Part shown: piece by piece, positions 1 to 64,000 of the stretch | Position numbering within the stretch: the first letter of the stretch is position 1 | Layout: the number at the start of each line of letters is the position of its first letter | Source of the DNA: a virus | Length of the DNA: 64,000 nucleotides | Reading direction: 5' to 3' (one strand) | Virus record (IMG/VR): IMGVR_UViG_3300037247_001314 | Span: 32,001 to 96,000 of that record | The notes under the pieces: model-generated | Told to the model about the DNA's origin: nothing | The model's database searches: none | Seen by the model: the letters and a program-made list of their open reading frames with translations, nothing else | Position numbers and translations under genes: made by a program

Positions 1-70
1 TCGCTGTGAGCATTGCTGCGGCGAGGCCAACACCGAGCTTTGCCAAAAATCCTCGTCGTGTGTCGCTCAT
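1..70 (-). CDS. Partial gene (5' end only) with a twin-arginine-like signal peptide
   Basis: ATG at 70 overlaps the upstream stop (ATGA); translates MSDTRRGFLAKLGVGLAAAMLTA and runs off the window. Confidence 0.65.
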   Translation of the reverse strand, partial: MSDTRRGFLAKLGVGLAAAMLTA

Positions 71-522
71 GTTGCGTTCCCATCTTTCACGAGCGCAGAT
101 TTCAACAAGCCGCAAAGCTCGTTGACGCTCATACCGTAAAGCGGGCCGTCTTCCTCGAAGTCTTCGTCGGTGTGCCCTTGCGCAATGAGCGCCGCCTTCA
201 TCTTAGCAAATGCAGCTTCCTCAATGGCCACTACTTTTGCGGTGTAGTCGGGGCTCTCGCTTTTGATGGTGTGGTCGTCGACCGCTTGGAGAATCTCCGC
301 CACCATGCGGTCGTACCCTCTGGTCGCGCGTGAGCGCATGCTCCCGTGAAGTTCACGGAGCGCTTGGTGCTTGAGCACGGGTTCGTGCGCGTGCAGGGAA
401 GCCTTCTGGAGCGCGTTGGCGAGCTCGGGCGCATCGACTGCAAGCGCCTTCGCGAGTTCGTCGAGAAGGTCAGAGCCGCGCTCTGCGAGTTCCCCTTTGG
501 TGGCGTCCAGACGTAGCCTCAT
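67..522 (-). CDS. Hypothetical protein, probably head-associated
   Basis: Start moved to ATG 522 (ATGA overlap with the upstream stop); next to the portal operon; carries LAKA/LQKA/LLKS motifs. Confidence 0.7.
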   Translation of the reverse strand: MRLRLDATKGELAERGSDLLDELAKALAVDAPELANALQKASLHAHEPVLKHQALRELHGSMRSRATRGYDRMVAEILQAVDDHTIKSESPDYTAKVVAIEEAAFAKMKAALIAQGHTDEDFEEDGPLYGMSVNELCGLLKSALVKDGNAT

Positions 523-926
523 GGCGTTATGGGATCTCCCCACACCGCCCAAAGGAGTCGCAGGTCTGCAAGCGGAGTGACCTTCAGCGACGTGACGATA
601 GCCTCCATGAACACTTTCGCGTCTGGAGCTTTAGGCGCGGTGGCTACGTCGGTCTGTCCTCGACGCACCTGGATGACTTGCCCGCTGTTGTTGATTTCTA
701 GGTCGAAGTCGTTATCGGCTCGCAAGAAAAAACCGTAGATGGTGGTGGGGCCACCGAGGGGGACATCAAACTCGCCGGCAGCAAGAGTGATGTCCCTGGT
801 GTCGTTGCCCTGGCTAGCGAAGCCGTCGAGGATGGTCTCCGCTAGGACGTCGCTCAGTCCGAGCAAGATGGAGGTGCCATCTTTGTCCTCAGTGAAACGT
901 GGGTTGACGGTGTGTCGAATGCGCAT
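519..926 (-). CDS. Hypothetical virion protein
   Basis: 135 aa, GGGAGG RBS, beta-rich composition, directly downstream of portal. Confidence 0.7.
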   Translation of the reverse strand: MRIRHTVNPRFTEDKDGTSILLGLSDVLAETILDGFASQGNDTRDITLAAGEFDVPLGGPTTIYGFFLRADNDFDLEINNSGQVIQVRRGQTDVATAPKAPDAKVFMEAIVTSLKVTPLADLRLLWAVWGDPITP

Positions 927-935
927 AGCGCCTCC

Positions 936-2852
936 CTACAGGTCGAGGTCAATGTGCAAAACTGCGGCTCGGCGCTCGGCCTTCTTCAGTTTCGTAGCAA
1001 GGTGTGCGCGCTGGCCATCATACTGATCGGCGAGGGCGGACTCTCGCGCTGCGTGCGCCTTGTACTGCACAGCTAGGGCGCGAGCTTGGTCCCGCTCCAC
1101 TTTCAAATCGTGAATGGGCTGCCCCTTGCGTAGCGCCGCATCCGCGCGCATGGCCTCGGTAGGTGAGTGCGTCCAGAGACCGTCGGCGCTCTGAAGCCAA
1201 CCATCCATCCATCCCATCGACTTCGCAGCCGCATCAGGCTTAGCAGGCTTGCCGGGAGGACCACCCTCAACGTTGTTGCTTGCGCCTTCGTCGTCAGCCG
1301 CGTTCTCATTCTGGATGCCATCGAGTTCGCCGCCGAAGCCGTCGTCTTCCTCGCCAGGCTCGGGGGGAGGGGCGAAGTCGCCGACCTCCATGTCCTGCTG
1401 AGCGGCCATCGTCTTGTTCTGCATCCAGACAGGGTTGAGGATGACCTCGCCTTCGCCGTCTGGAAGCGGTGGCAAGTCTTCTTCGGCACGCACTTCGTCC
1501 ACGGTCTTGTACGACGACACGAGCTTGGTGTTGAGGTCTGCGAGCTCCTCGGGCGACGCAGCGTCGAGCCCCACGAAAGCAAACTCGAAGTCCTCGTCGA
1601 TGCGGTGGACGAGGTACGACGACAACCGGTGCGCGATGAACCGAAGCAGCGGTTGCAGCCCTTTGTCTTTCGAGTTCGCGAGCTTCTGTTTGTTGTTGCT
1701 CTCAAACATCGACGATGCGCCGCCGCTGTCGCCGTACTTGAAGTTGATTTCAAGCGGGTCCATCCCATAAATGGCGCACGCAACCTTGATGAGGAAATCG
1801 AACCACGCGCTAAACTCCATGTCTTTGTTGGACTCTTGGAGCTTGATGTATTCCAGACCTTCGGCGTTGGTGATGGGAGTTTTGAACGCGTTCTCGATGC
1901 CGGCGACCATCGAGTACCAGTGTCGACGGAAAGCGCGCAGCTGGCGCTCAGGCACCGCACCCTTGAAGTTGATGATGCCCTTGGAGCTTGTGCCTTGACT
2001 GAAAAACTTTTGGTTGTAGTCCCATGACCAAAGCAGCGACGTCACCGTCGTGATGAGCATCTCCGTCTCAGCAACGCCGTAGCCTTGGTTGCGAATGTCG
2101 GTGACGGGGTTGCGGATGCCGAAGCACAGTTGGTCCGCGCCATACTCCGCGGTGACGAGGCCATCATAAATCTGGACGTAGCGCGTCTCGTCTGGGTTCC
2201 CTTGGTAGTGGAGCTTGGTGGTGTCTGCGATGCGCAACGTAGCGCCGTCGACGGCGTAGAAGTCGAAGGGTTTGTGCCCGCGGTCTTCGCGCACCTCAAA
2301 ACCCATCTGGTCGTAGGTGAGCGCGTCGCGAGTGATTTTGCGAAGGAACGTCTCAAAGTTGTCACGGGCGTTCGGGGTAGCCTCGTCAGCCACCTTGCCC
2401 GTCGTCATCATCCAGTTGGTGATTTCTTTGCTCATCTTCTCGCTGGCACGAGAGGGGGCTGCCTTGCGGTCGCGCAGCTGAATGCGGAAACCTGTCTGGA
2501 ACTTATCCTCTTGCGGCATCGAGAACGACGCCAGCTGGTCGGTGCGAGTTTTGATTATCGCCTGGAGGATGGGCATGCGAAAGACCATCGCCTGCAGCGT
2601 CGAATAGCTGATGGAGCTCGGGCGCTCTTTATACCCGAGCGCGTCGATGACGCTGAACGGGTCCCAAAAAAGTGCCTTAGGCTCCGCCGTGGGGTCGCCA
2701 ATCTCCGACGGGTGCATTGCAGCGGTCGCAGGTGTGTTCTCCGACGGCTGTGCACCATCGTCGTCCTCGTCACCCTGAGCTTTGGCGAGGACGTCGAGGG
2801 CAGCTACCGAAGCAGCGCCCGCGGCGTCTCGCATGGTATCGAACAACCCCAA
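936..2852 (-). CDS. Portal protein
   Basis: 638 aa with portal motifs FYAVDGATLR, GYGVAETE, YNQKFFSQG, DMEFSAW and TVDEVRAEEDLPPLPDG; close to terminase. Confidence 0.93.
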   Translation of the reverse strand: MGLFDTMRDAAGAASVAALDVLAKAQGDEDDDGAQPSENTPATAAMHPSEIGDPTAEPKALFWDPFSVIDALGYKERPSSISYSTLQAMVFRMPILQAIIKTRTDQLASFSMPQEDKFQTGFRIQLRDRKAAPSRASEKMSKEITNWMMTTGKVADEATPNARDNFETFLRKITRDALTYDQMGFEVREDRGHKPFDFYAVDGATLRIADTTKLHYQGNPDETRYVQIYDGLVTAEYGADQLCFGIRNPVTDIRNQGYGVAETEMLITTVTSLLWSWDYNQKFFSQGTSSKGIINFKGAVPERQLRAFRRHWYSMVAGIENAFKTPITNAEGLEYIKLQESNKDMEFSAWFDFLIKVACAIYGMDPLEINFKYGDSGGASSMFESNNKQKLANSKDKGLQPLLRFIAHRLSSYLVHRIDEDFEFAFVGLDAASPEELADLNTKLVSSYKTVDEVRAEEDLPPLPDGEGEVILNPVWMQNKTMAAQQDMEVGDFAPPPEPGEEDDGFGGELDGIQNENAADDEGASNNVEGGPPGKPAKPDAAAKSMGWMDGWLQSADGLWTHSPTEAMRADAALRKGQPIHDLKVERDQARALAVQYKAHAARESALADQYDGQRAHLATKLKKAERRAAVLHIDLDL

Positions 2853-2860
2853 GGGAACCT

Positions 2861-5371
2861 CTAGTCGTCGAAGGAAAGCCCATCTGGAGCGTAGACGTCA
2901 CGGCCGGGAACCGGCCGGCGAAGGCCAGGACCCTTGCTGTGGGTCTGCGGCACTCCAGACGCGGGTGCTGGCGACATGCTCTTTTGCATCGTTCCAGACA
3001 GTCGGTCAACCCCACACTCGGGGCACTTGGTCAGCGCCTTCATCACCTGCGTGTTGCAAGCGGGGCACGCTTGGCTCTTGGTAAGGTCGTTGCCCAAGTC
3101 AAAGCCGGGCTGCCGACCGTGGTAGCCGAACGAATCTTTGTCGCTGTTGAGCAGCTCCATACAATCTTGGTCGCTGATATCCGTCATGATGATGCCGCCC
3201 TTCATCATGACCTTTATCTGACGACCATTTTGCAGCGGGGCCTCTTGGCTGGGGCCCACCCCGAGACCCAACTGAACGTCGGCTTCGCCCTTGCGCATCG
3301 CTTGGACAGCAGCGGCACGACGCTGTTGCTCGGCGATGACCTCAACGTCGGCGTGCAGAGGCATGCCGGTCTGCGCGTCGAGGCCGCTCTTGGAGAAAAG
3401 CTTTGAGGAGCTTTCGTTCTGGTGCAGGCCTGGCGAGCCAACTTGGGGGTTGCTTCCAGACGGAGCGCCGGGGCTCATTCCAGACGCACCGCCATGGACG
3501 TCGTGCGTCTTAGCTCGCAACGAGCTTTGGTTGCCGGTATGATTCGGGCCGTAAGCGGGCCCCCCTTGGCTGCGCTTTTCCCCAAGACCAGCGGCGCCGG
3601 TCTGTGGGCTCGACGCTGAGGCTGCGGCCGAGCTTGGGTGGCCTGGCATCGGAGCAGTCGCATCACCGTAGGCGTTGCCTCCCTGGCTGGCTGCTGAGCG
3701 CTGCGCGCCCTGTGCGCCGTACGCGCTCGCGGGAGCTCCAGGGATGATAATCATCCCGTGCTCGTCCTTCATCTTGTCGGTGTCGTTGGGGTCGTCGGGT
3801 GTGAACTGATCGGTCGTTCCCGTCTTTCCAGACACAAGGCTGTTTTGTGGCACGTCAGGCCCTCCTTGATTAGCGCCGTAAGCGTCGCCGGCAGCGCTGT
3901 TCACTTCATTGATTCCAGACGCGCCAGTGCGAACTGCCGGTCCTCCGCCGATGCCCCCATGAGCTCCGACGCCATCGAGCCTACCACCTTCCTCGGTGCG
4001 GCTCACTTCGACGTTACCGGCGTAGCCATTGCGCTCGTCGAGGCCTTGCCGCACACCCTTTGGTAGGGGCTTACCGGTCTTGCCCATTCCGTAGTCCCCG
4101 GTGCCCGGCCCGAGATTACCTTTTCGAAGCCAATCGACAAGGCCGCCGTTGTCGCTCGCAAAACTCTTCTTGGTGTCGTCGGGCACAAGAATGCCCCCCA
4201 CTTTCTTCATCCCATACTTAGCAGCGGAGAGGCCTTGTCGCACAACTGCGCCATCCCCTGAGACGGCATCCTTGCCCGTGTGCTTCTTATGCAAATGATG
4301 GTCGTGGTCACCAGCTTTGGCTTCGTCGTGAAAATCGTCCGCCATGCGCTTAGCTGCGGCAGCACGGGTAGCGGGGTCAAACGCATGGGAGCCACCACCT
4401 CCTGCGCCGCCCATGTCCTTCTTGTATTTCTGTGAAGCGCTCGCAAGTAGGTGCCCGTAGAGCTTCGTTGCTTGAGCGTGATCGTATTTTCCAGACGCCA
4501 TTTTATTGACGAGGTTTTTTCGAATCGGCTCGTGCTGTTGGCGGTGCAGATCGCCGTCGTTCTCCGTGAACATCTGGAGTTCGCGGCTTCCTTCCGCGTC
4601 GTGGTGCTTTGCTGTTGGCGCTGACTTGCCCGAGTGTTTCTTGTCACTCCAAGGGATCTTGTGTGCGGGGTCCGCCCACTTGCCGCCGCGGGCTCCTATG
4701 TACGGGCCCGCTTTGCTGAGGCTATCGCCCTCCTCGACGAGGCCAGCGTAGCTCTTGGAGAACGTGTCTTCAGCAGCGACATCAAGCGCATCGGCTTCAC
4801 CGGCATCGCTGAGCCAAGCGTTGAGCCCCTTATTCATCTCAGAGTAGTCGCCGCCCTTGGCCGCCATTGGTGGGGGGCCTTCGTTGCTCTCGGCGCCTTC
4901 TTCTTTCGCAGCTTCGGCTTCCGCTTCGTCTGGAGCGTTCGCATCCACACCGTCGTCGTCACCATCGGCTTCCGTGCCACCTTCAACGTTTTTCTGCTCA
5001 GCCGGTTTGTCGCTACCGGTCCCACCTTTGAGAAGGTAGTCGAAGCCACTGGAGTCCATTGCGCGTGCTGCGGGCGCGGGAGCGACTGGGGCGGGTGCTC
5101 GAGCGGGCGCTGCAGTTTCCCCACCCTTTTCCAGACGCTCGCTTTTGGCAATGTGCCACTCGTAGCGCTGTTGATGGGCGGTGGTTTGCTCATCGTCGAC
5201 AAGACCGAGCACGACTTCGTCAGGTGCGTCTTGGCTCTTATGCAGGGCACGGGAGGCGTCGCGTGCGAGCGCATGCGCATCGGCGGCACTCTTATGGAGA
5301 GCAAGCGTGTCGTGCTGGACCGCTTGAGCGGTGGCTTCTTGGGCCTTATCGGCGAGGTCGGCGTATTTCAT
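2861..5371 (-). CDS. Large low-complexity probable inner-head/ejected protein with C-terminal Zn ribbon
   Basis: 836 aa, G/A/S rich, many hydrophobic-x-K-[SAG] motifs, folded core ELQMFTENDGDLHRQ...GKYD, CPAC...CPEC near C-terminus. Confidence 0.7.
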   Translation of the reverse strand: MKYADLADKAQEATAQAVQHDTLALHKSAADAHALARDASRALHKSQDAPDEVVLGLVDDEQTTAHQQRYEWHIAKSERLEKGGETAAPARAPAPVAPAPAARAMDSSGFDYLLKGGTGSDKPAEQKNVEGGTEADGDDDGVDANAPDEAEAEAAKEEGAESNEGPPPMAAKGGDYSEMNKGLNAWLSDAGEADALDVAAEDTFSKSYAGLVEEGDSLSKAGPYIGARGGKWADPAHKIPWSDKKHSGKSAPTAKHHDAEGSRELQMFTENDGDLHRQQHEPIRKNLVNKMASGKYDHAQATKLYGHLLASASQKYKKDMGGAGGGGSHAFDPATRAAAAKRMADDFHDEAKAGDHDHHLHKKHTGKDAVSGDGAVVRQGLSAAKYGMKKVGGILVPDDTKKSFASDNGGLVDWLRKGNLGPGTGDYGMGKTGKPLPKGVRQGLDERNGYAGNVEVSRTEEGGRLDGVGAHGGIGGGPAVRTGASGINEVNSAAGDAYGANQGGPDVPQNSLVSGKTGTTDQFTPDDPNDTDKMKDEHGMIIIPGAPASAYGAQGAQRSAASQGGNAYGDATAPMPGHPSSAAASASSPQTGAAGLGEKRSQGGPAYGPNHTGNQSSLRAKTHDVHGGASGMSPGAPSGSNPQVGSPGLHQNESSSKLFSKSGLDAQTGMPLHADVEVIAEQQRRAAAVQAMRKGEADVQLGLGVGPSQEAPLQNGRQIKVMMKGGIIMTDISDQDCMELLNSDKDSFGYHGRQPGFDLGNDLTKSQACPACNTQVMKALTKCPECGVDRLSGTMQKSMSPAPASGVPQTHSKGPGLRRPVPGRDVYAPDGLSFDD

Positions 5372-5406
5372 GTCAGAACCTTAGCTGAAAGAGACGTTGA
5401 GGTCTT

Positions 5407-6513
5407 TTACCCCTTGGAGCCCGCTGCGCCCAGCTTCTTCACGGCAGCAGGTTTGAGATTTCCGCCCGCGTGCGAAAGTTCGCCAGCGCGGACAGAATCC
5501 CGGATAGCATCTTTGATGAGCTCGTCGTCGTAACCGCCGTAGCCCTTGAGGTCGTCAAGGGAGCAGCCCTTGCCTATGCGCTTGACAAGACCAGCCCGGC
5601 ATTTCTTCTTGAGCACGTCGCGTCCAGACACATGTGCGCCGTCTTGTTTCGCGTAGTCGTCCTCGTTGTAGAAGTAACGGTGCTTGCCCGTTTCCTTATT
5701 CGTCACACGACGGTGGTAGCTACCCCCTCGGGGGTCAGCCTTCCGCATCGACTCATCAAAGTCAGGATGCGAATCGTCGCCGGTGTCGTCATAAATCTGC
5801 TTTGCGAGTTCACGACCAGCTGCGTCCATCGCGAGGCAGTAGCGTTCGCCCGCGCTGAGTTCGCTTTTTCGCAAACCTTGCAACCGCCGCTGTAGACGCT
5901 GCGTCTCGTTGTGGTTGTCGCCATGGTCTCGGTAGTAGCGCGAAGCCCTGACAGTGACAGCTTTGCGCTGCACGGGATCTAGCTGCATGTACTGCAGCTG
6001 GTGGTTGAGCGACGTGCGAAAGTTGACCTCGGGATGTCCTATGTTGTCCCGCACCTGCGTCTGGATTTGCTGCTCTTGCGCAAGAGAGAGCGCAAGCCCG
6101 CGCGTTACGCCGGCTGGGCTGTGCACGGGCTCGTTGAAGCTCAAGAGCTTTGCAGCCGTCCGACCCCCACGAGGCATCGCCGTCAACGCGCTCGGGATGG
6201 TCATGCGAGGGATTTGTCCAGACACGATGCCTGTTGCCTTACTCAGCCCGCCGTTTGCTTCAGTCATCGTGTCGAGGTCGTACTGAACGCCAGTGCCGTA
6301 GAGCCCACTATCATCGACGCTACCAAGCATCGGCTGGTTGTCGGTGACGAGGACATGGAAGCATTCGCCGCTCTTCTCCGTCTTGCTTGTGAACGTGCCG
6401 CCCATCGCTTGATAAACGCCTGAGACGTAGGCGTAGTTTTCGCCTTGGCCTTGCTCTGCTGCCTTTTTTTCCGCGCGCTTCCACTTGTCGTGGTCGGTGA
6501 CATTTGCCGGCAT
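5407..6513 (-). CDS. Probable head-associated protein
   Basis: 368 aa between terminase and portal; K-[SA] motifs; module KADPRGGSYHRRV...YFY. Confidence 0.7.
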   Translation of the reverse strand: MPANVTDHDKWKRAEKKAAEQGQGENYAYVSGVYQAMGGTFTSKTEKSGECFHVLVTDNQPMLGSVDDSGLYGTGVQYDLDTMTEANGGLSKATGIVSGQIPRMTIPSALTAMPRGGRTAAKLLSFNEPVHSPAGVTRGLALSLAQEQQIQTQVRDNIGHPEVNFRTSLNHQLQYMQLDPVQRKAVTVRASRYYRDHGDNHNETQRLQRRLQGLRKSELSAGERYCLAMDAAGRELAKQIYDDTGDDSHPDFDESMRKADPRGGSYHRRVTNKETGKHRYFYNEDDYAKQDGAHVSGRDVLKKKCRAGLVKRIGKGCSLDDLKGYGGYDDELIKDAIRDSVRAGELSHAGGNLKPAAVKKLGAAGSKG

Positions 6514-6566
6514 TCAGACTCCGAGCTGTAGTGTGGCCTGTTAGGCCCGGTGCTGTCGATTTCTGT

Positions 6567-8501
6567 CTACCATTCAAAATCCTTATTGCCGAGTCCTGGC
6601 AAATGGCGCCAGGCGAGTTCATCTGGATGCAGCTGGTCGTCTGGCACGAGGGAGGCCTCCTGCGCTGACCGTGTTGCTCGCGGGCCCACAAGATTCTCGA
6701 CGGTGAGGTGCTGAGCGATAAAGTCTTTGATGGCGTCCTTAGGCGCGTCCTCGATTTCGACGTCGCCGCCCCACTCCTGCAGCAAGTCGCCCACAGGGTC
6801 GTCCCCCCACTGTGCTGCGTCCGGCTCGACCATCTGTTGGTCCAGGAGTTGGTCAAGGCTGAGGTCGTCGTCGCCCTCCTCACCAAAGGAGAAGCCAAAG
6901 GCCCCTGCCCTGACCGCGCAGTTAGCGATCCAGAAAGCCATCACCGTGTCGTCGTGAGAGCCGACGCCTTGGAGCTTGCCCTCCAGCCACGTGAAGTGCC
7001 GCATTTCCTTTATCCAGATGTCGCTCTTCTCGACGCTCTCTTGGTCGCCGCGGGGAATGCGCACCTTCGCGTTTTCCAGCAACACGCGCAGCTGGGGCAC
7101 GCCGCCTTCGAGGGTGTTTTTGTTCATCGTGTGCGTGTTGCCTGAAGGTTGCGCCGAGTTTGACTTCTTGGTTCCAGACGTCACGAACTTGTAGATGGGC
7201 AGGTCAGTCTCGCGGATGAGGTCATCAGCAAAGATGCGTTGCATTTGATTCGATTCCAGATAGATGAGGTCAGCGTCGTACTTTCGCCCGAGTGCGTTGA
7301 TGAGTCCCAGTTGTTGTTTGTATTCCAGACCGTGGTGGCGTTGGATGTCGATGATCCATCTGTTGCGTGCTTGGTCCAGACCGAGGACGAAGCCGACGGT
7401 GTAGTCCGCCCCCGTCGACGTCGAGATGGCGAAGTCGAAACCAATGTAGAAGCTCGTGATGCCGAGCTCCTCGTAGTACGCACGCGTCTGCCCCATCTTC
7501 ACGCCCAGCTGCTCGGTAGGCGACCCTCGGAAGAGTCGGCCGGGGAACAAGCTCATCTCGTCGCTGATGGGCTCGCACATGAACTCGCGCGTGAAGCGCA
7601 CGCTCTTGATTTCGAGTTCGCGCTCTTCGAGAGACTCGACGACAATGCCTTGTTCCAAGTAGCGAAGCCGTTCGGCCTTCGTCGCGCAGAATCGCTCGGG
7701 CCACAGCGCCTCACCTGCCAGATTGCGTGCTGCGTATTTGCGGTAGCAGTAGCGTTTGTTCTCAGCGAGGTCAGCGTAGAGGTCGGCCGCGTGGAACGGT
7801 GTGCCCACGACGATGACCTGGCCGCCAGGGTTCACCATGTTTGTGATGGCCGTGTAGAAGTAGTCTATGTGCTTGTTGCGAACGAGTTCGCTATACGCGT
7901 CCTCGTCGTTGAGCCCGTCGTCGACGACGATCCAGTCAGGGTGGGCTCCGCGGATCTTGGTGCCGAAACCGCGCGCGTAGATTTTATGGCCGTTGGCCAA
8001 AGTGATCTGAGTCTTGCTCCAGTTGCGCGCTTTGTTCTTCGGGTTGAGGAACGCAAGCTTGGGGTTGCTCTCAATCTCCTCTTTGATGTCTTCGAGGATT
8101 CGAACAGCCTGCTCTTGCGTCGCCGAGAAGATGTAACCTCGACCACCAGGCATGAACGCCGCTTTCCAAATAGGAAAAGCGAAGTCGAAGAAAAATGTTT
8201 TTCCGTGATTTCTCGGGGCCAACACGCAGATGCGGTCTTCTTTGGCGACGAGTTCGTCCCACTCCATGTGGTGTTCGGCGACGATGAAATGGCTGTTGTA
8301 GGGAGCCTGCACTGGCCCAGACAGACACTCGCTCGCGAAGAAAGCGCATGACTCCCGCATCATCTCGATGGTGAGCGCGTCCCAGTCGTCGTCGCCACCT
8401 TCGACCGCAGCGTGGGCACGACGTTCTACAGCGTCGTCGTCCCACTCGGGAACGCCGCTACTAAAGAGCTCACCAAATCCGTTAGCCGGCATTGCCATCA
8501 T
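6567..8501 (-). CDS. terL: Terminase large subunit
   Basis: Walker A APRNHGKT, Walker B WIVVDD, coupling motif VGTP, nuclease YIGFDFA and HDDTVMA; acidic C-terminal tail. Confidence 0.95.
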   Translation of the reverse strand: MMAMPANGFGELFSSGVPEWDDDAVERRAHAAVEGGDDDWDALTIEMMRESCAFFASECLSGPVQAPYNSHFIVAEHHMEWDELVAKEDRICVLAPRNHGKTFFFDFAFPIWKAAFMPGGRGYIFSATQEQAVRILEDIKEEIESNPKLAFLNPKNKARNWSKTQITLANGHKIYARGFGTKIRGAHPDWIVVDDGLNDEDAYSELVRNKHIDYFYTAITNMVNPGGQVIVVGTPFHAADLYADLAENKRYCYRKYAARNLAGEALWPERFCATKAERLRYLEQGIVVESLEERELEIKSVRFTREFMCEPISDEMSLFPGRLFRGSPTEQLGVKMGQTRAYYEELGITSFYIGFDFAISTSTGADYTVGFVLGLDQARNRWIIDIQRHHGLEYKQQLGLINALGRKYDADLIYLESNQMQRIFADDLIRETDLPIYKFVTSGTKKSNSAQPSGNTHTMNKNTLEGGVPQLRVLLENAKVRIPRGDQESVEKSDIWIKEMRHFTWLEGKLQGVGSHDDTVMAFWIANCAVRAGAFGFSFGEEGDDDLSLDQLLDQQMVEPDAAQWGDDPVGDLLQEWGGDVEIEDAPKDAIKDFIAQHLTVENLVGPRATRSAQEASLVPDDQLHPDELAWRHLPGLGNKDFEW

Positions 8502-8541
8502 CGACTAGGTTGCCGTGGTCCAGACAAAATGTCCAGACGAG

Positions 8542-8820
8542 TCAATGCACAGGGTTGAGCAGTCCCACTTTTTGCATTGACGAATAGATACGATCGGCGA
8601 GCGTTAGCGCCTGCCCCTGGATGAGGAGCAAGTTGTCTTCGTCGAGGCCACCTTGCTGCGCGGCAAGACGCCAAAAAGCAGCGTTAGCTTCAGCCGCGAG
8701 CAGTTGCGCCTGGACATTGGGCTGCACGCCTTGTTCGTTCTCGTATTCAGAGGTCAGCTTGACGAGTTCGAGGCCGAGTCCTGCACCTACGCCTTGTTGA
8801 ATGAAGCCACTGCGGGGCAA
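8542..8820 (-). CDS. Hypothetical protein
   Basis: 92-aa helical ORF directly upstream of terL. Confidence 0.55.
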   Translation of the reverse strand: MPRSGFIQQGVGAGLGLELVKLTSEYENEQGVQPNVQAQLLAAEANAAFWRLAAQQGGLDEDNLLLIQGQALTLADRIYSSMQKVGLLNPVH

Positions 8821-8823
8821 TGC

Positions 8824-9036
8824 CTAATCGACCAAAGCAAACAGATGCTGGGACAAATGTGGAGCTGTAACGATCGCCAGAGTTTCCCAACCACCTTCAC
8901 CGTCCGCGATAAGAGGTGGATCGATGACGTCAGCCGCTATCACGTTTCCCCGTCTTGGTGGGCCCTTTCGCGGTCGATGCCACGCGTAACGTTTCTTGGC
9001 TTTGCCGCGAATGATGGTGCCCGCTTCAATCTGCAT
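8824..9036 (-). CDS. Hypothetical protein
   Basis: Start moved to ATG 9036 (MQIEAGT...) because the longer ORF runs through a terminator and structured RNA. Confidence 0.55.
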   Translation of the reverse strand: MQIEAGTIIRGKAKKRYAWHRPRKGPPRRGNVIAADVIDPPLIADGEGGWETLAIVTAPHLSQHLFALVD

Positions 9037-9056
9037 GCTGCAGCATACTCCCCAAC

Positions 9057-9458
9057 GAAAAAAGGCCGCAACCGTTGCCGGTGCGACCCCTTCCTCATAA
9101 CCGGGTTTATCGTGCAAGCACGAGGCACCCCGGTGGCCCCCAGTTACGGGAGTGCGCGGTTTCGGCTTTTAAGGGCCGTTCCATACACCCTCGGGGCATG
9201 CCCCCGAGCGCTCTGCGATGTATCCGCTCCCGTAACTTGCGCCACGCTCACGTCACACCATCGGCCGTGTTTCAAGCAGAGCTCATCGTTACCGACTCAC
9301 CCCTCAACACGACTGACCCTTCGCTGGTGGATAACGACGTCACCGCCAAAACCCGCGTCTGCTGTCTCCAGGTAGAAGAAACACCTCCAAGGAGGATGCC
9401 CCGCTTTGCCCGCTTGTTCCCCCGAAAGGAAACGCGCTTCGCTGCGCCAACGGGACGT
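9057..9458 (-). ncRNA. Unclassified ~400-nt multi-domain structured RNA
   Basis: No credible ORF; many nested helices including 11-bp AGUUACGGGAG/CUCCCGUAACU, UUCG and GAGA tetraloops; terminator at the 3' end; TTGACG upstream at 9482-9487. Confidence 0.75.
9058..9090 (-). terminator. Intrinsic terminator closing the ncRNA
   Basis: Minus strand GGUCGCACCG-GCAA-CGGUUGCGGCC followed by U6. Confidence 0.8.
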
Positions 9459-9513
9459 GTTGTCTCAAACGTCTGGGCGACCGTCAAGAACTTTTTTCAC
9501 ATCCGTCGCTTTT

Positions 9514-9954
9514 TTAGATGTGGATGTCAGCCGCTACGGCCACATCGATATCCGCGCCGGCAGTCGGCGCCGTATCAATGTCGAAGCTCAGCACATCGCC
9601 GGGCGCGAGTACCTGGTTGGCCGGGTCCAGATCGGTGGTGCTCACCGCAGTACCGTCCGAGTCGGTGTTGGCCACCGTAAGATCGGTGACTCCGCCCGCG
9701 GCAAGCGCCGTGACGCCGTTGATGTTCACGTCTGGAACCGTGCTGCCACCCGAACCAGTCGTGCCCACCTTCATGCGCACTCGACGAAGGGTCATGTGGC
9801 GCTCGGCGATGAAGCTGAGCTTTTTGCCCGTTGTAACGGTCCCAGCAACGAAGCCGCTGAGCGGCACCTGTCGCGCAAGTTGCGCGAGGATGCCGGGGGA
9901 TTGATGGGCGAGGTCAGCAGGGTTTAAGTCGAGAGGGTTGCGGTAGGTTTCCAT
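9514..9954 (-). CDS. Probable structural (decoration-like) protein
   Basis: 146 aa, AAGGAG RBS, beta-sandwich-like T/G/V/D composition. Confidence 0.65.
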   Translation of the reverse strand: METYRNPLDLNPADLAHQSPGILAQLARQVPLSGFVAGTVTTGKKLSFIAERHMTLRRVRMKVGTTGSGGSTVPDVNINGVTALAAGGVTDLTVANTDSDGTAVSTTDLDPANQVLAPGDVLSFDIDTAPTAGADIDVAVAADIHI

Positions 9955-9999
9955 GGTCGGCTCCTTATGGGGGCGTCCACTGTACTTGCCGCAAACTCG

Positions 10000-10464
10000 T
10001 TACGCTACAGGCGGTGGCTCCTGGCTTTCGCCCGCATGCGTGAACACGACGTGCCAAGGTTTCTTAGCTTTACCGAACTGGCCGAATGCGGCCGGATTGA
10101 GCACGTCCATCTCGACGTGACCCCGACGTGGTCCTCGCTTGTCGTAGTTGTCGACGTCTGGACCAAAGCCAAACGTCGCACACTGCTGTGTTTCGCCGTA
10201 GTCGATAACCTTGTCCAAACGCCAGTCCGTTTCCTCGTCGGCCGGTGTCATGTCGATGTAATAATAATCGCCGACGGTAAACTGCTGCTCGTCGTCAACG
10301 TGAGCCTTGAAATGCATCTCCGCCTTTCCAGACGGCGTTGCCTCCCAGAACTGTTTATTCTCGGGCGCGCCCTCGTCGGCGCTGACGGGAAGGAACTCGT
10401 AGCTCCGATAATGGTCCCAAGTGTTGGTGCTGCTCATGCAGCGAAACTTTGCGCGAATAGACAT
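10000..10464 (-). CDS. Conserved phage protein (ENKxFWxxTPSG type), apparently an internal duplication
   Basis: MSIRAKFRC...ENKQFWEATPSGKAEM...GDYYYIDMT, followed by a second degenerate copy; GGAG RBS before ATG 10464. Confidence 0.7.
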   Translation of the reverse strand: MSIRAKFRCMSSTNTWDHYRSYEFLPVSADEGAPENKQFWEATPSGKAEMHFKAHVDDEQQFTVGDYYYIDMTPADEETDWRLDKVIDYGETQQCATFGFGPDVDNYDKRGPRRGHVEMDVLNPAAFGQFGKAKKPWHVVFTHAGESQEPPPVA

Positions 10465-10540
10465 TGGCGTCTCCGGTGTTGGTTCAGTTGTGAGACGCCG
10501 CGCGGTTGGCCCAGGTCGTGGCACCCTGGTTGAGTTCAGT

Positions 10541-10768
10541 CTACCAAGTGTCCTCGGGCAATGCACCTTCAGCTGGCGAACCGTCTGCGTACGTATGGAA
10601 CACGCGGAGACCCGTGACGGGGTCGCGAGTAGTGCGCGCTTCACGCTCCTCTAAATAGCGCCGCTCGGATTCTAGGCGCAGGTGCTTTTCGGCACCGTGC
10701 ATGAAACTGACGATCCCGATAACCCCACCAAACAACACCGAGCCCACAATAATAGCAACAGTAAACAT
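10541..10768 (-). CDS. Small single-pass membrane protein
   Basis: N-terminal hydrophobic helix; AAGGAGG RBS. Confidence 0.7.
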   Translation of the reverse strand: MFTVAIIVGSVLFGGVIGIVSFMHGAEKHLRLESERRYLEEREARTTRDPVTGLRVFHTYADGSPAEGALPEDTW

Positions 10769-10941
10769 CAGCGCACCTCCTTAGTTGTGTTCGTTCTCTC
10801 TTCCAAATAGTAACGCTCTTCGCGCTCCCATTTGCGTTGCAGGATGCGGTCGACAAGCCGCGGATTTCTCTGCACCCCTAGCGTGTACCCCGCGAAGAAC
10901 CCGAACATTGCGCCGACAGTCACGAATAACCAGTCAAGCAT
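10768..10941 (-). CDS. Small single-pass membrane protein
   Basis: MLDWLFVTVGAMFGFFAGYTLG...; start at ATG 10941 overlaps the upstream stop region. Confidence 0.65.
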   Translation of the reverse strand: MLDWLFVTVGAMFGFFAGYTLGVQRNPRLVDRILQRKWEREERYYLEERTNTTKEVR

Positions 10942-11551
10942 TGGCGTCCAGACGCGCAGCTTTCCATCGAGACTGATTCCAACAGCGCTTGCAAGTGACC
11001 TCGTCCCAATCGTCGGTAAGCCGGCATCCGTACTGCGCCGCACACGACGCGAGCTTCTTGTTATACGGATCGCGCATATGAATCTTCCACCTCGGAGGGT
11101 TCGCGCTATCGACGAAAGACTTTTCTTCCAGACGGGCGGGCTGCGTATGACAAAGCGCCTTAAGTCGCCCCAACTCTTCCAAGAGTTCGGGGTCACTACC
11201 CGCTGGCCACCACATCGTGCCGTGCTCATCAGTCCAGCCGCCCTCAACATTGAGCGACTCGCCGGCAGCCTTCTCTTCTTTCGGGGCGGGTTGGTCTTCG
11301 ATGACTCCCTGCTTCCGCAGCCGAGCGTTTGTTTCCTCGATACGCGTATCGGTCGCCGTAATGGCAGCGCCCCACTTCTCCACCGCCGCAGAGGTAACAC
11401 CGTACTGCTCAGCGACGTCGTCAACTCGGGCACCGTTCCGCACAGCGCGGGCAGCCATCGACCTATCCCTGTTTGTGAGCATTGCCATCTGAAAGTCCAG
11501 ACGCGCACCAGGCACGAGCAGCGTGCTCATGCAGTTCCGGTGAGCTTGCAT
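10934..11551 (-). CDS. HTH-containing protein (start uncertain)
   Basis: RVDDVAEQYGVTSAAVEKW helix-turn-helix; C-terminal Cys cluster. Confidence 0.6.
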   Translation of the reverse strand: MQAHRNCMSTLLVPGARLDFQMAMLTNRDRSMAARAVRNGARVDDVAEQYGVTSAAVEKWGAAITATDTRIEETNARLRKQGVIEDQPAPKEEKAAGESLNVEGGWTDEHGTMWWPAGSDPELLEELGRLKALCHTQPARLEEKSFVDSANPPRWKIHMRDPYNKKLASCAAQYGCRLTDDWDEVTCKRCWNQSRWKAARLDANA

Positions 11552-11702
11552 CAGTGTACGCCCGGATCTTGTCGTTCAGATCGTAAAGTGTCCAGACACT
11601 TTTCCCATTCCGAAACGCCCAGCCTGCTGGCCCACCCAGCTGCCTGCCTCCTGGGAGCGTTTCCTGTTCAACGACGAGGTCAATACCAGCTGGATGATTC
11701 AC
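11463..11702 (-). CDS. Hypothetical protein
   Basis: GTG start at 11702; fills the gap in the operon. Confidence 0.45.
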   Translation of the reverse strand: MNHPAGIDLVVEQETLPGGRQLGGPAGWAFRNGKSVWTLYDLNDKIRAYTDASSPELHEHAARAWCASGLSDGNAHKQG

Positions 11703-11877
11703 GAGCTTTCTCCCCTTCTGCATGTTCAATGAGATCGGTGGACTGCGCGAGCAGTTCTGCCTTCGCCGCAGCGTCGAAGGTGTCCGGTTCTTCTGCAAGC
11801 TTCTTGAGTCGCCGAGTGACGCGCAGCATCTCCCATCGCCAATCGGTTTGCACCTTGGTGTCGTCGTCTTCTCCCAT
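11680..11877 (-). CDS. Hypothetical protein
   Basis: GAGGAGG RBS; 65 aa. Confidence 0.65.
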   Translation of the reverse strand: MGEDDDTKVQTDWRWEMLRVTRRLKKLAEEPDTFDAAAKAELLAQSTDLIEHAEGEKARESSSWY

Positions 11878-11887
11878 GTAGTCCTCC

Positions 11888-12496
11888 TTAGACTTCCTCG
11901 GGCTCTCCCGTCCAACTGCCGCTGAGTGCTCTTGTGGTCATTGAACCGAACGCGCGGCCCAAAGCTTGGCGGGTCGCAACAGGTGCGCTCACGGGCGAGG
12001 TGGGGGCTTCTGTCGACGCGTCTAGACTATTGGTATTATCCCTGTGGGCCAGAGCCGCGCTTGGAATATCTCCGCTGTGGTTCAGCATGTACCTCGCAAT
12101 ACCTTTGGAGCATTCGGTGGCCTCTACTTGAATCGCTACTGCTTCCTCGCGCGGGAGTTTGCTGGCCGCGGCAAATCGTCTCCAGACAGAAGCCAACTGC
12201 TCAACCCCAGCAAGCACCGTAGTCATTGGGACCTTCGCGTCGCCGCCGTTGGCGCCAACGAACTTGTCTACACATTTGAGCAGCTCAGTGCTGAGCGCGT
12301 GCGCGCATTCGTGGGCTCGGTCCTGTCGTTGTGCAAAATGGCGAAAACACTTCTCGTGCGACGTGAAGACCGTTTCCTGCACCGCAATGGAATGCCCCGG
12401 CACTATCGGCTTGCGACAAAAAGGACAGATGCCCAACGGCTGCGTGGCCAGCCCCAGCATTACCTTCTCGAAGTCGAGCCCTTTGATGAACATCAA
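11888..12496 (-). CDS. Zn-finger-containing hypothetical protein
   Basis: CPFC...HEKC motif; translational coupling with the upstream gene. Confidence 0.65.
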   Translation of the reverse strand: MMFIKGLDFEKVMLGLATQPLGICPFCRKPIVPGHSIAVQETVFTSHEKCFRHFAQRQDRAHECAHALSTELLKCVDKFVGANGGDAKVPMTTVLAGVEQLASVWRRFAAASKLPREEAVAIQVEATECSKGIARYMLNHSGDIPSAALAHRDNTNSLDASTEAPTSPVSAPVATRQALGRAFGSMTTRALSGSWTGEPEEV

Positions 12497-13089
12497 AAAT
12501 CTCCCGCGATGGTGAACACACCTTTGGGGCCGATCGCTTCCTCACCGGGAAAGCAGGCCTCTAACGCTTTCAGGATCCGCCGCTTGAGCTCCGGAGAACA
12601 CTTCACGGCCCAACCCTTCCAGACAGGCTTCTTAGCCTTCTTAGGCGCAGGCGCCCAGAGGGCTTTGCGGTTTGTCCAATCAATATTTTGCTTGATCAAC
12701 CCATTAAACTTCTTCGACACATACGGCGTCTGGACAATCAACACAGGGCAGAGCTCGGCCTGGAACATGGACTCGCCACGGGTGAGGGTAATGACTTTCT
12801 TGATGAATCGCTTGCGCACGATTTCACCAAAGTGAGGGAAACCCAACGCAGCTACTTGGTCGGCCAGATGCATCTTCTGCGCATTTGACGTTGTTGCCAG
12901 CGCTGCGAGAAACACCAGCTTGTTAGCCTCTTGCCGCTGCTCGTCGGTGGCGCAGTCGCTCACCATGTACTTGCTGCGGCAGATGGGGCCGATGCCCGTC
13001 TCTACCGACACCGCGTCTAGCAGCGGCTTGCCACAACAGACGCAGTTGATAGCGGTGAGCAGCGTAGCTTTTGCGTTCAAGTAACCCAT
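12493..13089 (-). CDS. DUF6011-like Zn-finger protein
   Basis: CVCCGKPLLDAVSVETGIGPIC signature. Confidence 0.75.
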   Translation of the reverse strand: MGYLNAKATLLTAINCVCCGKPLLDAVSVETGIGPICRSKYMVSDCATDEQRQEANKLVFLAALATTSNAQKMHLADQVAALGFPHFGEIVRKRFIKKVITLTRGESMFQAELCPVLIVQTPYVSKKFNGLIKQNIDWTNRKALWAPAPKKAKKPVWKGWAVKCSPELKRRILKALEACFPGEEAIGPKGVFTIAGDF

Positions 13090-13095
13090 AAACCC

Positions 13096-13133
13096 ATCAT
13101 AGCAGCGGGCATACTGCTGTCAAGACATTTGTC
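13096..13133 (-). promoter_or_regulatory. Class I (sigma70-type) promoter with operator-like spacer
   Basis: GACAAATGTC-TTGACA-N16-TATGAT, with extended TG. Confidence 0.85.
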
Positions 13134-13485
13134 GATAAAGTGCGACCGCGCGTCGCTTTTTCTTTGGCCCCAGTACGGCTCTCGCACGCCAATCAAACTC
13201 CTCTGCTGTCCCGCGGAGAACAGTAGCCAGTCGGCCAGCCCGATCCCGAGCCTTACCTAGGGAGCGGTAAGGCGCATCGTGGTCGCAACGGGCGGTGGTC
13301 TCCTGGTGCTGGGCATGAACGGTGTACGTTTTGAACTGCGGCTGGTGTTCGATCCATACGTCCCAAGTTCCATGATCGAACTTCGGTTCCCAGCGTAGTC
13401 CGGGCCCAAAGTTGGTCCCGCTGCCCTCCTCAGGAACGGCGCAGCTCTCTAAAATCTGAGCAGTGAGTCCAAACATGCAAATCAC
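13120..13485 (-). CDS. Hypothetical protein
   Basis: GTG 13485 overlaps the upstream stop; C-terminus KKKRRAVAL. Confidence 0.6.
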   Translation of the reverse strand: MICMFGLTAQILESCAVPEEGSGTNFGPGLRWEPKFDHGTWDVWIEHQPQFKTYTVHAQHQETTARCDHDAPYRSLGKARDRAGRLATVLRGTAEEFDWRARAVLGPKKKRRAVALYRQMS

Positions 13486-13859
13486 CAAATCCAAGAGAGC
13501 GTGACCGGCCGCCGTTTCTTCTTTGGCGCCGAAGTAGGGAGAAACTCCCAATCGTAAAGCGTCGCGTCCTCGTTAGTTTTAGCAGGATCTAGCACCGCCG
13601 AACCGAACTGGCTGTTACTGCCGAAGAACTGCTGTTGCGCTGATGGCCGATACTTCCGACGAGCAATGAGTCCTAAGCGCTCCGCCGCCATCAGCGTCTG
13701 GCGCATGCGGTCGACGTTGTCCGAAACACCGAGTTCACCCGCCATCATCACGAGCTTCTCGCCGTGGATTATGAATCCGGTCCAGCTCGACGCCACCAGA
13801 GCCTCCCAAGCCTTGCCCCCGTGGAGTTCCAAAATCTGTGCGTCAGTGAGTCCAGACAT
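13482..13859 (-). CDS. Hypothetical protein, possibly winged helix
   Basis: 125 aa, coupled start; C-terminus KKKRRPVTL. Confidence 0.65.
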   Translation of the reverse strand: MSGLTDAQILELHGGKAWEALVASSWTGFIIHGEKLVMMAGELGVSDNVDRMRQTLMAAERLGLIARRKYRPSAQQQFFGSNSQFGSAVLDPAKTNEDATLYDWEFLPTSAPKKKRRPVTLSWIW

Positions 13860-14377
13860 CAGCAGTACCCCGGCGTGCGCTTGAGCCTGCGAAACTGTGC
13901 AGCCGGATCCAGCACCACGTACTCCTTGCGCTCAGTGCGCCTACCGTCGACGAGGTATCTGGACACCCTCCACGCCACCACAGGCGCCTCAAGGCGGGCG
14001 AGGTCCATGAGCAACGACATATCCCGGCCGTGAAGGCTAGCCCCCTTCCTGTCCAGACGCTTGCGTAGGACGTCAGCCGTCACCGTCTTGGGCCTGACGT
14101 AGAAGCAGTCCGGGGTTTTGGCGTAGCGGTAGGGCGTGTCTGGAACCATCTGGTCTGCCCGCACCAGCGGGGTGGGTTTGTCCTGTGGTGGGTTGATACG
14201 GCCCACTCTGCCAGCAGCGAGCGCCTTCACGTTGGCGATAACGATGTCCCCCGCGGATATCAAGATGGTTTCCCGCGGGGTTTGTTGGGCGAAAGGCAAA
14301 TCTTGCTGTGCGGTCGGCACCTGCAACGTCACGCCGCGCTTCTTTTTCTTGCGAATCTTTTTCTTCTTGGGGAACAT
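13859..14377 (-). CDS. Basic hypothetical protein
   Basis: Start at ATG 14377 (MFPKKKK...KKKKRGVTL) after GGGGGA. Confidence 0.6.
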   Translation of the reverse strand: MFPKKKKIRKKKKRGVTLQVPTAQQDLPFAQQTPRETILISAGDIVIANVKALAAGRVGRINPPQDKPTPLVRADQMVPDTPYRYAKTPDCFYVRPKTVTADVLRKRLDRKGASLHGRDMSLLMDLARLEAPVVAWRVSRYLVDGRRTERKEYVVLDPAAQFRRLKRTPGYC

Positions 14378-14379
14378 AC

Positions 14380-14565
14380 TCAGTCCCCCACGAGGGTAAA
14401 GGTCTGCGCGTCGGTAGTCTTGGTGACGAGAAAGGTGAACCCGTTTATGCGCACCCAACCGGCCAAGTCCTCCAGTTGTCCAGCAAGCACTTCGCGTTCC
14501 TCGTCGTCAAGGTCGGCGCGATTGAAGGCAAGTAAAATATCTTCCAGGCAGCGATGCGGATCCAT
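14380..14565 (-). CDS. Small hypothetical protein
   Basis: MDPHRCL...LAGWVRINGF; TAATG coupling. Confidence 0.65.
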   Translation of the reverse strand: MDPHRCLEDILLAFNRADLDDEEREVLAGQLEDLAGWVRINGFTFLVTKTTDAQTFTLVGD

Positions 14566-15125
14566 TAGTCTTTCCCCTCTTTTTCCAGACGCCGACACTG
14601 TTCATTGTAGAGCGCGGGCGCCATCTGCCCCTTCTCTGTGATTTGGTAATGGCCTTGCTTGATACGCACGACCAAGCCGAGTTGCTTGGCGCGTACGAGT
14701 CGCGTGTGAGTCGCGTTGCTCGCTAGGTCTAACCGCTTCTGCACTTCTGCAGCGCGCAGCGTCGCATTGGGAGGGAACACCATCAGCAACTCCAAAATGT
14801 TTCGAGCGATGCGCCTACCAGCCACCGGTGTTTTAGGCGCACCAGACGAAGGCTTTAGGGCTGGGGCGGATGTGAGCACTGCGTAGGCGTCAAGGAGACT
14901 GAATAACGGCGACACGTACCGCGCGTCTACGGGGAGGCCGAGGCGCCGCACATGGTCTTCGGCGAGACGCTTTACTCGCACCTCATTACGAAGATACTCA
15001 AGCTCTACTTCTGCAGCCTGAAGTTTTCGCTCACTGTGCACCACCACGAGAGCATGGGTTTTTCCGAGGCCCTTGCTCACCCAATAATCCCGGCGCTTTT
15101 CCGCATGCTCGTCGGAGAACGTCAC
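14565..15125 (-). CDS. Winged-HTH protein
   Basis: C-terminal LRAAEVQKRLDL...TRLVRAKQLGLVVRIKQGHYQITEKG. Confidence 0.7.
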   Translation of the reverse strand: MTFSDEHAEKRRDYWVSKGLGKTHALVVVHSERKLQAAEVELEYLRNEVRVKRLAEDHVRRLGLPVDARYVSPLFSLLDAYAVLTSAPALKPSSGAPKTPVAGRRIARNILELLMVFPPNATLRAAEVQKRLDLASNATHTRLVRAKQLGLVVRIKQGHYQITEKGQMAPALYNEQCRRLEKEGKD

Positions 15126-15634
15126 GAAGACCTCGCAGTCTCGCCAGCGCGAGCCTCGCAGACTTCCTCAATATCCTCAAACTCGTCCCAGTCAAAGTTG
15201 GCCTCCACGAGCTCGTCATAGAGCTCGACGCTGAGCGTCTTCTCCAAGTCGTGGCGAATCTTCACACAGGCTTGGTACATAGCCTCTATTTTGCGGCTGT
15301 CGTAGTCGAGGTCACTGGCCCAATCCTCAAAGCTTTGGTCGGTTCCAGACGCGTCCGTGACGAAGTGCCCCCTGCCCTGCGAAAAGACCACCGTGGCGCT
15401 GCGACGCCCTTGGTGTTGCAGGCACACCACCCAATGCGAGCAGCCTGTCTTGTAGTTCGTGCGGCGCTCTTCAGGCACCTCCGCGTCGGTCGCGGGTCGC
15501 ACAATGGCAACCACCTTCTCGCTGTCGTCGACAGCGTCAGCTTTCGGCAGCCTGCGATAGACCTGCTGCCGGTTCTGTTCGTTCTGCTCGAAGTCGTGGA
15601 TGGTGCGTGGGTTGCTTGTTGTCTGGAATGGCAT
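15122..15634 (-). CDS. Hypothetical protein
   Basis: AAGGAG RBS; first gene after the class I promoter. Confidence 0.7.
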   Translation of the reverse strand: MPFQTTSNPRTIHDFEQNEQNRQQVYRRLPKADAVDDSEKVVAIVRPATDAEVPEERRTNYKTGCSHWVVCLQHQGRRSATVVFSQGRGHFVTDASGTDQSFEDWASDLDYDSRKIEAMYQACVKIRHDLEKTLSVELYDELVEANFDWDEFEDIEEVCEARAGETARSS

Positions 15635-15652
15635 GTGGTGCTCCTTGCATCT

Positions 15653-15691
15653 AGATTACCAGCGGGCATATTGCCTGTCAAGACATTTGTC
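15653..15691 (-). promoter_or_regulatory. Class I promoter
   Basis: GACAAATGTC-TTGACA-ggcaatatgcccgctgg(17)-TAATCT. Confidence 0.88.
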
Positions 15692-15700
15692 TAAGTTTAG

Positions 15701-16909
15701 TTAGATCTGAATAGTGACAGCGCGCTTCACTGGGCGGCGTTCCAGATAAGCGCTTATGAACGCCTGCGCTTGCGGAGCGACGATAGCGTTTCCGTAGGCG
15801 CACAATCGCCCCACGCGGTTGGCAACCCCATGAGCCAACGGGAATGTGCCGGGTTCAACTGGCCGGGCTTTTCCGTCGGTGCAGGGGATCCAGTCAGCGT
15901 CTCCCCAATAGCTCTCTCCGCGTCCAAGGCTAGACAAGCGCAACCGTGCTTCGTCCCGTGCTTGGCCTTCTGCGTTCGGCTGCGTCCTCTGGCGTCGTGC
16001 GCTTGCGGTGTCGTCCAGTGCGCGGCGTGCAACGCTGCCGCCTTCAGAGCCACCCCTCCTTGCCGTCCCGGGGGTATCTGTGGCCCCGTGCCGTCGTTCG
16101 CTCGGGGTGTGGGCCAATGGGCCCGCGTCGCTCTCGTCGGCAGATCGTCGTGTGTCGCTGACCGCTCTTTCCCAACTGACCTCGTCGATGCTCCCTTGTG
16201 GTCGGTGGCGTTCGGCGTCGGCCAAGTTGCCAGCTGCGCTTGTAGGTTGAGGCTGGTCAGCGACACACCCAGCTTGAATCCCTTCGCTATCGCCGCTCTT
16301 TTTCTCGCCAGGAACTGCTCCGGCGTGCCTCCCGCTTCGCGCGCTGCAGGCGTTGCCCATGGAGCCGCTTCTTCGACCGATAGGTTGATGTTGCCGTTTG
16401 CCACGCTCGTCGTGGGCAGACCAATAGAGTCGTTTCCTTTGGTGCGGGGCACCGAAACCACAAGCCGCGGTAACTGCCGCCCCGACGGTGTATCCGCCAC
16501 TTTCCAGGTCTGTCGATACAAGGTCGAGCCAAGTTTCGCCTGGCTTACCCGCAACCTGTTCGCCAAAGATGTTGTGAGGAGCGCACTGCTCAATGAGCCA
16601 GAACCAGGAGGGCCAGAGGTGCCGCTCGTCAGCAAACCCCGCTCCTTTGCCTGCCGCGCTGAAAGGTTGGCAAGGACAACTTCCAGTCCAGACGGGACGG
16701 TCATCGGGCCAACCCGCGTTTCTGAGCGCCAAGCTCCAGACACCTATTCCCGCGAAGAAGTGACATTGTGTGTATCCTTTCAGCTCCGATGGAGTGACAT
16801 CCTCAATGCTCCGCTCATCGACGTCACCAGGTGCGATATGTCCTGCAGCAATAAGATTGCGGAGCCATTGCGCAGCGTAAAGGTCAATCTCGTTGTAGTA
16901 CGCGACCAC
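15701..16909 (-). CDS. C5-cytosine DNA methyltransferase, catalytic (alpha) chain
   Basis: Motif I HFFAGIG, catalytic GSCPCQPFS, motif VI FGEQV, motif VIII HQRKRLY, motif X AYGNAIV. Confidence 0.9.
15754..16743 (-). CDS. Overprinted methyltransferase partner (beta) chain with repeated TRD-like units and motif IX; start uncertain
   Basis: 329-codon open alternative frame nested inside the MTase; W[PAT]TP repeats; [15 protein letters not shown] resembles motif IX, which the main frame lacks. Confidence 0.7.
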
Positions 16910-16926
16910 AGGGTCACCTCAACCGT

Positions 16927-16965
16927 AAACTAGCAGCGGGCAATATGCCTGTCAAGACATTTGTC
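16927..16965 (-). promoter_or_regulatory. Class I promoter
   Basis: GACAAATGTC-TTGACA-ggcatattgcccgctgc(17)-TAGTTT. Confidence 0.85.
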
Positions 16966-17159
16966 TAAGTTTCTTCAGTCGCGGTCTCGAGGCTCTTTGC
17001 GATCATCTCCTCAATGGCAGCCGAGGGGATCGGCCATTTCTTCGCGCGCTCACGAAAAGCATCAGGGTCTTTAGCTATCGTCACTCTATCTGCGTCAGGA
17101 ATGCCCGTCGTAGCGTGCTCCCATGAGTCAAAAGCTGCGGCCCCATCAGTCATCGCCAT
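16965..17159 (-). CDS. Hypothetical protein
   Basis: 64 aa, GGGAG RBS. Confidence 0.6.
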   Translation of the reverse strand: MAMTDGAAAFDSWEHATTGIPDADRVTIAKDPDAFRERAKKWPIPSAAIEEMIAKSLETATEET

Positions 17160-18360
17160 CTCCCAGTTTATGCGCCGTCACTTCCGCCTTAGGCGCCTCA
17201 CTGGAGCCACGCCAGAACGGAGCGCGAAACTTCCAGACGCGTTCTGTGCGCCCCTTGCCCGAGGCGAAGCGTTGCCAATGTCCAGACACCAACGTGCGCA
17301 CCTTGAGTTCTGACCGACTAGCTGCAGACACCTCGTCGACAGCTGTGGGCATGGTGCGGTTGAGCTTGACGCTGCGACCGAGGACAATGCGAGGTTGCTT
17401 GGGGAGCTTCTTGTGCTCGACGACAAGCTTTGCGCGCTTCTTATTTCGTGCGCTGGGCATCTTCTGGATGCGCTGCCACAACTTTCGCGCTGCCGGATTA
17501 GCTTCGATGTGCTCGCGCTCCGCGACGGGCGACGTCGTGTAGAACAGCAGGTTCATCACCCACCGAAAGCAGTCGACCCACATATGGGCTTCGCGTTCCA
17601 TCCCCTCGTCGTCTTGAGGGAGGTTGCGCTCTGCGCGTTGGTCTTTGGGTATCTGGACGCTGGTGAACACATCGGCCAACGTCTTGGCTATTGGCTCGTC
17701 ATCGAAGAGCGGCATGAAGAAATGCGAAAGCGCGTCGTCGTGCACATCGTCAGTTATCCCGCGAGCAGTGAGTAGCAAGCGCAGACCTCGCATACCCTCG
17801 TGCTCATCAGCAGCGACATAGGCGCCGGTGACAGGGTGCCAACCTGTCTGGATGCTAATGGTCTTGAAACCAAGCTGCTCAGGCACTTCCAGATAGACTG
17901 TTGGGAACGGTAGCTGCAGGTCCCGCCCCTTGATGCCGCGGAGCTCTGTCAAAAGCAGCTGCTGCGCTAACCCTGGCGATGGTGAGAACGTGTGCCGGCC
18001 GCTCAGCCGAAAGCGCGCTGTCTGCCACGCCATCATCGCTTGCGTGAGCGCTTCGCCCGTCGCTGCTGCTGCGCTGTAGCCAGCCTCTGCCCCAAGCATT
18101 CTACTCGTGCGATAGATTTCTAGGCCGTGGACGGTGGTGGTGTACCAGTCGTCGAAGGAAACGTCTGGACGCTCAGTCAGCGAGCGCTCAGCCCAGACAC
18201 TTTGCAGCGCTAGCATGCCCATACCTTTATCCCGCTCAACGAGGTCCAGGAGCACACGCGTGAGCGGTGCGTCCCCCCACTTGCCCGCCTGAGCGCGGGC
18301 GCTAGCGAGGTGTGGGTCGATAATGCGCTCGTAGTGGTGTTGGTTTTGCTGCTCAGTCAC
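17146..18360 (-). CDS. Conserved phage protein with C-terminal VxGHW...PFWRG motif
   Basis: 404 aa; GAGGAG RBS; LVSGHWQR...RAPFWRG. Confidence 0.75.
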   Translation of the reverse strand: MTEQQNQHHYERIIDPHLASARAQAGKWGDAPLTRVLLDLVERDKGMGMLALQSVWAERSLTERPDVSFDDWYTTTVHGLEIYRTSRMLGAEAGYSAAAATGEALTQAMMAWQTARFRLSGRHTFSPSPGLAQQLLLTELRGIKGRDLQLPFPTVYLEVPEQLGFKTISIQTGWHPVTGAYVAADEHEGMRGLRLLLTARGITDDVHDDALSHFFMPLFDDEPIAKTLADVFTSVQIPKDQRAERNLPQDDEGMEREAHMWVDCFRWVMNLLFYTTSPVAEREHIEANPAARKLWQRIQKMPSARNKKRAKLVVEHKKLPKQPRIVLGRSVKLNRTMPTAVDEVSAASRSELKVRTLVSGHWQRFASGKGRTERVWKFRAPFWRGSSEAPKAEVTAHKLGDGDD

Positions 18361-19148
18361 TTGGCTGCTCCTCGAAGCAACATGCGAATCGTAAAAAGAG
18401 CCTCGTCGGCGGCCAGCGTCGTGTCCTCCGCTATACGGGACAGCGTCTGAAGCAGTACCGGGGTCGGCTCTGGCGTGGGCATCGGAGGTAGGATCTCGAC
18501 CTCAGGCCCAATAGCAGTCTGCTCAAAAACGTGGGCCGGAGCATCAGCTGCGTCGAAAACATAAAGGACGCCGTCAGCAGACTTGCGCAGTGTTCCGTTG
18601 CGGAGCAACTCGCCTACACAACCGTAGCTGCTACTGCGCTTAGCGTAGAGCACCCTCGCGAGTTCGGCTTTAGTCTTAGGCCGCGCTGCGAGGGACCCCA
18701 AGATTTCAGCGCGAAGTTCCACGTAGGTATCGTTCTGATTGTTGTTCCAAGGGTAACCCTGTCCTCGCTGTGGCCCAAGCGCAATAGGTGCAGACACTGT
18801 GCGCTCCAAAGGCTCAACCGAAATAAGAGGAGCAAACAGCGGTGGTGTTCTCCGGGAAGCGTCCCGAGGGCGAATGTGTTGTACGCCGACGGGAGCGGCA
18901 AACTGTTTAGGTCCGTAATATTTGCGGCTACGAACCCCACCCAGGCGCTTTCCCTCCACAACATCGACCCAACACGCAGAAATACGATCAGCTGCGTTCA
19001 GCAGACAAAGCGCCGCGCGAACTGTCGAGTCACTGTAGCGTTTGGACACGTCTTGGGCGGCGCGGATGTCGTCAGCCGGCGAGAACTCAGTTAAGGACTC
19101 GACGATACTAAGAACGTGCTGCTGCGCTTCTTTTGACGCTGACTTCAT
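18357..19148 (-). CDS. Winged-HTH protein
   Basis: PKTKAELARVL...VGELLRNGTL; follows a class I promoter. Confidence 0.6.
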   Translation of the reverse strand: MKSASKEAQQHVLSIVESLTEFSPADDIRAAQDVSKRYSDSTVRAALCLLNAADRISACWVDVVEGKRLGGVRSRKYYGPKQFAAPVGVQHIRPRDASRRTPPLFAPLISVEPLERTVSAPIALGPQRGQGYPWNNNQNDTYVELRAEILGSLAARPKTKAELARVLYAKRSSSYGCVGELLRNGTLRKSADGVLYVFDAADAPAHVFEQTAIGPEVEILPPMPTPEPTPVLLQTLSRIAEDTTLAADEALFTIRMLLRGAAK

Positions 19149-19177
19149 CTTATTTTCCAGACGTTGGGGGTTGCCCC

Positions 19178-19216
19178 ACGATACACAGCGGGCAATGTGC
19201 CGTCAAGACATTTGTC
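19178..19216 (-). promoter_or_regulatory. Class I promoter
   Basis: GACAAATGTC-TTGACG-gcacattgcccgctgtg(17)-TATCGT. Confidence 0.82.
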
Positions 19217-19218
19217 TG

Positions 19219-19250
19219 AAAAAGAAACGGCGAGACACATGGCCCCGCCG
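19219..19250 (-). terminator. Intrinsic terminator
   Basis: CGGCGGGGC/GUCUCGCCG stem followed by UUUCUUUUU. Confidence 0.7.
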
Positions 19251-19375
19251 CTCCAATCCGCTGTTCTTATGGCCCTTGGTGAAAGTCCCTCCCCAAAGCG
19301 GGGTAACCGCCCGCGGCCTCGCTACTCCCCCTCGACGGTGGGCGACCTTTCGGCCTTTCCCACCCACAGTGATTT

Positions 19376-19669
19376 CTATTTGCGTTTGCCCAAAAGGTCC
19401 TTGAAGACCTCCGTCGGCTTGAAACCGACCGTGTTGTGCGCGGCCTTCTTCCACGTCTCGCCCGTGGTTGTGCCCGGCACCTTGCCCGAGCTCGCTTTCT
19501 TGTGGCGCTTCTTAAAGGCGCCAAAGCCGCTCAACGAAAAGCGGCCTTCCGTCTTGACGCTGTCCATCGCCTGCTGCTGGAAACTCTCCAGCGCCTTGGT
19601 AGCTTCGCTCTTGGAAATGCCGGCGTCGGTCGCGATGCCCTCGATGAGGGCGGCCTTGGTGATGCTCAT
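19376..19669 (-). CDS. hup: HU-family DNA-binding protein
   Basis: ITKAALIEGIA...LSGFGAF...VPGTTTGE...VGFKPT; CAGGAG RBS. Confidence 0.92.
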   Translation of the reverse strand: MSITKAALIEGIATDAGISKSEATKALESFQQQAMDSVKTEGRFSLSGFGAFKKRHKKASSGKVPGTTTGETWKKAAHNTVGFKPTEVFKDLLGKRK

Positions 19670-19753
19670 ATGCTCTGCTCCTGGGTGCCCAGTGTGGGCG
19701 AGGTTTGCGCCTTGTGTACCTGTCTGGACGCGGTGTCAAGGGCTCTGTCGCAT

Positions 19754-20323
19754 TTAGTCCGGCTCGATAAGCTTCTGACCATCCGGCACGGTCGCCTGTG
19801 CCCACCACGCGGGAAGCCGCATGCGCAGCGGGCTCACGGTGCGCGGCTGCCAAGGTCTGGACCACGAGCGTGGATCCACCTCGGTGTTGGTCCACCAAAT
19901 AGGTTGTCCTGGCGCGCAGCCGACGAGATAGCTGTGCCCCATGGGCCCGATGATGTTGAGGTGGCCTACGACGGCAGTGCCATGCTTCCGCAGAGCTTTG
20001 ACCATTGCTATCCCGCCCGACCCATGCATCGTCGAGCAGCAGCGCAACCAGAGCAGCCTGACGTGCTTCCAGCGCTTGTCACTGCGAGGCAAGACCTGTT
20101 TGCCGATGAACGCTTGGCCCGGCGAGCCATGCCCCCAGAAATGGAGCTCAACGTCGCTGCCGATCTCGCGACATTTGTTGAGGACGTCGTACCAGGACGT
20201 CGCTGCTACGACGTGGTCAAAGCGCCAACCAAAGAGAGCTGCGCCAATAATCCAAGTGCGCGCAACGCTGAAGAATGGTGCGGGGGTTGCGTCGTAGGCG
20301 AGGATGCGAACGGGTTTGGACAT
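19754..20323 (-). CDS. Putative caspase-like/DUF4347-type fold protein
   Basis: LHFWGHGSPG followed by LLWLRCCST, a His-Gly/Cys dyad spacing. Confidence 0.55.
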   Translation of the reverse strand: MSKPVRILAYDATPAPFFSVARTWIIGAALFGWRFDHVVAATSWYDVLNKCREIGSDVELHFWGHGSPGQAFIGKQVLPRSDKRWKHVRLLWLRCCSTMHGSGGIAMVKALRKHGTAVVGHLNIIGPMGHSYLVGCAPGQPIWWTNTEVDPRSWSRPWQPRTVSPLRMRLPAWWAQATVPDGQKLIEPD

Positions 20324-20372
20324 GTGGAGGCCTCCGCGAAGTGCTTACCCCGAGGAGGCCTTCACGTCATCG

Positions 20373-20606
20373 TCAGGCTGCCAGCTTTTGCATAGCGCAT
20401 CGAATGTGATGGGGTAGGTGCGCGAGGGGTCGGCGGACGTCAAAGCCCGAGGCCACAGCGATATCGCGCAGGAGCGCCCCCATCGAGACTGCGTCCCGCT
20501 CAGCGTGATTCTTGTCCGCTTTGCTGTTGCTGGCCTCTGCCTGCGCTGAAGTGCAATGTGACCGCGCGCTTGCGAGGTCGGTCTTTAGCTTTTCGATTTG
20601 AGTCAT
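20373..20606 (-). CDS. Coiled-coil hypothetical protein
   Basis: AAGGGGG RBS; 77 aa. Confidence 0.6.
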   Translation of the reverse strand: MTQIEKLKTDLASARSHCTSAQAEASNSKADKNHAERDAVSMGALLRDIAVASGFDVRRPLAHLPHHIRCAMQKLAA

Positions 20607-20982
20607 GGCTTGCCCCCTTCTCTGCGGTTAGATGTCCAGACGAGTATATCGGTTCGGTCAACATCGTGCGGGCAACGCGAGACATGTCTCCCATTTCAAA
20701 CGCCGCAACGCGCACGCTGTTAGACACCGGCGCACCTTCCAGACAGTTTTCGATTCGTTTCGCTTGGTCGCAAAGTGCATCGAGCACGACGCCAAGACGC
20801 TTTAGTCGCACCGCTGGGTCTTCGGGGAAATGCTGCGGGCCGTCCTCGAGCTTGGTCTCGTAGCCCATGCACGTGCCGCAACCTGGCTCAAAACAATACA
20901 GAGTATGGTGGACGATACGGTAGAGTTCTTTCTCCCGCTTCGACAGCTGCGTTGGTGTCCGGCCCTGCTTCTTCTTTGCCAT
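20500..20982 (-). CDS. Hypothetical protein
   Basis: MAKKKQG..., HTLYC...CGTC; 3' end overlaps the next gene by 107 nt. Confidence 0.6.
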   Translation of the reverse strand: MAKKKQGRTPTQLSKREKELYRIVHHTLYCFEPGCGTCMGYETKLEDGPQHFPEDPAVRLKRLGVVLDALCDQAKRIENCLEGAPVSNSVRVAAFEMGDMSRVARTMLTEPIYSSGHLTAEKGASHDSNRKAKDRPRKRAVTLHFSAGRGQQQQSGQESR

Positions 20983-21030
20983 CCCAACAACCGTAGGCAT
21001 ATCTCCAGACAGACGTCCAGACCGGCCAGG

Positions 21031-21384
21031 CTATTCGGTAGGGATTTCGCCGTCTTCGTCCGGTCGATCGAGGCAGTTGAACGTCTTGTCGGAGAGCACA
21101 CCGTTCTCGCTGGCAATGGGATTGTGGGCTTGCGCCGTCGCCGCTTTGCGCTTCTTTGGGCGCGGCTTGGGGGATGGGGCTTCGGGCGCATCGAGTTCTT
21201 CCAGACGTTTTTCCAGATGGTCGCCCACCTCGCTGATGAGCCCGATAGTTCGTTCTAGCGCGTGCTTGGTGCCCTTCCCGCCACGGATGAAAAGCTCAAC
21301 ACCAACCTTGCCCCCAACGATGAGCCCGTCGAAAAGCTTGTCCACTAGCGGATGTTCTTCGGTCTTTTTGTCGTCGTCAATCAT
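21031..21384 (-). CDS. Hypothetical protein
   Basis: MIDDDKK...; operon context. Confidence 0.6.
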   Translation of the reverse strand: MIDDDKKTEEHPLVDKLFDGLIVGGKVGVELFIRGGKGTKHALERTIGLISEVGDHLEKRLEELDAPEAPSPKPRPKKRKAATAQAHNPIASENGVLSDKTFNCLDRPDEDGEIPTE

Positions 21385-21571
21385 CACTATCAAGTGTCCC
21401 TTCAATGTTTTGGGCCTCCTCCCAAGTGTCGGCGAGCCCCCTGAGAGTTTTAGGGAGGGAGGCCATGTCACACTCAACGGCGGGCAGAAGCCCGCTAGAC
21501 GTGGTCAACTGAATCGTCACCGGTCGTGGGTCTCTTGCGAGTTTGACTTCCTCGTCACTCGGCATCGTCAC
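21377..21571 (-). CDS. Hypothetical protein
   Basis: 64 aa with coupled overlaps. Confidence 0.55.
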   Translation of the reverse strand: MTMPSDEEVKLARDPRPVTIQLTTSSGLLPAVECDMASLPKTLRGLADTWEEAQNIEGTLDSDD

Positions 21572-22058
21572 CGCCGCTCAGTTCAGCGCTCACCATGCCG
21601 CCAAAGGTTATTTTCTTTCCGCTCGCGTCATACGCATGCTCAATGATGCGCTTACCGGGGATGGCCACAAGACCGCCGCGCTTCGCTGCACCTTCGTACT
21701 GGGGAGCGGCCTCGTGTCCCGTGACGAGAGGGCCACCGTTGGCTAGCTGCGTAAGCTTATCATCCGTCACCGCCACCCCAGTGACGGGCGTAGCCTCGTC
21801 GCACTCCTCTTTGGTGAGCACGCGGTTGAGGTATTCCTCTGCGATGCCGATGTGGCTCACCTCCATACCGAAAGATTCACCGTCTGGACGAATGCCGAGC
21901 TCCTCAACGCGCTCCTCAGCTTGGCGCACGTTGCCGGCCTGCACGATGACCACGCCGCGGAATACGTCGTTGTCCATGTAGCTCAGCCACCACAGCTGTG
22001 CGCCGGTGACGTAGCCCGCTGCCGGTTTGTCGCTACCAACGTCGATCGTTTTAGCCAT
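21555..22058 (-). CDS. Conserved phage hypothetical protein
   Basis: WWLSY...FRGVVIV...LGIRPDGE...NRVLTKEE. Confidence 0.7.
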   Translation of the reverse strand: MAKTIDVGSDKPAAGYVTGAQLWWLSYMDNDVFRGVVIVQAGNVRQAEERVEELGIRPDGESFGMEVSHIGIAEEYLNRVLTKEECDEATPVTGVAVTDDKLTQLANGGPLVTGHEAAPQYEGAAKRGGLVAIPGKRIIEHAYDASGKKITFGGMVSAELSGGDDAE

Positions 22059-22611
22059 CGCTGATAACCTTATTGGCGTCTGGAAGTTGTTCGCCTGCGA
22101 TGCCCACCACTGACTCCAACTCGTCAACAGGGATCTCAGCCCCCTGGCGGTGGTGGTCCGCATCGAACCACTGGACGGCGACAATGGGCGAGTCATACTT
22201 CAACCAGACAATCGTCATCAGCTGTGCGCTGGTTTTGCGTTTCACGGTCGTGCCGATACGAAATCGATTACCAAAGGTTGTAAAGCTGTCAGCGTGCATG
22301 TCCCGGCGTTCGCGCGCGCGGTTGAGTTCGATGCTCGCCTCCGTGACCACTTTGTCGCTGAGGAACTTGAATCGAGGAACTTCAGTGCCGTCATCCAACA
22401 CAACCAGCTCGTTAAACTCTTCCTCGCTGCGCACCCACCACCGACCTTGCTCGTACAAACGCCCCTCTGCGGTTTGCTGACTTTCTTCCACAGCCAAATA
22501 AATAATGACGGGGGTTCCCTCCCGCCCATTGGTAGCGTCGTCGGCACCCGCCAGCACTCGATACTGTCCGCCTTTGTAGTGTTCGTATAGACCGGCTTTC
22601 GTTTTAACCAT
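22051..22611 (-). CDS. DUF1653-like plus YodC/DUF2158-like fusion
   Basis: GLYEHYKGGQYRV...WVRSEEEF...PRFK, then FRIGTTVKRKTSAQLMTI...VQWFD. Confidence 0.75.
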   Translation of the reverse strand: MVKTKAGLYEHYKGGQYRVLAGADDATNGREGTPVIIYLAVEESQQTAEGRLYEQGRWWVRSEEEFNELVVLDDGTEVPRFKFLSDKVVTEASIELNRARERRDMHADSFTTFGNRFRIGTTVKRKTSAQLMTIVWLKYDSPIVAVQWFDADHHRQGAEIPVDELESVVGIAGEQLPDANKVISDG

Positions 22612-23101
22612 CGCTGCCAACTCCGCTGCGATGTGGGCCCGGGAGGCGGCTGTAATAGCAACCCCCGTCGTGGTCCTTCGCAAGTCGACAACGAAGCTCA
22701 GGCGCGTCTGGATAATGTTTTGAGCAGAGGACCTTTGTTGGAGCGGGCGGCTCAATCTTAGACTTAGCGTCGATGAGGCTGGGGGTCGTAAGGTCGATGG
22801 TCCCGTCTGTGTGTCTCACGCCTTTAAGCGCAAGGGCTAGGCCCGCGAGTGTGTTGGCTGCTGCATTTGCTCTCGGCGTATCGAAAAATGAAAACTCGAC
22901 TACAGCCGCATCGCCCTCCATCTCGACAGCGTGAACGTAGCCGACGATGTCTTCGACTTTCTGGCTGAAGTCCAACGTCACGTAGAGCCTATCCACGTTG
23001 GCGCGCTCCACCATCGAAGCAATAGCCTCACGAGTGAAAACGTCCTGCCCGTCGTCACCGGCACGAATGAGTTCCATGCGATGTTTCACTCTCTCAGCCA
23101 T
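22604..23101 (-). CDS. Prohead-protease-like protein, apparently lacking catalytic residues
   Basis: VFTREAI...LDFS...EMEGDAAVVEFSFFDTPRANAA resembles the gp21/U9 fold; GAGGAG RBS. Confidence 0.45.
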   Translation of the reverse strand: MAERVKHRMELIRAGDDGQDVFTREAIASMVERANVDRLYVTLDFSQKVEDIVGYVHAVEMEGDAAVVEFSFFDTPRANAAANTLAGLALALKGVRHTDGTIDLTTPSLIDAKSKIEPPAPTKVLCSKHYPDAPELRCRLAKDHDGGCYYSRLPGPHRSGVGSDG

Positions 23102-23486
23102 CACTTTTCTCCTCGTCGGTGTCTGGAAGTTTTCGGAGGGCAATAGCTGCGTTGCGGCTATGCGAAGCGGACACCGGTAGCCCGCCAGCTGTAACAGCAT
23201 CTGCGTGGTTGTCTAACCACCTCGCGCAGCGCTCCCGTTCGCCCGCCCTAATCGCTGCGCCGTCGTCAAACGCTCGCTGCACCTTTGCAGCGTTGAGCGT
23301 CTTCGTCTTTTCGCCCAGTCGCCTGAGTGTATCGTCTCGACTGGTGTTCGCATCAGCAAGGTCAGCGCGCGCTTTCGCGAGTCGCGTGAGAAGTTCTCGA
23401 GCGAAATCAGTTGAGGCGCCAGGCAAAAGGCTTTGTAGCCGCATGCGCGCTGCCTTTATCACCGCGTCCTCGTAGTCAGCTGGCAT
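23094..23486 (-). CDS. Coiled-coil hypothetical protein
   Basis: MPADYED...ERERCARW. Confidence 0.6.
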   Translation of the reverse strand: MPADYEDAVIKAARMRLQSLLPGASTDFARELLTRLAKARADLADANTSRDDTLRRLGEKTKTLNAAKVQRAFDDGAAIRAGERERCARWLDNHADAVTAGGLPVSASHSRNAAIALRKLPDTDEEKSDG

Positions 23487-24012
23487 CAGACTTCTCTTCG
23501 TGCTTCGCGATAGCCCATATCTCGTCGATGAGCGCATGCAGTTTAGCGGTTGCTGGGTGCCCCTCGGGGAACACCGCTTGGCGCAATAGCTGGATGCCGT
23601 CAACGATAGCACCGTGCGGCTTGCCGTTGCGCCCCTTGTCCCTCGTGTCTTCCAGGCTACTCAACGGGGTGCCGTGCTCGTCGACGTCGCTGTAGCAACC
23701 GACGCGGATGCCCTTGACCAGCTCGGCAAAGCACTTTGGGCAGAAGTCCCACTCCCACTCGCCGAAGGCTTGAAAGAGCAGCGGGTTCTCGGGGTCATCG
23801 CGGTTGATGGCCGAAAGCCCGCTGCGTTGCCGCACTGTTGTTGTCTGGAAGCCGACACCAGGGCGGACCTTGCCTTCCTCGTCATCGTCGGGGACGGACC
23901 AGCTCTGCCCGTGCCTTGGGACGTCACGCCCGCCTCGGTCCTCCGTCCTACACTTGTCGCAGACAAGCCCGATGGTGGGGCATTGCGGGTGTTCGCGATT
24001 GAGGAGTTTCAC
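23476..24012 (-). CDS. Zn-finger hypothetical protein
   Basis: CDKC...DFCPKC. Confidence 0.65.
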   Translation of the reverse strand: MKLLNREHPQCPTIGLVCDKCRTEDRGGRDVPRHGQSWSVPDDDEEGKVRPGVGFQTTTVRQRSGLSAINRDDPENPLLFQAFGEWEWDFCPKCFAELVKGIRVGCYSDVDEHGTPLSSLEDTRDKGRNGKPHGAIVDGIQLLRQAVFPEGHPATAKLHALIDEIWAIAKHEEKSDAS

Positions 24013-24233
24013 GCGGAAGCTTTCTCAAGCTGTCTTACGAAGGCACGGAAGGGGGCCGGGTCATGCCCCTTGAAGTTTGGCGACGTCTCCATCGTGTGCA
24101 GCAGCTCCTTAGCTGCCTTGAGGAAGGCACCCTTGTACGGATGACGTCGGAGCAAGTTGCGGACGGTCATCGGATAGGTCGAGGGTGCGGGGACACCGAA
24201 GGCTTCGGTGGGTAGTTCGGACGCGTGAACCAT
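24009..24233 (-). CDS. Hypothetical protein
   Basis: 74 aa, coupled. Confidence 0.6.
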   Translation of the reverse strand: MVHASELPTEAFGVPAPSTYPMTVRNLLRRHPYKGAFLKAAKELLHTMETSPNFKGHDPAPFRAFVRQLEKASA

Positions 24234-24236
24234 GTC

Positions 24237-24740
24237 TCAGCCCCCAAACACACGACGGCTAAGAAGATTGCGAACGGTGGAGAGCGCGTGTGCACCTTCC
24301 GACCCCTCAGGAAAACGGCCGCCGTTCGCCACAGCATCGAGTTCAGCAAACACGTCTTTCTCGACGGTAGCGAGCTTCTCCTTAAGCTCTTTTATCCGGG
24401 CAACAGCGGCGAGCGCTGGGTCTTCGAGGTTCTCTCCCCGACAACCCACTAAAAACAGGTCAGCGTTGGCGAGCTTGACTGCTGTGACCTGGCGATCGAG
24501 AGCATCCCGCTCTTCGCTGGCCTCGTCTGGACGCTTCAAAACCACAGTATTGTCTGGAAACGATTTTTCGCAAAGAGCGTCTTGCTCAGCCCGGTGCGCG
24601 TTAGTCGCCGTCTGCACTTCGCCGGGGAGATCGTCAGTGCCCCAACAGTTGGGCAGCACTTTCGTCCAACAAATGCCCTTTTTCGAGACGAGCGTGGCGC
24701 CGACAGGGGCAGCTTCGAGTTCTTCGACGGAGTAGCTCAT
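24237..24740 (-). CDS. Hypothetical protein
   Basis: 167 aa, ATGA coupling. Confidence 0.65.
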   Translation of the reverse strand: MSYSVEELEAAPVGATLVSKKGICWTKVLPNCWGTDDLPGEVQTATNAHRAEQDALCEKSFPDNTVVLKRPDEASEERDALDRQVTAVKLANADLFLVGCRGENLEDPALAAVARIKELKEKLATVEKDVFAELDAVANGGRFPEGSEGAHALSTVRNLLSRRVFGG

Positions 24741-25174
24741 GACGGCTTTCCCTTGCGTTCCAGACGGAGCTTATCATTGGAATCCCGCAGCAGGGCGTTG
24801 GACTCCTGTATGTCGTCAATCTTGGCCTGCAGGTTTCCGTTGGCCTCGCGAAGTTTATCCTTGTCGGCGCATACGCTCCGCAGGCTCTCCTCAGTACGAT
24901 CGTGATTCGCTTGGAGCGCGGCTTGTGCCTCGAAAAGCTCGTTGTACGCTTTTTGCAAATGAGAGGCTTCAGCCTCGGCGGCCCTGTCCTCGGGAGGCAA
25001 CACACCGGCTTGCTCCAGCAATGCCCCAATGTCCAGACGCTGCACCTCGTCGGCCATGCGGTCTTTGCCTAGCCGTCGGAGCTCGTCAGCTATGACGTCA
25101 CGGTACCGGTCCGCCAGCTGCTTCAGTTCGGACACCATCACGCGGGCGAGTCGTTCATTCATCTTTTCGGTCAT
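24737..25174 (-). CDS. Coiled-coil hypothetical protein
   Basis: 145 aa with heptad pattern; AAGGAG RBS. Confidence 0.65.
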   Translation of the reverse strand: MTEKMNERLARVMVSELKQLADRYRDVIADELRRLGKDRMADEVQRLDIGALLEQAGVLPPEDRAAEAEASHLQKAYNELFEAQAALQANHDRTEESLRSVCADKDKLREANGNLQAKIDDIQESNALLRDSNDKLRLERKGKPS

Positions 25175-25832
25175 CGGATTCTCCTTGGTTGGGTGTCGCT
25201 GCTTCTACATCTTCCAGAGCTGCTTCGGCAGCTTCCAGATAGGCAGAACCCTCGTGAACCACGCCGGATACGCTCGGGGCAGCAGGTTCGGCCTCAGCCT
25301 TAGCACTCACCCGACTCGCGGCTTTCTCCCACAACAAACGGCTGACATTGTGCCGTCGCTGACGAGAAGCCCCCGAATCTTTCTCGATAGCGTGCAAAGC
25401 CTGCTCCACCATTGCAGACTGTTCCAGACAAATCGCGAGATCGGTAGCTGCACGCTCAGGATTACGTTCAGCGTCATCGGACCGCAACACTGCGTCGACG
25501 CGGGTCACAGCTTCCGCGACTGCACCAACGAGGCCACGCTGGTTGTAGGTCATGCCCTTCAGCATATCTTCGACGTCAGCATGGGGGTGCCCAGGGCGAA
25601 CGGGCACTTGCTCCGTGATGTTGCCACCAAACGTAGTCACTTGCGCGCCGTCCTCGACGAGCGAAGTCATCTGCATGCGGATAGTGCTGGCCGCGTCCGC
25701 AAAATCGTCGGCGTGCTCTCTCTCGTACGCTGATGGGTCTGGATTCATAACTAAGCATCGCGCAAGTGAGTTAGCTAGGTATTCCAGATACTCAGCGACT
25801 TCGGCCAAAGTTTCGCGGCTTGGTTTTTTCAT
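25155..25832 (-). CDS. Hypothetical protein
   Basis: 225 aa, AAAGGA RBS. Confidence 0.65.
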   Translation of the reverse strand: MKKPSRETLAEVAEYLEYLANSLARCLVMNPDPSAYEREHADDFADAASTIRMQMTSLVEDGAQVTTFGGNITEQVPVRPGHPHADVEDMLKGMTYNQRGLVGAVAEAVTRVDAVLRSDDAERNPERAATDLAICLEQSAMVEQALHAIEKDSGASRQRRHNVSRLLWEKAASRVSAKAEAEPAAPSVSGVVHEGSAYLEAAEAALEDVEAATPNQGESDDRKDE

Positions 25833-26476
25833 TCGGGCTGTCCTTTGAGGTCTGCGAGATAGCCGGCCAAGCGGCGCCTCTCAACGTTTCCTAGTTCCAG
25901 ACGTTGCACATCCGGCTTCGGTGGGGAAGGGGGCAATGTGCCTCCTGCCATAATAGGAACGAAGGCCCGGCCATGGCGCTTACTCAGCTCTCGAATAGCA
26001 GCCTCAACTGTCTGGAAAGCTATCTGCCCGCAAAGCATCGTCTGCCACAGCTGCCATTGCTCCTCGATGCCTTTGTTATTGCGTAGCACCACGGGCAGGC
26101 AGTCGCCCAACATCTTGAGCTCGCCCTTGTTCGGGTTGCGGCTCCATATCTCGAAGCGGCCGGGGATGCGCTCCGAGGTCTTCATGAGCGCGGTGCTGCC
26201 CTTGAACTCACGGCGCATCGCTGCGTCTGGAAAACGAAAGCCGAGCTCCAGCTTGCCATGCCTCCAGAGGACGTAGCGAAGCCGGCTCTGGCGCTGCATG
26301 TCTGGAGGTCGTGGGCGGAGGTAGATGTCCTCGTCGCCTACCGCATCGTCATACACTTGCTCTGCGACTGTCTCGCCTGCAGGGCCGTAGATTTCGTCAG
26401 CCTCGACCACGTTGCGTCTGGAATGCCACTGGCCGTGGCTCATGACGAGAATGAGTTCTTTGCCGTCGTCAGCCAT
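25829..26476 (-). CDS. Hypothetical protein
   Basis: Start at ATG 26476 (MADDGK) after GAAGGGG. Confidence 0.6.
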   Translation of the reverse strand: MADDGKELILVMSHGQWHSRRNVVEADEIYGPAGETVAEQVYDDAVGDEDIYLRPRPPDMQRQSRLRYVLWRHGKLELGFRFPDAAMRREFKGSTALMKTSERIPGRFEIWSRNPNKGELKMLGDCLPVVLRNNKGIEEQWQLWQTMLCGQIAFQTVEAAIRELSKRHGRAFVPIMAGGTLPPSPPKPDVQRLELGNVERRRLAGYLADLKGQPE

Positions 26477-26951
26477 CAAAGCCCCTTCGTCTACCCCACT
26501 CGTCGCGTGGGTCGCGCATCTCTTCCAGTTGTCGGGCAAAATCATCTGCGCGAGCTCGCTGCTCGTCGTGCTTTCTAACCAAGCTAATGACGGCAGCGCG
26601 CCTGCGCTCGCTGATAGGCCATTCGCCCACATCGCGAACGGTAGAGGCCACGACAGCCTCCGACACAGGACTGAGCCGTGCGATGCAGGTTTCCAGTCGC
26701 CGACGTTCACGCGTAGCCCAGTTCAGCTGCGCTTTAACAGCTTTGCGCTCCTCATCGGCTTGAGTGTAGAGCGCGCGGTGAACGAGCGCAGTTTTCTCGC
26801 TCAGGTGACTGTCCTTCAACTCGTCGCGCTCTTTGCATACATTCTTGTAGAGCTGCTCCATCTCCGCTGCGTCTTCGCGTATCTGAGCGGCCTCCTCTTT
26901 CGATATTGAAGAATCGCATGTCGGGCAACAGCCTTGGTCGTCGTCAGTCAT
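26469..26951 (-). CDS. Zn-ribbon coiled-coil protein
   Basis: CPTC followed by coiled coil. Confidence 0.6.
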   Translation of the reverse strand: MTDDDQGCCPTCDSSISKEEAAQIREDAAEMEQLYKNVCKERDELKDSHLSEKTALVHRALYTQADEERKAVKAQLNWATRERRRLETCIARLSPVSEAVVASTVRDVGEWPISERRRAAVISLVRKHDEQRARADDFARQLEEMRDPRDEWGRRRGFDG

Positions 26952-27189
26952 CCGTAAAGTTCTTCTCGCTGAGCTTTTTCCAATCGTCCTCGTTGCCGTG
27001 AGCGAGGAGAAAGTTGTGCTTCATGGTTTCCAGTTGCTGGCGATAATCAGGCAAACCAACAGGCGGGTCGGCCACGGACAAACGAAAGCCCCCAGTGGTC
27101 ACAGCGGACGCACCGATTTCAGCCATGTGTTCACCAGCGGCGACGATCTTTGCCTCTAGTTCTGGATGTTGTTTCGTATAGTCAACCAT
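26944..27189 (-). CDS. Hypothetical protein
   Basis: AGGGAG RBS. Confidence 0.6.
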   Translation of the reverse strand: MVDYTKQHPELEAKIVAAGEHMAEIGASAVTTGGFRLSVADPPVGLPDYRQQLETMKHNFLLAHGNEDDWKKLSEKNFTDD

Positions 27190-27385
27190 TGCTCTCCCTA
27201 GCGGTCACCTGTCGGTTCCCATCACGTCTGCGGTTGTATCGACGTCGTCGCAGCGAGGTGGCTACGAGGTCAGCGTTAAATCGCCCGCTGTGGATGCCTA
27301 GCAGCAACACACAGGCAGCATCCCATTGCGTGTCGTCGAGGTCGACGAGCTTGGTATCGGTGGTGGTTCGTATCTGCGCCTTCAT
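27182..27385 (-). CDS. Hypothetical protein
   Basis: Coupled small ORF. Confidence 0.5.
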   Translation of the reverse strand: MKAQIRTTTDTKLVDLDDTQWDAACVLLLGIHSGRFNADLVATSLRRRRYNRRRDGNRQVTARESNG

Positions 27386-27567
27386 GTCGTCTCGTCGTCA
27401 TCCTCTGTAAAGGCAAACTCAATGCGGCGCAGACTCGATTGGTTCTCCTTGTTGACCAACCCAAGTAACCGGTCGACGAGTTCTGGCGGAACATCTCCGT
27501 GGGCGAGAGGAGCTAGCGGAAGATATTTATTTGCTTGTTGGCGGTACAGAGTCGCTCGACATTTCAC
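27382..27567 (-). CDS. Hypothetical protein
   Basis: GTGA coupling; GAGGTG RBS. Confidence 0.5.
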   Translation of the reverse strand: MKCRATLYRQQANKYLPLAPLAHGDVPPELVDRLLGLVNKENQSSLRRIEFAFTEDDDETT

Positions 27568-27944
27568 AGCGCACCTCGCTCGACCAGGAGCTCGCGCACC
27601 TTCACCCAGTCGACGTAGGGCCGCGGAGCATCGTGCTTCAACGGACAGCCAAGTGCTGCATCGTCGATGTAAATCTGCGCATAGGCTTTAGGTGACGTCG
27701 TCCAATCCTGCGCAGGGTTCCGCTGAACGCCGTAGAGCGGGATGTCGTTTGCTGCGTACCAGTTGACTGCGTCTTGTAGCTTCTCATCGCAGCGCATTGT
27801 CCACAGAATGAGCCCGTGCCCAGCGGCGACGAGTTCTTTCTGCACCTCAACAGCACCGGGGAGTGTGCCACCGACGTTGGGATACTCGTGATAAACGCAG
27901 GTGCCGTCAAAGTCGACGCAGATGTTGAGGGACATTGCTTTCAT
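27564..27944 (-). CDS. HAD-superfamily phosphatase
   Basis: ICVDFDGT, LILWTMR, SPKAYAQIYIDD. Confidence 0.88.
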   Translation of the reverse strand: MKAMSLNICVDFDGTCVYHEYPNVGGTLPGAVEVQKELVAAGHGLILWTMRCDEKLQDAVNWYAANDIPLYGVQRNPAQDWTTSPKAYAQIYIDDAALGCPLKHDAPRPYVDWVKVRELLVERGAL

Positions 27945-28151
27945 TTAGTTTTTCTCGACGCGAAGGTTAAAAGGTTCGCCGCAATCAATCTCACCGGAAT
28001 GACACCACTCCTCGTCTGGCTTCCCATCGTTGCCCTCAAGCCCCTGTAGGGGCCGGTCCTCTGCGAGCTCGATCGCTTTCGCTTTTGTGGGCGCCTCGAC
28101 GTGGGTGTGCAGCGAGATTGTACCGAGTGCGGCCACTACAAACTTAGGCAT
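27945..28151 (-). CDS. Small hypothetical protein
   Basis: VEAPTKAKAIELA motif. Confidence 0.6.
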   Translation of the reverse strand: MPKFVVAALGTISLHTHVEAPTKAKAIELAEDRPLQGLEGNDGKPDEEWCHSGEIDCGEPFNLRVEKN

Positions 28152-28776
28152 TCGTCAGCTCGCCGACGTCGTCAAACACAACGGGGATACGACTCCGAAA
28201 CTCGGCCAGCATAGGGCGCGTTATTTCGCGAAGCTGTGGGTGAGCTGTGTCGGGTGTGCGCATCTTGAAAAAGTGCCGCCACTCGCGCAAGTTCGCGGTC
28301 ATCACGATTTCGGTCTTGAGGCTGTTGGGCAAGACCGAACGAGCCATCTGTGGGCTGGCACCTGCATCGAGCATCTGGAAGTAAATCGACTCCGCAAACA
28401 ACACCCCCGCCCGCCAGGCCTCAAATGTCACCTCGTCCACATGTGGTCGCGGATCGATGACGGTGATTTCCCGACCGAACTTGTTCTTGGTGTAGTTGCA
28501 GTAGCGCGTCGACTCCTGCGAGTAGGACGCAAGACGATGACGCACAATCTCGTGAGAGATGCCGCGGTCGCAGATGATCCGCACGCTCGCGGACTCATGT
28601 TCGATGACCGTCTCGTGGCCGCGCTTGAGCACCATGGCCACAAACTTCTGCGAACTGTCATCCGTGATTTTGTCCTCGGACTTGTAACAAGTTCGCCCAG
28701 CCAGCTCGATGCGACGCAGCATCTCGTAGCCGTTGATAAGTGACACAATCTCGTAGGATGACTTAACGATTTTCAT
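28144..28776 (-). CDS. thyX: Flavin-dependent thymidylate synthase
   Basis: Signature RHRLASYSQESTR, GHETVIEH, NLREWRHF. Confidence 0.95.
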   Translation of the reverse strand: MKIVKSSYEIVSLINGYEMLRRIELAGRTCYKSEDKITDDSSQKFVAMVLKRGHETVIEHESASVRIICDRGISHEIVRHRLASYSQESTRYCNYTKNKFGREITVIDPRPHVDEVTFEAWRAGVLFAESIYFQMLDAGASPQMARSVLPNSLKTEIVMTANLREWRHFFKMRTPDTAHPQLREITRPMLAEFRSRIPVVFDDVGELTNA

Positions 28777-29369
28777 GATTCTGGTTCCTTGTCGTCGAGG
28801 ACGTACGCAACAGCTGCAAGACGCGTAGCAGTGGTTGTGCCCTCGGGGTTGCAATGAGCGAGCGTGCTCAAGACGATAGCCTCGTCATGTTTGCGCGCAA
28901 GGCCATCGGTGCTCGCTTCCTCTATTTTCGCCACGATCGCGTCAATCTTTTCGCGACACTCATCTGCGTCCCTCCAACAGGCTCGTACACGAGAGTGGTG
29001 GCTGTAGCCTTCGCGGGCCAGCGATCTCAGTTTTGGAAGCAGCTCTCGAACGCGAGCCAGTTGAGCAGCGAGCTCAGCGTGCGCGTCACCAAGAGCAGAG
29101 ACAAGGTTCGCAGGATCGCGAGCCTGGTCGTCGAAAGGAACGCCGAGGTGTTCCTCCACGCTCTGCCGAAGTGCCAGCACCACCTCGTCCTCTTGGGGCA
29201 CATCACCCCACTCTGTGCGACGCGTGAAGCTCGGCTGTGAATGGATTTCGTCGTCTAGAGCATATTGCGCCATTGTCACCAAAGCGCACGCTGCACAGAA
29301 CTCAGTAGCGTCTCCACACCAAACGACTGTAACTTTCGCTTCGTCTGGACAATCTTCACATTTAGCCAT
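28773..29369 (-). CDS. Hypothetical protein with N-terminal Zn finger
   Basis: CEDC...CAAC. Confidence 0.6.
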   Translation of the reverse strand: MAKCEDCPDEAKVTVVWCGDATEFCAACALVTMAQYALDDEIHSQPSFTRRTEWGDVPQEDEVVLALRQSVEEHLGVPFDDQARDPANLVSALGDAHAELAAQLARVRELLPKLRSLAREGYSHHSRVRACWRDADECREKIDAIVAKIEEASTDGLARKHDEAIVLSTLAHCNPEGTTTATRLAAVAYVLDDKEPES

Positions 29370-29371
29370 CG

Positions 29372-29719
29372 TTATTTCCTTTCAGGCCCAACGTGGAAGT
29401 CGCAATCGCCAGCTTCGTCTGGACAGTCTTCCCCCGAAGTGCATTTGGATTTGTAGCCGGACGTGCAGCCCGGATCGATTTCGTCGCAAGGCGCGAGGTC
29501 GGAAAGCAGACAAGCGCACTCCCCGTCCCTGTAGAGGCCGTCGAAGCCGTTAGCCTTGAGGTACGCGCCAGCCATCCCAACGACAGTTAGCGCTTTCGGT
29601 TTCTTGTCACCGTTGGCTGGCGCGTACTTGGCCAACTTCTTCGCCAGGTTCACGGATATCTTCCGCTGAGCGTCGAGGTCAGCGAGAGCCTGCGTCAGTC
29701 GCTCTAGGGTGGTGCTCAC
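29372..29719 (-). CDS. Cys-rich hypothetical protein
   Basis: YLKANGFDGLY..ECAC...LAPC motif. Confidence 0.65.
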   Translation of the reverse strand: MSTTLERLTQALADLDAQRKISVNLAKKLAKYAPANGDKKPKALTVVGMAGAYLKANGFDGLYRDGECACLLSDLAPCDEIDPGCTSGYKSKCTSGEDCPDEAGDCDFHVGPERK

Positions 29720-30075
29720 GTCTCCCCCTTGGGCTTGTCGACGTCAGCTCTGAGGTCGACATTGACCGACGCCGTGGGGGTGGGCACCCTGAGCGTGACC
29801 TTGCCTCGCAGCTCCTTGCCCGGCATCCAAAAAACGCCTTGAAAACCGTCAATCTCACCTTGCGAAACCAAAAGGGCGAGACTTTTGAGCCACTCGGCGA
29901 CTTGACCGCGCTCGAGGTGAGCGCGGTCAAAGGTGGTGCCGGGGGGTACGTCAATATTAGGCACCCACGTCTGGGGCTTGCCCTGTACTTCTCGCGAAAC
30001 ACGGCAAGCCTCAGTCATCGCCATGCGCAGCGAGCTATCGATGTGGGAAATGGATTCTTCGTTGTCGTCGGTCAT
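29716..30075 (-). CDS. Hypothetical protein; C-terminal half resembles a tail-sheath C-terminal domain
   Basis: WLKSLALLVSQGEIDGF...LRGKVTLRVPTPTASVNVDL. Confidence 0.55.
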   Translation of the reverse strand: MTDDNEESISHIDSSLRMAMTEACRVSREVQGKPQTWVPNIDVPPGTTFDRAHLERGQVAEWLKSLALLVSQGEIDGFQGVFWMPGKELRGKVTLRVPTPTASVNVDLRADVDKPKGET

Positions 30076-30572
30076 ACTTTTTCTTTCTTAGCCTTCTTGG
30101 TCTCAGCGCCAAATGGCCTACGCACGATGCGCTCTTTAGCGTTGAAATGTTTGCAGCCCTCGTAGGGGCAGGTGGACTGACTGTTAGGAAACGACGAGCA
30201 CATCCGCGGTCGGTCCTCGTAGTCCAGACAGTTGCGTGTCTCGCCATCGAAATACTTGCAGGTGAAGAAGTTCACGCGAATGTCGTCGCGGTCATCCTGG
30301 CGCTGCGGGTGTATTGGGTTCCGCTTGTGCTTACCAAGGGGGATGAGCATGTCGGCAGCCTTCTGGACGTCGCGCCAACGCTCGTGCGCTCTCTCCCACG
30401 TTCCATCGCAGGGGTAGTCGTTCCACGTCGGCTCTACTTCCTCGCGCGCCATTTTCTTGAGGGTAGTCAGCGAGAACGCCGCGCAACAATAGCCTTTGCA
30501 GCTGTTGGTCTTCGCCACCGTTTTGGGTGCAGACAGCTTTGGCAGCGAGTTCAGATTTGAAACTTTAACCAT
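30072..30572 (-). CDS. YkgJ-family cysteine-cluster protein
   Basis: CKGYCC...CKYFD...CLDYEDRPRMCSSFP. Confidence 0.8.
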   Translation of the reverse strand: MVKVSNLNSLPKLSAPKTVAKTNSCKGYCCAAFSLTTLKKMAREEVEPTWNDYPCDGTWERAHERWRDVQKAADMLIPLGKHKRNPIHPQRQDDRDDIRVNFFTCKYFDGETRNCLDYEDRPRMCSSFPNSQSTCPYEGCKHFNAKERIVRRPFGAETKKAKKEKV

Positions 30573-30819
30573 TGAGGTGCTCCCGTGCGCGAGCTAGCCA
30601 CTCAGTGGTGTTGACCGACCGCTGTGTGAATGCGCTGGTTACGCGGTCACCTGCTTTGTGTTCCAGGAGGAACACAGCGTCGTCGACGATAGATCGACTG
30701 GTCGTGTCTTTTGCGCGCAAGCTCTTGACGTACTCGCGCACCGCGTTCTCCTTGCAGCCGTCGACCTTTTCGAGCGCAGCGAGCCACTCGTCGAATCTGT
30801 CGTCAGTCATCGGGGGCAT
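30565..30819 (-). CDS. Hypothetical protein
   Basis: Coupled small ORF. Confidence 0.6.
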   Translation of the reverse strand: MPPMTDDRFDEWLAALEKVDGCKENAVREYVKSLRAKDTTSRSIVDDAVFLLEHKAGDRVTSAFTQRSVNTTEWLARAREHLNG

Positions 30820-31199
30820 AGTCCGCGAGCCTCCGCGAGTAGCTGTTCAAGCACGCACTCGCGTTGTAGTGATTCCAGAATCGCTTTGGCGTCTTTGCGC
30901 CGCAGTGGGAAGCCGTCGCCGTTGTCCCAACCGGCTTTCGCGACGCCGCCAATGAACTCGACGAGAGTGTTGACGGCGACGTGGGTAGACTCATACCCCT
31001 GCAGCGCGAAAGCTCGTCGATTGAAATCGCATTTCTTCCACGTCGACGGGGTAGCCCATTCTTCAATGCGGAGGGTCTTGATGGTGTCCGCCTGTCTATC
31101 GATGCCGACGACGCGGCATTGCTGAGCCCAACGGTCAATGAGCAGCTGCCCAATGCGAGCAACTTTGAAGGTGAGGATGTCGCCGATGTGTAAGCTCAC
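30807..31199 (-). CDS. Hypothetical protein
   Basis: 130 aa, GTGA coupling. Confidence 0.6.
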   Translation of the reverse strand: MSLHIGDILTFKVARIGQLLIDRWAQQCRVVGIDRQADTIKTLRIEEWATPSTWKKCDFNRRAFALQGYESTHVAVNTLVEFIGGVAKAGWDNGDGFPLRRKDAKAILESLQRECVLEQLLAEARGLCPR

Positions 31200-31363
31200 A
31201 CACGTCTCCGCTCGTCGTAGTCGTTGCGTTTGCGGAACTCGCGCACGGCCGTGTCAGCTTCGCACGCCGCCTGCGCGCACCCGGAACAGGTAACCACCTC
31301 AGCATAGACGCGCGTCCACAGCTGGCGCTCGTGGTCGTTCTTAAACTCTTCCAGTTGGTGCAT
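31196..31363 (-). CDS. 55-aa protein not in the ORF track
   Basis: AGGAGG-N5-ATG; MHQLEEFKNDHERQLWTRVYAEVV...RRRV*. Confidence 0.7.
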   Translation of the reverse strand: MHQLEEFKNDHERQLWTRVYAEVVTCSGCAQAACEADTAVREFRKRNDYDERRRV

Positions 31364-31368
31364 CTGGA

Positions 31369-31408
31369 CCTCCTACCCTAGACAACACTGGAGGTGTCTG
31401 GAGTGCAA
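31369..31408 (-). promoter_or_regulatory. Class II upstream element (putative phage-specific promoter plus RBS)
   Basis: TTGCACTCCAGACACCTCCAGTGTTGTCTAGGGTAGGAGG, near-identical to 43822-43861. Confidence 0.75.
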
Positions 31409-31854
31409 CCTCTTTTCTTTCGTCGGCGTGACATTTCTCGATGACCCCGCGGAGACAGGCTCACCCACGTGTGCCCTTCCTTGCGCACCACCGTTAGCCG
31501 CCCCGCTTCCTCAGCGCTCTTCACGTGGGCTGAAGCTGTCGACTGGGGCATGTCTAGGCCGTCGCGAATGTCCTGCAGCCTGAGCGTGCTCGCGCCCACG
31601 TAGAGCATGAGAACGAAGTGCCTGATGGGGATGAGGTCAGAGCGCGATGTGGGCATCGTCTGGAAGATGCTGCGGGCGAGCTCGCGGTCAGCGCGTCGCG
31701 GGCGGCACGCTGGGATGTGTCGGCGTTTGCGGGCCGCGTAGATCGCCTGCACCGAGACGTCCAGACGGGTGGCCAGCACCTGGTCCGGCACTTCCCCTAG
31801 AGGTTGCTCGTCCCACGCGACGCCACGAGGGGCAGATGTGCCACTTTTAGCCAT
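31378..31854 (-). CDS. Double-HTH (MarR/ArsR-like) regulator
   Basis: DQVLATRLDVSVQAIYAARKR and LQDIRDGLDMPQSTASAHVK; GGAGG RBS. Confidence 0.7.
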   Translation of the reverse strand: MAKSGTSAPRGVAWDEQPLGEVPDQVLATRLDVSVQAIYAARKRRHIPACRPRRADRELARSIFQTMPTSRSDLIPIRHFVLMLYVGASTLRLQDIRDGLDMPQSTASAHVKSAEEAGRLTVVRKEGHTWVSLSPRGHREMSRRRKKRGCTPDTSSVV

Positions 31855-31952
31855 GCTGCCTCCGCACTCCCCCACCCCCGAAAGGCCCCATAAATGCCAG
31901 CAGATCACCCTAAGTCGGATACTCCTCTAGCTTTTTTCGCTTTTTGAGGGGA

Positions 31953-32228
31953 TTAGCCGATCACCTTGAGCCGTGCCCGCCGCTCATTGCGAATGCGCAC
32001 GCTCTGCACCACCTCCACACGCTTCGCTTTGGCGGCACCAGCAAGGTCTGCGGCCTGGATGAGCTTACGCTCCTCACTCGGCAATAGACGTGTCTGGATG
32101 CTTCCACAGAGGCACTGGCGCCAATGCTCCGCAGTGTTCACCGCCTCCTGCTCGACTATGTCCCCGCATTCAGGGCAGAAGAACGCGGTCATCTCTAAGT
32201 TTATCTTGCTGCGCTTACGCTTTCCCAT
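31953..32228 (-). CDS. Zn-ribbon protein
   Basis: CPECGD...CLCGS. Confidence 0.65.
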   Translation of the reverse strand: MGKRKRSKINLEMTAFFCPECGDIVEQEAVNTAEHWRQCLCGSIQTRLLPSEERKLIQAADLAGAAKAKRVEVVQSVRIRNERRARLKVIG

Positions 32229-33753
32229 CGTCGTCTCCTTTGATGTCTGGAAGCGTGCTGCCGTCTATAGGTGGGCGACCTGTCGTCGCTCGACGAAGGT
32301 TAACCTCCTCCACAAAGCAATGCTTGCTTACGCGGCCACCAACCCAGTGGTACAAATACATCTGGACATCGTGATGAGCTCTTGGGTGGGTAGGCAGAGA
32401 CTGCAGCTGGAGCTCGTCCGCGGAGGGGAAATCTCCTAGTTTGAGAGTTGAGGGGTTGCCCGCTAAGAACAGCTGCACGATATCTTTTACGCTCATCGGT
32501 GCGCTGTCTGTCTGGACGTCGTTGGTGGACCATTCCTCGGGCCCTGGAGTGAGGTTGCCCTGCCCGTCAACCGCAATCGTGCGCGACACCAACACAGCAT
32601 CTTTGGTAGGAGTAGCTGCCACAGGCTCTCGGATGGTGATGGTCTTCTCATCCAAGTCCACTTCCAGATGGCAGACAGCGAGCATGCGAGCAGTGATTCC
32701 ATGGTGCAGCAGCGCCTCGGGCATCGAGCCGCGGTTCTCAGTTGAAATGTCAGACAGCACACCTCGTACCTGCTGCACCAAGGGTTCGGCATTTCGGGGC
32801 ACGCGGAAGGCGAGGGGTAGCCCCTGGTATTCCAGACGCACGCCGTTGAATATCAGTGCGCAATCAACGCAGTCGATGCGCCCCCACTGCAGGAGCTTTG
32901 CTTTGTCTTCCCTCTGTCCCTCGTACATGCGGTGCCACGTCTCCGCGTCTCGGCCAAGGTGCTCGTGGGCTGCAGGATCCTTCACCTCGTTGGCGAAGGT
33001 GGCCGCTAGTTCTTTGAGCCGCTCAGGCTGGCCGTCGGAGCTCATCGACGTCCAGACAGTCTTGAGGTTTTCATGGGCAAGTGTGTTGGGCTCGATGGAT
33101 AGCCCTGAGTCGAGGGCAGTGACAAGTCCGCGCAGGAGACCATGCAGCACGATGACTTGGACCTTTTGTTCTGTCAGCGTGGTGGGCTGCCCGCCAGCAT
33201 CGGCCACCCCGACGTAATAAGCAGCGTGCGCTTCACTGCGTGCGTTCTGTAGCTTCTGCTCGAAGTCCGGTATCTGGCTCGCACGCTCTGCGAGTTCGGC
33301 GATGAGCCTTGGAATGTTTTCGATGTCCTGGTCGGACGTGCGCAAGCTCATCGCCTTGTACACCTTGCCCACGAACGCCGCATAGAGCCCCTTCGCCGTG
33401 AGCAGCTCTCTGTCGTCATTGCCTAGCAGCTTGAGGTCTGGACGCTTGTGTTTCGTGCTCACGTGGTTGAACTTCGAGATGACGTGCTTGGCGAGGTCGA
33501 TGCCGAGCGCCGTCGCTGTGAGGTCGACGTACGTGATGGTGTCCGCGAGCTCGTCGGCGACCATCTCTTTGGTGCCCTTGCCCTGCCTGAGTTTGTTGAT
33601 GGCGTTGCAAACCTCACCGGCTTCGCCGGCCATGAGCGCCGCCCATTCAAGCGGGCTGTTGTGCTCGATGGGGTAGAACACGGCTTCACATCTAGCGGCG
33701 TTGGTGCGGCTGAGTTCGCCAAAGGTCAGATGGGTTTCGTTAGGCGTCGTCAT
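32215..33753 (-). CDS. MazG-like pyrophosphohydrolase fused to a long unknown C-terminal region
   Basis: GEAGEVCN...DELAD...ALGIDL...KFN in the first ~110 aa. Confidence 0.8.
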   Translation of the reverse strand: MTTPNETHLTFGELSRTNAARCEAVFYPIEHNSPLEWAALMAGEAGEVCNAINKLRQGKGTKEMVADELADTITYVDLTATALGIDLAKHVISKFNHVSTKHKRPDLKLLGNDDRELLTAKGLYAAFVGKVYKAMSLRTSDQDIENIPRLIAELAERASQIPDFEQKLQNARSEAHAAYYVGVADAGGQPTTLTEQKVQVIVLHGLLRGLVTALDSGLSIEPNTLAHENLKTVWTSMSSDGQPERLKELAATFANEVKDPAAHEHLGRDAETWHRMYEGQREDKAKLLQWGRIDCVDCALIFNGVRLEYQGLPLAFRVPRNAEPLVQQVRGVLSDISTENRGSMPEALLHHGITARMLAVCHLEVDLDEKTITIREPVAATPTKDAVLVSRTIAVDGQGNLTPGPEEWSTNDVQTDSAPMSVKDIVQLFLAGNPSTLKLGDFPSADELQLQSLPTHPRAHHDVQMYLYHWVGGRVSKHCFVEEVNLRRATTGRPPIDGSTLPDIKGDDDGKA

Positions 33754-33950
33754 TGTCGTTGCTCTTCGTGTTTAGGTTGGACGCAGCTCATCCCTTCGTC
33801 CAGACAGTTGCATTCGCACGGCTGCACAACGGATTCCACAAAGTAAAGGAGGCCTGCCACGAACGCGGCCAATCCGAGCACAAACGCGAGGGCGAGCAGA
33901 CTCGCCTGGAACAGCCTCAGGAACAGAGTTTCTAGATCAACCATCGGCAT
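33750..33950 (-). CDS. Small membrane protein
   Basis: Hydrophobic helix followed by CECNC. Confidence 0.55.
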   Translation of the reverse strand: MPMVDLETLFLRLFQASLLALAFVLGLAAFVAGLLYFVESVVQPCECNCLDEGMSCVQPKHEEQRQ

Positions 33951-34287
33951 TGTCCTTCGTGTGTAGGTTGGACCGAGCCTTGATGAGTTCCGTGGTGGCC
34001 GTCACAAGCGCAGCTTCCAGACGCGTGCGCTGAGCTTTCACTTCGGGCAACACAGGGTCTTCCTGCATGTTGTGCACAGCGACGGCCGCGTTGGCGACAG
34101 CGTTCTCAAGCTCGCCGATGTGCGCGCCCTTCTCGAAGCACTCGGTCATCACCTCTTGCAGCTTCTTATCGCTATCGAACGGTTTGAAGGTCACGCATCC
34201 GGCGCCGGCAGGGCAAGGCGAGTCTACGGTGATCACGTCGAAGATGTCGTAAGGCCATTCGATTTTAATAGTGGGTACGTCAGCCAT
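33937..34287 (-). CDS. Hypothetical protein
   Basis: GAGGAG RBS before ATG 34287. Confidence 0.6.
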   Translation of the reverse strand: MADVPTIKIEWPYDIFDVITVDSPCPAGAGCVTFKPFDSDKKLQEVMTECFEKGAHIGELENAVANAAVAVHNMQEDPVLPEVKAQRTRLEAALVTATTELIKARSNLHTKDNADG

Positions 34288-34507
34288 CTGGAAGCTCCTC
34301 GACGGGTAGTTCGGTGAACGCCTCGCCGTACAGGTTGAGGTGTTGTCTGTACTCGGCCTTCGTTCGCGCGATGAGCGTGTCGTCCGGGTACTCGTAGACG
34401 CCATGGCGCTCACACGCCTTTGTCCCACAGTCCAGACAGTCTCGCGGGTTGTCCATCGGCTGGATGGTGCCGGGCGGGTCAGGATCGCCCGGCTGCCACT
34501 TAGCCAT
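34280..34507 (-). CDS. Small Zn-binding protein
   Basis: CLDC...CERH. Confidence 0.6.
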   Translation of the reverse strand: MAKWQPGDPDPPGTIQPMDNPRDCLDCGTKACERHGVYEYPDDTLIARTKAEYRQHLNLYGEAFTELPVEELPDG

Positions 34508-35117
34508 CGTCGCTGTCCTTTGGGTCGAGTTCGCCGGTAGTTACGCCACCGTGCAAATAGCGATGAAGGTCTTTCTTTCCTCGCATACTCTCGTCGATGA
34601 TGTCGTCCACCTGCTCAGGGGAGAGGACGGCTTTGGGGTCCGTCTTCTCAGCCACATCCATCGGACATGGCACGCCTTCTTGGCTGCCGGAGTCGTACGG
34701 TTCGTTAAGCACAGCGAGGTGATCGACCTCCTCGACAACACGCGTGACGGTCAGCTTCAACTCGCTCGCGCCCGGCTCAACATCGACAACGTCGTCAGCG
34801 CTGTATTGGAACGTGTGAAGGGAGTCTGGAGCCGTAAGTAGTTCCCAAGCGGTCCCGCACATTACGCACTTACCCTCGTGGTAGCTGGTCGACCCGCAAG
34901 CGCGGCAATGACGCTTAGTCTGTCCCACGCGCACGCCGCCTATTTCCAGACGGGAGATGCGTGGTGTGAAGCCGGCTTTGGGTGGCTGCGCACGTGCCGC
35001 GATGAGCGCGTCGCACGCGGCGTGTAATCGTTCCTCTGCGTTTGGATCGTCCGACACTCCAGACGTCCGCCACGCGAGAGCCGCTTCAATAACGCCGTCT
35101 TCTTCTTCGGTGAGCAT
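34500..35117 (-). CDS. Mosaic hypothetical protein with Zn ribbon
   Basis: CRAC...CVMC; shares LHTFQY with 35616-37556. Confidence 0.65.
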   Translation of the reverse strand: MLTEEEDGVIEAALAWRTSGVSDDPNAEERLHAACDALIAARAQPPKAGFTPRISRLEIGGVRVGQTKRHCRACGSTSYHEGKCVMCGTAWELLTAPDSLHTFQYSADDVVDVEPGASELKLTVTRVVEEVDHLAVLNEPYDSGSQEGVPCPMDVAEKTDPKAVLSPEQVDDIIDESMRGKKDLHRYLHGGVTTGELDPKDSDDG

Positions 35118-35119
35118 CG

Positions 35120-35371
35120 TCAGCCCCCCATGGTGCCGAGTTCTTCATCTGAAGGCTCGCGCGGTTGTTGTTTTGTGAGAACACGAATCGTCGTGCCAGC
35201 GAGCACTGCCCGTGCCCGCGAGACAGCTGCAATCTGTTTGTCCTCGTCGTCGATATCGATGTCGTGTAGCGAGGTCTCTGCCCCGAGTCTACTAAGCACC
35301 TCAGCAATGTACGCAGCGGCAGTTGTCTTCCCGCTTCTCCAGGGGCCTTCAACGGTAATCGTAATGGTCAT
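35120..35371 (-). CDS. Minimal P-loop (kinase-like) protein
   Basis: ITVEGPWRSGKTT in only 83 aa; GAGGAGG RBS. Confidence 0.65.
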   Translation of the reverse strand: MTITITVEGPWRSGKTTAAAYIAEVLSRLGAETSLHDIDIDDEDKQIAAVSRARAVLAGTTIRVLTKQQPREPSDEELGTMGG

Positions 35372-35626
35372 CTAATCCTCCTCGTCGTGTGAAATCATCT
35401 CAGCCGACCAGCCTCCAGGGGCGGAGGTCTTCTTCTCGGCGAGCTTGGCTTTGCATTGGCCCACCGCCTCCTTGGCGACATCTGGACACATGACTTCGTT
35501 GGCGCCCATGACGAGGTGCCCGTGCTCGGTGCTCTTGCAGCCAAGGCAAGGTGGGTCCGCGCGGGGCCACAAGATGAAAGGGCCGATGTCGAAGTCGATG
35601 GTGTGCTTGTCGTCGTCAGTCGCCAT
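35372..35626 (-). CDS. Hypothetical protein
   Basis: GGGAGG RBS; CLGC..H..C. Confidence 0.6.
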   Translation of the reverse strand: MATDDDKHTIDFDIGPFILWPRADPPCLGCKSTEHGHLVMGANEVMCPDVAKEAVGQCKAKLAEKKTSAPGGWSAEMISHDEED

Positions 35627-37556
35627 CGCTGCCTCCCAAGATCATCATCTGCTCGTGCGTGATGAGGCAAAGCTTGTTTGCGTTGAGGTAGTTGTGCAGC
35701 GCCTTCTCGAAAAGCTTCTGGAACGCTGGCCCCTCGGCGAGCGGCTGGACGTCGAGCTCCATGCCCTCAAGGAGGACGGCAGTCATCGTCTGGACATCGT
35801 GGGCTTCCATCCACTCGTCGATCTGCTGCCCGAACTTATGGAGCTTCGAGAACTGCCCGTGCGGCGTGTCGGCGGGGACCTTGAGCGTGATGACAAACAC
35901 TGGCGGGCCGAGCTCGTCTGGGGCCAGCGCCTGAACACTCGGCGCGTCTATGGCGAGGTGCGAGTTGTCGGCGCCGGCCACCATTTGGTACCACTTCTCT
36001 TTGAACTCAGCGAGAGCCTTAGGCGGAACCTCGCCCGTGAACTTGATGACGTCGTTAGGTCGGGGCTCTTTCTCCTCGTGAGGGATGTTGTCGACGTCAA
36101 TACCCAGCTGCTTCGCGGCCGTGGGGGACATGCACACATCGGTGGGTGGGCTGAAGTTGTGGGCGCTCTTGATGATGTCGACCGCAGCAGCGACGTCGTC
36201 CGCGTCGATAGGCTTGTGGGTCTGCCAGTTAGGGGTCTCCAAGTTAGAGGTGGGCACTCCCATAGCTGCAACGGCCTTCTTCTCTTTCTTCGTTAAAGGC
36301 GCTTGGGACGCTGTCCAGACAGGAACCCCTTCGGCCTCAGAGATCGCCTTAGCCATCGCAAGCTTCGTGGGCACGGTAGCGAAGTTAGTTGTTGCGGGCG
36401 CAGGCACGACATCGCCCGCGTCCGCCATGGCGGCAACAGCCTTTTGCGCAAGAGTATCTGCGTCCAACCCAATCTTGACGACGTCGCTTTCCCTCACCTT
36501 CTTGAGCAGGTGGAACGTAATGTCGCCGCCCTCGTCGGTAGCCCTGGGCACCACCTTAAGCTCTGCATACGCGGCGGCAGAAGCAGCGGATGAGTAGGGG
36601 TTGGTGAAAGCTTTGAGAGGGTCATCAAACCAGCTTGGCTTTTCCGGCATGAGTGCTGACAAGTCGGACAGGTCGGTACTCACCAGGTTGGCTACCCCCT
36701 CCAGCCCATACTGAAACGTATGTAGGGGGAAGCCCGGCCCTAGCTCCGCATTCGGGTCGTGCGCGTACACATCCCACCCCAGCTTCATCTCCACACCGCT
36801 GGGTGAACTGAGGTCCAGACACTGTTGCAGCGCGACCTGCACGTCTTGAAATACCGCCTGCGACGTCACACCCTCGGGCACGACAACGTGCACACCAACC
36901 TTGTGGCAAGGGGCGGTGCCAAACGAATAACCCGGCATGTGGTCTATTTTCAGCACAGTGAACCCGTACTTTCTCAGGTTCTCCTTCACGAAATAGTCGA
37001 GGTCGTAGTCGGTAACCAGCGTGTGTACAGAGGGTTTGACGTCAACGGCTACGGCAAGCCCCTGGGGCGCGGCCAGCGCGATATGGGCTGGCGGCTTCTT
37101 GAGCTTGATAGAGAAGCCAGGGTTGACGCCGGGCGGTGGGAGAAGCGCGCCTACTAGGGAGACCTTCAACCCAGCCAACTTCTTGAACTCGTTTAAGAGG
37201 GCCGGGTCAACGTCGGCACCCTCCGTCTTCGCAAGAAGGTCGGTGTAATCCATGATGGCGGGCCCTTGCGCCAACGCAGGGTAGCCGCCAACCGCCTTGG
37301 TGCTATCAAAAGCAGCCTGCCCCTGCACCAACGCATTCACAGAGGGCACCCACTTCACCGGACCTTTTAGGGGGCCAAGCCATTCATTCGTCGACTCGAA
37401 GTCGAAGGCGACGAGCGGTTCCTTAGGTGTCGCGCCAATCGCCTTCATAGGCGCGTCGACGTCGAACAGACTTAGCGACTCGCCGGTGTCCTTTGGCTGC
37501 CCATCGAACCCCAGCGATACGTGCGGAACCAGGGGCGTGATTTTGATGTCCATCAT
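35616..37556 (-). CDS. Mosaic protein built from fragments resembling portal, helicase, polymerase, capsid and baseplate proteins
   Basis: 646-aa intact ORF; aa 503-531 match this genome's portal at 14/29 identities without gaps; also VWTASQ, DYTDLL and VAFDFE motifs. Confidence 0.8.
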   Translation of the reverse strand: MMDIKITPLVPHVSLGFDGQPKDTGESLSLFDVDAPMKAIGATPKEPLVAFDFESTNEWLGPLKGPVKWVPSVNALVQGQAAFDSTKAVGGYPALAQGPAIMDYTDLLAKTEGADVDPALLNEFKKLAGLKVSLVGALLPPPGVNPGFSIKLKKPPAHIALAAPQGLAVAVDVKPSVHTLVTDYDLDYFVKENLRKYGFTVLKIDHMPGYSFGTAPCHKVGVHVVVPEGVTSQAVFQDVQVALQQCLDLSSPSGVEMKLGWDVYAHDPNAELGPGFPLHTFQYGLEGVANLVSTDLSDLSALMPEKPSWFDDPLKAFTNPYSSAASAAAYAELKVVPRATDEGGDITFHLLKKVRESDVVKIGLDADTLAQKAVAAMADAGDVVPAPATTNFATVPTKLAMAKAISEAEGVPVWTASQAPLTKKEKKAVAAMGVPTSNLETPNWQTHKPIDADDVAAAVDIIKSAHNFSPPTDVCMSPTAAKQLGIDVDNIPHEEKEPRPNDVIKFTGEVPPKALAEFKEKWYQMVAGADNSHLAIDAPSVQALAPDELGPPVFVITLKVPADTPHGQFSKLHKFGQQIDEWMEAHDVQTMTAVLLEGMELDVQPLAEGPAFQKLFEKALHNYLNANKLCLITHEQMMILGGSDGD

Positions 37557-37948
37557 GCAGCCTTGAACTCGCGCCGTAGCGTAGCCTCGATACCGGACAG
37601 CGCATCATCCGTGTAATAGCCTGGGTCCAGTCTGAACGCCGCCATCACCTTGTCGACGAACGCGCCGTTAATGCTGCGGGCCTCTTTGAGCTCACCTGCG
37701 CGCTGCGCGAGGAGAAGCACCTGCCCGTCGATGGTGTCCTGGGCCGCCTCTAGTTTGAGGATGAGTTCCAGAGCTTCTACCGAGGAGGTAGTGGCGGGCT
37801 GTTGTGCAGCGGCGCTTTGTAGCTCTTCAGCGTGAGCCTGAAGCCGTGTGCAGCGGTCGCCCAGTTCAGCAATCATACACACATCGTCGCTGCGGGCCTC
37901 GTGGATAAGACCGATAGCAGTCCGTATTTTATCATCAGCATCTGACAC
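37553..37948 (-). CDS. Coiled-coil hypothetical protein
   Basis: GTG 37948 after GAGGGA. Confidence 0.6.
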   Translation of the reverse strand: MSDADDKIRTAIGLIHEARSDDVCMIAELGDRCTRLQAHAEELQSAAAQQPATTSSVEALELILKLEAAQDTIDGQVLLLAQRAGELKEARSINGAFVDKVMAAFRLDPGYYTDDALSGIEATLRREFKAA

Positions 37949-37950
37949 GA

Positions 37951-38202
37951 TTATCCCTCGGGAAGCAGCGCGGTGACCTTGAGCCCCAACGCATCCGCGA
38001 TAACGCACATCGTGGCCAGCGTCGGGTGGCGGTCACCCCGCTCCAGTTTGAGGATGGCGTCGTAGTGCATGTCGCAAGCGGCTGCCAACTGGGAACGAGT
38101 GAGTTTCTGCTCCCCGCGCACGCCTTCCAGACGCGTGCCGAACCCGGCACGAGCTTGTTTATTAAACTCGCTTGCTTCTTTTTCGGAGTTACCCATGATC
38201 AC
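37951..38202 (-). CDS. XRE-family HTH regulator
   Basis: LTRSQLAAACDMHYDAILKLERGDRHPTLAT. Confidence 0.88.
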   Translation of the reverse strand: MIMGNSEKEASEFNKQARAGFGTRLEGVRGEQKLTRSQLAAACDMHYDAILKLERGDRHPTLATMCVIADALGLKVTALLPEG

Positions 38203-38211
38203 CTTTCAGAG

Positions 38212-38964
38212 TTAAAGGAACGCTTCCTCGTCGAAGTTTGCGAAGTATTCGGATGTGTAATACTTGTCGGCAAGCACTTTCCTACGAGGACGAGGCGCCG
38301 GCCTGGCAGCTTGAGCCCGTCGTTTTTGCCAAAGACGGTCTTTGTCGGTGCCTACCGAAAAGTTCCCCTCGCGCAGGGCAGCGCAGAGGTCTAGGTCGTC
38401 GGTGATGGGACGCTTGAACTCCGTCCAAACGACGCCGAGCATGCTCGCATGGTGCGCGTCGCTGCCGGCTGTAATGGGCAGCCCCATCGAAATCGCAGCC
38501 TGCCGTGCCAACCGATTGGTCTCGCGGTGGTCCACCTCAACCTGACCGTTGTAGCCCTCGACGGCGGCAAGACCCGTGAGTTCTTTGAGCCGCTCCCCCG
38601 CGGACCTCTTGTACACTTTGTACGGATGGGGCAGCACACAAGCGCCGCCCATCGCGTTGACCTCGTCAATGACCGCTTGGGTGTCGGGGTACATCCCCCA
38701 CGCCCCCCACGGGACGTCCACACCAAAAATCAGTAGATGGTTGAGGCTCGTGCTGTACTCGACGCCGATGAACGCGCGGATGCCTGCTTCTTCCAAGGCC
38801 GCAGCCACTCGGTAAACCTCCGTGTTGTCCTCGACGGTGTTGGCATGGTGATCGGTGAGGCAAACCCCATCCAACCCGGTAGACACCGCGGCCCGCACGA
38901 TGTCCGCGGCCGGACTCCGGCCGTCGCTGCCCAACGTATGCGCATGTAAATCAACCTTGAACAT
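38212..38964 (-). CDS. PHP-domain phosphoesterase
   Basis: DLHAHT, SDG, LTDHH, GVEYST, PHPY, GSDAH. Confidence 0.9.
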   Translation of the reverse strand: MFKVDLHAHTLGSDGRSPAADIVRAAVSTGLDGVCLTDHHANTVEDNTEVYRVAAALEEAGIRAFIGVEYSTSLNHLLIFGVDVPWGAWGMYPDTQAVIDEVNAMGGACVLPHPYKVYKRSAGERLKELTGLAAVEGYNGQVEVDHRETNRLARQAAISMGLPITAGSDAHHASMLGVVWTEFKRPITDDLDLCAALREGNFSVGTDKDRLWQKRRAQAARPAPRPRRKVLADKYYTSEYFANFDEEAFL

Positions 38965-38981
38965 CCCAGCCTCCACCAACC

Positions 38982-39019
38982 AGCATAGCAGCGGGCACAT
39001 TGCTGTCAAGACAAAAGAC
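38982..39019 (-). promoter_or_regulatory. Class I promoter
   Basis: TTGACA-gcaatgtgcccgctgc(16)-TATGCT. Confidence 0.8.
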
Positions 39020-39023
39020 TTGG

Positions 39024-39356
39024 TTATTCACATTTCCGTGAAAGCAGCCGCAGCTGCAACGAACAATCTTGAAGAGCGGCGTGCGACTGTCGGTCCCAAT
39101 AGTCGCAGCGAGCCATGAGCCGCTGGCCATAGTCCAGACAGTAGTCGGTGAGCTCTCCCTCCACCGAAGATATTTGCACATCGAGAGTCGTGGCGGCGCG
39201 TGCATCCGCTAAGGCCTGGTTAGCCTCCCTGAGTTCGGTGCGCAGATGCATCGAAAGCAGCACGCCTACAAACGTCAAAGCCACGAAAGCAAAGGTAACC
39301 CCGCGCGGGATCGGGGCAGGCTTAAGCATTTTTGAGCGCTGCATCTGCGAGGGCAT
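39024..39356 (-). CDS. Membrane-anchored coiled-coil protein
   Basis: One TM helix followed by a Cys-containing coil. Confidence 0.55.
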   Translation of the reverse strand: MPSQMQRSKMLKPAPIPRGVTFAFVALTFVGVLLSMHLRTELREANQALADARAATTLDVQISSVEGELTDYCLDYGQRLMARCDYWDRQSHAALQDCSLQLRLLSRKCE

Positions 39357-39825
39357 GTGCGCCCTCTAAGGTTTCGGTAGCGCCGATGGTCTGGAGCGCG
39401 ACGCGCATCCGGCCGACGCTGATGATGGTCGTACGACCAACCTCGCTGTCGAGGAAGATAGCGGCAGCAAACTCTGGTTTGCCGCGTTTAGCCACCTCCG
39501 CTTCCAGCTCTACCACCCTCTCGCGAAGATGTTGGAGGGTCTGTCTCTCGCTGTCGTCGTGACTCGTCATCTTTTCCTCTGCTTTCGTAGGCGCGCTCTT
39601 TAGCGGACGGAGAGCGAAGAGTTCTTTTTCAAGTTCCCCGATGCGGTCGAGCAGCCCCCGCTCGTACTCATCTTCTTCTTTGGCTGCAGCCGCATCCGTA
39701 TTGTCGCGGGCTGCGTACACCTCGTCTAGCTCCGCCTCTGCGTCAGCCAGTGCTTCCAGAAGAGATTGGTTTGTCCCCGTCTGGACCTGAGCGAGGCGAA
39801 GGTGTCGACGAAGCCAAGGGATCAT
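39322..39825 (-). CDS. Coiled-coil hypothetical protein
   Basis: AAGGAG RBS; 167 aa. Confidence 0.65.
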   Translation of the reverse strand: MIPWLRRHLRLAQVQTGTNQSLLEALADAEAELDEVYAARDNTDAAAAKEEDEYERGLLDRIGELEKELFALRPLKSAPTKAEEKMTSHDDSERQTLQHLRERVVELEAEVAKRGKPEFAAAIFLDSEVGRTTIISVGRMRVALQTIGATETLEGAHALADAALKNA

Positions 39826-40192
39826 CTGTGGCTCCTTGAGCTACTTTGGATGCGAGGAGCACTCGCCCCTTGAGCAGTTGATACTGCTCGAAAGAAATCG
39901 CCCGAGCGCGTCGGGCTGTGACGATGATACCCTTGACGCGGCCTTGCTCAAATGCACGACGCTGCGCAACTTCCGACTTCTGCCCCAGGAGAGCAGCAGC
40001 CATGTCGTGCGAGATGTCAGGGGGGATAGGGACGGCGAGTTCGTGGGTCAACACTTGGATTTTCTTGATAGCCTCGTCGAGAACTTCAGCCATGCGCGCA
40101 TCAAACTTCCCGTCTGGAAACGCTGGCAAGTCCCCTTTGCTCGTGGGAGTCGGCTTCGCCTTTGCAGCGCTCTTCTTCTTACGTGCAGCCAT
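39743..40192 (-). CDS. Hypothetical protein
   Basis: Basic N-terminus; C-terminal half resembles the adjacent 40195-40524 product. Confidence 0.65.
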   Translation of the reverse strand: MAARKKKSAAKAKPTPTSKGDLPAFPDGKFDARMAEVLDEAIKKIQVLTHELAVPIPPDISHDMAAALLGQKSEVAQRRAFEQGRVKGIIVTARRARAISFEQYQLLKGRVLLASKVAQGATDDPLASSTPSPRSGPDGDKPISSGSTG

Positions 40193-40194
40193 GG

Positions 40195-40524
40195 CTATCC
40201 CGGAATGATGATGGGTACGTGAGCGTCCTGCGTCTTGGCGACGAGAGAGGCCAACACTCGAAGATGCAGCTCCTCAGCCAAAGCAGTGGGGATGTTTCGC
40301 GTCCGCTGCAGAGCAGCGACTGTTCCCTGGGCGCTGCCGGCAGCCATGAGAAACGCTTGCGTCAAGCGCTGAGCCTTTTCTGCAGAGCCAGGCTGATTCG
40401 GGTCGATGGCCTCAATCTCCGCGCGCTTGAGCGAGATCGCGTCCACCATTTCCAAAAGCCAGTTCTTGCACTCTTCCTCGCTTTCGAGAAACCAGCCTAT
40501 TTCTTGGGAAAGTTGAGCAAACAT
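40195..40524 (-). CDS. Hypothetical protein
   Basis: 109 aa helical. Confidence 0.65.
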   Translation of the reverse strand: MFAQLSQEIGWFLESEEECKNWLLEMVDAISLKRAEIEAIDPNQPGSAEKAQRLTQAFLMAAGSAQGTVAALQRTRNIPTALAEELHLRVLASLVAKTQDAHVPIIIPG

Positions 40525-40533
40525 AAAAACCCC

Positions 40534-40782
40534 TTAATGCATTTTGTCTGGAGCGAACTGTCCTGCAGCTTCCGCTTCCAGAAGGTCCGCTATCTGTCGC
40601 AGCAACGCCCACGGTCCGAGTACGTGCTGCGAACGTTTCGCCGTGCCTTTGACGCCGTGCACAGTGTACTTCGCCTTGATTTCGAAAGAACCCGGCACGG
40701 AATCCGCATTCGGGTCAGCCCGTCGAAAATCCAGCTCATTGAAGACGCTGAAATCATCCAACGTGATGGTGTCGCCCGCCAT
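40534..40782 (-). CDS. Hypothetical protein
   Basis: 82 aa in operon. Confidence 0.6.
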   Translation of the reverse strand: MAGDTITLDDFSVFNELDFRRADPNADSVPGSFEIKAKYTVHGVKGTAKRSQHVLGPWALLRQIADLLEAEAAGQFAPDKMH

Positions 40783-40785
40783 TGT

Positions 40786-41610
40786 TCAGCCCGTCGCCAG
40801 CAGCTCGTTGATGGCGCCACGGCCAGCGCCGTCGCAGCTGATGGAGTGCTGCGTGGCGAGTGTCTGGACTTCGGCTTCGGGCCAAAGAAATGACATGAGC
40901 GGCCCGAGTTCGTCGGCCGTGCTGTTGGAGTAGATGACAAACGCGCCAGCGTTACGCCACTTCCAAATCTGACAGAGAAGCTCGACGTGGTCGGCGTGCG
41001 TGAAACCATCAGCGGAGTACCCGTCAAAAGTTCCGTAATAGGGTGGGTCGACGTAGACGACGGCGCCAGGAGCGACGACGAGGTCAGTGTACGGCTCGTA
41101 TCGAAGTTCTACGTATTGCAGAGTCTCGTGCCAAGCTTTGATGTTCCCCTCGTCGAGGATTGTAGCCTTCGCGTACTTTCCCCACGACGAGTTGAGTTCA
41201 CCCTTTCGATTCAGACGCCACAGCCCGTTGAACGCCGTCTGCTTCAGAAACACGAAGCGCGCAGGCGTGCGTTCACCTTGGTTCCAGAGGTCGCGTTGCT
41301 CGTAATAAAGCCGCTCAGCGTCACGCTGCGGATGGTGATACTTGCGCTGAAAATAAAGCAGATTGGCGAGGAGTTCTTCCATCCGTTTTGGATCCTGCAC
41401 CGCGAAGTACAAATCCATAAGTCCGTCGTTAATGTCACCAAGCGAAACGCGGGCGCACTCGTTGAGGTCCTCGTTGGCAATGAGTTCGCAGAAAACTGCC
41501 GCACCGCCAGCAAAAGGCTCATGGTACTCGGTCATCACGACGGGCACATGCTCGGTGATGACGGGGGCCAAGCGAGTCTTGCCCCCCACATATTTTATCA
41601 ATGGCTTCAC
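40786..41610 (-). CDS. Dam-family (D12 class) N6-adenine DNA methyltransferase
   Basis: KYVGGK, EPFAGGAAV, FNGLWRLN, YVDPPY; GGAGG RBS before GTG 41610. Confidence 0.92.
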   Translation of the reverse strand: MKPLIKYVGGKTRLAPVITEHVPVVMTEYHEPFAGGAAVFCELIANEDLNECARVSLGDINDGLMDLYFAVQDPKRMEELLANLLYFQRKYHHPQRDAERLYYEQRDLWNQGERTPARFVFLKQTAFNGLWRLNRKGELNSSWGKYAKATILDEGNIKAWHETLQYVELRYEPYTDLVVAPGAVVYVDPPYYGTFDGYSADGFTHADHVELLCQIWKWRNAGAFVIYSNSTADELGPLMSFLWPEAEVQTLATQHSISCDGAGRGAINELLATG

Positions 41611-41706
41611 GATCGATCCTCCACATACCCACAACAGCTACAAACCCACTTCACCGTCGACGTGCGAACAAGCGACTCCTCATCACAGCTAGGACACGTC
41701 CTGACG

Positions 41707-42765
41707 TCAGGAGACTGTTTGTCGGGTGTTTTCCTCGTCTGGAAACGGTGCGGCATAGTCCTCCTCCTCAACCTCAAGTAGGTACAGTCGATCGGCTGGG
41801 GTCGACGAGCGCAGGAGCCTAAAAGCAAGTGCCTGGAGCTCGTCGCTCTTTTCGAGAGCCTCTACCCAATCAGACCTAATGGCCGCAAAACCGTGGAAGG
41901 CCCCAGCGAGCGCGCCTGCAATGGACGCGATGCTGTCGCTGTCTCCGGGGCTGGTCGCAGCCGTAAGCACCACATCCTCGTGGCCAGCGTCGACCTCGCG
42001 AAGGAAGACGAAGAGCGCGGCGGCGATGGCCTCATGGCCAGCCCACCCACGCCACATATCGAGCATGTCGTCGGTCTCGCAAAACTTGTCCGACGCTGAC
42101 GCCTCAGCCTGCACGAGCATATCCCCGGTAGCCTGGTCGTACTTGTAGGCCGCGTCCTGCATAAACGACGCGATGCGTGCAGGGTCGTAATCGCGCAGAG
42201 CAGCCCATACACCCACAGCAAGCGCAGCACTGGCCGCCATGGCCAGCGGAGCCCCGTGCGTGAGTCGGCTATGCTCGGCCGCTGTCGTCATCGCGCGCTC
42301 TCGGTCCTCAAAGTAGAAGAGCCCATACGGGTGCGAGCGCATGACGCTGCCACAACCTCCAGCCCCTTCATTGTTGACGGGCCCGCCAGCTTCTCGCCAC
42401 GGAACTTTGCCCGACGCGAGCTTTGCGCAACCAGCCATACACGCAGCGCCCGGCGCGCGATTGTTCTCGGCGCTCCTGTACCAAGCAATGAAGTCTTCCG
42501 CTATCTCGCTAGCGGCAGCGTCGAGCGAAGCACTTCGCCCCGCTCGGATGAGCCCTTCACTGACTGCGCGAGCCATCTGTGTGTCGTCGCTGTAAAACGC
42601 AACACGTTCGCCGTTAAGCTCACGCCGGCAAAGGTGCAAGCCATCAGGAAATCGACGACGGATGTCCGCCATCGAGCAAAACTCAACTTCATAGCCAAGC
42701 GCGTCCCCGATGGCAGCCCCTGCGATACACCCCTTGAACTTGTCTCTCAGATCGATTGTAGGCAT
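41707..42765 (-). CDS. ADP-ribosylglycohydrolase (DraG/ARH family)
   Basis: GAAIGDALG, YSDDTQM, GCGSVMR, LTHG, GDSDSIASIAGALAGA. Confidence 0.93.
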   Translation of the reverse strand: MPTIDLRDKFKGCIAGAAIGDALGYEVEFCSMADIRRRFPDGLHLCRRELNGERVAFYSDDTQMARAVSEGLIRAGRSASLDAAASEIAEDFIAWYRSAENNRAPGAACMAGCAKLASGKVPWREAGGPVNNEGAGGCGSVMRSHPYGLFYFEDRERAMTTAAEHSRLTHGAPLAMAASAALAVGVWAALRDYDPARIASFMQDAAYKYDQATGDMLVQAEASASDKFCETDDMLDMWRGWAGHEAIAAALFVFLREVDAGHEDVVLTAATSPGDSDSIASIAGALAGAFHGFAAIRSDWVEALEKSDELQALAFRLLRSSTPADRLYLLEVEEEDYAAPFPDEENTRQTVS

Positions 42766-42791
42766 AAGGCCCTCCTTTGTGTCTGGAAACT

Positions 42792-42830
42792 AGCGTAGGG
42801 CAGTATGCCCGCTCTGTCAAGACAAATGTC
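42792..42830 (-). promoter_or_regulatory. Class I promoter
   Basis: GACATTTGTC-TTGACA-gagcgggcatactgccc(17)-TACGCT. Confidence 0.8.
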
Positions 42831-42844
42831 GTGGGGCGGATCTA

Positions 42845-43816
42845 CTACTGAGGCATCGCTGGCGGAGGGTATCCAGGAGCGGGAGCCATGGGTGGTTGCT
42901 GCATGGGCTGCGGCATCCCGGGCTGCTGTTGAGGCATGGGTTGGGGCGCCATTCCTGGCTGCGGAACCATTCCAGGTTGGGGAGGCATTCCCGGCTGAGG
43001 CGGCATACCCGGTTGAGGAGGCATGCCAGGCTGAGGAACCATGCCCGGTTGCGGCGCCATGGGCGGCTGTGGGTAGCCAGGAGCGGCTGGCACAGGACCT
43101 GGAACCCCAGGCGCGGGAGCGCCCGGCATTGGCGGCGCAGGATAACCTGCAGCCTGCGGAGGAGCCCCGGGTTGGGGTTGCCCCTGTGGGACAGGAGCAG
43201 CGGGGGCAGCTGCTACTGCGGGCTGCCCTCCCTGCATAGCGAGCAGCTGGTTGATTCCGTCACGAATCTCCGTGAGCAGCTGGAGGGCTTGGGCTTCCAT
43301 TTCTTTCTCCGTCCACCAGGGTACTTCCTCATCGCTGAGCAGTGCCGTGGCTTCTTCTTCTGTTGGGGGTTCAGTCTCGACGACAGATGCGTCGGCGAGC
43401 TCCTGGTGAACCGGAGCACCCGGTTCGGGAGGTGGTGGTGGCGGTGCTGTTGTCTGGACAGCGGGCTGCTCTGACTGGCAACACCAGTTGCCGGTCGCGT
43501 CACGCGTCGCCGCAAACATGCCCGTGCCTGTGCGCGAGATGAGACCGTCGGCTTCCAACTTTTCGAGGACCTTGGCCGCGTCCACTTGGATCGCACTAAC
43601 GAGTTCCTCCGCCTCGCCTAGAGTAATGCCGGTGTGCGCACGCGTGGAACACACAACCGAGAGGATGGAGCTCTTAGCTTGGCCCAACGGAGTTAGTCGC
43701 TCGTCGACAGGCTCCGCAGGGGCCTTCTTAGCTGTGGCCTTTTTCTTTTGGGTACCGGTCTTCTTTGCTCCCGCTTTCTTGGCGGTAGCCTTCTTTTTAG
43801 TGCTGCGAGTAGCCAT
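42845..43816 (-). CDS. K/A-rich N-tail, winged helix and Pro/Gln/Met-rich tail protein
   Basis: [16 protein letters not shown] wing; C-terminal PQPGM repeats; AGGAGG RBS. Confidence 0.75.
42935..43060 (-). repeat. Coding tandem repeat, 18-nt unit, [APV]PQPGM x ~6-7
   Basis: [41 protein letters not shown] with synonymous variation. Confidence 0.85.
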
Positions 43817-43821
43817 TCGAG

Positions 43822-43861
43822 CCTCCTACCTTAGACAACACTGGAGTTGTCTGGAGTGCAA
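43822..43861 (-). promoter_or_regulatory. Class II upstream element
   Basis: TTGCACTCCAGACAACTCCAGTGTTGTCTAAGGTAGGAGG; contains the palindrome AGACAAC-N6-GTTGTCT. Confidence 0.75.
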
Positions 43862-43862
43862 C

Positions 43863-43897
43863 AAAAAAAGGACACCAAACTAACGGTGTCCTTTTTT
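43863..43897. terminator. Bidirectional intrinsic terminator
   Basis: AAAAAAAGGACACC-aaactaac-GGTGTCCTTTTTT. Confidence 0.85.
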
Positions 43898-43914
43898 CTT
43901 GGGTTTTCTGGGAT

Positions 43915-44310
43915 TCAGACGTCCAGGTCTTCGGCCGCATCTTCGTCGTATTCCGACAAAGGTTCCACTTCAACCGCCGGGGGAGGGGCGGGCTTGACCA
44001 TCACCTCAGCCGCCCAGCTCGCGAGCATCGCGGCCGTGTCGTGGGTAATCACCGCGATAGCGTATTGTTTGCCCTGGAAGCGTTCTAGGATGAGTAGACC
44101 GATCTGCTCGCTGACCTTGTCCTTAGCGTGGCCATTATCGAGAAGCGCTACCCGGAGCGCCATATCGATGCCTTCAGGATTTTTGCACTTGGCGACAACC
44201 AGATTCGCGTCGTCTTTGTGCGGTTGCATGCGCAGCGTCGGGAACCCCGCAAACTGCATATAGACCCGAGAAGGCTTGAGAGTCGGAACTGTGATTTCTT
44301 CTTCGTCCAT
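43915..44310 (-). CDS. Hypothetical protein
   Basis: AAGGGAG RBS; own class I promoter and terminator. Confidence 0.7.
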   Translation of the reverse strand: MDEEEITVPTLKPSRVYMQFAGFPTLRMQPHKDDANLVVAKCKNPEGIDMALRVALLDNGHAKDKVSEQIGLLILERFQGKQYAIAVITHDTAAMLASWAAEVMVKPAPPPAVEVEPLSEYDEDAAEDLDV

Positions 44311-44351
44311 GGTGTTCTCCCTTGTCGCTCTTATGTGAGCGGGTTGGGCCC

Positions 44352-44380
44352 AGCATAGTTGTCGGGCATATTGCCGTCAA
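44352..44380 (-). promoter_or_regulatory. Class I promoter
   Basis: TTGACG-gcaatatgcccgacaac(17)-TATGCT. Confidence 0.78.
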
Positions 44381-44395
44381 GTGTTTTGTCTGGTT

Positions 44396-45187
44396 TTATT
44401 CGGTTTCCAAACTCATCTCGGGATCGAACTCGACCGGAGACAGGCAGCTCTCAGAGTCTTCGTCGTAGTAGCGGCGTGCTTCCATATCCTCAAACTCGAC
44501 GTCGCTGTTGTCGTCGTCGAGAAATGCGTACGAAGACATCACCTCAAATGGAAATAGCGGACCGGGGTCGTGCTTGCGGTTAGGGGAAATATCGCTGTGC
44601 CTCAACACTCGGTCAGCGTCGAGCTCTGGGCAGAGCCCAGCGAGGACCTGCAACACCTGCATGTTGGAGCTACGCAACGCAGTCGGAAACGGCTCCCACC
44701 AGCGTTCTACACCGTCGTGCCCGACAGCTAGCTGAGGTCGCAGTAATTTCTTGGGGTACCGTCTACCCTTCGACCACTTCTTAGTGACCGGGTTCTTCCT
44801 CGGAACATAGAAGTCTGTCCCGTCTTTGATGAGCCAGCCGTAGTTGCTGTTTTCAATGCCGACGGTGAACTCGTTTATCTCAACGTGGGCGTCAATACCT
44901 GACCACCGCCCTCGATTGCGCCCGCCCGCGTGCAAACAAACGGAGTCAAACGGAGCCTGCTGGAGGACGTGGCCGTCTCGACAGACGGTGAGGTGCGCGT
45001 AATATTTTGGGGGAGGCACCACCTTGCCCTTCACCCGGGTGAGGCCGGCAACCCATCGCGCGAGCGCGCGACCGGAACCACCAGCAGTGTAGTGCTGCAC
45101 GACGCCAGAAATCGGGAGGCTGCGATGCTCGCGGTGAATCCGTGCAGCCTGGAGCCACTCCCAATCAGTGTGTGCTGCTTTCCCCAT
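44396..45187 (-). CDS. N-acetylmuramoyl-L-alanine amidase (Amidase_2/AmpD-like), probable endolysin
   Basis: VVQHYTAG, AHLTV, LHAG, VGIE, RHSDISPNRKHDPG. Confidence 0.9.
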   Translation of the reverse strand: MGKAAHTDWEWLQAARIHREHRSLPISGVVQHYTAGGSGRALARWVAGLTRVKGKVVPPPKYYAHLTVCRDGHVLQQAPFDSVCLHAGGRNRGRWSGIDAHVEINEFTVGIENSNYGWLIKDGTDFYVPRKNPVTKKWSKGRRYPKKLLRPQLAVGHDGVERWWEPFPTALRSSNMQVLQVLAGLCPELDADRVLRHSDISPNRKHDPGPLFPFEVMSSYAFLDDDNSDVEFEDMEARRYYDEDSESCLSPVEFDPEMSLETE

Positions 45188-45190
45188 AGC

Positions 45191-46288
45191 TCAACCCTCC
45201 ACTTGAATGAGAGGCCACACAGCCTCGACGAAACGATCGCCCTCCAAACGAAGAGGGTCCGTCGGCGTGGAATAGCACAGCGTAATGGTGTCATCCGTCA
45301 TATTGTGCAACGCCTCCCAAAGGAGCTTACCTCTGTAACGCGTAACGACAAGCGGGCCTGTTGCGTCGAAAGGGAGCGACTGCGCGTACTTCACCTCGCC
45401 GTCGGCCTCGATGCCTTGGATGCTAATCAACCCTTCCCCAAAGCGGAGTTCTACCTGCTGAGACATCACCGAGTTCTGCGCGTGCTTCACCGCCTCCTTA
45501 AAATGAACACGGTCAACGGTAGCGCGCAGCCCGAGGTGGGCGTCTGGAAGCATCGCCGAGAGATTGAAATATTCTTCAACGTCCAGACACCTCGCGAAGC
45601 GGAGCTCGTCATTGACCCAGAAAAACGCGTGGTCTTCCTGCCAGCCCACCGCCATACCCAGCGGCGCCTTCTTTTTGAGAGGCCACTGGTCGAATAACTT
45701 CGCGGGCACCAGCCTGGATTCGTGCGTGAGCGCCAGCGACGTGCGAGCTATGCGGTTCTGGTCGGTAGCCTCAGTCCACTTCGGATGGAAGTGCACCCCC
45801 ATGAGCGCAGGCCTTTCACGGCCGTCTTTAGTGTCCTTCTGCGCAGCGTGAAGAACGCATTTGATGTGGGGCCAACCATCGAAACGATGGAGTTCTGTAG
45901 GAAAACCGGGGAACGGGGGAAACTCCGAGCCGTCCTGGCAAGGGATTACAAACTTGTGGCCAGACTGCAAATCAATGCGGGCGGTCTGGACGCCGGTGAC
46001 CTCGACGGTGAACTTGATGCCCTGTTTCGTCCCCTTGAACGCAGTGACCACAGCTGCAGCCTGCATCGTAAGATCCGGCACGGGGTCTATGGGGTCGACG
46101 ACGATGAAGACGCCGATGCTCCCATCTGTGGCCGTCACGTAGCCGGGGAAAGCCGGCCACCAGGCACCGCCCTCGTCCTGTGTTAGGTCGACCGGAGGCA
46201 CGCAACGTATGCAGTTGAGCGCCCGGCCAGCAGGGTCCTTCGCCGCAAACTTCGCGGCACGAAGTAAAGCATCACGTAATCGCATCAT
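45191..46288 (-). CDS. DNA polymerase III beta-clamp-like protein
   Basis: 365 aa; VTATDG, EFPPFP, RPALMGVHF, EATDQNRIA; three-domain clamp repeat pattern. Confidence 0.8.
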   Translation of the reverse strand: MMRLRDALLRAAKFAAKDPAGRALNCIRCVPPVDLTQDEGGAWWPAFPGYVTATDGSIGVFIVVDPIDPVPDLTMQAAAVVTAFKGTKQGIKFTVEVTGVQTARIDLQSGHKFVIPCQDGSEFPPFPGFPTELHRFDGWPHIKCVLHAAQKDTKDGRERPALMGVHFHPKWTEATDQNRIARTSLALTHESRLVPAKLFDQWPLKKKAPLGMAVGWQEDHAFFWVNDELRFARCLDVEEYFNLSAMLPDAHLGLRATVDRVHFKEAVKHAQNSVMSQQVELRFGEGLISIQGIEADGEVKYAQSLPFDATGPLVVTRYRGKLLWEALHNMTDDTITLCYSTPTDPLRLEGDRFVEAVWPLIQVEG

Positions 46289-47072
46289 CGCCTCCCAAGG
46301 TTTTCGCTCGTCGTTGTTTAAGGATCGCCAGCGCGGCAGAGCGCACCTCGTCCGTGGAGAGTTTTGGTTTCTCCAACCCAACAGGCCCGCCGAGGGTCCC
46401 CATAGCGTGACCTGCGGCGGCGCCCGCGCCGTAACCCGGTGTGGCCGTGACCTGCAGAATAGCCTCAGCCATCTCCTCGCGGACTTTCACGAGTTTGAGC
46501 AGCGCGTCGACAGCCTTGTCCCCAGACACACCAAGAAACGGATCGAAATGCTGGTGACGAGTCATACCGCAAACCGCGCACACCTCGACGACAGTGTCAC
46601 GCCGACCCGGAAGGTTGACAATATCGCCAGGTTCCCAATCGTGGTCGAGGGGAATGAGCCGCCTGAAAAGATGGGCCTGGATTTTCTCCATCTGCTCGAT
46701 GATCGCTATCTTTCCCTTGATGAGCTTGTTGCCAAGTTTTGTCTCTATCTGGATGCGCCATCGGTCGAGGAGTTCACGACGACGTGGCCCCCAGTTGTCC
46801 TTGACGCTCCACTTCTCGAACGTCGACAACGGGATTGATTGGAACAACGGATCCTTGTTGAGTTCCGCAACTGAAATCCCATTAAGGTCGGTCGTATACT
46901 GCAGTCCCGCCGTGTATTGCAGAAAACGGCGACTAGCATCCGAGCCCTCAGGCACGTCGACATAAACCACTTCGGGGGCAAGAATGCGCACTGCTCGCTT
47001 TTTCTTTTTCGCGGGCGCTTTGCGTCTGGCCACCGCTTTCTTTCTTGTAGGAGCTTTCCTCTTCGACGCCAT
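46272..47072 (-). CDS. HTH protein, possibly terminase small subunit-like
   Basis: ISVAEL...IPLSTFEKWSVKDNWGPRR followed by helical region; CAVC...H. Confidence 0.5.
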   Translation of the reverse strand: MASKRKAPTRKKAVARRKAPAKKKKRAVRILAPEVVYVDVPEGSDASRRFLQYTAGLQYTTDLNGISVAELNKDPLFQSIPLSTFEKWSVKDNWGPRRRELLDRWRIQIETKLGNKLIKGKIAIIEQMEKIQAHLFRRLIPLDHDWEPGDIVNLPGRRDTVVEVCAVCGMTRHQHFDPFLGVSGDKAVDALLKLVKVREEMAEAILQVTATPGYGAGAAAGHAMGTLGGPVGLEKPKLSTDEVRSAALAILKQRRAKTLGGDDAIT

Positions 47073-47371
47073 CAGATGCAGCCTGCCCCTTCACAACGCT
47101 TGCGATACTCGCGCAGGGCAATGCCGATTAGCTGGCCGACATGCTCTTTGATCCAGAAGTGCGACTCCTTGAAGAACTTGCCGCGCTTCTGGTCGTCCTC
47201 AAGATCGTCTGGAACATGGAAGATGACTTCGGGAACGAGATTGCCGCCCTTGTTAGGAACGAGCTTGAGCTCCACCCATTTGAGTTCGAGTCCGAGGGAT
47301 ACCGCGACGCGCATGCGGCACGCGCTCAACGTTTCGAAGCGGATGGAGTCTTGGTTAAGAAGGATAATCAT
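47072..47371 (-). CDS. Hypothetical protein
   Basis: TAGGAG RBS; 99 aa. Confidence 0.65.
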   Translation of the reverse strand: MIILLNQDSIRFETLSACRMRVAVSLGLELKWVELKLVPNKGGNLVPEVIFHVPDDLEDDQKRGKFFKESHFWIKEHVGQLIGIALREYRKRCEGAGCI

Positions 47372-47380
47372 AATACTCTC

Positions 47381-47644
47381 CTAAATGAGTTGGGGCACAC
47401 CGTCGCCGGTGCGATAGGTCCAACCCTCAACTTTCCAGGTACGGTAAACGACCTCCATATGGATGCCATACTCACCCTCGGGCGTCGGGATTTCGCGCGT
47501 CCTAACCTTGCCCTTCTCATCGACATCCACAGTACACACCTCGTGCGTGCTGTCATCCAGCCAGATACAGCGTGGGACCTCGTCGCCGTTGCGGTCGTAG
47601 ACCTTCGTCGTGCAAAAGTCCGGATGCTCGCTATCGATTCGCAT
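47381..47644 (-). CDS. Hypothetical protein
   Basis: MRIDSEH... start at ATG 47644. Confidence 0.6.
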   Translation of the reverse strand: MRIDSEHPDFCTTKVYDRNGDEVPRCIWLDDSTHEVCTVDVDEKGKVRTREIPTPEGEYGIHMEVVYRTWKVEGWTYRTGDGVPQLI

Positions 47645-48050
47645 TCTTCTCGTTTCGCTTGCGCTGGGTCTGGACATCTCGCTCAGTCGCGGTCTTCTTG
47701 TCGGAGCATGCGCGGCACATCACCTGAAGGTTAGCGAGTTCGCAGAACATCGACGCGACGACGAGGTCCCACGACACGAAGCCGACAGCAGGGTCAATGA
47801 TGGGAACGATGTGGTCGACGATGACATTGTTGATTCGCTTCTTCTTGGACTTGTGTCCCGGTGGGGTAGGGATCGACGACGTCACCACCTTGTTGCATGT
47901 AGAGCAGAGGTACATTCCTCGGCTCACCTTGGCGTTGCGCTTAGCCTGTTGAATCGGTGCCCACTTCATTGACGCCTGCCTCAACGCGCTCTTGATAAAA
48001 CTCCTGTAGCGCGCCTCTGTCCAGACGTTGCCGCACCTCGTGAGCGGCAC
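47631..48050 (-). CDS. HNH endonuclease
   Basis: YLCSTC...VDHIVPI...NLQVMCRACSDKKT; start at GTG 48050. Confidence 0.85.
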   Translation of the reverse strand: MPLTRCGNVWTEARYRSFIKSALRQASMKWAPIQQAKRNAKVSRGMYLCSTCNKVVTSSIPTPPGHKSKKKRINNVIVDHIVPIIDPAVGFVSWDLVVASMFCELANLQVMCRACSDKKTATERDVQTQRKRNEKNANR

Positions 48051-48075
48051 TCCGCCCTTACTGAACGGGACATTG

Positions 48076-48705
48076 CTAGTCGTTCTCAGGCTGAGCGGGA
48101 TCGGGGCCGGCGCTGGTGTCGATACGGGAAGCACCAACTGCAGCGGGGGTGCCGGGCTCGGTGACTTCCGCACTGTCCTCTTCCGCGAAGTCGCCGCTGA
48201 TGTCCGGGAGTGCGCCCGCGAAAGGGTCGAGGCGAGGTGCAGCATCACCGCTCGCTTCTTCTTTCGCTTCAAGTTCGCGAACGGCTTCAGCGTTAGAGGT
48301 CTTGGCTCGGTTGACAAGGGCCGCAGCGAGCTTCTCGGGGTCGGCATTCTCTACTCCCTTGAACGTAGCCACGATTTCTTCCTCGCTGAGAGGACCCTCA
48401 ACACGGCAGAGTTTGAGATTATTTGTCATAACGATGACAGGCTTGCCCAGCGAGTCCATCACGCGCTGCTCGATACTGCGCGCCATGTCGTAGCTGCACG
48501 TAGGGGGCACGAGGACAACGAAACAATCTTCGAACGGGGTATCGATGATTTCGGCTTTCGGATGGTCCTGGATGAGGGTCTCCTTTATCGTCGGACCAAT
48601 ACCGTCCTGTTGGTCAGCTTGTACGACCTCCATCGGGACTACTCGCCAGAAAGTATTTTCCTTCGCGATGTGTCGGCGGGCGCGGCGTTTTGATGAACTG
48701 CTCAT
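48076..48705 (-). CDS. Hypothetical protein with acidic tail
   Basis: 209 aa, ATGA coupling to sbcC. Confidence 0.65.
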   Translation of the reverse strand: MSSSSKRRARRHIAKENTFWRVVPMEVVQADQQDGIGPTIKETLIQDHPKAEIIDTPFEDCFVVLVPPTCSYDMARSIEQRVMDSLGKPVIVMTNNLKLCRVEGPLSEEEIVATFKGVENADPEKLAAALVNRAKTSNAEAVRELEAKEEASGDAAPRLDPFAGALPDISGDFAEEDSAEVTEPGTPAAVGASRIDTSAGPDPAQPEND

Positions 48706-50615
48706 TTCGAAGCCTCAAGGATTGTGGACTCGCCGTTGACCTTCTGGACGACGACAGTTTCGGCGAACGTCCCTTGGAACCGCGGGTCATGGTCAATAAC
48801 AAAAATGGAACTCTTCTCCGCAGCCAGTTGCTGCAGCATTTCGGCAACAGCCTCCTTGCCCGCTTGGTCCAGATGCTTGCCGAAGATTTCGTCCAGAAAG
48901 AGAATGTCGTAGCTCTGCGCTGCCCGGTTGGCAACGAGCCTTGCTAGTCCAAAATCAACACCAGAGCCCACACGGGCCTTCTCCCCACCACACCAAGAGC
49001 GATAGTTGCGGTCCGTCTGGGAGTTGTCTGGATTATGACGAAACACTCGCACAGAAAACTTGTCGACGAGTTTTTCGGTTTTGCCCTTGCCCGTCTTGCT
49101 CTGCGTCTCGAAGCGCACCCAAATAGTGCCGCCCGTTAGAAGGCTCACCCAGCGGTTAGCCTCGTCGGTCATTTCCTGCAGGCGACTGTCGAGAATGTGG
49201 CTCTTGATTCCTCGGGGGCCAAACGCATCCACCCAAAACTTGTAGTAGGGCAGCTGCGAGTCCAGATGGGCGGCAGCCTGAGTAGCCGCGTTGAGCTCCG
49301 CCGAAGTTGTTTCCCACGTCTGGAGCCAAGCATTTACCCTCTCGTCGTAGGGGTTGGGTATCTGATTCGCCTCAGCCTGTTGTACCTGCAGCTGGAAACC
49401 TGCGAGCTCCTTTTGGACTTCGTCATGCCGCGCGACGAGTCGATTGTAGCGCTCGTTCTGTGGTGCGATGGACTGCACGTAGGCTTGGTGCTGCTGCGTC
49501 TGGACCTGATGGTTTGCCGCCAAACTGTTGACCTGCGTCTGGAACATTTGAACTTGGTCGCGAGCTTGCGCGAGTTCGTGCGCTGCGTGATCCAGCATCC
49601 GCTGCGCATCCGCGTGGGCTTGTTCGGGTGGCGGACAGTCAGCTGTAACGGCTTGGCCGCACGTCGGACAAGTTCCAGACGCCGCAGCAGCGGCTGCTGC
49701 TGTCTTGAGCGAGGTTGCGTGCCCCTGAGCTTCCCCCTGCTTCTGGAAAGCGAGATTCACCGCGCCGGCCACGAGCTCCAAATCTGCGGCAACCTGCACG
49801 GCTTCAGGGGCCGCAAGCGGAGCCGAAGGTACTTGGGTGAAGGGGTTGGCCTGCATCTCAGTTGTAAGTGCCTGGAGCCCGTTAGCGTATTCATGGGCCT
49901 TGGTGCGAAGTGTTTCGAGCGCTTGCGCCTTTTGTCCTTCCCACTCGGCCGCAAGCGGGCGTGGGTCATTGTTGCGCAAGCTGTCGAGCGCGATTTGCTG
50001 GCCTCTGGCTTTCTCACCGGCAGCAAAGGCCTCATCCGCGACTTCAGCCGCGCGCGCCTTCGCGTGCACGAGCCATTCGTCGACGACAGCGAGTTCAGGG
50101 ATAATCTTTGAAAGCAGCGCTTTGCGCTGTGCGTCTGTAGCGTCGGCGAACTTCCATTCGTCAAACTGCGCGAACAGCACAGCGCTGTGAAATACCGAGC
50201 GGTCCATCCCGAGATAGTTATCCAGACGTCGTTGAGACTCAGCAACGTCGGGTGTGGTTTTCTCCTCGCCACCTACCCAAAAACGCACCCCGCTCTTCTC
50301 GCCCTTTACCTTTCGTCGGCGAATAATCTTGAGGACAACTCCATCGTCCAAGCGCACGCGCGTGGTAACCTCAGTACCCCTCTTAGCCTTCTCATTGATA
50401 ATCGAATCTGCAACGTCGTCACGGGGCACTTCCCCAAACAAGCACCAGTCAAGCGCGTCTGGAATCATGCTCTTGCCCGCGGCGTTGCTATTCATGCGTG
50501 GGTCATCGCGGTTGTCCCCGAGGATAAGACAAAGTCCCCGGTCAGCGAGGCGGAATGAATGCGTGCCGAAGAACGACCCGTAGTTGGTGAGCGTGATGTC
50601 GAGAAACTGACTCAT
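48702..50615 (-). CDS. sbcC: SbcC/gp46-like SMC ATPase
   Basis: Walker A NAAGKS, Zn hook CPTCGQ, signature WCGGE, Walker B FLDE, IDH. Confidence 0.92.
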   Translation of the reverse strand: MSQFLDITLTNYGSFFGTHSFRLADRGLCLILGDNRDDPRMNSNAAGKSMIPDALDWCLFGEVPRDDVADSIINEKAKRGTEVTTRVRLDDGVVLKIIRRRKVKGEKSGVRFWVGGEEKTTPDVAESQRRLDNYLGMDRSVFHSAVLFAQFDEWKFADATDAQRKALLSKIIPELAVVDEWLVHAKARAAEVADEAFAAGEKARGQQIALDSLRNNDPRPLAAEWEGQKAQALETLRTKAHEYANGLQALTTEMQANPFTQVPSAPLAAPEAVQVAADLELVAGAVNLAFQKQGEAQGHATSLKTAAAAAAASGTCPTCGQAVTADCPPPEQAHADAQRMLDHAAHELAQARDQVQMFQTQVNSLAANHQVQTQQHQAYVQSIAPQNERYNRLVARHDEVQKELAGFQLQVQQAEANQIPNPYDERVNAWLQTWETTSAELNAATQAAAHLDSQLPYYKFWVDAFGPRGIKSHILDSRLQEMTDEANRWVSLLTGGTIWVRFETQSKTGKGKTEKLVDKFSVRVFRHNPDNSQTDRNYRSWCGGEKARVGSGVDFGLARLVANRAAQSYDILFLDEIFGKHLDQAGKEAVAEMLQQLAAEKSSIFVIDHDPRFQGTFAETVVVQKVNGESTILEASK

Positions 50616-51592
50616 GTGTCGGTGACCTCAGCAAACACGGCGAGCAGCTGAGTTACGTCGAGCTCGCCCCCATGTGTTTGCGCGTACGCCCGCGCGGTCT
50701 CGACGGCGCCGGCAGCATTGCCAAGGCCGAGCCGATCGGCACCATAGGACTGGAGCGGTGGCGCGATGAAAACTTCGGCGCCCGTCAACTCCTGGACGCG
50801 CTTGGTTACCTCGACAGGGTCAAGCCCATCTTCCAAAACAATGTGAACTCGATCTCCCGGTGCCGCATCAGCAAGCTCGGGATTGGGGACATTGGCGCGC
50901 ATACGCACGCGATGGTGCCGACGGCCAGCGCGTATCGGCACATGCTCCCAGCCGTCATCATCCACCCAAATGAAACCCTTTTCTTGCCCAGCCTCATCAG
51001 CGCGCGTTTGCCACGGACTACCAACGTAAACGACGGGGCCAACCTCCTGGTGCCGATGCCAGTGCCCGGCGAACACGGTGTCGAAGGACGCAAAGACTTC
51101 TGGAGGCAAACCATCGAGCAACCCCGCGACGATGTGGTTGTTCATTATGGCGCCCTGCACACCGTGATGTAACCAGGCTGTGTTCGGCAGGTCATCCAGA
51201 CGCGGATACTTCTGAATAAACTCGACGAGTTCCGTCGTATTCCGACGGTAGGGCAACCAAAGGCCGTGGTCATTCCAACAAGGGTCGGTCATCACGCTCA
51301 CGTGGGAGCCAAACACCTCCAGCGCATGCCGCCCCACGATGTTGTCCTGGTCGTGGTTGCCAGGGAGGATGATGAGTTCGTCGAAAACCTGCACCGCTTC
51401 CTCAATCCAATCGAGCAGCCTGTTCTGCAGCGCGATAGGAACGGTGTAGCGAAGGTCGTAGACGTCCCCGAGGAGCACACCTGTCTGGACTTCACACTCT
51501 TTGGCTTTCTCCAGAAAAAGCCGCAGCACTTCGAACACGGTGTCCTGTGTGTCCGGTTTGAGATGCAGGTCCGCCGTGATCAAGTAGCTCAC
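50612..51592 (-). CDS. sbcD: SbcD/gp47-like metallophosphoesterase nuclease
   Basis: DLH, LGDVYD, GNHD, GHWH, YVGSP. Confidence 0.92.
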   Translation of the reverse strand: MSYLITADLHLKPDTQDTVFEVLRLFLEKAKECEVQTGVLLGDVYDLRYTVPIALQNRLLDWIEEAVQVFDELIILPGNHDQDNIVGRHALEVFGSHVSVMTDPCWNDHGLWLPYRRNTTELVEFIQKYPRLDDLPNTAWLHHGVQGAIMNNHIVAGLLDGLPPEVFASFDTVFAGHWHRHQEVGPVVYVGSPWQTRADEAGQEKGFIWVDDDGWEHVPIRAGRRHHRVRMRANVPNPELADAAPGDRVHIVLEDGLDPVEVTKRVQELTGAEVFIAPPLQSYGADRLGLGNAAGAVETARAYAQTHGGELDVTQLLAVFAEVTDT

Positions 51593-51837
51593 ATGTCGCT
51601 CCGCTTCTTGTCAGTGCGCACGTTGTCGACGCGCTGCTTTGAGCCGTCAGACATGATGGCCTGCATGCTGTACTTGGGCTTAGAGAAGTCACGAGGCTGA
51701 ATGAGTTCCGGAGCGCCGGTGGGCCGCGTACCCTCCCCACACTCTTTGCAAACCTCGACGAGGGTATCCTTCTCGCTGTGCTTGCAGAGCACCTCTTGTG
51801 GATGCCCTTCTGCGCAGACAAATGTGTAAAGCGGCAT
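51589..51837 (-). CDS. FmdB-type zinc ribbon protein
   Basis: MPLYTFVC..GH...CKECG. Confidence 0.8.
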   Translation of the reverse strand: MPLYTFVCAEGHPQEVLCKHSEKDTLVEVCKECGEGTRPTGAPELIQPRDFSKPKYSMQAIMSDGSKQRVDNVRTDKKRSDM

Positions 51838-52062
51838 CTAGTCCTCCGTCCAGCCACGTTGTCTAGCAAACCAATCGGTGACGATGAGAACCCCCTGCGT
51901 GTCCGCTCGATAGACCTCGCTGTCGCCGTCAATCTGACTCTTGGGGACGGCGCAATCGTCGCTGCCCAATAAGTCATCTGGAGCGTCGTCGTCTTCGCTG
52001 CGAACGAAGACGCACTTATCTGTCTCACCCGCGGCGTAGCAATCTTCTATGCGAAACGTCAC
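51838..52062 (-). CDS. Small conserved phage protein
   Basis: ETDKCVFV...VPKSQI...DWFARQRG. Confidence 0.7.
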   Translation of the reverse strand: MTFRIEDCYAAGETDKCVFVRSEDDDAPDDLLGSDDCAVPKSQIDGDSEVYRADTQGVLIVTDWFARQRGWTED

Positions 52063-52274
52063 GAGGAAGACTCCGGCCTCTGGATCTGACTGCGCAGAAA
52101 ACTATCGCGAGACTCCATGAGTTTGCGAAGAGCAACAGTGCGCTCAGCCTCGTCATAGGCCGGGCAACTCGCAAGGTGAGTAGCCAGTTCCAAGAACGGC
52201 TGATTGTGGAAGCGCAGCTCTGGGGGAAACTGCGATTCGTCTGTAAAATAAGCAAAAAGTCGATGTTGAGCCAT
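52059..52274 (-). CDS. Small helical-hairpin protein, Acb2/Tad1-like
   Basis: FAYF...PFLELA...AERTVALRKLMESRD. Confidence 0.55.
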   Translation of the reverse strand: MAQHRLFAYFTDESQFPPELRFHNQPFLELATHLASCPAYDEAERTVALRKLMESRDSFLRSQIQRPESSS

Positions 52275-52283
52275 GAAAGCCCC

Positions 52284-53516
52284 CTAAGGTAGAGCGTTGT
52301 AAATCTGGACCGCGGTAGCAAACAGCTTTGGGTCCTCGTGAAGTTTTTGACCGAAGCCGATGAATGAGTTCTGGAACCTGATGTCGTGTCCGTCCGTCGT
52401 CGCGAAGGTGTGCCAACCACCGCCGACGGTAATGTACTTATATTCGGTAAGCTTCCAGAAGAGAGGCACGACGTCGTCAATACCGTTCCCCCACATGATG
52501 GCGAACCTCTCATTGCGCCACGGCACGCCGACGTTGTTCTTGTTAAACTTCGACAACACCTCGATGCCCGCGAACGTGCCGTCGCCAAGCTTGATGGCTT
52601 CAGTGCGTACGAGTTCAATGCGCAGCGTCGAAGCGAAACGAAGCGCGAGGCCACCATAGGTGATGGTCTGGGAACCCTTCTGGAACTTCGCAGCAAAGCC
52701 AGTGACGATTTTGGTGTAGACCTGATTGACAGCAAAGAGCGTAGCGTTGGCTCGAGCAAGCCTCTCTGGGAGCGTGCGCATAGCCCCCTTGAGCAACTTC
52801 GCTGCTTTGCCTGGCGCTTGCGCCTCGTCGGTGCCTTTATCAAACTCCGACTGCGAGGGGGTTTGCCCGACGCTGTCCCAGACTACCCCGAGCGGAATGT
52901 CCCCAAGGCCACGGGCGACCCAATGGTCAAGCGCGCGTTCCATCGCATCGATGACCGCCTCAAAAGTATGGCGTGCGGGTTGAATGACGATAAGCGCATC
53001 AGCGTCGACTCCAAGGCGGGCCACGTAGGGGAGGTCCCATTTGTGCTCGACATCGACAACCATGGCGACACCACCGACACTTTGAATCTCCGCAATAGCG
53101 TGCAGAACCACCGTGGTTTTGCCCACACTCTCCTTGCCACTGATCTCGATGATGCGACCCCGAGGCCAGCCGCCGATACCTGTGCCTTTGTTCAATGCGA
53201 TACATCGCGCCGAAGTGGTGCCGGCGCTGTGCCCAATGACGTTGGTGTCGGAGAACACCAGCACCTCGACAGGGTTGTAGACGCGTTTGGGCGCGTTCTT
53301 ATCACTCTTGTTGCCCTTGTCTTTTGCCGCCCCCTTTCCCGTCGTCAGCGTCTTACCAACAATGGCAGTCTTAAAATCGCTAGCAACGTAGACGCCCTGC
53401 ACAGGCTTCTTCGTCTTCTTCGCCTTCGTCTCCTTTTGCGCCGCTTTAGGCTTTGGTGGCGACGACGAGTCCACAGCGCCAACAGTAACAGCGCGCTTTT
53501 TCTTCTTAGCTGCCAT
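52284..53516 (-). CDS. recA: RecA-family recombinase with basic N-terminal extension
   Basis: GIGGWPRGRIIEISGKESVGKTT, DVEH, VWDSV, NQV, TYGGLALRFAS. Confidence 0.95.
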   Translation of the reverse strand: MAAKKKKRAVTVGAVDSSSPPKPKAAQKETKAKKTKKPVQGVYVASDFKTAIVGKTLTTGKGAAKDKGNKSDKNAPKRVYNPVEVLVFSDTNVIGHSAGTTSARCIALNKGTGIGGWPRGRIIEISGKESVGKTTVVLHAIAEIQSVGGVAMVVDVEHKWDLPYVARLGVDADALIVIQPARHTFEAVIDAMERALDHWVARGLGDIPLGVVWDSVGQTPSQSEFDKGTDEAQAPGKAAKLLKGAMRTLPERLARANATLFAVNQVYTKIVTGFAAKFQKGSQTITYGGLALRFASTLRIELVRTEAIKLGDGTFAGIEVLSKFNKNNVGVPWRNERFAIMWGNGIDDVVPLFWKLTEYKYITVGGGWHTFATTDGHDIRFQNSFIGFGQKLHEDPKLFATAVQIYNALP

Positions 53517-53531
53517 TGTCCGAGCTCCGAA

Positions 53532-54896
53532 TCAGCCGCGCATTTGTGTCTGCAACTGCTGGAGGCCTTGGGGCACCTGCTGTTGTTGCTGCTGGGGTTG
53601 TTGCATGTAGACCTGTCCCGGCGCAGTCGTGCCTGTGTGGCCTGGACCGTGTTGGAACGTCGTCGCCACAGGTTGCCCTTGTTGTGCTGGGTAGATGCCC
53701 CCAGGAGCCGGCTGCTGCGGGGGAAGTGCGGCATAGACCGGCTGACCTGGAGGCTGGCCCATGGTGGTCGGGTAACCACCGTAGGGATTTTGTGCTGGCG
53801 CGTTTGGCGCGGGCGAGTAAGCAGGTTGCTGCTGCGGAACCTGCATTTGTTGTTGGCCCTGCGGGAGCAGCATCGGTTGCTGCTGCGGCAACCCACCTTG
53901 CTGGCCTTGTGCAGCCAACTGTGCTTGTTCTTGCTGCACGAGCGCTGGCAGCTGCTGCGGAACAGGAAAGCCCATCGCAATGATGGCCTGGTACTGCTCG
54001 CCGAGCGTCGGCTGCTTCACAAACTTCGTGAGGTCGTACAAGTTCTGGAAGGCTGGATAGAAATACTGGTCGAGGGGCCGCGGATCGAGGTCGTCGATCG
54101 ACCAGTCGATGTCGAAGTTGTTGGAGCCCTTCTTCTTTTTCTTGAGGATGAGCGGGCGGCCGTATTGCGGGTGCACGATTCGCGCGAGCGTTCGCGTTTT
54201 AATCTTCTCCCAAATGTCGGTGTGCAGCCCGCCAGGAGCTCGGAAGAGCCACGGAACAAAGCGACCGTCTGGAGTGAAATGTGACTGGTAATGCTCCAGC
54301 AGAAGAATCTGGTAGATGGCTCGTTTGCTGAGCTTGCCCGCGTCCTGCGCTTTCTTGGCGTCAACCTCGCTGCCGGTCTTGAACATCGCATTGCGTGCAG
54401 CACAGACCCAGCACCCGTTGCCTGCGCAAGTGATGCCTGTGCCCTGCGGCTTCTCCTGCGTGCGGTAGAAATGCGACGGGTCGTCGACGTAGTTGAGCAT
54501 TCCAGCCGCCCACGGGGGGAGCAGCCAGATGACGTAGCTCGCCTCGTAGCCGATAGGAACGTTCGCTCCCCACTTCGGCTCGCCAGCGGGGCCAAGAGGT
54601 GAGAACCAATGCAGGTCGCCGCCGCCACCTTGGCCCGAGCGGATACGGGCGATGCGAGCTTGTTCCTCAGCCGCACGAGCGAACGCCTGCTGCACAAGCG
54701 CGTCGTCGGGCATATGGATGACGGGCATCATCCCCGCTTGCTGTTGGGGCTGTTGCTGCACCTGCTGAACGGGAGCCCACACGCCCGCCTGAGTCTGCTG
54801 CATCGGCACGGTCGCAGGCTGCGTGGGTTGCTGCTGCTGTGGATAACCGGTCGCGGGAGCACCCGGCTGGGGATACGGGTTGTAAGGCTGATTCAT
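53532..54896 (-). CDS. gp32-like single-stranded DNA-binding protein with Q/P-rich termini
   Basis: Core IWLLPP...HFY...C...CWVC...GRPLILKK; sits between recA and the UvsY-like gene. Confidence 0.72.
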   Translation of the reverse strand: MNQPYNPYPQPGAPATGYPQQQQPTQPATVPMQQTQAGVWAPVQQVQQQPQQQAGMMPVIHMPDDALVQQAFARAAEEQARIARIRSGQGGGGDLHWFSPLGPAGEPKWGANVPIGYEASYVIWLLPPWAAGMLNYVDDPSHFYRTQEKPQGTGITCAGNGCWVCAARNAMFKTGSEVDAKKAQDAGKLSKRAIYQILLLEHYQSHFTPDGRFVPWLFRAPGGLHTDIWEKIKTRTLARIVHPQYGRPLILKKKKKGSNNFDIDWSIDDLDPRPLDQYFYPAFQNLYDLTKFVKQPTLGEQYQAIIAMGFPVPQQLPALVQQEQAQLAAQGQQGGLPQQQPMLLPQGQQQMQVPQQQPAYSPAPNAPAQNPYGGYPTTMGQPPGQPVYAALPPQQPAPGGIYPAQQGQPVATTFQHGPGHTGTTAPGQVYMQQPQQQQQQVPQGLQQLQTQMRG

Positions 54897-54901
54897 CTGG
54901 T

Positions 54902-54942
54902 CCTCCTATTTAGTTACAACAACGGTTGAGCCTGGAGTGCAA
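54902..54942 (-). promoter_or_regulatory. Class II upstream element (divergent copy)
   Basis: TTGCACTCCAGG...GTTGTTGTAACTAAATAGGAGG. Confidence 0.6.
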
Positions 54943-54944
54943 CC

Positions 54945-55466
54945 TCAAATCGACATACCCGTCAAACTTTGATCGCTAGCGCGCCAAACCCACTTGTGGA
55001 GGTTCTCGCGCTTAGCTCGGAAAGCCGCAACTACGCCCTTGCACGAGTGTGCGGCTTCCTTCACTTCTTCCAGACGACGGTGAATAGGCGTGTACTCCTC
55101 ATGGCAGCGGTAAAGGTCCTCTAGCTGTGCCACAGTCACCTTCTTGCCCGTGGCCGGATGCTCGTCTGCCGCGTGGTCCAGACGGAAGCGAGATTTCCAG
55201 ATGGCATATTTGCGTTCTTGATGCTGGACCACGCGCTCGCATTGGGCCTCCAGACGGGACCACCACGCAACTTCTGCTGTGACTCGCTCACACTGACCGC
55301 CAAGGTCAAACTCCGAAATGCTCACAGCAGGAATCAGCGTGCTGCCCTCGACGCGCATGTGCGCGACGAGTTCGTCGGTGGCCTCGTCGATGAGATACGC
55401 GGTGAACGGTCGCATCTGCTGTAGGACCTTCATGTACTCGCTTGTCGTCGTCACGCCTCGATTCAT
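54945..55466 (-). CDS. UvsY-like recombination mediator
   Basis: Long helical hairpin, KKVTVAQLE...AFRAKRENL; SSB/RecA context. Confidence 0.6.
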   Translation of the reverse strand: MNRGVTTTSEYMKVLQQMRPFTAYLIDEATDELVAHMRVEGSTLIPAVSISEFDLGGQCERVTAEVAWWSRLEAQCERVVQHQERKYAIWKSRFRLDHAADEHPATGKKVTVAQLEDLYRCHEEYTPIHRRLEEVKEAAHSCKGVVAAFRAKRENLHKWVWRASDQSLTGMSI

Positions 55467-57421
55467 ATGGCTATCCCTCGTTTCTCGGCCCAGTTGGTGG
55501 TCATGACCTCAACGTCCGTCTCAGGCACGATGGGGCGGAACTCGTGGAAGTCCTCCATGATGTGCTTCACACCGCGCGAGATTTCTACGAAGTATTGAGA
55601 CGGCGTATCGATCTGAATCTCGTCGTGAATCGTCGAGCACGGCTTCATTCCAATGTTGTGCTGATGGTTCCACTTATGTAGACGGACGATGCTCTTTTTC
55701 ATCAGGTGCGCAGCTGTGCCCTGGATGAGCGTGCCAATAGCTTTTCGCTCAGCCCGCCCTCGCTGGTAGGCGTCGAGGTTCTTCATACCCGGCACACGTC
55801 GCGGGCGCCCGTACAGGTTTTGAAAAAAGCAATCGTTTTGACGCACGTGAGCCCAGAACTCGCGTCGGAATGGAGCGATGCGTGGGTACCGCTCGAAAAA
55901 TACGAGCATGAAAGCTTCAGCCTCAGCGAGCGGAATCTTCGCCTGCCGCGAGAACCCTTTGGCCGAAAGGCAATATGCCAGCCCAAAGTTGACAATCTTC
56001 GCGTCTCGGCGTTTCCCGTCAGGGCCCCCAACTTCCAGACGCGTACGCTCGTGAATGTCTTCGCCTTTGAGATAGACGTCGATCATCGTCGGGTCTTGGG
56101 AGTAATGAGCAAGAACGCGGAGCTCAATCTGCGAATAGTCGTAGTAACCTCGACTCCAGCCTTCACCGCGAACCACAAAAGCACGCTTCACAGACCATGG
56201 GTCAAAGCCCCCGTCCTCAAGGCTCTTGCCCGTATGTGCTATCGCGCGCTTGTCACTGTCGCCCGCAAAGTTCTGAAGATTGGGCGATGACGACGACAAC
56301 CGTCCAGTGTTGGTGCCCAGCTGGCGCAAGTCGCCGTGGAGTAATCCATCGTAGCCAATGCTTTTGAGAATACTGTCGGTGTACGTCGTAGAGATTTTGC
56401 GCGCCTGGCGCCACTGGAGGATAAGCTCCATCGCCGGATGGTCGTCGGCGAAATGCTCCAGCACTTCCTTATCCACCGACATCGCGCCCGTCTTTGTTTT
56501 CTTCCACATCTTGAGCCCAAGTCTTTGGCTCATGACGTGTCGGAGCTCGTCATCACTACCGAGGTTAAACTGGTAGCCGCCGAGCGCGTGCATTACCTGC
56601 GGCTCTAACTGGTCCTGAGCAGCCTCGGTGATGCGTTTTAGATGGTGGATGTAGTCCACGTCGAGAGGAAGCCCGTTTTCCTCCATCTCAATGAGCGCAC
56701 CCGTAAGGTCTATCTCTAGCTCGTACGTGCTCGCAAACTCAGTACGAACGTTTTTGGCGTCGTATAGCCGGGCAAGGTCCCAAGTAAACTCAGTGTCAAA
56801 ACAGGCGTAAATACCGGTCGTCTGGATGGGCAGCTGGCTATAACCAAAGCGGTCCTTGTATTCGGTCTTACCGTACGGCGACTCCTTTACACGCCGATTG
56901 ACCTCGTTATCGAGGATAGCCTCGTAAACAAGAGCGTCTGGACGTTGTAGATCCACCACTGCGCGCATCTTCAAAGCGAGCGGGACATTCTCGTCAGCAA
57001 GAGCCGCTTCGATCATCGTGTCGCGACGTGGGCCGAGCATGTCGATGCCGTCGGCGCGGACCATGTGCCAATCGAACTTGGTGTTGTGGCAAATCTTCTC
57101 GATGTTGGGGTTCTGGACAATGTCCCGACATCCCCTAAGCGCGAGCCCCTCGTCGAGCTGAAGCTCACCGGTCTGATGCCTGAAAGGGACGTACCAAGAC
57201 TGCAGCGCACCGTCGGGCGAGCAAGTGAACGAGTAGCCGCAGATGCGCGCGTGCCGGTACCAGGCTGTTCCAGACGTCTCCGTATCAAACGCCACAGACT
57301 TCTGCTGCAAAAGCACAGCCATCATCCACTGGAACTGTGACAGCGTCGTCACCACCTGACGACGCGGGTCGTTAGGCCGCGCGTGGTAGTCGAACGCTCG
57401 TGCTTGAATATAGAGCGACAA
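55463..57421 (-). CDS. polA: Family A DNA polymerase with 3'-5' exonuclease
   Basis: ExoI AFDTET, HNTKFD, TGRLSSSSPNLQN, motif A DYSQIELR, motif B RRDAKIVNFGLAY, motif C IHDE. Confidence 0.96.
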   Translation of the reverse strand: MSLYIQARAFDYHARPNDPRRQVVTTLSQFQWMMAVLLQQKSVAFDTETSGTAWYRHARICGYSFTCSPDGALQSWYVPFRHQTGELQLDEGLALRGCRDIVQNPNIEKICHNTKFDWHMVRADGIDMLGPRRDTMIEAALADENVPLALKMRAVVDLQRPDALVYEAILDNEVNRRVKESPYGKTEYKDRFGYSQLPIQTTGIYACFDTEFTWDLARLYDAKNVRTEFASTYELEIDLTGALIEMEENGLPLDVDYIHHLKRITEAAQDQLEPQVMHALGGYQFNLGSDDELRHVMSQRLGLKMWKKTKTGAMSVDKEVLEHFADDHPAMELILQWRQARKISTTYTDSILKSIGYDGLLHGDLRQLGTNTGRLSSSSPNLQNFAGDSDKRAIAHTGKSLEDGGFDPWSVKRAFVVRGEGWSRGYYDYSQIELRVLAHYSQDPTMIDVYLKGEDIHERTRLEVGGPDGKRRDAKIVNFGLAYCLSAKGFSRQAKIPLAEAEAFMLVFFERYPRIAPFRREFWAHVRQNDCFFQNLYGRPRRVPGMKNLDAYQRGRAERKAIGTLIQGTAAHLMKKSIVRLHKWNHQHNIGMKPCSTIHDEIQIDTPSQYFVEISRGVKHIMEDFHEFRPIVPETDVEVMTTNWAEKRGIAI

Positions 57422-57431
57422 ATGGCTCCCA

Positions 57432-57463
57432 ATAAAGAGGCCCGAGATTTCTCCCGGACCTCG
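57432..57463 (-). terminator. Intrinsic terminator or attenuator upstream of polA
   Basis: GAGGUCCGGGAG-AAA-UCUCGGGCCUC followed by UUUAUU. Confidence 0.65.
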
Positions 57464-57471
57464 TTAACAAG

Positions 57472-58629
57472 CTAGAGCTTCCAGAACTTCGGACTCGACC
57501 AGTTGGCCATCGCGCGGGTGCCCCCACCGTCCCCCTGGCGAGCGAAGTCCTTGGTACCGGTGATGTGCACGACGGTGGCGTAGAGAGTCTCGTATTTTCT
57601 ACCAGACATCTTGTAGCCGTCCCTGAGGACAGTCACCTTCCACTCCTTGCCCTCGTACACACGCTTCAAAACAGTGCCCGTCTTGAGTGCTGCAACTTTT
57701 GGAGAACGCGAACGCTCCCGAGCAAACCGAGACATCACCTCGCCAATACCTTTTTTCTTCGCGGGCGCTTTCTTGGGAGCCGTCTTCTTCGTCGCTGACG
57801 TTTTCTTGCTCACAGCCTTTTTCTTAGAGACAACCTTCTTCGCGACTTTCTTTTTGGCCACCACCTTTTTAGCCGCAACCGCCTTTTTCTTCGCGACAGT
57901 TTTCTTCTTCGCGGCTGCTTTCTTTTTAACAGGGGCCTTCTTCGCCGCTACTTTCTTCTTATTTCGGGACATACCCGTATCCTTCGCGTTCTCGTCCCCC
58001 ACGGTAACCTCGACGACAACAGTACCGTCTGGCAGCGAGAGTTCATCTGAATCCGATTCTTCCGCCGAAGAAACTTCTTTGGCGTCCTCGTCGCTGGCCC
58101 CACCTAGGACGAGCGAAAGGCCCCCACCCTCTGCGGGCTTCGTCTCAACGGTAGGTGGTTCTGGGGCAACGCCCTTTCGCTGTGCAGCAAGCGCCTCAGC
58201 GAGTTCTGGCGTTGGTTCAGCTTGAGGGCCAATAAGAGCCTCGATGGGGTTCCCTTCGACGTCCTCCCGCCACTTACCTGTCGGGTGCCCACCCTTGTTA
58301 CGCGCCAGCAAAGGAAGCAGTTTGCGACCCAGAGTGATGCCGTCGACACACTCTGCCCCCATCGCCTCAGCAACGTCAGCATCGTCTGCGGTTTGCCCGT
58401 TGTCGACGGCGCTCTTCCCGAGCTTCTGAGTTTCGATACCAGGGATTTTACGCGCAATAATCATAATGCAGCGGTCGCGCACAAGGCACGTTCCCATACA
58501 TACGCTCTCATCCCCCTCGTCGGTGTCGTCTTCAAAAGCCGAGCCGTAGCACTCGTACTCGCGTTGGATCTTCTTGTCGTTCCATTGCCGAGGGTCAAGA
58601 ACACGCGATTCATCTGCTTCATTAGCCAT
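57472..58629 (-). CDS. Histone H1-like K/A-rich protein with C-terminal DUF2924-like domain
   Basis: ~70-aa KKKAAAKKK tract; GTVLKRVYEG...YETLYATVVHITGT...WSSPKFW. Confidence 0.75.
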   Translation of the reverse strand: MANEADESRVLDPRQWNDKKIQREYECYGSAFEDDTDEGDESVCMGTCLVRDRCIMIIARKIPGIETQKLGKSAVDNGQTADDADVAEAMGAECVDGITLGRKLLPLLARNKGGHPTGKWREDVEGNPIEALIGPQAEPTPELAEALAAQRKGVAPEPPTVETKPAEGGGLSLVLGGASDEDAKEVSSAEESDSDELSLPDGTVVVEVTVGDENAKDTGMSRNKKKVAAKKAPVKKKAAAKKKTVAKKKAVAAKKVVAKKKVAKKVVSKKKAVSKKTSATKKTAPKKAPAKKKGIGEVMSRFARERSRSPKVAALKTGTVLKRVYEGKEWKVTVLRDGYKMSGRKYETLYATVVHITGTKDFARQGDGGGTRAMANWSSPKFWKL

Positions 58630-58639
58630 GGTGGTCCTT

Positions 58640-59251
58640 TCAGGCGAGCTCTGCCGCCGCAGCTTTGCGAGCTGAGGCAACTCTGTTGCGCCAGCCCTGG
58701 TATGAAATGCCGAGGTCAGCGCAAACTTCCTGCACCTCACCTCGAGCCCGCTGCAGCTCACCTCGGACACGTGGAATGCCTGGTGGGCTCAGCGCAACGA
58801 CATGCTTCAGCGTGTCTTTATGTCGGAGCGACAGTCGCGCGTCCAGACGCCGAAGGCAAGACCGATCTTCCAGACGATTACCCAAATCGAAAGGGGCGAT
58901 AGCGACGCAGGCAGCCCGCGGCGTGCCAGCACCGTCAAAATCATCCGCCTCAAAATCCTCCACCACTGGGGCCTGATGCGAAAAAGTGTCAGTTCGGCGG
59001 GATGCACGCCTGATGTTGCGCGCGTGGTTCCACATCGCTGTGTAAACATACTTGAGCGGGCGAGTGCGGTCCTCGTAAAGCACCTCACAAATCTTAAGAT
59101 GTATTTCTTGCTCCACATCTGCAAAAGACAACGCGCGAGCGTCCCTCCCGGACCGATTACGATTTCGAAACGCAAACCGGGCTACCTTCCGCACCTCCCA
59201 GGCAGACGGGTACACCGATGCCACCACGGGCACCTTCCTTTTCTTCAGCAT
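58640..59251 (-). CDS. Sigma70/ECF-like sigma factor
   Basis: Region 2 ADVEQEIHLKI...YVYTAMWNHARN; region 4 VQEVCADLGISYQGWRNRVASARK. Confidence 0.72.
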   Translation of the reverse strand: MLKKRKVPVVASVYPSAWEVRKVARFAFRNRNRSGRDARALSFADVEQEIHLKICEVLYEDRTRPLKYVYTAMWNHARNIRRASRRTDTFSHQAPVVEDFEADDFDGAGTPRAACVAIAPFDLGNRLEDRSCLRRLDARLSLRHKDTLKHVVALSPPGIPRVRGELQRARGEVQEVCADLGISYQGWRNRVASARKAAAAELA

Positions 59252-59312
59252 GTTTTTTCTTCTCCCTTTGCGGGACCGTTCGGCCCCTGTCGACGAGATA
59301 ACCCCGTCGATG

Positions 59313-59573
59313 TTAACTAAGCTCGGCTCTCGCCTCCTTGAGCTCTTTATTGAACTCTCTCTCAAGCACGTCCAGAACTGCCTTGGGTGCTTTCATGGTC
59401 TTTGCCAGCTGAACACCCTTGGTCAGAATGGACAAAACAAAAAACGAGTTGCGAGATACACCAGCGTCGACGAGAAGCCGGTCAATAGCTCTCTGGGCTT
59501 TCCGACCGAAGCGTATCGTCGTCTTCAATGCGACGTCTTGCCTGAGGGGCGTTAGTTTTTTTGGTGGGACCAT
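59313..59573 (-). CDS. Ribbon-helix-helix protein
   Basis: TTIRFGRKAQRAIDRL...GVSRNSFF. Confidence 0.65.
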   Translation of the reverse strand: MVPPKKLTPLRQDVALKTTIRFGRKAQRAIDRLLVDAGVSRNSFFVLSILTKGVQLAKTMKAPKAVLDVLEREFNKELKEARAELS

Positions 59574-59581
59574 GAGCTACC

Positions 59582-60643
59582 TCACAAAAGCAATGTGCCT
59601 GGTGAAAATGGCTGGGCGTGTGCGCGATAGGCATCGAGTTCGGCACGGCTGTAGTCGCCGGGGTCGCCCCGCGGCAGAAAAACTAAACGGACATCCATGA
59701 ATGCGGAGAGCTGACCCGCGGCTTGAATCATCGACTCCCAAGCCCCGCGGGGCTCCTTTGGTGTCGGGCCATCCCACATGAAATCGACCGCGCGCACACC
59801 AGCGTCGACGAGTCGCGCGATTTGCTGCGGTTGCAGTTGTTTGCCGAACGTCGCGACGGCTGAAGGGCCCGCGCGGATGCACGACGTCGGGCCCTCGGTG
59901 ATGCACACTCTCGGGTAGGCCGCGGCCTGTTCCAGGTTGAGCACCACATCGCCCGAACCGAAATACCAGATGCCGCCGCGCTCTTGGGACGGGTTGAGCG
60001 TCTTGCGAAACTTGTCCTTGCCGACAGTGCCGTCTTTGCGGGTGAACGGACGAGCCACGTGCTCGTCCTCGTCCCACATCGCTCTTGCCTGCCAATAGAT
60101 ACATTGCCCACGCTCCCAAACAGGAAACACCAGCCGATTAGCCAGCCATCCAGACGCACACCACCCAAGGCCAAAAAGCCTCGCATCTTCCAGCGTAATC
60201 TGTCTTTTGCTAAGGTAAGGCATACTGCCCGCGATAGCAAGCGTTCCATCTGGAAGACCTGTCGGGCATACTGCCGGGGGCGTTTTTTGTCCAGAGAGGA
60301 ACGAAGTTTCCGGGAGTTCCGTGGGTGAACCTAAAGCATGGCTCACAAACTCGGCGATGCGCTGGATAGCCTGGCTGGTGTTCAAGCCCTCCAACCACTT
60401 GACCAGACCGAGCGCGCGGCCGGCGCCGGCAATGGCGCGCTTCTTACCAAGGGCATCCACCAGATACTTCTCGCAGCGGAAGCAGCGCCAAAACCCCGTC
60501 GACGTGTTGATACTGAGCTTTGCGAGTCCGCATTTCGGGCAGCCCAGAAGCAGTTCGTTGCGCCCCTCACGCTCAGCCGCGAACCCCTGCAGGTACCGCT
60601 CGACGTCAAACCGCTGCAGCAGAAGGTCAAGGTTTTCTTTCAC
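59582..60643 (-). CDS. DNA primase (Zn finger plus TOPRIM)
   Basis: CPKC...CFRC, RLVFP, WQAR, ITEG, ATFGK, WDG, DPGD; GTG start at 60643. Confidence 0.88.
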   Translation of the reverse strand: MKENLDLLLQRFDVERYLQGFAAEREGRNELLLGCPKCGLAKLSINTSTGFWRCFRCEKYLVDALGKKRAIAGAGRALGLVKWLEGLNTSQAIQRIAEFVSHALGSPTELPETSFLSGQKTPPAVCPTGLPDGTLAIAGSMPYLSKRQITLEDARLFGLGWCASGWLANRLVFPVWERGQCIYWQARAMWDEDEHVARPFTRKDGTVGKDKFRKTLNPSQERGGIWYFGSGDVVLNLEQAAAYPRVCITEGPTSCIRAGPSAVATFGKQLQPQQIARLVDAGVRAVDFMWDGPTPKEPRGAWESMIQAAGQLSAFMDVRLVFLPRGDPGDYSRAELDAYRAHAQPFSPGTLLL

Positions 60644-60792
60644 CAGGCGCAGCGCCCGGCGCCCATGAGCATCAGCCAAATGACGTCGTCGTCAAATGGG
60701 TCCGGCTCTGCGGGGACAAGATACGTGAGGTCGTGCCAGACGAAGCTAACCCCAATCACCGCAGACTCGAAAAAACCTTTCTTTCGAGCCAT
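60640..60792 (-). CDS. 50-aa protein not in the ORF track
   Basis: MARKKGFFESAVIG...RCAW*; fills the helicase-primase gap with a GTGA overlap. Confidence 0.5.
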   Translation of the reverse strand: MARKKGFFESAVIGVSFVWHDLTYLVPAEPDPFDDDVIWLMLMGAGRCAW

Positions 60793-60794
60793 CG

Positions 60795-62264
60795 CTACAC
60801 CCCCTGCTTCTGCTGCCAGCTATTTACGCCACTAGAATAACCAAGCGGGTGCGTCGTCTGCACCGTCGTCGTCTGTAATGTGGCTGGCGCAGGCATCTCA
60901 CCACCGATTTTCATCCGTTGGAAATCACAAGGCACCAACATCTCAACGTCAGCCGCATTGTCCCGCAGAAGCTCAACATAAAGCCTCATGACCCCTTGAC
61001 GCCGTTCTTCACGCGTCTGGTTGATGGAGCCCACCATGTCAGCAATGCGCACCTTCGCGTAGCAGTCGGCGATGTGTTTGCTCTTGAGGATATCCTGGAT
61101 GTCGTCGAAGTCGTCGTCCTTCGGGCGCTGCACTTGGCTCGCCGTCCAAACCGCGTAGCCGCGGTTAGCCAGCGTCTTGCAGTCCTGGAATGAAGCCTTC
61201 TGACTGTCGGTGTCGCTTTTGTACCCGCCCGGTCGCGGTCGACCGTCGAGGAGGTCGCAGTAGTCGATGATGATGACGTCGGGCTTCCACCCGTGCGCCT
61301 GTTTAAGCTCGCGCATCTCATTCCAGATGTGCGTCATGTTGAAGTCCCACTCGTCAGTGAACGCGCGCACGACACACTGCTGCCTGAGCATCTGCATCTC
61401 TTGATAGGCCAGCGCATAACGGGGGGCGTCGATCTCTCCTCGACGGACGTTCGTGTAGAGCTCCTCAGTGAAGACGGTATCGTAGCGATCGGCGATGTAC
61501 TCGCCCGACCCTTCGAGCGGGATGTGCAGCACCTTTCGGTTGTACGCGCGCAGGGCCACCGCGCCCTTGTTAACGAGGAACGTCGTCTTGCCCGCCTTCG
61601 GCCTGGATAGCCACACGCCGAGAAATCCCGGGTGAGCTCCGCCGTCGAGCGTCTTGTCTAGGAGCGGAATGCCCGTACCCGTGTGTCTGCCCTGCATCTC
61701 CAGCGACTGACGACGGATGTGCCGGTCAGGAAGCTCGTCCATAAGCCATTGCCGGTCTGGGCTTTCCCACGCGACTGAATGCAGCGAGTCCATACGCGTT
61801 TGCATAAGGTCGTACGCGTCGTCGACCTTGCCCGCGTTGAACAAGTCGCGCGAGTCAATGAACGCGTCACGAAAAACCTGGCGCTTGATAAAATCCATCG
61901 TCTTGTCGCGTAACCAGGGCTCGTCAGTAACTGGGCGCTCGCGGACACCATTGAGCACAGCCGCAAAGATGGGCTGGATGTTGGCATCGAGGGTGCGCAC
62001 CTGGTCGAGGACCACGAGCAGCGTCGGGAACGTTCCGTACGTTTCCGAGTACCACTGCGCGAAACCAAAGGCCCACGCCATCGCCTCATTCTGAAAAAAC
62101 TTAGGCTGAAGGTACTTGGCCACCTGTCTGGCGAAGGCGCTGTCCTCTAGGAGAAGCCGGATGAGCATGCCCTGGAACACAACGCCAAATGCGCTACCGA
62201 GGTCTTCTGCTGCCGGCGTCGCTTGCGGGCGCTGCTGTATGAGAGTGACGGCGCGCCTATCCAT
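60795..62264 (-). CDS. DnaB-like replicative helicase
   Basis: TGIPLLD, Walker A RPKAGKT, LEG, IIIDY, VWTASQ. Confidence 0.9.
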   Translation of the reverse strand: MDRRAVTLIQQRPQATPAAEDLGSAFGVVFQGMLIRLLLEDSAFARQVAKYLQPKFFQNEAMAWAFGFAQWYSETYGTFPTLLVVLDQVRTLDANIQPIFAAVLNGVRERPVTDEPWLRDKTMDFIKRQVFRDAFIDSRDLFNAGKVDDAYDLMQTRMDSLHSVAWESPDRQWLMDELPDRHIRRQSLEMQGRHTGTGIPLLDKTLDGGAHPGFLGVWLSRPKAGKTTFLVNKGAVALRAYNRKVLHIPLEGSGEYIADRYDTVFTEELYTNVRRGEIDAPRYALAYQEMQMLRQQCVVRAFTDEWDFNMTHIWNEMRELKQAHGWKPDVIIIDYCDLLDGRPRPGGYKSDTDSQKASFQDCKTLANRGYAVWTASQVQRPKDDDFDDIQDILKSKHIADCYAKVRIADMVGSINQTREERRQGVMRLYVELLRDNAADVEMLVPCDFQRMKIGGEMPAPATLQTTTVQTTHPLGYSSGVNSWQQKQGV

Positions 62265-62877
62265 GAACTCTCCGCGAGATGGACTCTGCCTGTGACGACG
62301 ACAAACGCCCTTCACGCAAAGCCAAAATATCGAACATCACGTAGCTCTGAATCCGTATTGAGCATCGATCCCGCAGCGGGCACGCCCAGCACACCTTGGA
62401 CGCGGGGTGGAACCCCAGCGTGCGTTCCAAAACTTGTTCCAGACACTCTTGAGCTTTCCCCGTCTGGACATACTGGCGCTTCATCGCTTCGACTGTGTGG
62501 GCAAGGTCCCGGTTAGGATCGAAAGCCTGTTCGGCAGCGGCGTCGCGACCGGTCGCGCGCACCCGCCGCCCAAAAAAACCGATACCCCGCATTCGTCGAT
62601 AACGGAAAATCTGCTTCTCGCTCAGGAGGTGGCCGCGGAGCAAACTCGGTGCCCCCACCCAACTGCGATTCTTGAACAACGCAAACAGCCACAGCCGCGG
62701 CTCCAGCCGTTTTTCCCGGCACCATACGATAAGGTCGTCGAGAAGCGCGCGAAGCTCGGGGGTCATCTTCTTCGGTCCGATGCGAGCACCCTTGCCTTGC
62801 AGCGTATGGAAATGCTTCGTGAGGGTTCGGTAATAACTCCAATCTGCGAGCAGTTGAACCGCAAGATCGCTACTCAT
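62257..62877 (-). CDS. Replication-associated hypothetical protein with Cys cluster
   Basis: FHPASKVCWACPLRDRC; directly upstream of the helicase. Confidence 0.65.
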   Translation of the reverse strand: MSSDLAVQLLADWSYYRTLTKHFHTLQGKGARIGPKKMTPELRALLDDLIVWCREKRLEPRLWLFALFKNRSWVGAPSLLRGHLLSEKQIFRYRRMRGIGFFGRRVRATGRDAAAEQAFDPNRDLAHTVEAMKRQYVQTGKAQECLEQVLERTLGFHPASKVCWACPLRDRCSIRIQSYVMFDILALREGRLSSSQAESISRRVHG

Positions 62878-63131
62878 CCGCGCTCGAACCCAGTCCCCTC
62901 GACGAGGAAAAGACGCGCAACAGCGTGCTTAGGAATCATCTCCTGGCGGTTGTGGGGGTCGGGCGGAAGTTCAACGCCGTAGCTGTAACGGTCGACCCAC
63001 AAGAGTTGACAGCGCAGGAACTTGATGGGCGTCGTCGCAGACACCTTTTCGTCGCCGACGAAAACGATGCCGATTTGCTTTCCTTTGAGCTTGTCCAAGA
63101 ACCCAGATTCCGGCCCATTGTTTTTACCCAC
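62874..63131 (-). CDS. Hfq/LSm-like RNA chaperone
   Basis: FLDKL helix, IGIVF, QLLWVDRYS (Sm1) and EMIPKHAV (Sm2, cf. Hfq MVYKHAI). Confidence 0.72.
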   Translation of the reverse strand: MGKNNGPESGFLDKLKGKQIGIVFVGDEKVSATTPIKFLRCQLLWVDRYSYGVELPPDPHNRQEMIPKHAVARLFLVEGTGFERG

Positions 63132-63513
63132 GTCGTGCGCTCCGTTTCTTCAAGTCAGCTTGATGTTGGGCCTTGAGCCGTTGCAGCTGGGCAATGGCGT
63201 TGTCAATCTCATCAAGCCAAAGCCTGTCATCCTTGAAGATGGGTGCGCCCACCGCGGACCCACCAGCCACTTGCTCGTCGACAACGTAACCCGTCTTCTC
63301 GACATTGCGCTGGCTGTTGTACGCGTGCACAACTTGCATGAGCGCGTCGACGCCGGTGGGCCAAGGAAGTCCTCGCACCAGCGTCGGAGCGTGGAACACG
63401 AGGTACGTGCGGTCACTGCCCTGCAGAAACCTAATCAGATGTTCGGGGTCGCTGATAGCAACCGCTTCCTGTGCTCGGGCTAGAGCGCGTGCATCAACGG
63501 TAGGCATCACCAT
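63124..63513 (-). CDS. Hypothetical protein
   Basis: GGAGG RBS; 129 aa. Confidence 0.65.
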   Translation of the reverse strand: MVMPTVDARALARAQEAVAISDPEHLIRFLQGSDRTYLVFHAPTLVRGLPWPTGVDALMQVVHAYNSQRNVEKTGYVVDEQVAGGSAVGAPIFKDDRLWLDEIDNAIAQLQRLKAQHQADLKKRSARRG

Positions 63514-63527
63514 AAAATCCTCCAGAC

Positions 63528-63576
63528 AAAAAAAGAAAAAATGCCCGCCGCACCGGGAGCCAGCGCGACGGGCGTC
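63528..63576 (-). terminator. Intrinsic terminator
   Basis: GCCCGUCGCGCUGG/CCGGUGCGGCGGGC stem followed by a long U tract. Confidence 0.8.
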
Positions 63577-63601
63577 AAGGGCTCTTACTTACGAACAACA
63601 C

Positions 63602-64000
63602 TCAACGCGGCCGGTTTGCAACCCAGGCGCCAAAAAAAGATGCGTCCTCAAGAACCTCAACGTTAAATGTAGCTTCCTTCCAGAACACACTCAACCGCTC
63701 AAGGCTGTGATCCATAAGGGTTCGGTGGTGTCTATCCGAGAAATCAACGAAGAGCGCGCGGGTCTTACCAGGCACTGCGGTGCACGCTCGATACGCAGCT
63801 TGGATGAGAGGGACTTCCGCTTTCTGGCCTGGGCAGTAAACACAGGCGGCAGTGTTTGGCAGGTCAGTGCCCTCTCCGACCATGCTCGTGCCGATTAGCA
63901 CCTGGATGGCCGAGCTCTCTGCAAAGGTGTCGATGATGTTTTGACAAATGTGTGCTGGCCGATTGGTGCTCACAAACTCCACAGCCCGAAACTGCCTACC
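63602..64000 (-). CDS. Superfamily II helicase, C-terminal part
   Basis: Motif V VLIGTSMVGEGTDLP, motif VI IQAAYRA, VDF.D. Confidence 0.82.
   Translation of the reverse strand, partial: GRQFRAVEFVSTNRPAHICQNIIDTFAESSAIQVLIGTSMVGEGTDLPNTAACVYCPGQKAEVPLIQAAYRACTAVPGKTRALFVDFSDRHHRTLMDHSLERLSVFWKEATFNVEVLEDASFFGAWVANRPR

Follow-up and report, generated by a model that had tools for sequence, protein, structure and literature searches.

Cellular genomes are known to carry iterated signal words, such as Chi, DUS/USS and HIP1, and there is as yet no agreement on what HIP1 does. Chi is asymmetric, polar and read on a single strand. The DUS of Neisseria and the USS of Pasteurellaceae are non-palindromic 7-12-mers that occur about once per kb, equally on both strands and in several frames within genes, in dialects that share a core; they are read by the cellular competence machinery during DNA uptake. 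In Cluster A mycobacteriophages, the L5 repressor gp71 binds stoperators, 13-14-bp sites of which a genome has a few dozen, mainly in intergenic spacers and pointing one way relative to transcription. Noc, SlmA and KorB act on 12-16-bp palindromes, tens of which are dispersed along a replicon and bound by a dimeric protein; the half-site for Noc, TTTCCC/GGGAAA, resembles TTTCC/GGAAA. Phage nick sites of the T5, tf and phiKMV type are few and confined to one strand. HIP1 (GCGATCGC) and the alternate iterated palindromes of cyanobacteria (Elhai 2015, PMC4390886) occur about once per 0.3-1 kb in both genes and spacers, with lineage-specific replacement words. Finally, Chi in phage genomes (e.g. 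P1; Bobay et al. 2013, PMC3784561) is a host-specific short word with additive copies.

The word that we describe here, TCCAGAC (complement GTCTGGA), is present 204 times, about once per 500 bp, in the 106,804-bp genome of an uncultured phage, G000; ‘the window’ refers to a 64,000-nt stretch of this genome. The first-pass annotation likened the word to Chi, DUS and HIP1, and among iterated signal words it indeed belongs. Like DUS/USS, it is dispersed, asymmetric and strand-neutral, on the order of one copy per kb and with lineage dialects, but we know of no comparable uptake process for a virulent-type phage genome. As with HIP1, the frequency is very high (a 10-14-fold excess), homologous positions are kept, replacement words are found in relatives, and some of these relatives use true palindromes (TCCGGA, TTCCGGAA). 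Unlike HIP1, the word is borne by a phage family rather than a cellular genome, is non-palindromic in G000 and is accompanied there by no methylase known to be word-specific; word-bearing relatives lack a recognisable methylase or Vsr, and near-matches are not depleted. A Chi-like role is plausible for a permuted genome replicated by recombination, but the G000 word is far denser, shows no orientation polarity relative to ends or replication and has palindromic dialects in the family. Stoperators share with it the use of dozens of copies of one protein-binding word and a phage-encoded reader, putative in our case, but most G000 copies lie in genes and their orientation is random. As to Noc-type sites, no ParB_N-domain protein was found in G000, G006, G007, G009 or G011, and 204 strand-equal copies are unlike phage nick sites.

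Abundance and placement of TCCAGAC

The copies discussed individually below are the following:

506..63527, both strands: the dispersed TCCAGAC/GTCTGGA set, 130 copies in the window (exact count, flank logo, spacing and shuffles)
8519..8538, plus strand: an intergenic pair given as an example, with direct copies spaced by 13 bp shortly before the start of the large-terminase gene
21004..21022, plus strand: a pair of direct copies spaced by 12 bp and lying 4-16 nt ahead of a start codon
42781..42787, minus strand: an intergenic copy that closely follows a promoter-like TTGACA-N17-TACGCT pair and precedes the ADP-ribosylglycohydrolase start by 16 nt
16687..16741, plus strand: a pair of copies within the C5-methylase gene, set against its Xanthomonas-phage homologue

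The by-eye tally of about 130 copies in the window, along with the positions given for them, was borne out by exact counting; dinucleotide shuffles of the window produce 8.7±2.7 copies (maximum 17). In the whole genome TCCAGAC is the commonest 7-mer and the top outlier whether the Markov model is of order 1, 3 or 4 (z = 49, 41 and 16, respectively). The word is usually followed by a purine, as had been claimed (191 of 204 copies), and preceded by G or T in 154 of 204; the full word, with its flanks, is Y-K-TCCAGA-C-R.

Copies are evenly split between the strands (103 plus, 101 minus) and use five of the six reading frames, in agreement with the annotation. Within genes, the 87 sense copies are read as (F/L/I/V)-Q-T (44), x-P-D (42) or S-R (1), and the 93 antisense copies as V-W (17), x-L-D/E (43) or x-S-G (33). 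The remaining 24 of 204 are intergenic, with a 1.6-fold enrichment of the word in spacers, and many of these copies lie 1-40 nt ahead of a start codon. The copy at 42781..42787 is of the sort that had been described as sitting in an ‘upstream element’. Spacing between copies is Poisson-like (exponential fit, KS p = 0.85) and orientation is random beyond 100 bp; a runs test gives z = -1.4, and no orientation polarity was detected when measured from the terminase gene in five genomes. A 5-kb block in the tail region contains no copy at all, in line with a word that other phages do not share.

Could protein-coding constraints create such an excess? The amino-acid sequence alone lifts the expectation from about 15-20 to 59, which is the one point in favour of a by-product of codon usage or amino-acid composition. 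However, shuffling of synonymous codons within genes, with proteins and codon usage held fixed, yields 59.2±4.8 copies (maximum 75), and codon permutation yields 39.4±3.9 (maximum 50), as compared to the 204 observed: the excess survives the very shuffles that had been named as its critical check. Use of five frames and the enrichment in spacers argue against this explanation as well, and an artefact of assembly or of base calling at a modified palindrome is at odds with the inheritance of copy orientation across independent assemblies. We reject both, their probability being negligible.

Natural selection on the DNA

Of the copies that align with a colinear relative (72% nucleotide identity), 46% recur there at the same place and in the same orientation, as compared to 9% of local phase-matched 7-mers – a five-fold better conservation – and the identity profile along the alignment peaks on the word. 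Orientation is retained in 48 cases and flipped in 2. Together with the codon-preserving shuffles, this in-place conservation supports the earlier proposal that selection acts on the DNA and not on the proteins: natural selection writes TCCAGAC into genes and spacers and maintains the copies there. One-off variants of the word are found at expectation (ratio of 1.03; 0.94-1.26 across five genomes), and thus the word is neither decaying nor supplied by correction of near-matches.

These results also bear on the possibility that the copies are a functionless relic, left when methylated TCCGGA was deaminated to TCCAGA/TCTGGA. A single transition separates TCCAGA from TCCGGA, sister phages have TCCGGA in abundance, with some sites homologous, and the two orientations are equally frequent, all as a relic would have it. 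But under neutral decay positions should not be conserved and copies with further mutations should be in excess, neither of which is seen; the G000 dialect has specific flanks of its own, with K at -1 and C followed by R at +1/+2; and new copies have arisen via other substitutions, as in the C5-methylase gene, where relative to the Xanthomonas-phage homologue one copy took two point changes to arise and the other a single change. Furthermore, TCCGGAC is not the usual counterpart of the word in the close relative. The relic is therefore rejected as very improbable, and the earlier judgement that simple deamination fails is upheld.

Dialects of the word in the phage family

TCCAGAC is the G000 dialect of a family-wide genomic word with the core TCCRGA, a trait of a family of 105-110-kb phages. 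Its dialects include TCCAGAC, TCCAGACT, TTCCAGAAA, TTTCCAGA, TCCAGC and the palindromic TTCCGGAA/TCCGGA, and further family members bear the non-palindromic words AGATCCA and TCCGCAGCA. The palindromic form is found only in the relatives G007 and G009, sister phages with 319-364 TCCGGA sites per genome. Some members, G011 and G012 among them, are word-free, and a survey of about 55 unrelated phage contigs turned up no such word. Repeated dialect switches and losses are demanded by the tree of structural genes and by that of replication genes alike.

Some old sites changed in place between dialects, G<->A: TCCAGA of G000 falls exactly on TCCGGA sites of G007 in 7 of 90 cases and of G009 in 7 of 111, with about 0.3 expected by chance. 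The link to TCCGGA drawn in the first-pass annotation is thus real as an evolutionary relationship, given the abundance of TCCGGA in sister phages and the shared sites. G000 itself avoids TCCGGA (7 sites as compared to about 30 expected). G001, G002 and G008 have no TCCGGA sites. G006 and G010, which use the TCCAGA dialect, do not avoid it, and escape from restriction is therefore not general in the family.

The word has traces of two-fold symmetry: perfect 8-bp palindromes in G007, flanks in G000 and G001 that (with the right side complemented) favour G at ±1 and C/T at ±2 on both sides, and T at ±1 in G006; the flanks in G010 are not symmetric, and the non-palindromic words AGATCCA and TCCGCAGCA of other members weaken the case further. 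This symmetry is no more than suggestive of reading on duplex DNA.

Candidate readers and the proposed role

Four genes were checked as candidate readers:

57472..58770, minus strand: core protein that has a Cys-rich domain at its N terminus, a Lys/Ala-rich H1-like stretch, and DUF2924 at its C terminus, with orthologues in all relatives; a candidate reader only
59582..60679, minus strand: DnaG-type primase (phrog_47, E = 4e-32), considered as a single-strand reader
15701..16909, minus strand: C5 cytosine DNA methylase, rejected as a family-wide reader
40786..41634, minus strand: D12-class N6-adenine DNA methylase, rejected as a family-wide reader

No gene was found whose presence or absence tracks the word across the family, and all core replication genes are present in the word-free G011/G012. 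The modelled DUF2924 domain (pLDDT 75) has weak fold matches to DNA-binding domains, namely the CcrM C-terminal domain (Z 4.7), MPND (Z 4.5) and SAND (Z 3.4); its presence in G011/G012 counts against the DUF2924 protein as the reader. Of the readers suggested previously – the RecA/SbcCD module, HU, the DUF2924/H1-like protein and HTH/RHH proteins – none could be linked to the word; core replication genes and DUF2924 are shared with word-free relatives.

Tentatively, we favour a docking word that a putative fast-evolving sequence-specific protein would recognise on duplex DNA. This reader would be an accessory DNA-binding protein encoded by the phage, with a role in marking, coating or organising the phage's chromosome, and every additional copy would bring a small benefit. 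The asymmetric G000 form seems to derive by a single base change from the palindromic TCCGGA of sister phages and, unlike TCCGGA, is not a classical palindromic restriction target; G000 avoids TCCGGA. The excess, the selection on DNA, the dialects, the conversion of sites in place and the lack in relatives of a phage methylase, Vsr or ParB are demonstrated, whereas duplex reading, the phage origin of the reader and escape from restriction are what we infer from this pattern.

A single-strand reader would be expected if the word were the preferred initiation site of the phage DnaG-type primase (or of another replication enzyme, e.g. a nickase), needed about once per kb per strand for lagging-strand synthesis. 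One copy per about 1 kb per orientation fits Okazaki-fragment spacing, both strands are used equally, and the primase is a core gene adjoining that of the helicase. Nevertheless, this role appears decidedly improbable: the gene is kept in G011/G012, TCCGGA and TCCAGA genomes cannot be told apart by any primase residue, known primases need only 3 nt, and palindromic forms with symmetric flanks are unexpected for a single-strand reader.

A HIP1-like process, in which a word-recognising methylase (phage- or host-encoded) and methylation-linked mismatch correction create and maintain copies, is improbable. The model is that of Elhai for HIP1 (PMC4390886). Highly iterated palindromes do occur in relatives, in the manner of HIP1 and its alternates, and both G000 and G001 encode C5 and D12 methylases. 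Both enzymes are, however, absent from the complete word-bearing G006, G007, G009 and G010, which rules them out as family-wide readers; there is no N4/N6 methylase in G006-G010 and no Vsr in G000, G001, G006, G007 or G009. Given also that correction should deplete one-off variants, deamination products included, and that these are not depleted, we reject a correction-type drive by a phage-encoded methylase.

The main rival to the docking word, though unlikely, is a host-read Chi-like signal: a host helicase-nuclease of the RecBCD/AddAB type would recognise the word, protecting the ends of a headful-packaged, circularly permuted, recombination-replicated genome, and dialects would correspond to different hosts. 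Each copy would add benefit and a permuted genome would need both orientations everywhere, matching the Poisson spacing and the strand balance. The recombination-replication genes of G000 are T4-like (SbcCD, RecA, SSB, DnaB and primase), and relatives assemble as circles with ‘DTR’ overlaps. In G011/G012 the loss of the word coincides with a drop in G+C to 33%, probably a host shift, and a host-encoded reader fits this loss equally well. Density speaks against this rival, that of Chi in E. coli being about ten times below one copy per 500 bp. Furthermore, known Chi is non-palindromic and read on a single strand, while here two lineages have perfect palindromes and flanks are symmetric in G000, G001 and G006. 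Chi enrichment in phages without recombination functions of their own, the topic of PMC3784561, was counted in favour of the Chi-like signal. Against it, G000 encodes its own recombinase set.

Returning to the docking word, we suggest, as a possibility, a ‘self-word’ system of 105-110-kb phages: a putative fast-evolving phage protein would read a 6-10-bp word written 200-360 times, word and reader would shift together (TCCGGA, TCCAGA, TCCAGC), and one such shift would have turned a palindromic restriction target into a restriction-proof asymmetric word.

Throughout a phage family, a short word is thus maintained in hundreds of copies even though proteins are altered in the process; the family has no methylase that would explain it, and sister lineages change the word yet reuse the same sites. 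With several dialects and word-free members, the family offers a comparative system of about 110 kb for finding the reader and the reason for selection, and for telling apart the possible roles in chromosome marking, packaging, nuclease protection and priming. It could also test whether restriction pressure pushes a functional palindrome into an asymmetric form, and the word itself is a practical signature by which members of this phage family can be recognised and binned.

Abundance and anatomy of the word

The phage genome under study (G000) is a single virus record of 106,804 bp with 58.5% G+C, of which bases 32001–96000 form the window. Nearly all of its genes lie on the minus strand. We assign it to the tailed phages by its portal, large terminase, DNA polymerase A, DnaB-type helicase, primase, RecA, SbcCD, SSB and two DNA methylases. 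The first-pass annotation had described the 7-mer TCCAGAC/GTCTGGA as massively over-represented; a pattern search recovered exactly 130 copies in the window, reproducing the coordinates read by eye, as compared to 8.7±2.7 in dinucleotide-preserving shuffles. Over the whole genome the count rises to 204, split between the plus (103) and minus (101) strands, and the word both ranks first among all 7-mers and deviates most strongly from Markov models of order 1, 3 and 4. The excess also survives the codon-preserving shuffles proposed in the same annotation: shuffling synonymous codons within each gene, with proteins and codon usage fixed, yielded 59.2±4.8 copies (maximum 75), and codon permutation yielded 39.4±3.9, both far below the 204 observed. 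The excess is thus real, which rules out an artefact of codon usage or composition. As the protein sequences alone lift the expectation from about 15–20 to 59, they have themselves been shaped to accommodate the word.

The flanks extend the word to Y-K-TCCAGA-C-R, with G/T at position -1 in 154 of the 204 copies and a purine after the final C in 191. TCCAGAT and TCCAGAA are likewise enriched 3–5-fold, making position 7 the loosest. Distances between copies (mean 524 bp) fit an exponential distribution (KS p = 0.85), orientation is random at every distance above 100 bp, and we detected neither helical phasing of the copies nor, in genomes rotated to the start of the terminase gene, any polarity of orientation. 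Pairs less than 100 bp apart show a weak same-orientation bias (26 of 31) that is absent in the relative G001. Copies within genes occupy five of the six possible frames; the frame TCC-AGA-C, which requires the rare AGA codon, is nearly empty, with a single copy. The 24 copies in intergenic spacers are ~1.6 times what the spacers' portion of the genome would predict, and many lie 1–40 nt 5′ of a start codon. Genes found only in G000 carry 1.6 copies/kb and core genes 1.9 copies/kb, the former figure setting aside one copy-free block:

G000 bases 10733–15711 (5 kb, before the window; L001): tail-region genes, no word, no orthologues in the relatives

The 618-aa protein of this block is 40–63% identical to relatives from a very broad range of phages, among them contigs of 180–480 kb, and is therefore uninformative on the host. 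Scans of genome contigs for a host with the terminase and endolysin were empty. The endolysin has only matches of 28–29% identity, in Rhizobium and Agrobacterium phages, the C5 methylase is 47–49% identical to Ralstonia megaplasmid genes, and no tRNA genes were found in G000.

Inheritance of copies and family dialects

G001, a 110-kb relative with 197 copies, is colinear with G000 and 72% identical to it in nucleotide sequence where the two align; their terminases are 83% identical. Of 105 aligned G000 copies, 48 (46%) are unchanged in G001 in the same place and orientation, as compared to 12% of all 7-mer windows and 9% of windows in the same codon phase 9–30 bp away; per-base identity climbs from 0.70 to 0.74–0.89 over the word. 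Only two copies are flipped, and this inherited orientation (48 kept against 2) means that errors of assembly or base calling at a modified palindrome do not account for the word. Conservation in place and orientation is compatible neither with random choice by an assembler nor with a neutral relic. One-base variants of the local word, summed, stand at 0.94–1.26 of expectation in five genomes; decay would have left an excess of them and conversion by repair would have depleted them. The conserved copies and the absent near-copy excess rule out a relic of deaminated, methylated TCCGGA, and the undepleted near-copies in the five genomes rule out a correction drive. In the C5-methylase gene, as judged by comparison with Xanthomonas phages over a 79%-identical stretch, one copy arose from two point changes and another from one.

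Searching viral contigs with the terminase and the helicase returned about 60 related contigs, many of 100–113 kb, and twelve genomes or large fragments were fetched whole for comparison. The core TCCRGA recurs across these phages in lineage-specific forms.

Dialects of the word among related phages
G000, G001: TCCAGAC then a purine
G003, L105: TCCAGACT
G006, L112: TTCCAGAAA (the dialect TTCCAGAA(A))
G010: TCCAGAAA
G002: TTTCCAGA
G008: TCCAGC
G007: palindromic TCCGGA, 364 sites, 155 of them as TTCCGGAA
G009: palindromic TCCGGA, 319 sites

Other family members have unrelated abundant words: AGATCCA, TCCGCAGCA and GAGCTC. Such differing hyper-abundant words occur in the contigs L120, L121, L125, L116, L029, L031 and L039 of the same phage family, where AGATCCA(A) was counted 19 times against 1 expected, the TCCGCAGCA-like CCGCAGCA 27 times against 2, and GAGCTC 80 times against 17. 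In G007 (L060–L065), a further word besides TCCGGA is strongly enriched: CCTGGGC/GCCCAGG, with 268 copies against 56. We found no word in G005, G011, G012 or G013, and nothing comparable in about 55 unrelated phage contigs of at least 9 kb that have a tail-region protein in common with G000. Two unrelated AT-rich jumbo-phage contigs, L146 and L147 (181 kb and 481 kb), show 5–6-fold enrichment of GTTCCAG/CTGGAAC (25–26 against 4–5), similar to the TTCCAG part of the G000-family dialects.

Five structural proteins and five replication proteins yielded concordant trees, and hence neither set singles out a reader of the word. G007 (TCCGGA) is the sister of G000 and G001 (TCCAGA), and G008 (TCCAGC) that of G009 (TCCGGA); wordless G005 pairs with G006 in the structural tree, and the replication tree groups G006 and G010 with G011/G012, a wordless pair of 33% G+C. 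The word has therefore been switched and lost repeatedly. In codon alignments, G000 TCCAGA falls on exact TCCGGA sites in 7 of 90 cases against G007 and 7 of 111 against G009 (about 0.3 by chance), and TCCGGA is its commonest counterpart in both. Some sites thus predate the dialects, a G↔A change having converted them where they stood.

Palindrome avoidance and TCCGGA

Many 6-bp palindromes are wholly missing from G000 and its relatives G001–G010. GAATTC and CAATTG are absent from G000 (CTCGAG occurs 12 times), TCCGGA, CTCGAG and ACATGT from G001, and eight 6-bp palindromes as well as GAGACC and CTCTTC from G008, where 88–149 would be expected. These absences indicate heavy restriction pressure, and the DNA of these phages is probably unmodified. 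The G000 gene for a flavin-dependent thymidylate synthase suggests ordinary thymine in its DNA:

window 28144–28854, minus strand: ThyX (Pfam Thy1, E = 2e-47)

GATC-containing hexamers are depleted in G000 despite its Dam-like D12 methylase. The Shine-Dalgarno-like 7-mer GAAGGAG/CTCCTTC occurs there once against about 22 expected, yet GGAG-type ribosome-binding sites precede many genes.

G000 avoids TCCGGA, with 7 sites where about 30 would be expected, and G002, G005 and G008, like G001, have none, whereas it is the hyper-abundant word of G007 and G009; TCTAGA is likewise rare. Among the three half-site combinations TCCAGA alone is non-palindromic, and the asymmetric dialect is plausibly, though not provenly, a restriction-proof derivative of a palindromic word. 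Restriction escape is no general rule, since the TCCAGA users G006 and G010 do not avoid TCCGGA.

Candidate readers and mechanisms

Both methylases of G000 were rejected as the family reader, as the complete, word-bearing G006, G007, G009 and G010 have neither a C5 nor a D12 methylase. No N4/N6 methylase was found in G006–G010, no Vsr in G000, G001, G006, G007 or G009, and no ParB_N protein in G000, G006, G007, G009 or G011. A methylase-linked process acting through a host enzyme appears improbable. Opposite the C5-methylase gene, and covering all of it, runs an open frame on the other strand:

window 15701–16933: minus-strand C5-methylase gene; plus-strand open frame of 387 aa with high third-position G+C

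No gene, accessory ones included, tracks the word by presence and absence across 12 genomes. Wordless G011/G012 retain every core replication gene: SbcCD, RecA, SSB, the 173-aa protein, PolA, the DUF2924 domain, primase, DnaB, the 206-aa protein and helicase. Residues that covary with the TCCGGA or TCCAGA dialect occur at background level only (capsid 8 columns, PolA 10, primase 0). That primase or another replication enzyme reads the word is more improbable still, given that primase is kept in G011/G012 and none of its residues divides the two groups. One core protein is a candidate reader only:

window 57472–58770, minus strand: DUF2924/H1-like protein

Its N-domain is Cys-rich (C-x15-C-x3-C-x5-C), a long Lys/Ala stretch resembles histone H1, and the C-domain is a small, β-rich DUF2924 domain; the G011/G012 form (133 aa) is the DUF2924 domain alone. 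The model of the C-domain (pLDDT 75) had no fold match above Z = 5. Even its best matches are weak, with DNA-binding domains taking three of the top five rows by happenstance (Z 4.7 for the CcrM C-terminal domain, 4.5 for MPND and 3.4 for SAND), and DUF2924 is essentially uncharacterised in the literature.

We lean, tentatively, towards a putative phage-encoded protein with two-fold symmetry that would read the word on duplex DNA, and assign part of the probability to none of the mechanisms considered. Two dialects are perfect palindromes, and the flanks are symmetric in G000 and G001 (G at ±1, C/T at ±2, right side complemented), with T at ±1 in G006. Together with the lack of strand polarity, these features favour a two-fold duplex reader and speak against a polar single-strand signal, although only moderately, since asymmetry is seen in G010 and in some other words. 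They thereby weigh on the main rival, a Chi-like signal read by a host nuclease, which we consider unlikely even though it would explain the additive value of copies, a permuted, recombination-replicated genome would need copies everywhere in both orientations, and loss of the word alongside a large G+C shift fits host dependence.

Literature searches on the word, on TCCGGA and on iterated palindromes in phages returned nothing relevant, and no paper on the word or the family trait. The nearest described phenomena are HIP1 with its alternate forms (PMC4390886), DUS/USS dialects, Chi and mycobacteriophage stoperators, each having at least one defining feature that does not hold here. This analysis contributes a near-match test that speaks against drive as well as decay, excludes methylase, Vsr and ParB, and shows wordless members that keep the entire replication core; it also adds the palindromic TCCGGA dialects, the in-place conversion of sites and the link to TCCGGA avoidance.

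What the first reader, a model, noticed from the sequence alone, without database searches (positions are those of the whole stretch)
9057..9458. Unclassified ~400-nt structured RNA upstream of the terminase operon
The minus strand folds by eye into: a 5' three-way junction (CCCGUUG/CAAGCGGG enclosing GCGC-AGCGAA-GCGC and a UUCG-capped stem); GGGGCAUCCUC/GAGGUGUUUC; CUG-GAGA-CAG; AGCAGA/UCUGCU enclosing GUCGUUAUC/GGUAACGAU with a second AGCGAA loop; GUGGC/GCCAC plus an 11-bp AGUUACGGGAG/CUCCCGUAACU helix closing a multi-way junction; CCGGG/CCCGG with UCGUGC/GCACGA; then an intrinsic terminator. G-U pairs favour the minus strand. It is the longest non-coding stretch in the window. I see no RNase P, tmRNA or group I/II intron hallmarks. 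Precedents are the large phage RNAs GOLLD and ROOL and the phi29 packaging RNA, so a structural, packaging or decoy role is conceivable.
Basis: partly seen in the sequence, partly recalled or inferred. Interest (0 to 1): 0.85.

Follow-up and report, generated by a model that had tools for sequence, protein, structure and literature searches.

The report
Unclassified structured phage RNA before terminase
An uncultured 107-kb marine-sediment phage carries a roughly 395-base, strongly folded, non-coding RNA unit (promoter-like box, RNA, terminator) directly in front of its DNA-packaging genes; it matches no known RNA family, but only one other phage has it and its function is untested.

Summary
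The observation largely holds. Window 9057-9458 (minus strand) is non-coding, folds better than shuffles only on the minus strand, and ends in an intrinsic terminator. It matches no Rfam 15 family.

One homologue exists, in a 110-kb IMG/VR phage whose TerL is 83-86% identical. It keeps the promoter-like box, three sequence blocks and the terminator. Helices between the blocks are rebuilt with compensatory changes: 7 double changes in a 31-pair core, against 0-1 in slid controls.

The terminator ends 12-20 nt before the next start codon, with no promoter between. A second promoter-leader-terminator cassette precedes the head protease and capsid genes in both phages. I therefore favour a gated late-operon leader, like the lambda PR'-6S-tR' cassette but with an unusually large conserved fold (0.45). 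The main rival is a stand-alone, moron-like trans-acting RNA (0.3).

Limits: two sequences, no RNA data, uncultured host.

The parts
9482..9487 (-). -35-like hexamer TTGACG (TTGACA in L002)
   Evidence: It is conserved while the upstream flank and spacer differ, including a 1-nt indel. The same TCTTGACGG context occurs at a consensus-like promoter, TTGACG-N17-TATCGT, at window ~19200.
9458..9470 (-). Invariant 13-mer GTTTGAGACAACA, which would hold TGn plus the weak -10 candidate GACAAC 17/18 nt after the -35
   Evidence: It is 13/13 identical in L002 and unique in the window. The consensus promoter scan does not call it, so the promoter assignment is an inference.
9399..9455 (-). 5' domain. 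P1 is UCCCGUU (9449-9455) paired with AGCGGGG (9399-9405). It encloses hairpin GCGC-AGCGAA-GCGC (9434-9447) and the UUCG-type hairpin (9416-9433, window only)
   Evidence: P1 is kept in L002 as UCUCGUU/GACGGGA, 7 bp with one-sided changes only. The second hairpin is deleted in L002. The same G-run can also pair with the 3' block CCCGGUU, so this part is unresolved.
9382..9398 (-). Hairpin CAUCCUC-CUUG-GAGGUG
   Evidence: The L002 equivalent is CCCCUC-UUA-GAGGGG at the homologous place.
9323..9371 (-). Variable segment with two hairpins: CUG-GAGA-CAG, and GCGGUG...CACcAGC
   Evidence: L002 has two different hairpins in the same order, CCCCG-ACC-CGGGG and GGCCG..CCUCU-CAAAAU-AGAGG..CGGUU. The architecture is kept but the sequence is not.
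9261..9320 (-). Conserved block A and the P5 domain. P5 is UCAGUCGUGUU/AACACGGCCGA. P5a is GGGGU/GCUCU. A tandem G-A internal loop follows, then P5b GUCG-GUAA-CGAU (GNRA loop)
   Evidence: All 18 modelled pairs form in both RNAs, with 4 double compensatory and 2 one-sided changes. The domain is predicted independently in each single-sequence MFE.
9217..9259 (-). P6: GGUGUG (9254-9259) paired with UACAUC (9217-9222), with a variable interior
   Evidence: L002 has GGCUUG/UAAGCC, with 2 double and 1 one-sided compensatory changes. The interior holds the 5' arm of the window-specific 11-bp helix (9227-9237).
9190..9217 (-). Conserved block B: junction CGCAGAGCG plus hairpin CUCGGGG-GCAUG-CCCCGAG
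   Evidence: The junction is invariant. The hairpin is kept with one double change.
9163..9178 (-). Hairpin CGGC-CCUUAAAA-GCCG
   Evidence: L002 has UGGGG-CUUGUA-CCCCA at the same place.
9142..9160 (-). ACCGCGC plus CUCCCGUAACU, a segment that can pair with the P6 interior (candidate pseudoknot)
   Evidence: The window has a perfect 11-bp repeat. L002 instead has GCGGUGU in the P6 interior and ACACCGC after the hairpin (read). The topology is the same but the sequence differs, so this is inference only.
9093..9108 (-). Conserved block C: AAACCCGGUUAUGAGG
Evidence: 15/16 identical in L002. Which pairing forms is unresolved.
9057..9088 (-). Intrinsic terminator with U6 tract
   Evidence: dG is -17.8. 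The stem sequence is identical in L002 and the loop differs. It weakly resembles the terminators of ctRNA models only.
8824..9053 (-). RBS GGGGAG (9048-9053) and a 70-aa ORF (ATG 9036), present in the window only
   Evidence: The start codon lies about 20 nt after the U-tract. The ORF has no homologue in L002.
8542..8820 (-). Conserved 92-aa ORF, the first gene after the RNA in L002
   Evidence: It is 50.5% identical to L002:2345-2619, E 9e-14. In L002 its ATG lies 12 nt after the terminator.
6567..8501 (-). Large terminase subunit
   Evidence: Pfam Terminase_6N and Terminase_6C.

Best explanation
Window 9057 to about 9452 (minus strand) is a discrete promoter-to-terminator unit. It produces a roughly 395-nt, multi-domain, non-coding RNA of a family not yet described, with two known members. 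The unit is the 5' leader of the packaging operon: an optional 70-aa ORF, a conserved 92-aa ORF, TerL, two large genes, then portal.

Transcripts that start at the TTGAC/GACAAC promoter, or that arrive from the upstream operon, meet a strong intrinsic terminator 12-20 nt before the first start codon. The packaging genes are therefore made only when that terminator is read through.

The conserved fold is most likely the cis-acting part of this gate. It could be a binding platform for a phage or host antitermination factor. It could also be an RNA that itself modifies RNA polymerase, as HK022 put does. The terminated product would accumulate as a stable by-product, like lambda 6S RNA.

Shown here: non-coding status, strand-specific folding, conservation with compensatory changes, the terminator, its position against the next gene, and a second cassette of the same design before the head genes.

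Inferred: promoter activity, transcription, regulated read-through, and any role of the fold in it.
For: - Non-coding.
- Strand-specific fold: z = -3.14 on the minus strand against -0.33 on the plus strand, and -4.51 in the homologue.
- Homologue L002:1919-2332, nhmmer E 2e-19, with block-wise conservation. Meanwhile the neighbouring small genes are unalignable at DNA level and TerL DNA is 77% identical.
- Core of 31 pairs: 100% paired in both RNAs, with 7 double and 3 one-sided compensatory changes. Slid controls give 0-1 double changes.
- A structure predicted from one sequence alone and tested on the other keeps 64-69% of pairs (slid controls 40-55%). It shows 15 double compensatory pairs (slid controls 1-5), in both directions.
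- Alignment-level fold z = -4.47.
- The -35 and the 13-mer are conserved while the spacer varies.
- The terminator is conserved and is one of about 6 on the gene strand.
- The next start codon lies 12-20 nt after the U-tract, with no room for a promoter.
- A second cassette lies directly before the head maturation protease and major head protein. It consists of TTGACT-N17-TACATC, a ~115-nt leader with an invariant 40-mer, a strong terminator, then RBS and ATG. It is conserved in the sister phage.
- An ordinary terminator-then-promoter order is used elsewhere, at window ~19200.
Against: - Only two sequences exist, so covariation cannot be tested statistically. In an RNAalifold consensus the number of compensatory pairs (19) is not above column shuffles (mean 16, maximum 24).
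- The -10 candidate GACAAC is weak, and the consensus scan calls no promoter.
- No Q-type antiterminator domain was found (PF03589, PF06530). This is a weak negative in so divergent a phage.
- No conserved anti-terminator pairing was found.
- The two leaders share no clear motif.
- Relatives with TerL 45-63% identical mostly have neither this RNA nor any terminator within 3 kb upstream of terL. The cassette is therefore dispensable for the wider family and looks like an inserted accessory unit.
- A leader that only has to carry a terminator does not need about 395 nt of conserved fold.
Confidence: 0.45

Rival explanations
1. It is a stand-alone, trans-acting phage RNA gene with a moron-like layout: own promoter, RNA, own terminator, inserted between two operons. 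The folded RNA would act on host or phage components, for example as a scaffold, a decoy against a host defence, or a protein sponge. Its position before terL would be incidental, and read-through of its terminator merely leaky.
For: - It has the promoter-RNA-terminator layout.
- It has a complex multi-domain fold with a GNRA loop, a tandem G-A loop and a possible pseudoknot. That is more than any known terminator-gating leader needs.
- It is absent from relatives at TerL 63% identity or less, which lack a terminator there. This is the typical pattern of an accessory insertion.
- The upstream neighbours differ between the two phages, and an extra ORF is inserted downstream in one of them. The RNA unit therefore behaves as an autonomous module.
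Against: - No partner protein is evident. There is no reverse transcriptase, no tRNAs or tmRNA nearby, and the neighbours have no informative families.
- No conserved complementary target was found in the phage genome above chance.
- There are no conserved self-complementary loops for oligomerisation.
- The downstream genes have no promoter of their own, so the unit cannot be neutral for them.
- A second, much shorter cassette of the same design sits before the head genes. That fits regulation better than two unrelated trans RNAs.
Confidence: 0.3
2. It is a riboswitch-like or tRNA/metabolite-sensing attenuator. The large fold would be a ligand-sensing aptamer, and the terminator its expression platform, timing packaging-gene expression to a cellular signal.
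For: - The architecture is a conserved fold followed directly by a terminator and a gene.
- One G-run (9399-9405) is complementary both to the 5' strand UCCCGUU and to the 3' block CCCGGUU next to the terminator, in both phages. That could be a switch.
Against: - It matches no riboswitch or T-box model, even at E up to 10.
- No conserved anti-terminator pairs with the terminator's 5' strand at homologous positions.
- About 395 nt is far larger than known aptamers.
- The alternative pairings show no covariation.
Confidence: 0.08
3. It is not a separate unit. It would be the long structured 3' UTR of the upstream operon ending at that operon's terminator, or a DNA-level element (pac/cos site or origin), or a decaying remnant with chance structure.
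For: - The promoter is only inferred.
- The terminator would also end the operon that starts at window ~19200.
- Antisense alignment folding is also better than shuffles, z = -3.88.
Against: - The TTGAC box and the 13-mer are conserved although the upstream genes differ completely between the phages.
- Single-sequence folding is strongly strand-asymmetric.
- There are no direct repeats or iterons.
- The sister genome has direct terminal repeats, and the element lies about 71.5 kb from its end, so it is not the genome terminus.
- Sequence blocks are more conserved than the adjacent coding DNA, and compensatory changes argue against decay.
Confidence: 0.12

Closest known systems
Lambda late control region: PR' promoter, 194-nt 6S leader RNA, tR' terminator, Q antiterminator (also phages 21, 82, P22). 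From established knowledge.
   Same: The order is promoter, then leader RNA, then intrinsic terminator, then late (packaging/head) genes, with no other promoter. A short terminated RNA is the default product, and late genes need read-through.
   Different: - The leader here is about twice as long and has a conserved, compensated multi-helix fold.
- No Q-family gene was detected.
- There are two cassettes with unrelated leaders.
- The phage is a roughly 107-kb genome with direct terminal repeats, with no cultured relative above 30% TerL identity.
- Pause and Q-binding elements cannot be tested.
HK022 putL/putR RNAs, cis-acting RNA-only processive antitermination. From established knowledge.
   Same: A structured RNA is transcribed just downstream of a promoter and could let the transcribing polymerase pass downstream terminators.
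   Different: - put RNAs are about 70 nt and form two stem-loops.
- There is no sequence or model match.
- The best conserved part here (P5, P6, block B) lies 130-260 nt from the presumed start, not at the 5' end.
GOLLD, ROOL and other large ornate RNAs of phages and prophages (Rfam; cryo-EM in PMC12286853)
   Same: It is a large, intricately folded phage-borne RNA of unknown function, with its own terminator.
   Different: - There is no CM match, even at E up to 10.
- It is 395 nt, against roughly 580-800 nt.
- There are no neighbouring tRNAs.
- Only two members are known.
- No evidence of oligomerisation motifs was found.
phi29 packaging RNA (pRNA, Rfam RF00044)
   Different: - There is no CM match.
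- It is about 395 nt, against 120-174 nt.
- pRNA belongs to small protein-primed phi29-like phages.
- No conserved intermolecular loop-loop complementarity is present. The hairpin B loop is palindromic in the window only.
Bacterial RNase P RNA
   Same: The size is similar. A hairpin is followed by AAAGC-GGGG. A 3' block, AAACCCGGUUAU, resembles CR-V and can form a long-range P4-like helix. This resemblance is recalled from memory.
   Different: - The RNase P covariance models give no hit, even at E up to 10.
- The sister RNA lacks the AAAG of CR-I.
- The bulge is on the opposite strand.
- No S-domain motifs are present.

Membership tests
Any Rfam 15 family (including GOLLD, ROOL, HEARO, OLE, raiA, pRNA, RNase P, tmRNA, group I/II introns, T-box, riboswitches) | Covariance-model score at or above the family's gathering threshold | tested here: not met
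   There were 0 hits in the whole window at gathering threshold. At E up to 10 on both members, only terminator look-alikes appear (ctRNA, the CsrC 3' end) plus chance lncRNA/miRNA hits. None is shared between the two members.
Lambda-type Q-dependent late cassette | Intrinsic terminator between a promoter and the late genes, with no further promoter before them | tested here: met
   The terminator lies at 9057-9088. The start codon is about 20 nt downstream in the window and 12 nt downstream in L002. A second cassette precedes the head protease.
Lambda-type Q-dependent late cassette | Active sigma-70 promoter at the start of the leader | tested here: inconclusive
   The -35 TTGAC is conserved. 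The -10 candidate GACAAC with an upstream TG is weak and is not called by the scan. The cassette before the head genes has a good TTGACT-N17-TA(C/A)ATC.
Lambda-type Q-dependent late cassette | Q-family antiterminator gene in the phage | tested here: not met
   PF03589 and PF06530 are absent from both complete genomes. This is a weak negative, because the phage is very distant from cultured ones.
Lambda-type Q-dependent late cassette | Q-binding element and sigma-dependent promoter-proximal pause | not testable with these tools
   This needs biochemistry. The invariant 13-mer at 9458-9470 is a candidate site only.
phi29-type pRNA | RNA of about 120-174 nt with complementary left and right loops for ring formation, in a phi29-like phage | tested here: not met
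   RF00044 gives no hit. The length is about 395 nt. No loop complementarity is conserved between the two members.
RNase P RNA | CR-I (GGAAAGUCC) and CR-V forming P4, detectable by the RNase P covariance models | tested here: not met
   There is no RNase P hit at E up to 10. The CR-I-like AAAG is absent in L002.
Transcription-terminating riboswitch or T-box | Conserved alternative anti-terminator helix competing with the terminator | tested here: inconclusive
   Only chance-level complementarities to the terminator arms were found, none at homologous positions with covariation. One pattern hit in a Chloroflexota MAG was a T-box leader unrelated to this RNA.
Phage moron (autonomous promoter-gene-terminator insertion) | Own promoter and terminator, inserted between genes, absent from relatives | tested here: met
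   The layout is shown. The RNA is absent from 60 terL-anchored loci and two partial relatives. Most relatives have no terminator upstream of terL. The cargo here is an RNA, not a protein, and promoter activity is inferred.
Conserved structured RNA (generic criterion) | Statistically supported covariation across many homologues (R-scape type) | tested here: inconclusive
   Only two sequences are available. The cross-prediction test is clearly positive and the core has 7 compensatory pairs. However, the RNAalifold compensatory count is not above shuffles.

The most novel reading that the evidence does not exclude
A new class of large (about 400 nt), pseudoknotted phage RNA whose fold is itself functional. 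It would either be an RNA-based processive antiterminator or sensor that decides when the terminase operon is expressed, or a trans-acting ornate RNA (anti-defence or assembly role) carried as an RNA moron. It would be unrelated to GOLLD, ROOL, pRNA or put.
Probability: 0.3. Interest if true: 0.8.

Novelty: new variant of a known kind. Interest (0 to 1): 0.5.

Why it matters
Late-gene control is understood for lambdoid, T4-like and T7-like phages. It is essentially unknown for the many uncultured phage lineages. This phage places a conserved, elaborately folded RNA of about 395 nt plus a terminator in front of its packaging genes, and a second, shorter cassette in front of its head genes. That suggests a read-through switch in which RNA structure plays a part.

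If the fold proves functional, it would add either a new large RNA family to the short list known from phages, or a new RNA-dependent antitermination device. If it is merely a long leader, the finding is an ordinary regulatory region in an exotic phage.

The case is testable in vitro, with template DNA and RNA polymerase, even though the host is unknown.

Tried and rejected
**Searches for more homologues that found nothing**
- blastn against GenBank phages found nothing.
- Exact or degenerate motif scans of IMG/VR found only the sister contig plus chance hits. L064, L065, L077 and L078 give no CM match, and L076 lies inside a helicase-like ORF. One search used a mistyped pattern with one base too many.
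- The genome contigs pattern scan returned an unrelated Anaerolineales repeat, a T-box leader and chance hits.
- nhmmer, a motif-cluster search and CM R1 were run over 60 terL-anchored loci from IMG/VR and JGI metagenomes, with no result.
- CM R1 found nothing in the two other IMG/VR relatives. Metagenome records are not held, so the rest of those genomes was not searched.
- Other long gaps upstream of terL in relatives share no similarity with this RNA or with each other.

TerL relatives at 62-67% identity seen in ENA/Logan (P0003-P0010) therefore could not be fetched.

**Expression**
- No RNA holder is listed among sequencing runs. The only holder is the probable source DNA run, a marine sediment metagenome.

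**Partner and target searches**
- Reverse transcriptase is absent.
- No tRNA or tmRNA is present.
- Neighbouring ORFs have no informative Pfam or PHROG family.
- No target complementarity above chance was found.

**Other checks**
- The promoter motif is not repeated in the genome.
- The L1 and L2 leaders share only a weak 17-nt resemblance, judged to be chance.
- The simple terminator scanner misses this terminator because of its bulge, so I used my own scan.
- The RNase P resemblance was recalled from memory and rejected on the CM result and on the sister sequence.

Full report
**Setting.** The window is bases 32001-96000 of a 106.8-kb IMG/VR virus record judged 99% complete. The only sequencing run that holds the stretch is a marine sediment metagenome, probably its source. 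Genes run almost entirely on the minus strand. Downstream of the finding lie a 70-aa ORF (8824-9036), a 92-aa ORF (8542-8820), and the large terminase (6567-8501; Pfam Terminase_6N/6C). Two large genes and the portal (936-2852) follow. No cultured phage has a TerL more than 30% identical. The phage carries no tRNA or tmRNA.

- The minus strand folds to -183.9 kcal/mol, z = -3.14 against dinucleotide shuffles. The plus strand gives z = -0.33. Folding is therefore strand-specific, as expected for RNA with G-U pairs.
- The stretch from the stop of the upstream 146-aa ORF (9514) to the next start codon (9036) has no credible gene. The long plus-strand ORF 8653-9375 has atypical codon-position GC and no counterpart in the sister phage.
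- Translated similarity between the two phages is the same in all six frames. This shows nucleotide-level conservation, not coding conservation.
- The 3' end is a good intrinsic terminator (9057-9088, dG -17.8, U6). It is one of about six on the gene strand of the genome.
- No Rfam 15 family matches, at gathering threshold in the window or at E up to 10 on either member. Only terminator look-alikes appear.

**Homologues.** TerL-anchored searches gave 6 IMG/VR loci and 54 metagenome loci. Only one carries the element: L002:1919-2332, in a 110-kb phage with direct terminal repeats whose TerL is 83-86% identical (nhmmer E 2e-19). Conservation is patchy in the way expected of a structured RNA. The invariant parts are:
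- a TTGAC box and a 13-mer, GTTTGAGACAACA;
- block A, AGGGUCAGUC..GAGGGGUGAG.CGG.AACG..GAGC.CUGC;
- block B, GGAUA...CGCAGAGCGC.CGGGGGCA.GCCCCG;
- block C, AAACCCGGU.AUGAGG;
- the terminator stem.

The segments between these blocks are unalignable but again form hairpins. At DNA level TerL is 77% identical. The adjacent small genes are not detectable by blastn at all, so the blocks are under direct nucleotide selection. The sister RNA folds with z = -4.51.

**Structure.** In the best aligned core (window 9186-9321) I modelled four helices:
- P5, 9 pairs;
- P5a/P5b, 9 pairs, with a tandem G-A loop and a GNRA tetraloop (GUAA in the window, GCAA in L002);
- P6, 6 pairs;
- hairpin B, 7 pairs.

All 62 cells pair. 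Seven pairs change on both sides and three on one side. Sliding the partner by 1-3 columns gives 0-1 double changes and 37-54% pairing.

That structure used both sequences, so I also ran an unbiased test. I took the MFE of one sequence alone and checked it on the other through the MAFFT alignment.
- Window to L002: 69% of pairs kept, against 40-55% when slid. There were 15 double compensatory pairs, against 1-4.
- L002 to window: 64% kept, against 40-51%. There were 15 double compensatory pairs, against 1-5.

The consensus folding energy is better than column shuffles: z = -4.47 sense and -3.88 antisense. The raw count of compensatory pairs in an RNAalifold consensus is not above shuffles, however. 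With two sequences the case is good but not statistical.

- AGCAGA/UCUGCU and GUCGUUAUC/GGUAACGAU have no equivalent in L002. Those bases belong to P5a/P5b.
- The UUCG-type hairpin is deleted in L002.
- The perfect 11-bp helix loses its 3' arm in L002 and clashes with P6 unless it is a pseudoknot. L002 has a different 7-bp complementarity, GCGGUGU/ACACCGC, between the same two regions. A pseudoknot of conserved topology is therefore possible, but this is only inferred.
- The G-run at 9399-9405 can pair with the 5' strand UCCCGUU or with the 3' block CCCGGUU. All three options exist in both RNAs, without covariation. The closing architecture is unresolved.

**Context and mechanism.**
- In L002 the terminator is followed after 12 nt by the ATG of the conserved 92-aa gene. 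In the window an extra 70-aa ORF with its own RBS starts about 20 nt after the U-tract. There is no room for a promoter. The packaging genes must therefore be transcribed through this terminator.
- The upstream neighbours are unrelated in the two phages. The TTGAC box and the 13-mer are nevertheless conserved across a variable spacer. This argues for an own promoter, although the -10 candidate (TGn-GACAAC) is weak and the consensus scan does not call it.
- I then found a second unit of the same design outside the window, at G000 ~20912-20760. It consists of TTGACT-N17-TACATC, a ~115-nt leader with a 40-nt invariant stretch, a very strong terminator, then RBS and ATG. The genes that follow are the head maturation protease, a 341-aa gene and the major head protein. 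It is conserved in the sister phage, with the -35 and -10 kept and the spacer varied, and has no Rfam match.
- Elsewhere, at window ~19200, the phage uses the ordinary order: terminator, then promoter.
- Two promoter-leader-terminator cassettes in front of the two morphogenetic gene blocks is the logic of the lambda PR'-6S-tR' region. I therefore favour a gated late-operon leader, with the fold as the cis element of read-through.

**Arguments against this reading.**
- No Q-family domain is present.
- No conserved anti-terminator was found.
- The two leaders share no motif.
- Relatives at TerL 63% identity or less have neither the RNA nor, mostly, any terminator upstream of terL. The cassette thus looks like an inserted accessory module, which fits a moron-like trans-acting RNA gene equally well.
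- No reverse transcriptase or other obvious RNA partner is encoded.

**DNA-level readings are unlikely.** Folding is strand-asymmetric, there are no iterons, and the element lies about 71.5 kb from the terminal repeats of the sister genome.

**Comparison with known systems.**
- It works most like a lambdoid late cassette, or conceivably like HK022 put. By the tests I could run it is a member of neither.
- It is not GOLLD, ROOL, pRNA, RNase P, tmRNA, an intron, a T-box or a known riboswitch.
- A large IMG/VR survey of candidate structured RNAs required at least three regions and reported motifs of 29-151 nt (PMC10690425). An RNA of this size with two members would not have been listed there.
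- Earlier unchecked notes of this scan describe promoter-leader-terminator cassettes before late operons in unrelated phages. I reached the reading before seeing them. They are not independent evidence.

**Verdict.** This is a real, conserved, strand-specific, non-coding structured element of an undescribed family: about 80% that it is a transcribed structured RNA. It has two members. The most likely role is a cis-acting gate on the packaging operon (0.45), against a trans-acting RNA (0.3). Interest is moderate. It is unusual in size and fold for such a position, but the evidence base is narrow and there are no expression data.

Noticed in passing
G000:C1 ~20760-20912 (outside the window; L079:330-660, minus strand) and G001:C1:49578-49979: This is a second promoter-leader-terminator cassette. 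It has TTGACT-N17-TACATC, a ~115-nt leader with a 40-nt stretch invariant between the two phages, a strong terminator (dG -32.6), then RBS and ATG. The genes that follow are the head maturation protease, a 341-aa gene and the major head protein. It has no Rfam match.
   Followed up: partly
window ~19223-19375 (minus strand): A GC-rich stretch of about 170 nt without an evident gene ends in a terminator (dG -20). A consensus-like promoter, TTGACG-N17-TATCGT, follows it. blastn does not detect it in the sister phage.
   Followed up: partly
whole genome G000 (window included): TCCAGAC and its complement GTCTGGA occur 103 and 101 times in 106.8 kb, against about 6.6 expected per strand. One copy sits in the terminator stem of the second cassette. 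Copies or near-copies lie in the promoter spacers of the cassettes, in opposite orientation in the two phages at the head-gene cassette.
   Followed up: partly
L002:2952-4151 (G001): The sister phage's large terminase gene carries an insertion of about 1.2 kb encoding an intein with a homing-endonuclease domain (PF14528, PF14890). The window's terL lacks it. The insertion point corresponds to window ~8200.
   Followed up: partly
window 8824-9036 and 9514-11508: The genes flanking the RNA are mosaic. The 70-aa ORF downstream, and the 146-aa and 214-aa ORFs upstream, have no counterpart in the sister phage's locus. That locus has about 1.3 kb where the window has about 2.75 kb.
   Followed up: partly
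L066, L069, L071, L075 (Anaerolineales MAG DATLZK01): A repeated element containing GAGGGGTGAAGGGGTGAGGG(A/G)GAGCGCTGC, followed by a conserved ~40-nt tail, occurs on at least four contigs of one MAG. It is unrelated to the phage RNA.
   Followed up: no

Follow-up and report, generated by a model that had tools for sequence, protein, structure and literature searches.

A short terminal peptide shared by unrelated proteins of an uncultured phage and its possible docking to the phage sliding clamp

Results

At least 12 unrelated proteins of an uncultured phage, the DNA polymerase, helicase, RecA and a DNA methyltransferase among them, were found to have in common a short peptide, basic and then hydrophobic, on their loose ends. 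The core of this motif is composed of two basic residues, a small residue (A, G, P or S), V or I, usually T, and then an aliphatic residue. A longer K/R run often precedes it, and it is located in flexible tails at the N- or C-terminus. The presence of this shared terminal peptide is confirmed. We propose, with a probability of about 0.4, that it is a short linear docking motif, specific to the phage and unlike the bacterial QL[SD]LF, for the phage's own DnaN-type sliding clamp. The genome is 106,804 bp long (~107 kb) and has 146 called proteins (34,341 aa). The window is a 64,000-nucleotide stretch of it, and positions below are those of the window. Three related genomes were compared: G001, which is 50-85% identical, and the more distant G002 and G003. 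The motif sites and the clamp gene located below lie on the minus strand, and the eight sites claimed in the sequence-only reading were all found in place, each in the coding frame of its ORF.

A six-frame scan of the whole 106,804-bp genome with [KR]R[AGP]V[TAR][LIV] gave nine matches in coding frames, one in a non-coding minus-strand frame (31 codons) and none in the three plus-strand frames. In the 146 called proteins, [KR][KR][AGP]V[TAR][LIV] was matched 10 times, nine times in a tail or linker and once internally (ORF 5407-6513), against a mean of 0.34 in whole-protein shuffles and 0.41 in 12-residue block shuffles. None of 300 shuffles reached 10 matches in either control, and the reversed proteome had one match. 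The pattern was set after the data had been inspected; the excess is nonetheless about 25-fold, which is not the frequency that chance would give in basic tails. A broader pattern had 14 matches, 12 of them terminal, where 1.10 and 0.37 were expected. An unsupervised count of reduced-alphabet 5-mers on protein ends placed '+++ah' (10 ends against 1.19) and '++aho' (six against 0.84) among the top patterns in the genome. The proteome has 20 K/R runs of at least four residues, and [AGP]V.[LIVF] comes next in seven of them, once with one extra residue. In the codons of the motif, the third positions use all four bases and the first and second are nearly fixed, which indicates selection at the protein level and agrees with the protein-level conservation that had been claimed. 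BLASTP among six carriers gave alignments limited to tail pieces of 7-20 residues. V/I and the final aliphatic residue are invariant, and the number of basic residues varies from 2 to 10.

Several carriers are enzymes of DNA metabolism. RecA (gene 52284-53516) has KKKKRAVTV (MAAKKKKRAVTV, 53481-53507) at residues 4-12, with KKTRKKAVTA in G001 and MATKRKVTRG in G002. The DnaB-like helicase (gene 60795-62264) begins with MDRRAVTL (62241-62264), in which RRAVTL (62241-62258) is residues 3-8, and its G001 orthologue has MDRRPVTLYQ. Among 66 helicase homologues, [KRH]x[PA][VI] occurs within the first 30 residues in 38 and within residues 31-60 in one. The C5 cytosine DNA methyltransferase (gene 15701-16909) has the peptide at its C-terminus (15704-15727), and the G001 orthologue, ending in PRAATLFW, is a partial match. 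The PolA-type DNA polymerase (gene 55463-57421) ends in the motif-like hexapeptide KRGIAI (55466-55483), and its G001 orthologue in KRSITV. This is the weakest copy, with I for V, A for T and only two basic residues, and it was counted only once the pattern was widened. An HNH-endonuclease ORF (47631-48347), which overlaps gene 48076-48705 in another frame, has KRAVML at residues 31-36 (48240-48257) and VVKRAVTIHRV in its G001 orthologue. The claim that the motif lies outside the folded domains is borne out by the domain envelopes: the motif occupies residues 7-12 of RecA (Pfam domain 99-347), 3-8 of the helicase (PHROG 33-453), 395-400 of the methyltransferase (PHROG 1-390) and 647-652 of the 652-residue polymerase (Pfam DNA_pol_A 257-645). 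That carriers of known function act on DNA also holds, and the polymerase and the HNH nuclease are now added to them.

The other carriers are less well characterized. The 266-aa protein (46272-47072), whose gene is directly upstream of the clamp gene, has KKKKRAVRI at residues 22-30 (46983-47009); the corresponding peptides are KTRKAVVMAPEV in G001 and ARKAITVPEV in G002. In the 166-aa protein (20500-21000), RKRAVTL (20554-20574) stands 24 to 18 residues before the C-terminus. Its G001 orthologue retains RRRAVTLHF while the flanks diverge with indels, and the G002 tail is similar (RRAIVLHFKGP at the end). Three adjoining genes (13120-14377) have no orthologue in G001-G003, and all three carry the motif in the coding frame: KKKKRGVTL at residues 10-18 of a 172-aa protein (13859-14377; motif 14324-14350), KKKRRPVTL near the C-terminus of a 125-aa protein (13482-13859; motif 13497-13523) and KKKRRAVAL near the C-terminus of a protein of ~124 aa (13120-13494, start uncertain; motif 13138-13164). 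The 125-aa protein shares just a 20-residue tail with the product of the next gene. Presence of the motif in all three is as expected of an address tag put on newly acquired genes. Four further carriers are encoded outside the window beside head genes: an 833-aa InPase-domain protein and proteins of 103, 128 and 2465 aa.

The portal tail ERRAAVLHIDLDL, which had been claimed as a related motif, was rejected as a member. What relatives conserve of it is an end in which hydrophobic and acidic residues alternate (IDLDL, IEVEV, LEVEV), that is, a different motif.

Eleven carriers could be compared with G001. The motif is kept in five (helicase, PolA, the 166-aa protein, the 833-aa protein and HNH), partly kept in four (266-aa protein, RKAVVM; RecA, KKAVTA; 103-aa protein, KKAVEL; methyltransferase, PRAATL) and lost in two; on the whole, the orthologues keep it. 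With the broader pattern, G001 has five matches. G002 also has five, which equals the shuffle maximum and is no overall excess, and its terminal matches number three against 0.27 expected (shuffle maximum four). G003 has two against 0.96 expected, which is no excess.

A divergent DnaN-type beta sliding clamp of 365 aa is encoded at 45191-46288 (phrog_947, 'DNA polymerase processivity factor', E 1.5e-23). Its AF2 model has a pLDDT of 95.2 and a pTM of 0.91. In Foldseek, the best matches of the model are bacterial beta clamps (E ~1e-22, TM 0.72-0.80, around 0.78, 13-18% identity), and the clamp profile matches PDB beta clamps with an E-value of 8.7e-24. The family has 345 representatives (E<=1e-3). 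In the distant L015, a homologue of the 266-aa protein is also encoded upstream of a clamp (28% identical), from which one ORF separates it; AVTL is absent there.

Discussion

The sequence-only reading took the peptide for a tag that binds one hub. This stands in part: protein-level conservation, the tail position and the DNA-acting carriers agree with it, and the hub it named first, a phage clamp, is encoded in the window and the polymerase ends in the motif. Membership of the portal fell away, and nothing was found that points to a replication compartment or protease adaptor. We infer that the peptide docks and that the clamp receives it. The peptide would plug into the hydrophobic client cleft of the clamp, and polymerase, helicase, RecA, C5 methyltransferase and HNH nuclease would thereby be tethered to the DNA of the phage, either at the fork or behind it, as would the HTH-like protein encoded next to the clamp and several small accessory proteins. 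The peptide would then act in the manner of the gp45-binding tails that gp43, gp55 and gp33 of phage T4 have in common. The basic flank may strengthen binding electrostatically, to the clamp itself or to the DNA that runs through it. Dissimilarity to QL[SD]LF could serve to hold phage clients to the phage clamp and away from that of the host.

Observations in support of the clamp as receptor include the following. The polymerase is the one obligatory clamp client, and its extreme C-terminus carries the motif in both the phage under study and G001; a carrier gene also lies directly upstream of the clamp gene. Other observations count against it. The peptide has neither Gln nor Leu-Phe and bears no resemblance to the bacterial consensus, and a search of the genome for clamp loader domains PF13177 and PF06144 gave no match to either. 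Neither a replicative helicase nor RecA belongs to the classical clients of a beta clamp, and it is not obvious why the four head-region carriers would have a replisome clamp as partner. G002 and G003 both encode the clamp and lack an overall motif excess, so the clamp and the motif do not simply travel together.

The excess, the codon pattern and the conservation in G001 would apply equally to docking on another hub, phage or host, which we consider rather unlikely. The phage candidates are primase and the Q/P-rich 454-aa protein encoded between RecA and PolA (53532-54896), possibly an SSB; the host candidates are the beta clamp, a DnaK-type chaperone, and a protease adaptor or unfoldase that would read the peptide as a degron. 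A hub outside the replisome would suit the head-region carriers better. An old origin of the basic-x-P-V peptide on the N-terminus of the helicase is indicated by its occurrence in 38 of 66 homologues; it may serve a helicase-specific partner and have been copied later by other proteins. In T4 and E. coli, SSB is a common partner of polymerase, helicase and RecA, and ClpX-type recognition tags occur at either terminus, some of them basic C-terminal tails such as that of MuA. However, none of these candidates is conspicuous as a receptor. The 454-aa protein could be assigned to no family and was modelled by AF2 too poorly for use (pLDDT 47.5), known SSB hubs have the reverse geometry, in which the tail of SSB itself docks on partners, and a degron common to polymerase, helicase and RecA would be costly. 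The peptide could instead be the site of an enzyme, by phosphorylation, arginine ADP-ribosylation or protease cleavage or recognition, which is improbable. Its arrangement of a basic residue at -3, Thr at 0 and an aliphatic residue at +1 resembles that of basophilic kinase sites, the phage encodes an ADP-ribosylglycohydrolase (41707-42765, E 6.9e-59), and L-F-K|A directly follows the motif in the 833-aa protein. Nevertheless, four of 12 tabulated sites have A, R or M in place of Thr, and G001 orthologues have A, V or E there, whereas the invariant residues are the hydrophobic ones; cutting at the N-terminal sites (residues 3-12) would free just a few residues, and replication proteins are not expected to encounter a head protease.

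About equally improbable is a DNA-binding arm, with the basic run on the backbone and a short strand in the groove, that would give DNA enzymes and DNA-associated head proteins extra DNA affinity through no protein hub. Every carrier of known function acts on DNA, those of the head region could move together with packaged DNA, eight sites follow a K/R run of 4-10 residues, and the proteome has other basic K/A/P-rich tails, such as the HC2-like repeats in ORF 57472-58629. It is, however, the hydrophobic core and not the charge that is conserved: the invariance of V/I and the last aliphatic residue amid a variable basic count fits a pocket better than plain charge, and the helicase (MDRRAVTL) and PolA (EKRGIAI) copies have only two basic residues, beside an acidic one. 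Among the 20 K/R runs, 12 are not followed by V-x-aliphatic, with the first run in the 13859-14377 tail as a thirteenth; this argues that a basic tail does not bring the core with it as a by-product. We know of no DNA-binding motif of such form. Finally, the peptide might have no shared function and reflect codon runs rich in lysine close to where genes begin and end (translation effects or A-rich spacers) together with chance. In its favour are the post hoc pattern, the 20-residue tail shared by neighbours 13120 and 13482, which may be a local duplication, and the expansion largely in one genome (14 matches against five in G001). This reading is largely refuted by the size of the excess over the shuffles, the near absence of matches in the plus-strand and non-coding frames and the synonymous variation at third positions only. 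The motif is moreover retained in G001 amid diverging flanks, K-to-R changes remove the A-richness, and a promoter-like repeat that follows two sites is present at six places independently of the motif.

Docking of many clients on a clamp through short peptides is well known in other systems. The QL[SD]LF motif of bacteria is carried by Pol II, III, IV and V, MutS/L, Hda and ligase, and by MuC and Mor of phage Mu. Such motifs of 5-6 residues occur at either terminus or in loops of many proteins of DNA metabolism and bind a DnaN cleft, as is proposed for the peptide described here; the sequence of our peptide is unrelated, with a basic prefix, and the clamp is the phage's own, at 13-18% identity to solved bacterial clamps. 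The PIP box, Qxx[ILM]xx[FY][FY], is found in eukaryotic and archaeal clients of PCNA, including DNMT1. It places a DNA cytosine methyltransferase and replication and repair enzymes on a clamp by a terminal short motif, often with basic flanks, but both the clamp family and the motif are different.

In phage T4, tails for the phage-encoded clamp gp45 are common to the unrelated proteins gp43, gp55 and gp33; they are highly similar and interchangeable, are joined to the protein body by divergent linkers, and in T4/RB69 gp43 stand at the extreme C-terminus of the polymerase (PMC2988020; for the gp45-client tails see also PMC7892883). Other reports describe clamp-binding motifs at both the N- and C-terminus of MuC of phage Mu (PMC12867686), binding of a PolA-family enzyme to DnaN (bioRxiv 10.64898/2026.09.19.751633) and phage homologues of PolIII beta (PMC4889955). 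T4 gp45 is a PCNA-like trimer, whereas the clamp here is of the DnaN type, and the T4 tails are hydrophobic, acidic and C-terminal, whereas our peptide is basic and then aliphatic and occurs at either end. The putative client list is also longer than that of T4, with helicase, RecA, methyltransferase, HNH, accessory and head-region proteins.

The classical monopartite NLS is exemplified by PKKKRKV of SV40 large T. GPKKKRRAV and APKKKRRPV of the phage are strikingly similar to it. An NLS, however, does not have the V-x-aliphatic core conserved here, and in helicase and PolA the copy contains no more than two basic residues. The N-acetylmuramoyl-L-alanine amidase, the HU protein and the Shine-Dalgarno sites show that the host is a bacterium, which counts against the peptide being an NLS.

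Results

The motif under study is a short basic-then-aliphatic peptide near protein ends, initially written as [KR]R[AGP]V[TAR][LIV]. All eight sites that the sequence-only reading had listed were found in frame and at the positions it had assigned to them. When the whole of this phage's genome (G000) was scanned in six frames, the pattern gave nine matches in coding frames, one in a 31-codon non-coding frame and none in the three plus-strand frames. The form [KR][KR][AGP]V[TAR][LIV] matched 10 times in the 146 called proteins (34,341 aa), against 0.34 by whole-protein shuffling and 0.41 by shuffling in 12-residue blocks, so that the motif is enriched above chance and withstands the first refutation named in that reading. 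None of 300 shuffles of either kind reached 10, and the reversed proteome had one match. A widened pattern, [KR][KR][AGPS][VI][TARMV][LIVF], gave 14 matches where 1.10 were expected. Twelve were terminal (at most 40 residues from the N-terminus or 25 from the C-terminus) against 0.37 expected, one of the 12 lying in a doubtful ORF. The motif was also among the top patterns of an unsupervised reduced-alphabet count on protein ends, in G000 only.

The domain envelopes of RecA, the helicase, the C5 methyltransferase and the PolA polymerase exclude the motif, and for these four proteins the earlier statement that it sits in tails beyond the folded domains was confirmed. Only in the methyltransferase, PolA and the helicase is it within 2 residues of the protein end; the other copies lie 6-30 residues away, whereas a degradation tag of the ClpX, Lon or FtsH type would be expected right at the terminus. 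BLASTP among six carriers aligned the tails alone. In the codons of twelve tabulated sites, all four bases occur at third positions, and the first and second hardly vary. This indicates that selection acts on the peptide, in agreement with the claim of conservation at the protein level. We regard it as almost certain that the motif is real at that level. A DNA-level element was considered and rejected. Two of the sites are followed by a promoter-like repeat (ATGTCTTGACAG...TGCCCGCTG), but this repeat occurs at six places without the peptide, and the codon third positions vary. The repeat reads (A/T)TGTCTTGAC(A/G)G and then ...TGCCCGCTG-TA..., with a TTGACA-type -35 box. Its six copies stand before genes on the minus strand, at about 13128, 15686, 16960, 19211, 39014 and 42825, and they probably represent one promoter class of the phage.

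PolA ends in ...NWAEKRGIAI* in G000 and in ...NWSEKRSITV* in the orthologue of a relative, G001 (an IMG/VR genome of 110,147 bp with terminal repeats and 50-85% protein identity to G000). This copy was recognised only once the pattern was widened. The N-terminal DPRRQVVT of PolA, conserved in all four genomes compared, was not counted as a copy; by comparison with Klenow, this stretch is presumably the opening strand of the exonuclease domain. An HNH-endonuclease ORF of 238 codons (47631-48347, minus strand) carries KRKKKRAVMLHL near its N-terminus, and its G001 orthologue has VVKRAVTIHRV. This ORF overprints, in another frame, the last ~270 bases of the upstream gene 48076-48705, its basic N-terminal region lying over the acidic tail of that gene's product; G001 retains this arrangement along with the two reading frames.

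Outside the window, the head-gene region encodes four further carriers: a protein of 833 aa that has an InPase domain and the motif internally (RRRAVTLFK), one of 103 aa that ends in KKKKKKAVTFVVPQ*, one of 128 aa with ARAVRVV close to the end and one of 2465 aa with an internal KKKKTPVTLQVV. In the 833-aa protein the motif is directly followed by L-F-K|A, a putative head-protease site, and a cut there would leave the motif at the new C-terminus. At 13120-14377 in the window, three adjacent small genes all carry the motif and have no orthologues in G001 or in the relatives G002 and G003. Two of their products have a 20-residue tail in common, DW...KKKRR[AP]V.L, on unrelated bodies.

The tail of the portal protein (936-2852), ERRAAVLHIDLDL*, had been taken for a related copy. 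It falls outside the set, its conserved part being an alternating hydrophobic/acidic end. The C-terminal strand of the portal reads IDLDL* in G000 and G001, IEVEV* in G002 and LEVEV* in G003. In G001 the portal (61205-64246) has 1013 aa versus 638 in G000, and the large terminase (67941-71060) has 1039 versus 644. The extra ~375-395 residues, flanked on either side by highly identical sequence, point to inteins or insertions of another kind.

The expectation that orthologues keep the motif held against G001. It is kept in 5 of 11 carriers: the helicase (MDRRPVTLYQ), PolA, the 166-aa product of gene 20500-21000 (RRRAVTLHF), the 833-aa protein (RRRAVTLMRK) and the HNH endonuclease. Another 4 of 11 are one core position off, namely the 266-aa product of gene 46272-47072 (RKAVVM), RecA (KKAVTA), the 103-aa protein (KKAVEL) and the methyltransferase (PRAATLFW*); the 2465-aa and 128-aa proteins have lost it (2 of 11). 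In the 166-aa protein, RRRAVTLHF is intact between flanks that have diverged with indels; a homologue search with this protein returned itself only.

The helicases of G002 and G003 are 47% and 37% identical to that of G000. With the widened pattern, G002 had 5 matches against 1.10 expected and 3 terminal ones against 0.27, including ARKAITVPEV in the orthologue of the 266-aa protein and a tail RRAIVLHFKGP*. G003 showed no excess (2 matches against 0.96; terminal, 1 against about 0.28). BLOSUM probes made from the PolA, helicase, RecA and 266-aa tails found nothing above shuffled tails in these two genomes, and unsupervised 5-mer counts gave no comparable pattern in them. Among 66 helicase homologues (P0154-P0219), [KRH]x[PA][VI] is present in the first 30 residues of 38; as controls, residues 31-60 had it in 1 of the 66 and reversed N-termini in 3. 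Judged from these homologues, the helicase N-terminal peptide is old. The picture would be that a small number of core replication proteins had the peptide from ancient times, and that in the G000 lineage it was sharpened and copied onto many proteins. In the helicase clade the peptide takes the form basic-x-Pro-Val (RTPV, RQPV, RRPVTL) and closely precedes FPFGxEFQ, where the domain begins, with a few residues between; the corresponding N-terminus in G000 is encoded at 62241-62264.

The ORF at 45191-46288 (365 aa) belongs to phrog_947, 'DNA polymerase processivity factor' (E 1.5e-23). Its AF2 model from an 83-sequence alignment had a pLDDT of 95.2 and a pTM of 0.91, and the best Foldseek matches were bacterial beta clamps (E about 1e-22, TM 0.72-0.80, 13-18% identity); the family profile matched PDB beta clamps with an E-value of 8.7e-24. 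At E<=1e-3, a set of 1.84 billion proteins contained 345 representatives of the family, and the clamp is also encoded in G002 and G003. For a clamp loader, PF13177 and PF06144 had no match in G000. A metagenome scan for clamp-relative loci yielded one 2.8-kb contig (L015), and the single clamps P0006 and P0007 as queries found nothing in viral contigs. In G000 and G001 the 266-aa carrier is encoded directly upstream of the clamp; in G002 and in L015 (homologue at 205-966, clamp 28% identical) a homologue lies upstream with one ORF between. The 266-aa protein may be a functional partner of the clamp. An atlas search led from it to HTH or small-terminase-like clusters (score 0.88), a weak lead to such an identity. 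A complex model of two clamp copies (83-row alignment) with residues 125-166 of the 166-aa protein gave scores of 0.02 and 0.02 (mark 0.32) with the controls unfolded, and so counts neither for nor against binding. Clamp entries with griselimycin, a cyclic peptide ligand of the beta-clamp cleft with many Val, Pro, Thr and Leu residues, were among the fold matches of the clamp.

Discussion

We consider it probable, at roughly 0.65, that the peptide is a docking tag for one hub. The sequence-only reading had proposed such a tag and had named a clamp, a replication compartment or a protease adaptor as the hub. Its interpretation is partly supported, in so far as the peptide is conserved at the protein level, sits in tails and is accompanied by a clamp encoded in the window; the portal tail has to be left out of the set. 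The best-supported candidate for the hub is the phage clamp, with the peptide as a clamp-binding short linear motif, although we hold this identification tentatively and place it somewhat short of even odds. The motif, its excess, conservation and position and the presence of the clamp were observed; docking itself and the choice of receptor are inferred from them. The peptide is short and flexible, lies near protein ends and has invariant hydrophobic positions. It is carried by several unrelated enzymes of DNA metabolism, including the replicative polymerase at its very C-terminus (in a weak version), and the genome encodes a dedicated clamp. These are the reasons for reading the carriers as clamp clients, and the putative clamp-binding peptide would occupy the hydrophobic cleft of the clamp. 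Between G000 and G001 the motif is kept while flanks diverge; across the clamp-bearing G002 and G003 this is weak.

Several points count against this receptor. The peptide does not resemble QL[SD]LF, and its weakest version is the one on PolA. In G003 there is a clamp without an excess of the motif, and in G002 the excess is small and terminal only. Moreover, helicase and RecA would be unusual clients of a beta clamp, and four carriers are encoded in the head-gene region. These points, together with the L-F-K|A of the 833-aa protein, keep alive a hub other than the phage clamp as well as two explanations without a hub. As a DNA-binding arm, the peptide would act through its basic residues; we think this unlikely, since there are only two basic residues in the copies on the helicase and PolA and since most K/R runs are not followed by the core (the small-V-x-aliphatic core follows 7 of 20 runs of at least four residues). 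As a recognition site for an enzyme, it would fit the putative head-protease site right after the motif in the 833-aa protein, but 4 of the 12 tabulated sites have A, R or M in place of Thr, which makes this explanation unlikely too. As a different hub, a single-stranded DNA-binding protein was sought in the 454-aa protein encoded between RecA and PolA (53532-54896). Its two terminal regions are very rich in Q and P, its conserved core contains the cysteine cluster CAGxxCxxC, and the protein is kept in G001-G003. No family and no PDB sequence match was found for it, and its AF2 model from three sequences had a pLDDT of 47.5. This protein may be the phage SSB.

On the clamp reading, the peptide would act in the manner of the client tails of the T4 clamp and of the bacterial clamp-binding motif. 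According to passages of published papers, T4 gp43, gp55 and gp33 have 'highly similar', interchangeable C-terminal clamp-binding tails with divergent linkers (PMC2988020), MuC of phage Mu has a clamp-binding motif at each end (PMC12867686), and phage homologues of PolIII beta are known, a loader accompanying fewer than half of viral processivity factors (PMC4889955). The bacterial consensus QL[SD]LF (or Q-x-x-L-x-F) was tested, and no site has Gln at position 1 or a terminal Leu-Phe; the peptide is thus outside that consensus family. In one library of open-access papers, where peptide patterns are not searchable as such, no basic-aliphatic motif for a phage DnaN-type clamp was found.

If the clamp is the receptor, it would be a DnaN-type clamp with a client code far from QL[SD]LF and an unusually wide list of clients (replicative helicase, RecA, C5 methyltransferase, HNH nuclease, small accessory proteins and perhaps head cargo). 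The clamp and peptide would then form a ready-made orthogonal pair, offer a means to predict which phage genes of obscure role act at the fork, and provide a test case for the spreading of short docking motifs to newly acquired genes, as in the three G000-only genes that all carry the motif. If the receptor is another protein, the peptide would be a handle to fish out the hub of an uncultured phage clade. A much bolder idea, to which we give little credence, is that the peptide is a code peculiar to the phage, distinct from QLxLF, for riding its beta clamp and hence its DNA, used as a general address by the polymerase, helicase, RecA, methyltransferase, homing-type nuclease, freshly acquired accessory genes and head-region proteins, one of them directly before a putative head-protease site. 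It would park cargo on DNA awaiting packaging, and link replication, DNA modification and the loading of injected proteins via one hub insulated from the host clamp.

The G000 genome is one contig of 106,804 bp, of which the window covers bases 32001-96000; it has 58.5% G+C and nearly all genes on the minus strand. Pfam and PHROGs assigned a head module (portal and large terminase), a replication/recombination module (PolA polymerase, DnaB-like helicase, primase, RecA and SbcCD) and genes for ThyX, Dam and C5 methyltransferases, HU, an amidase and an ADP-ribosylglycohydrolase. Among 50,697 phage records there was no nucleotide-level similarity to G000, and no tblastn match with the clamp and a distant helicase homologue as queries. 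On the basis of the amidase, HU and Shine-Dalgarno sites, we judge the host to be a bacterium. A classical nuclear localisation signal was rejected: a basic cluster is present in 8 sites, and GPKKKRRAV superficially resembles the signal of SV40, but the genes and ribosome-binding sites are of bacterial type, and what is conserved is a hydrophobic core. A search with the HU gene found bacterial matches only 45-54% identical, from unrelated phyla. The codon-position G+C of this HU-type gene (19376-19669) is unusual compared with its neighbours (GC3 0.86, GC1 0.48), a profile that hints at recent acquisition.
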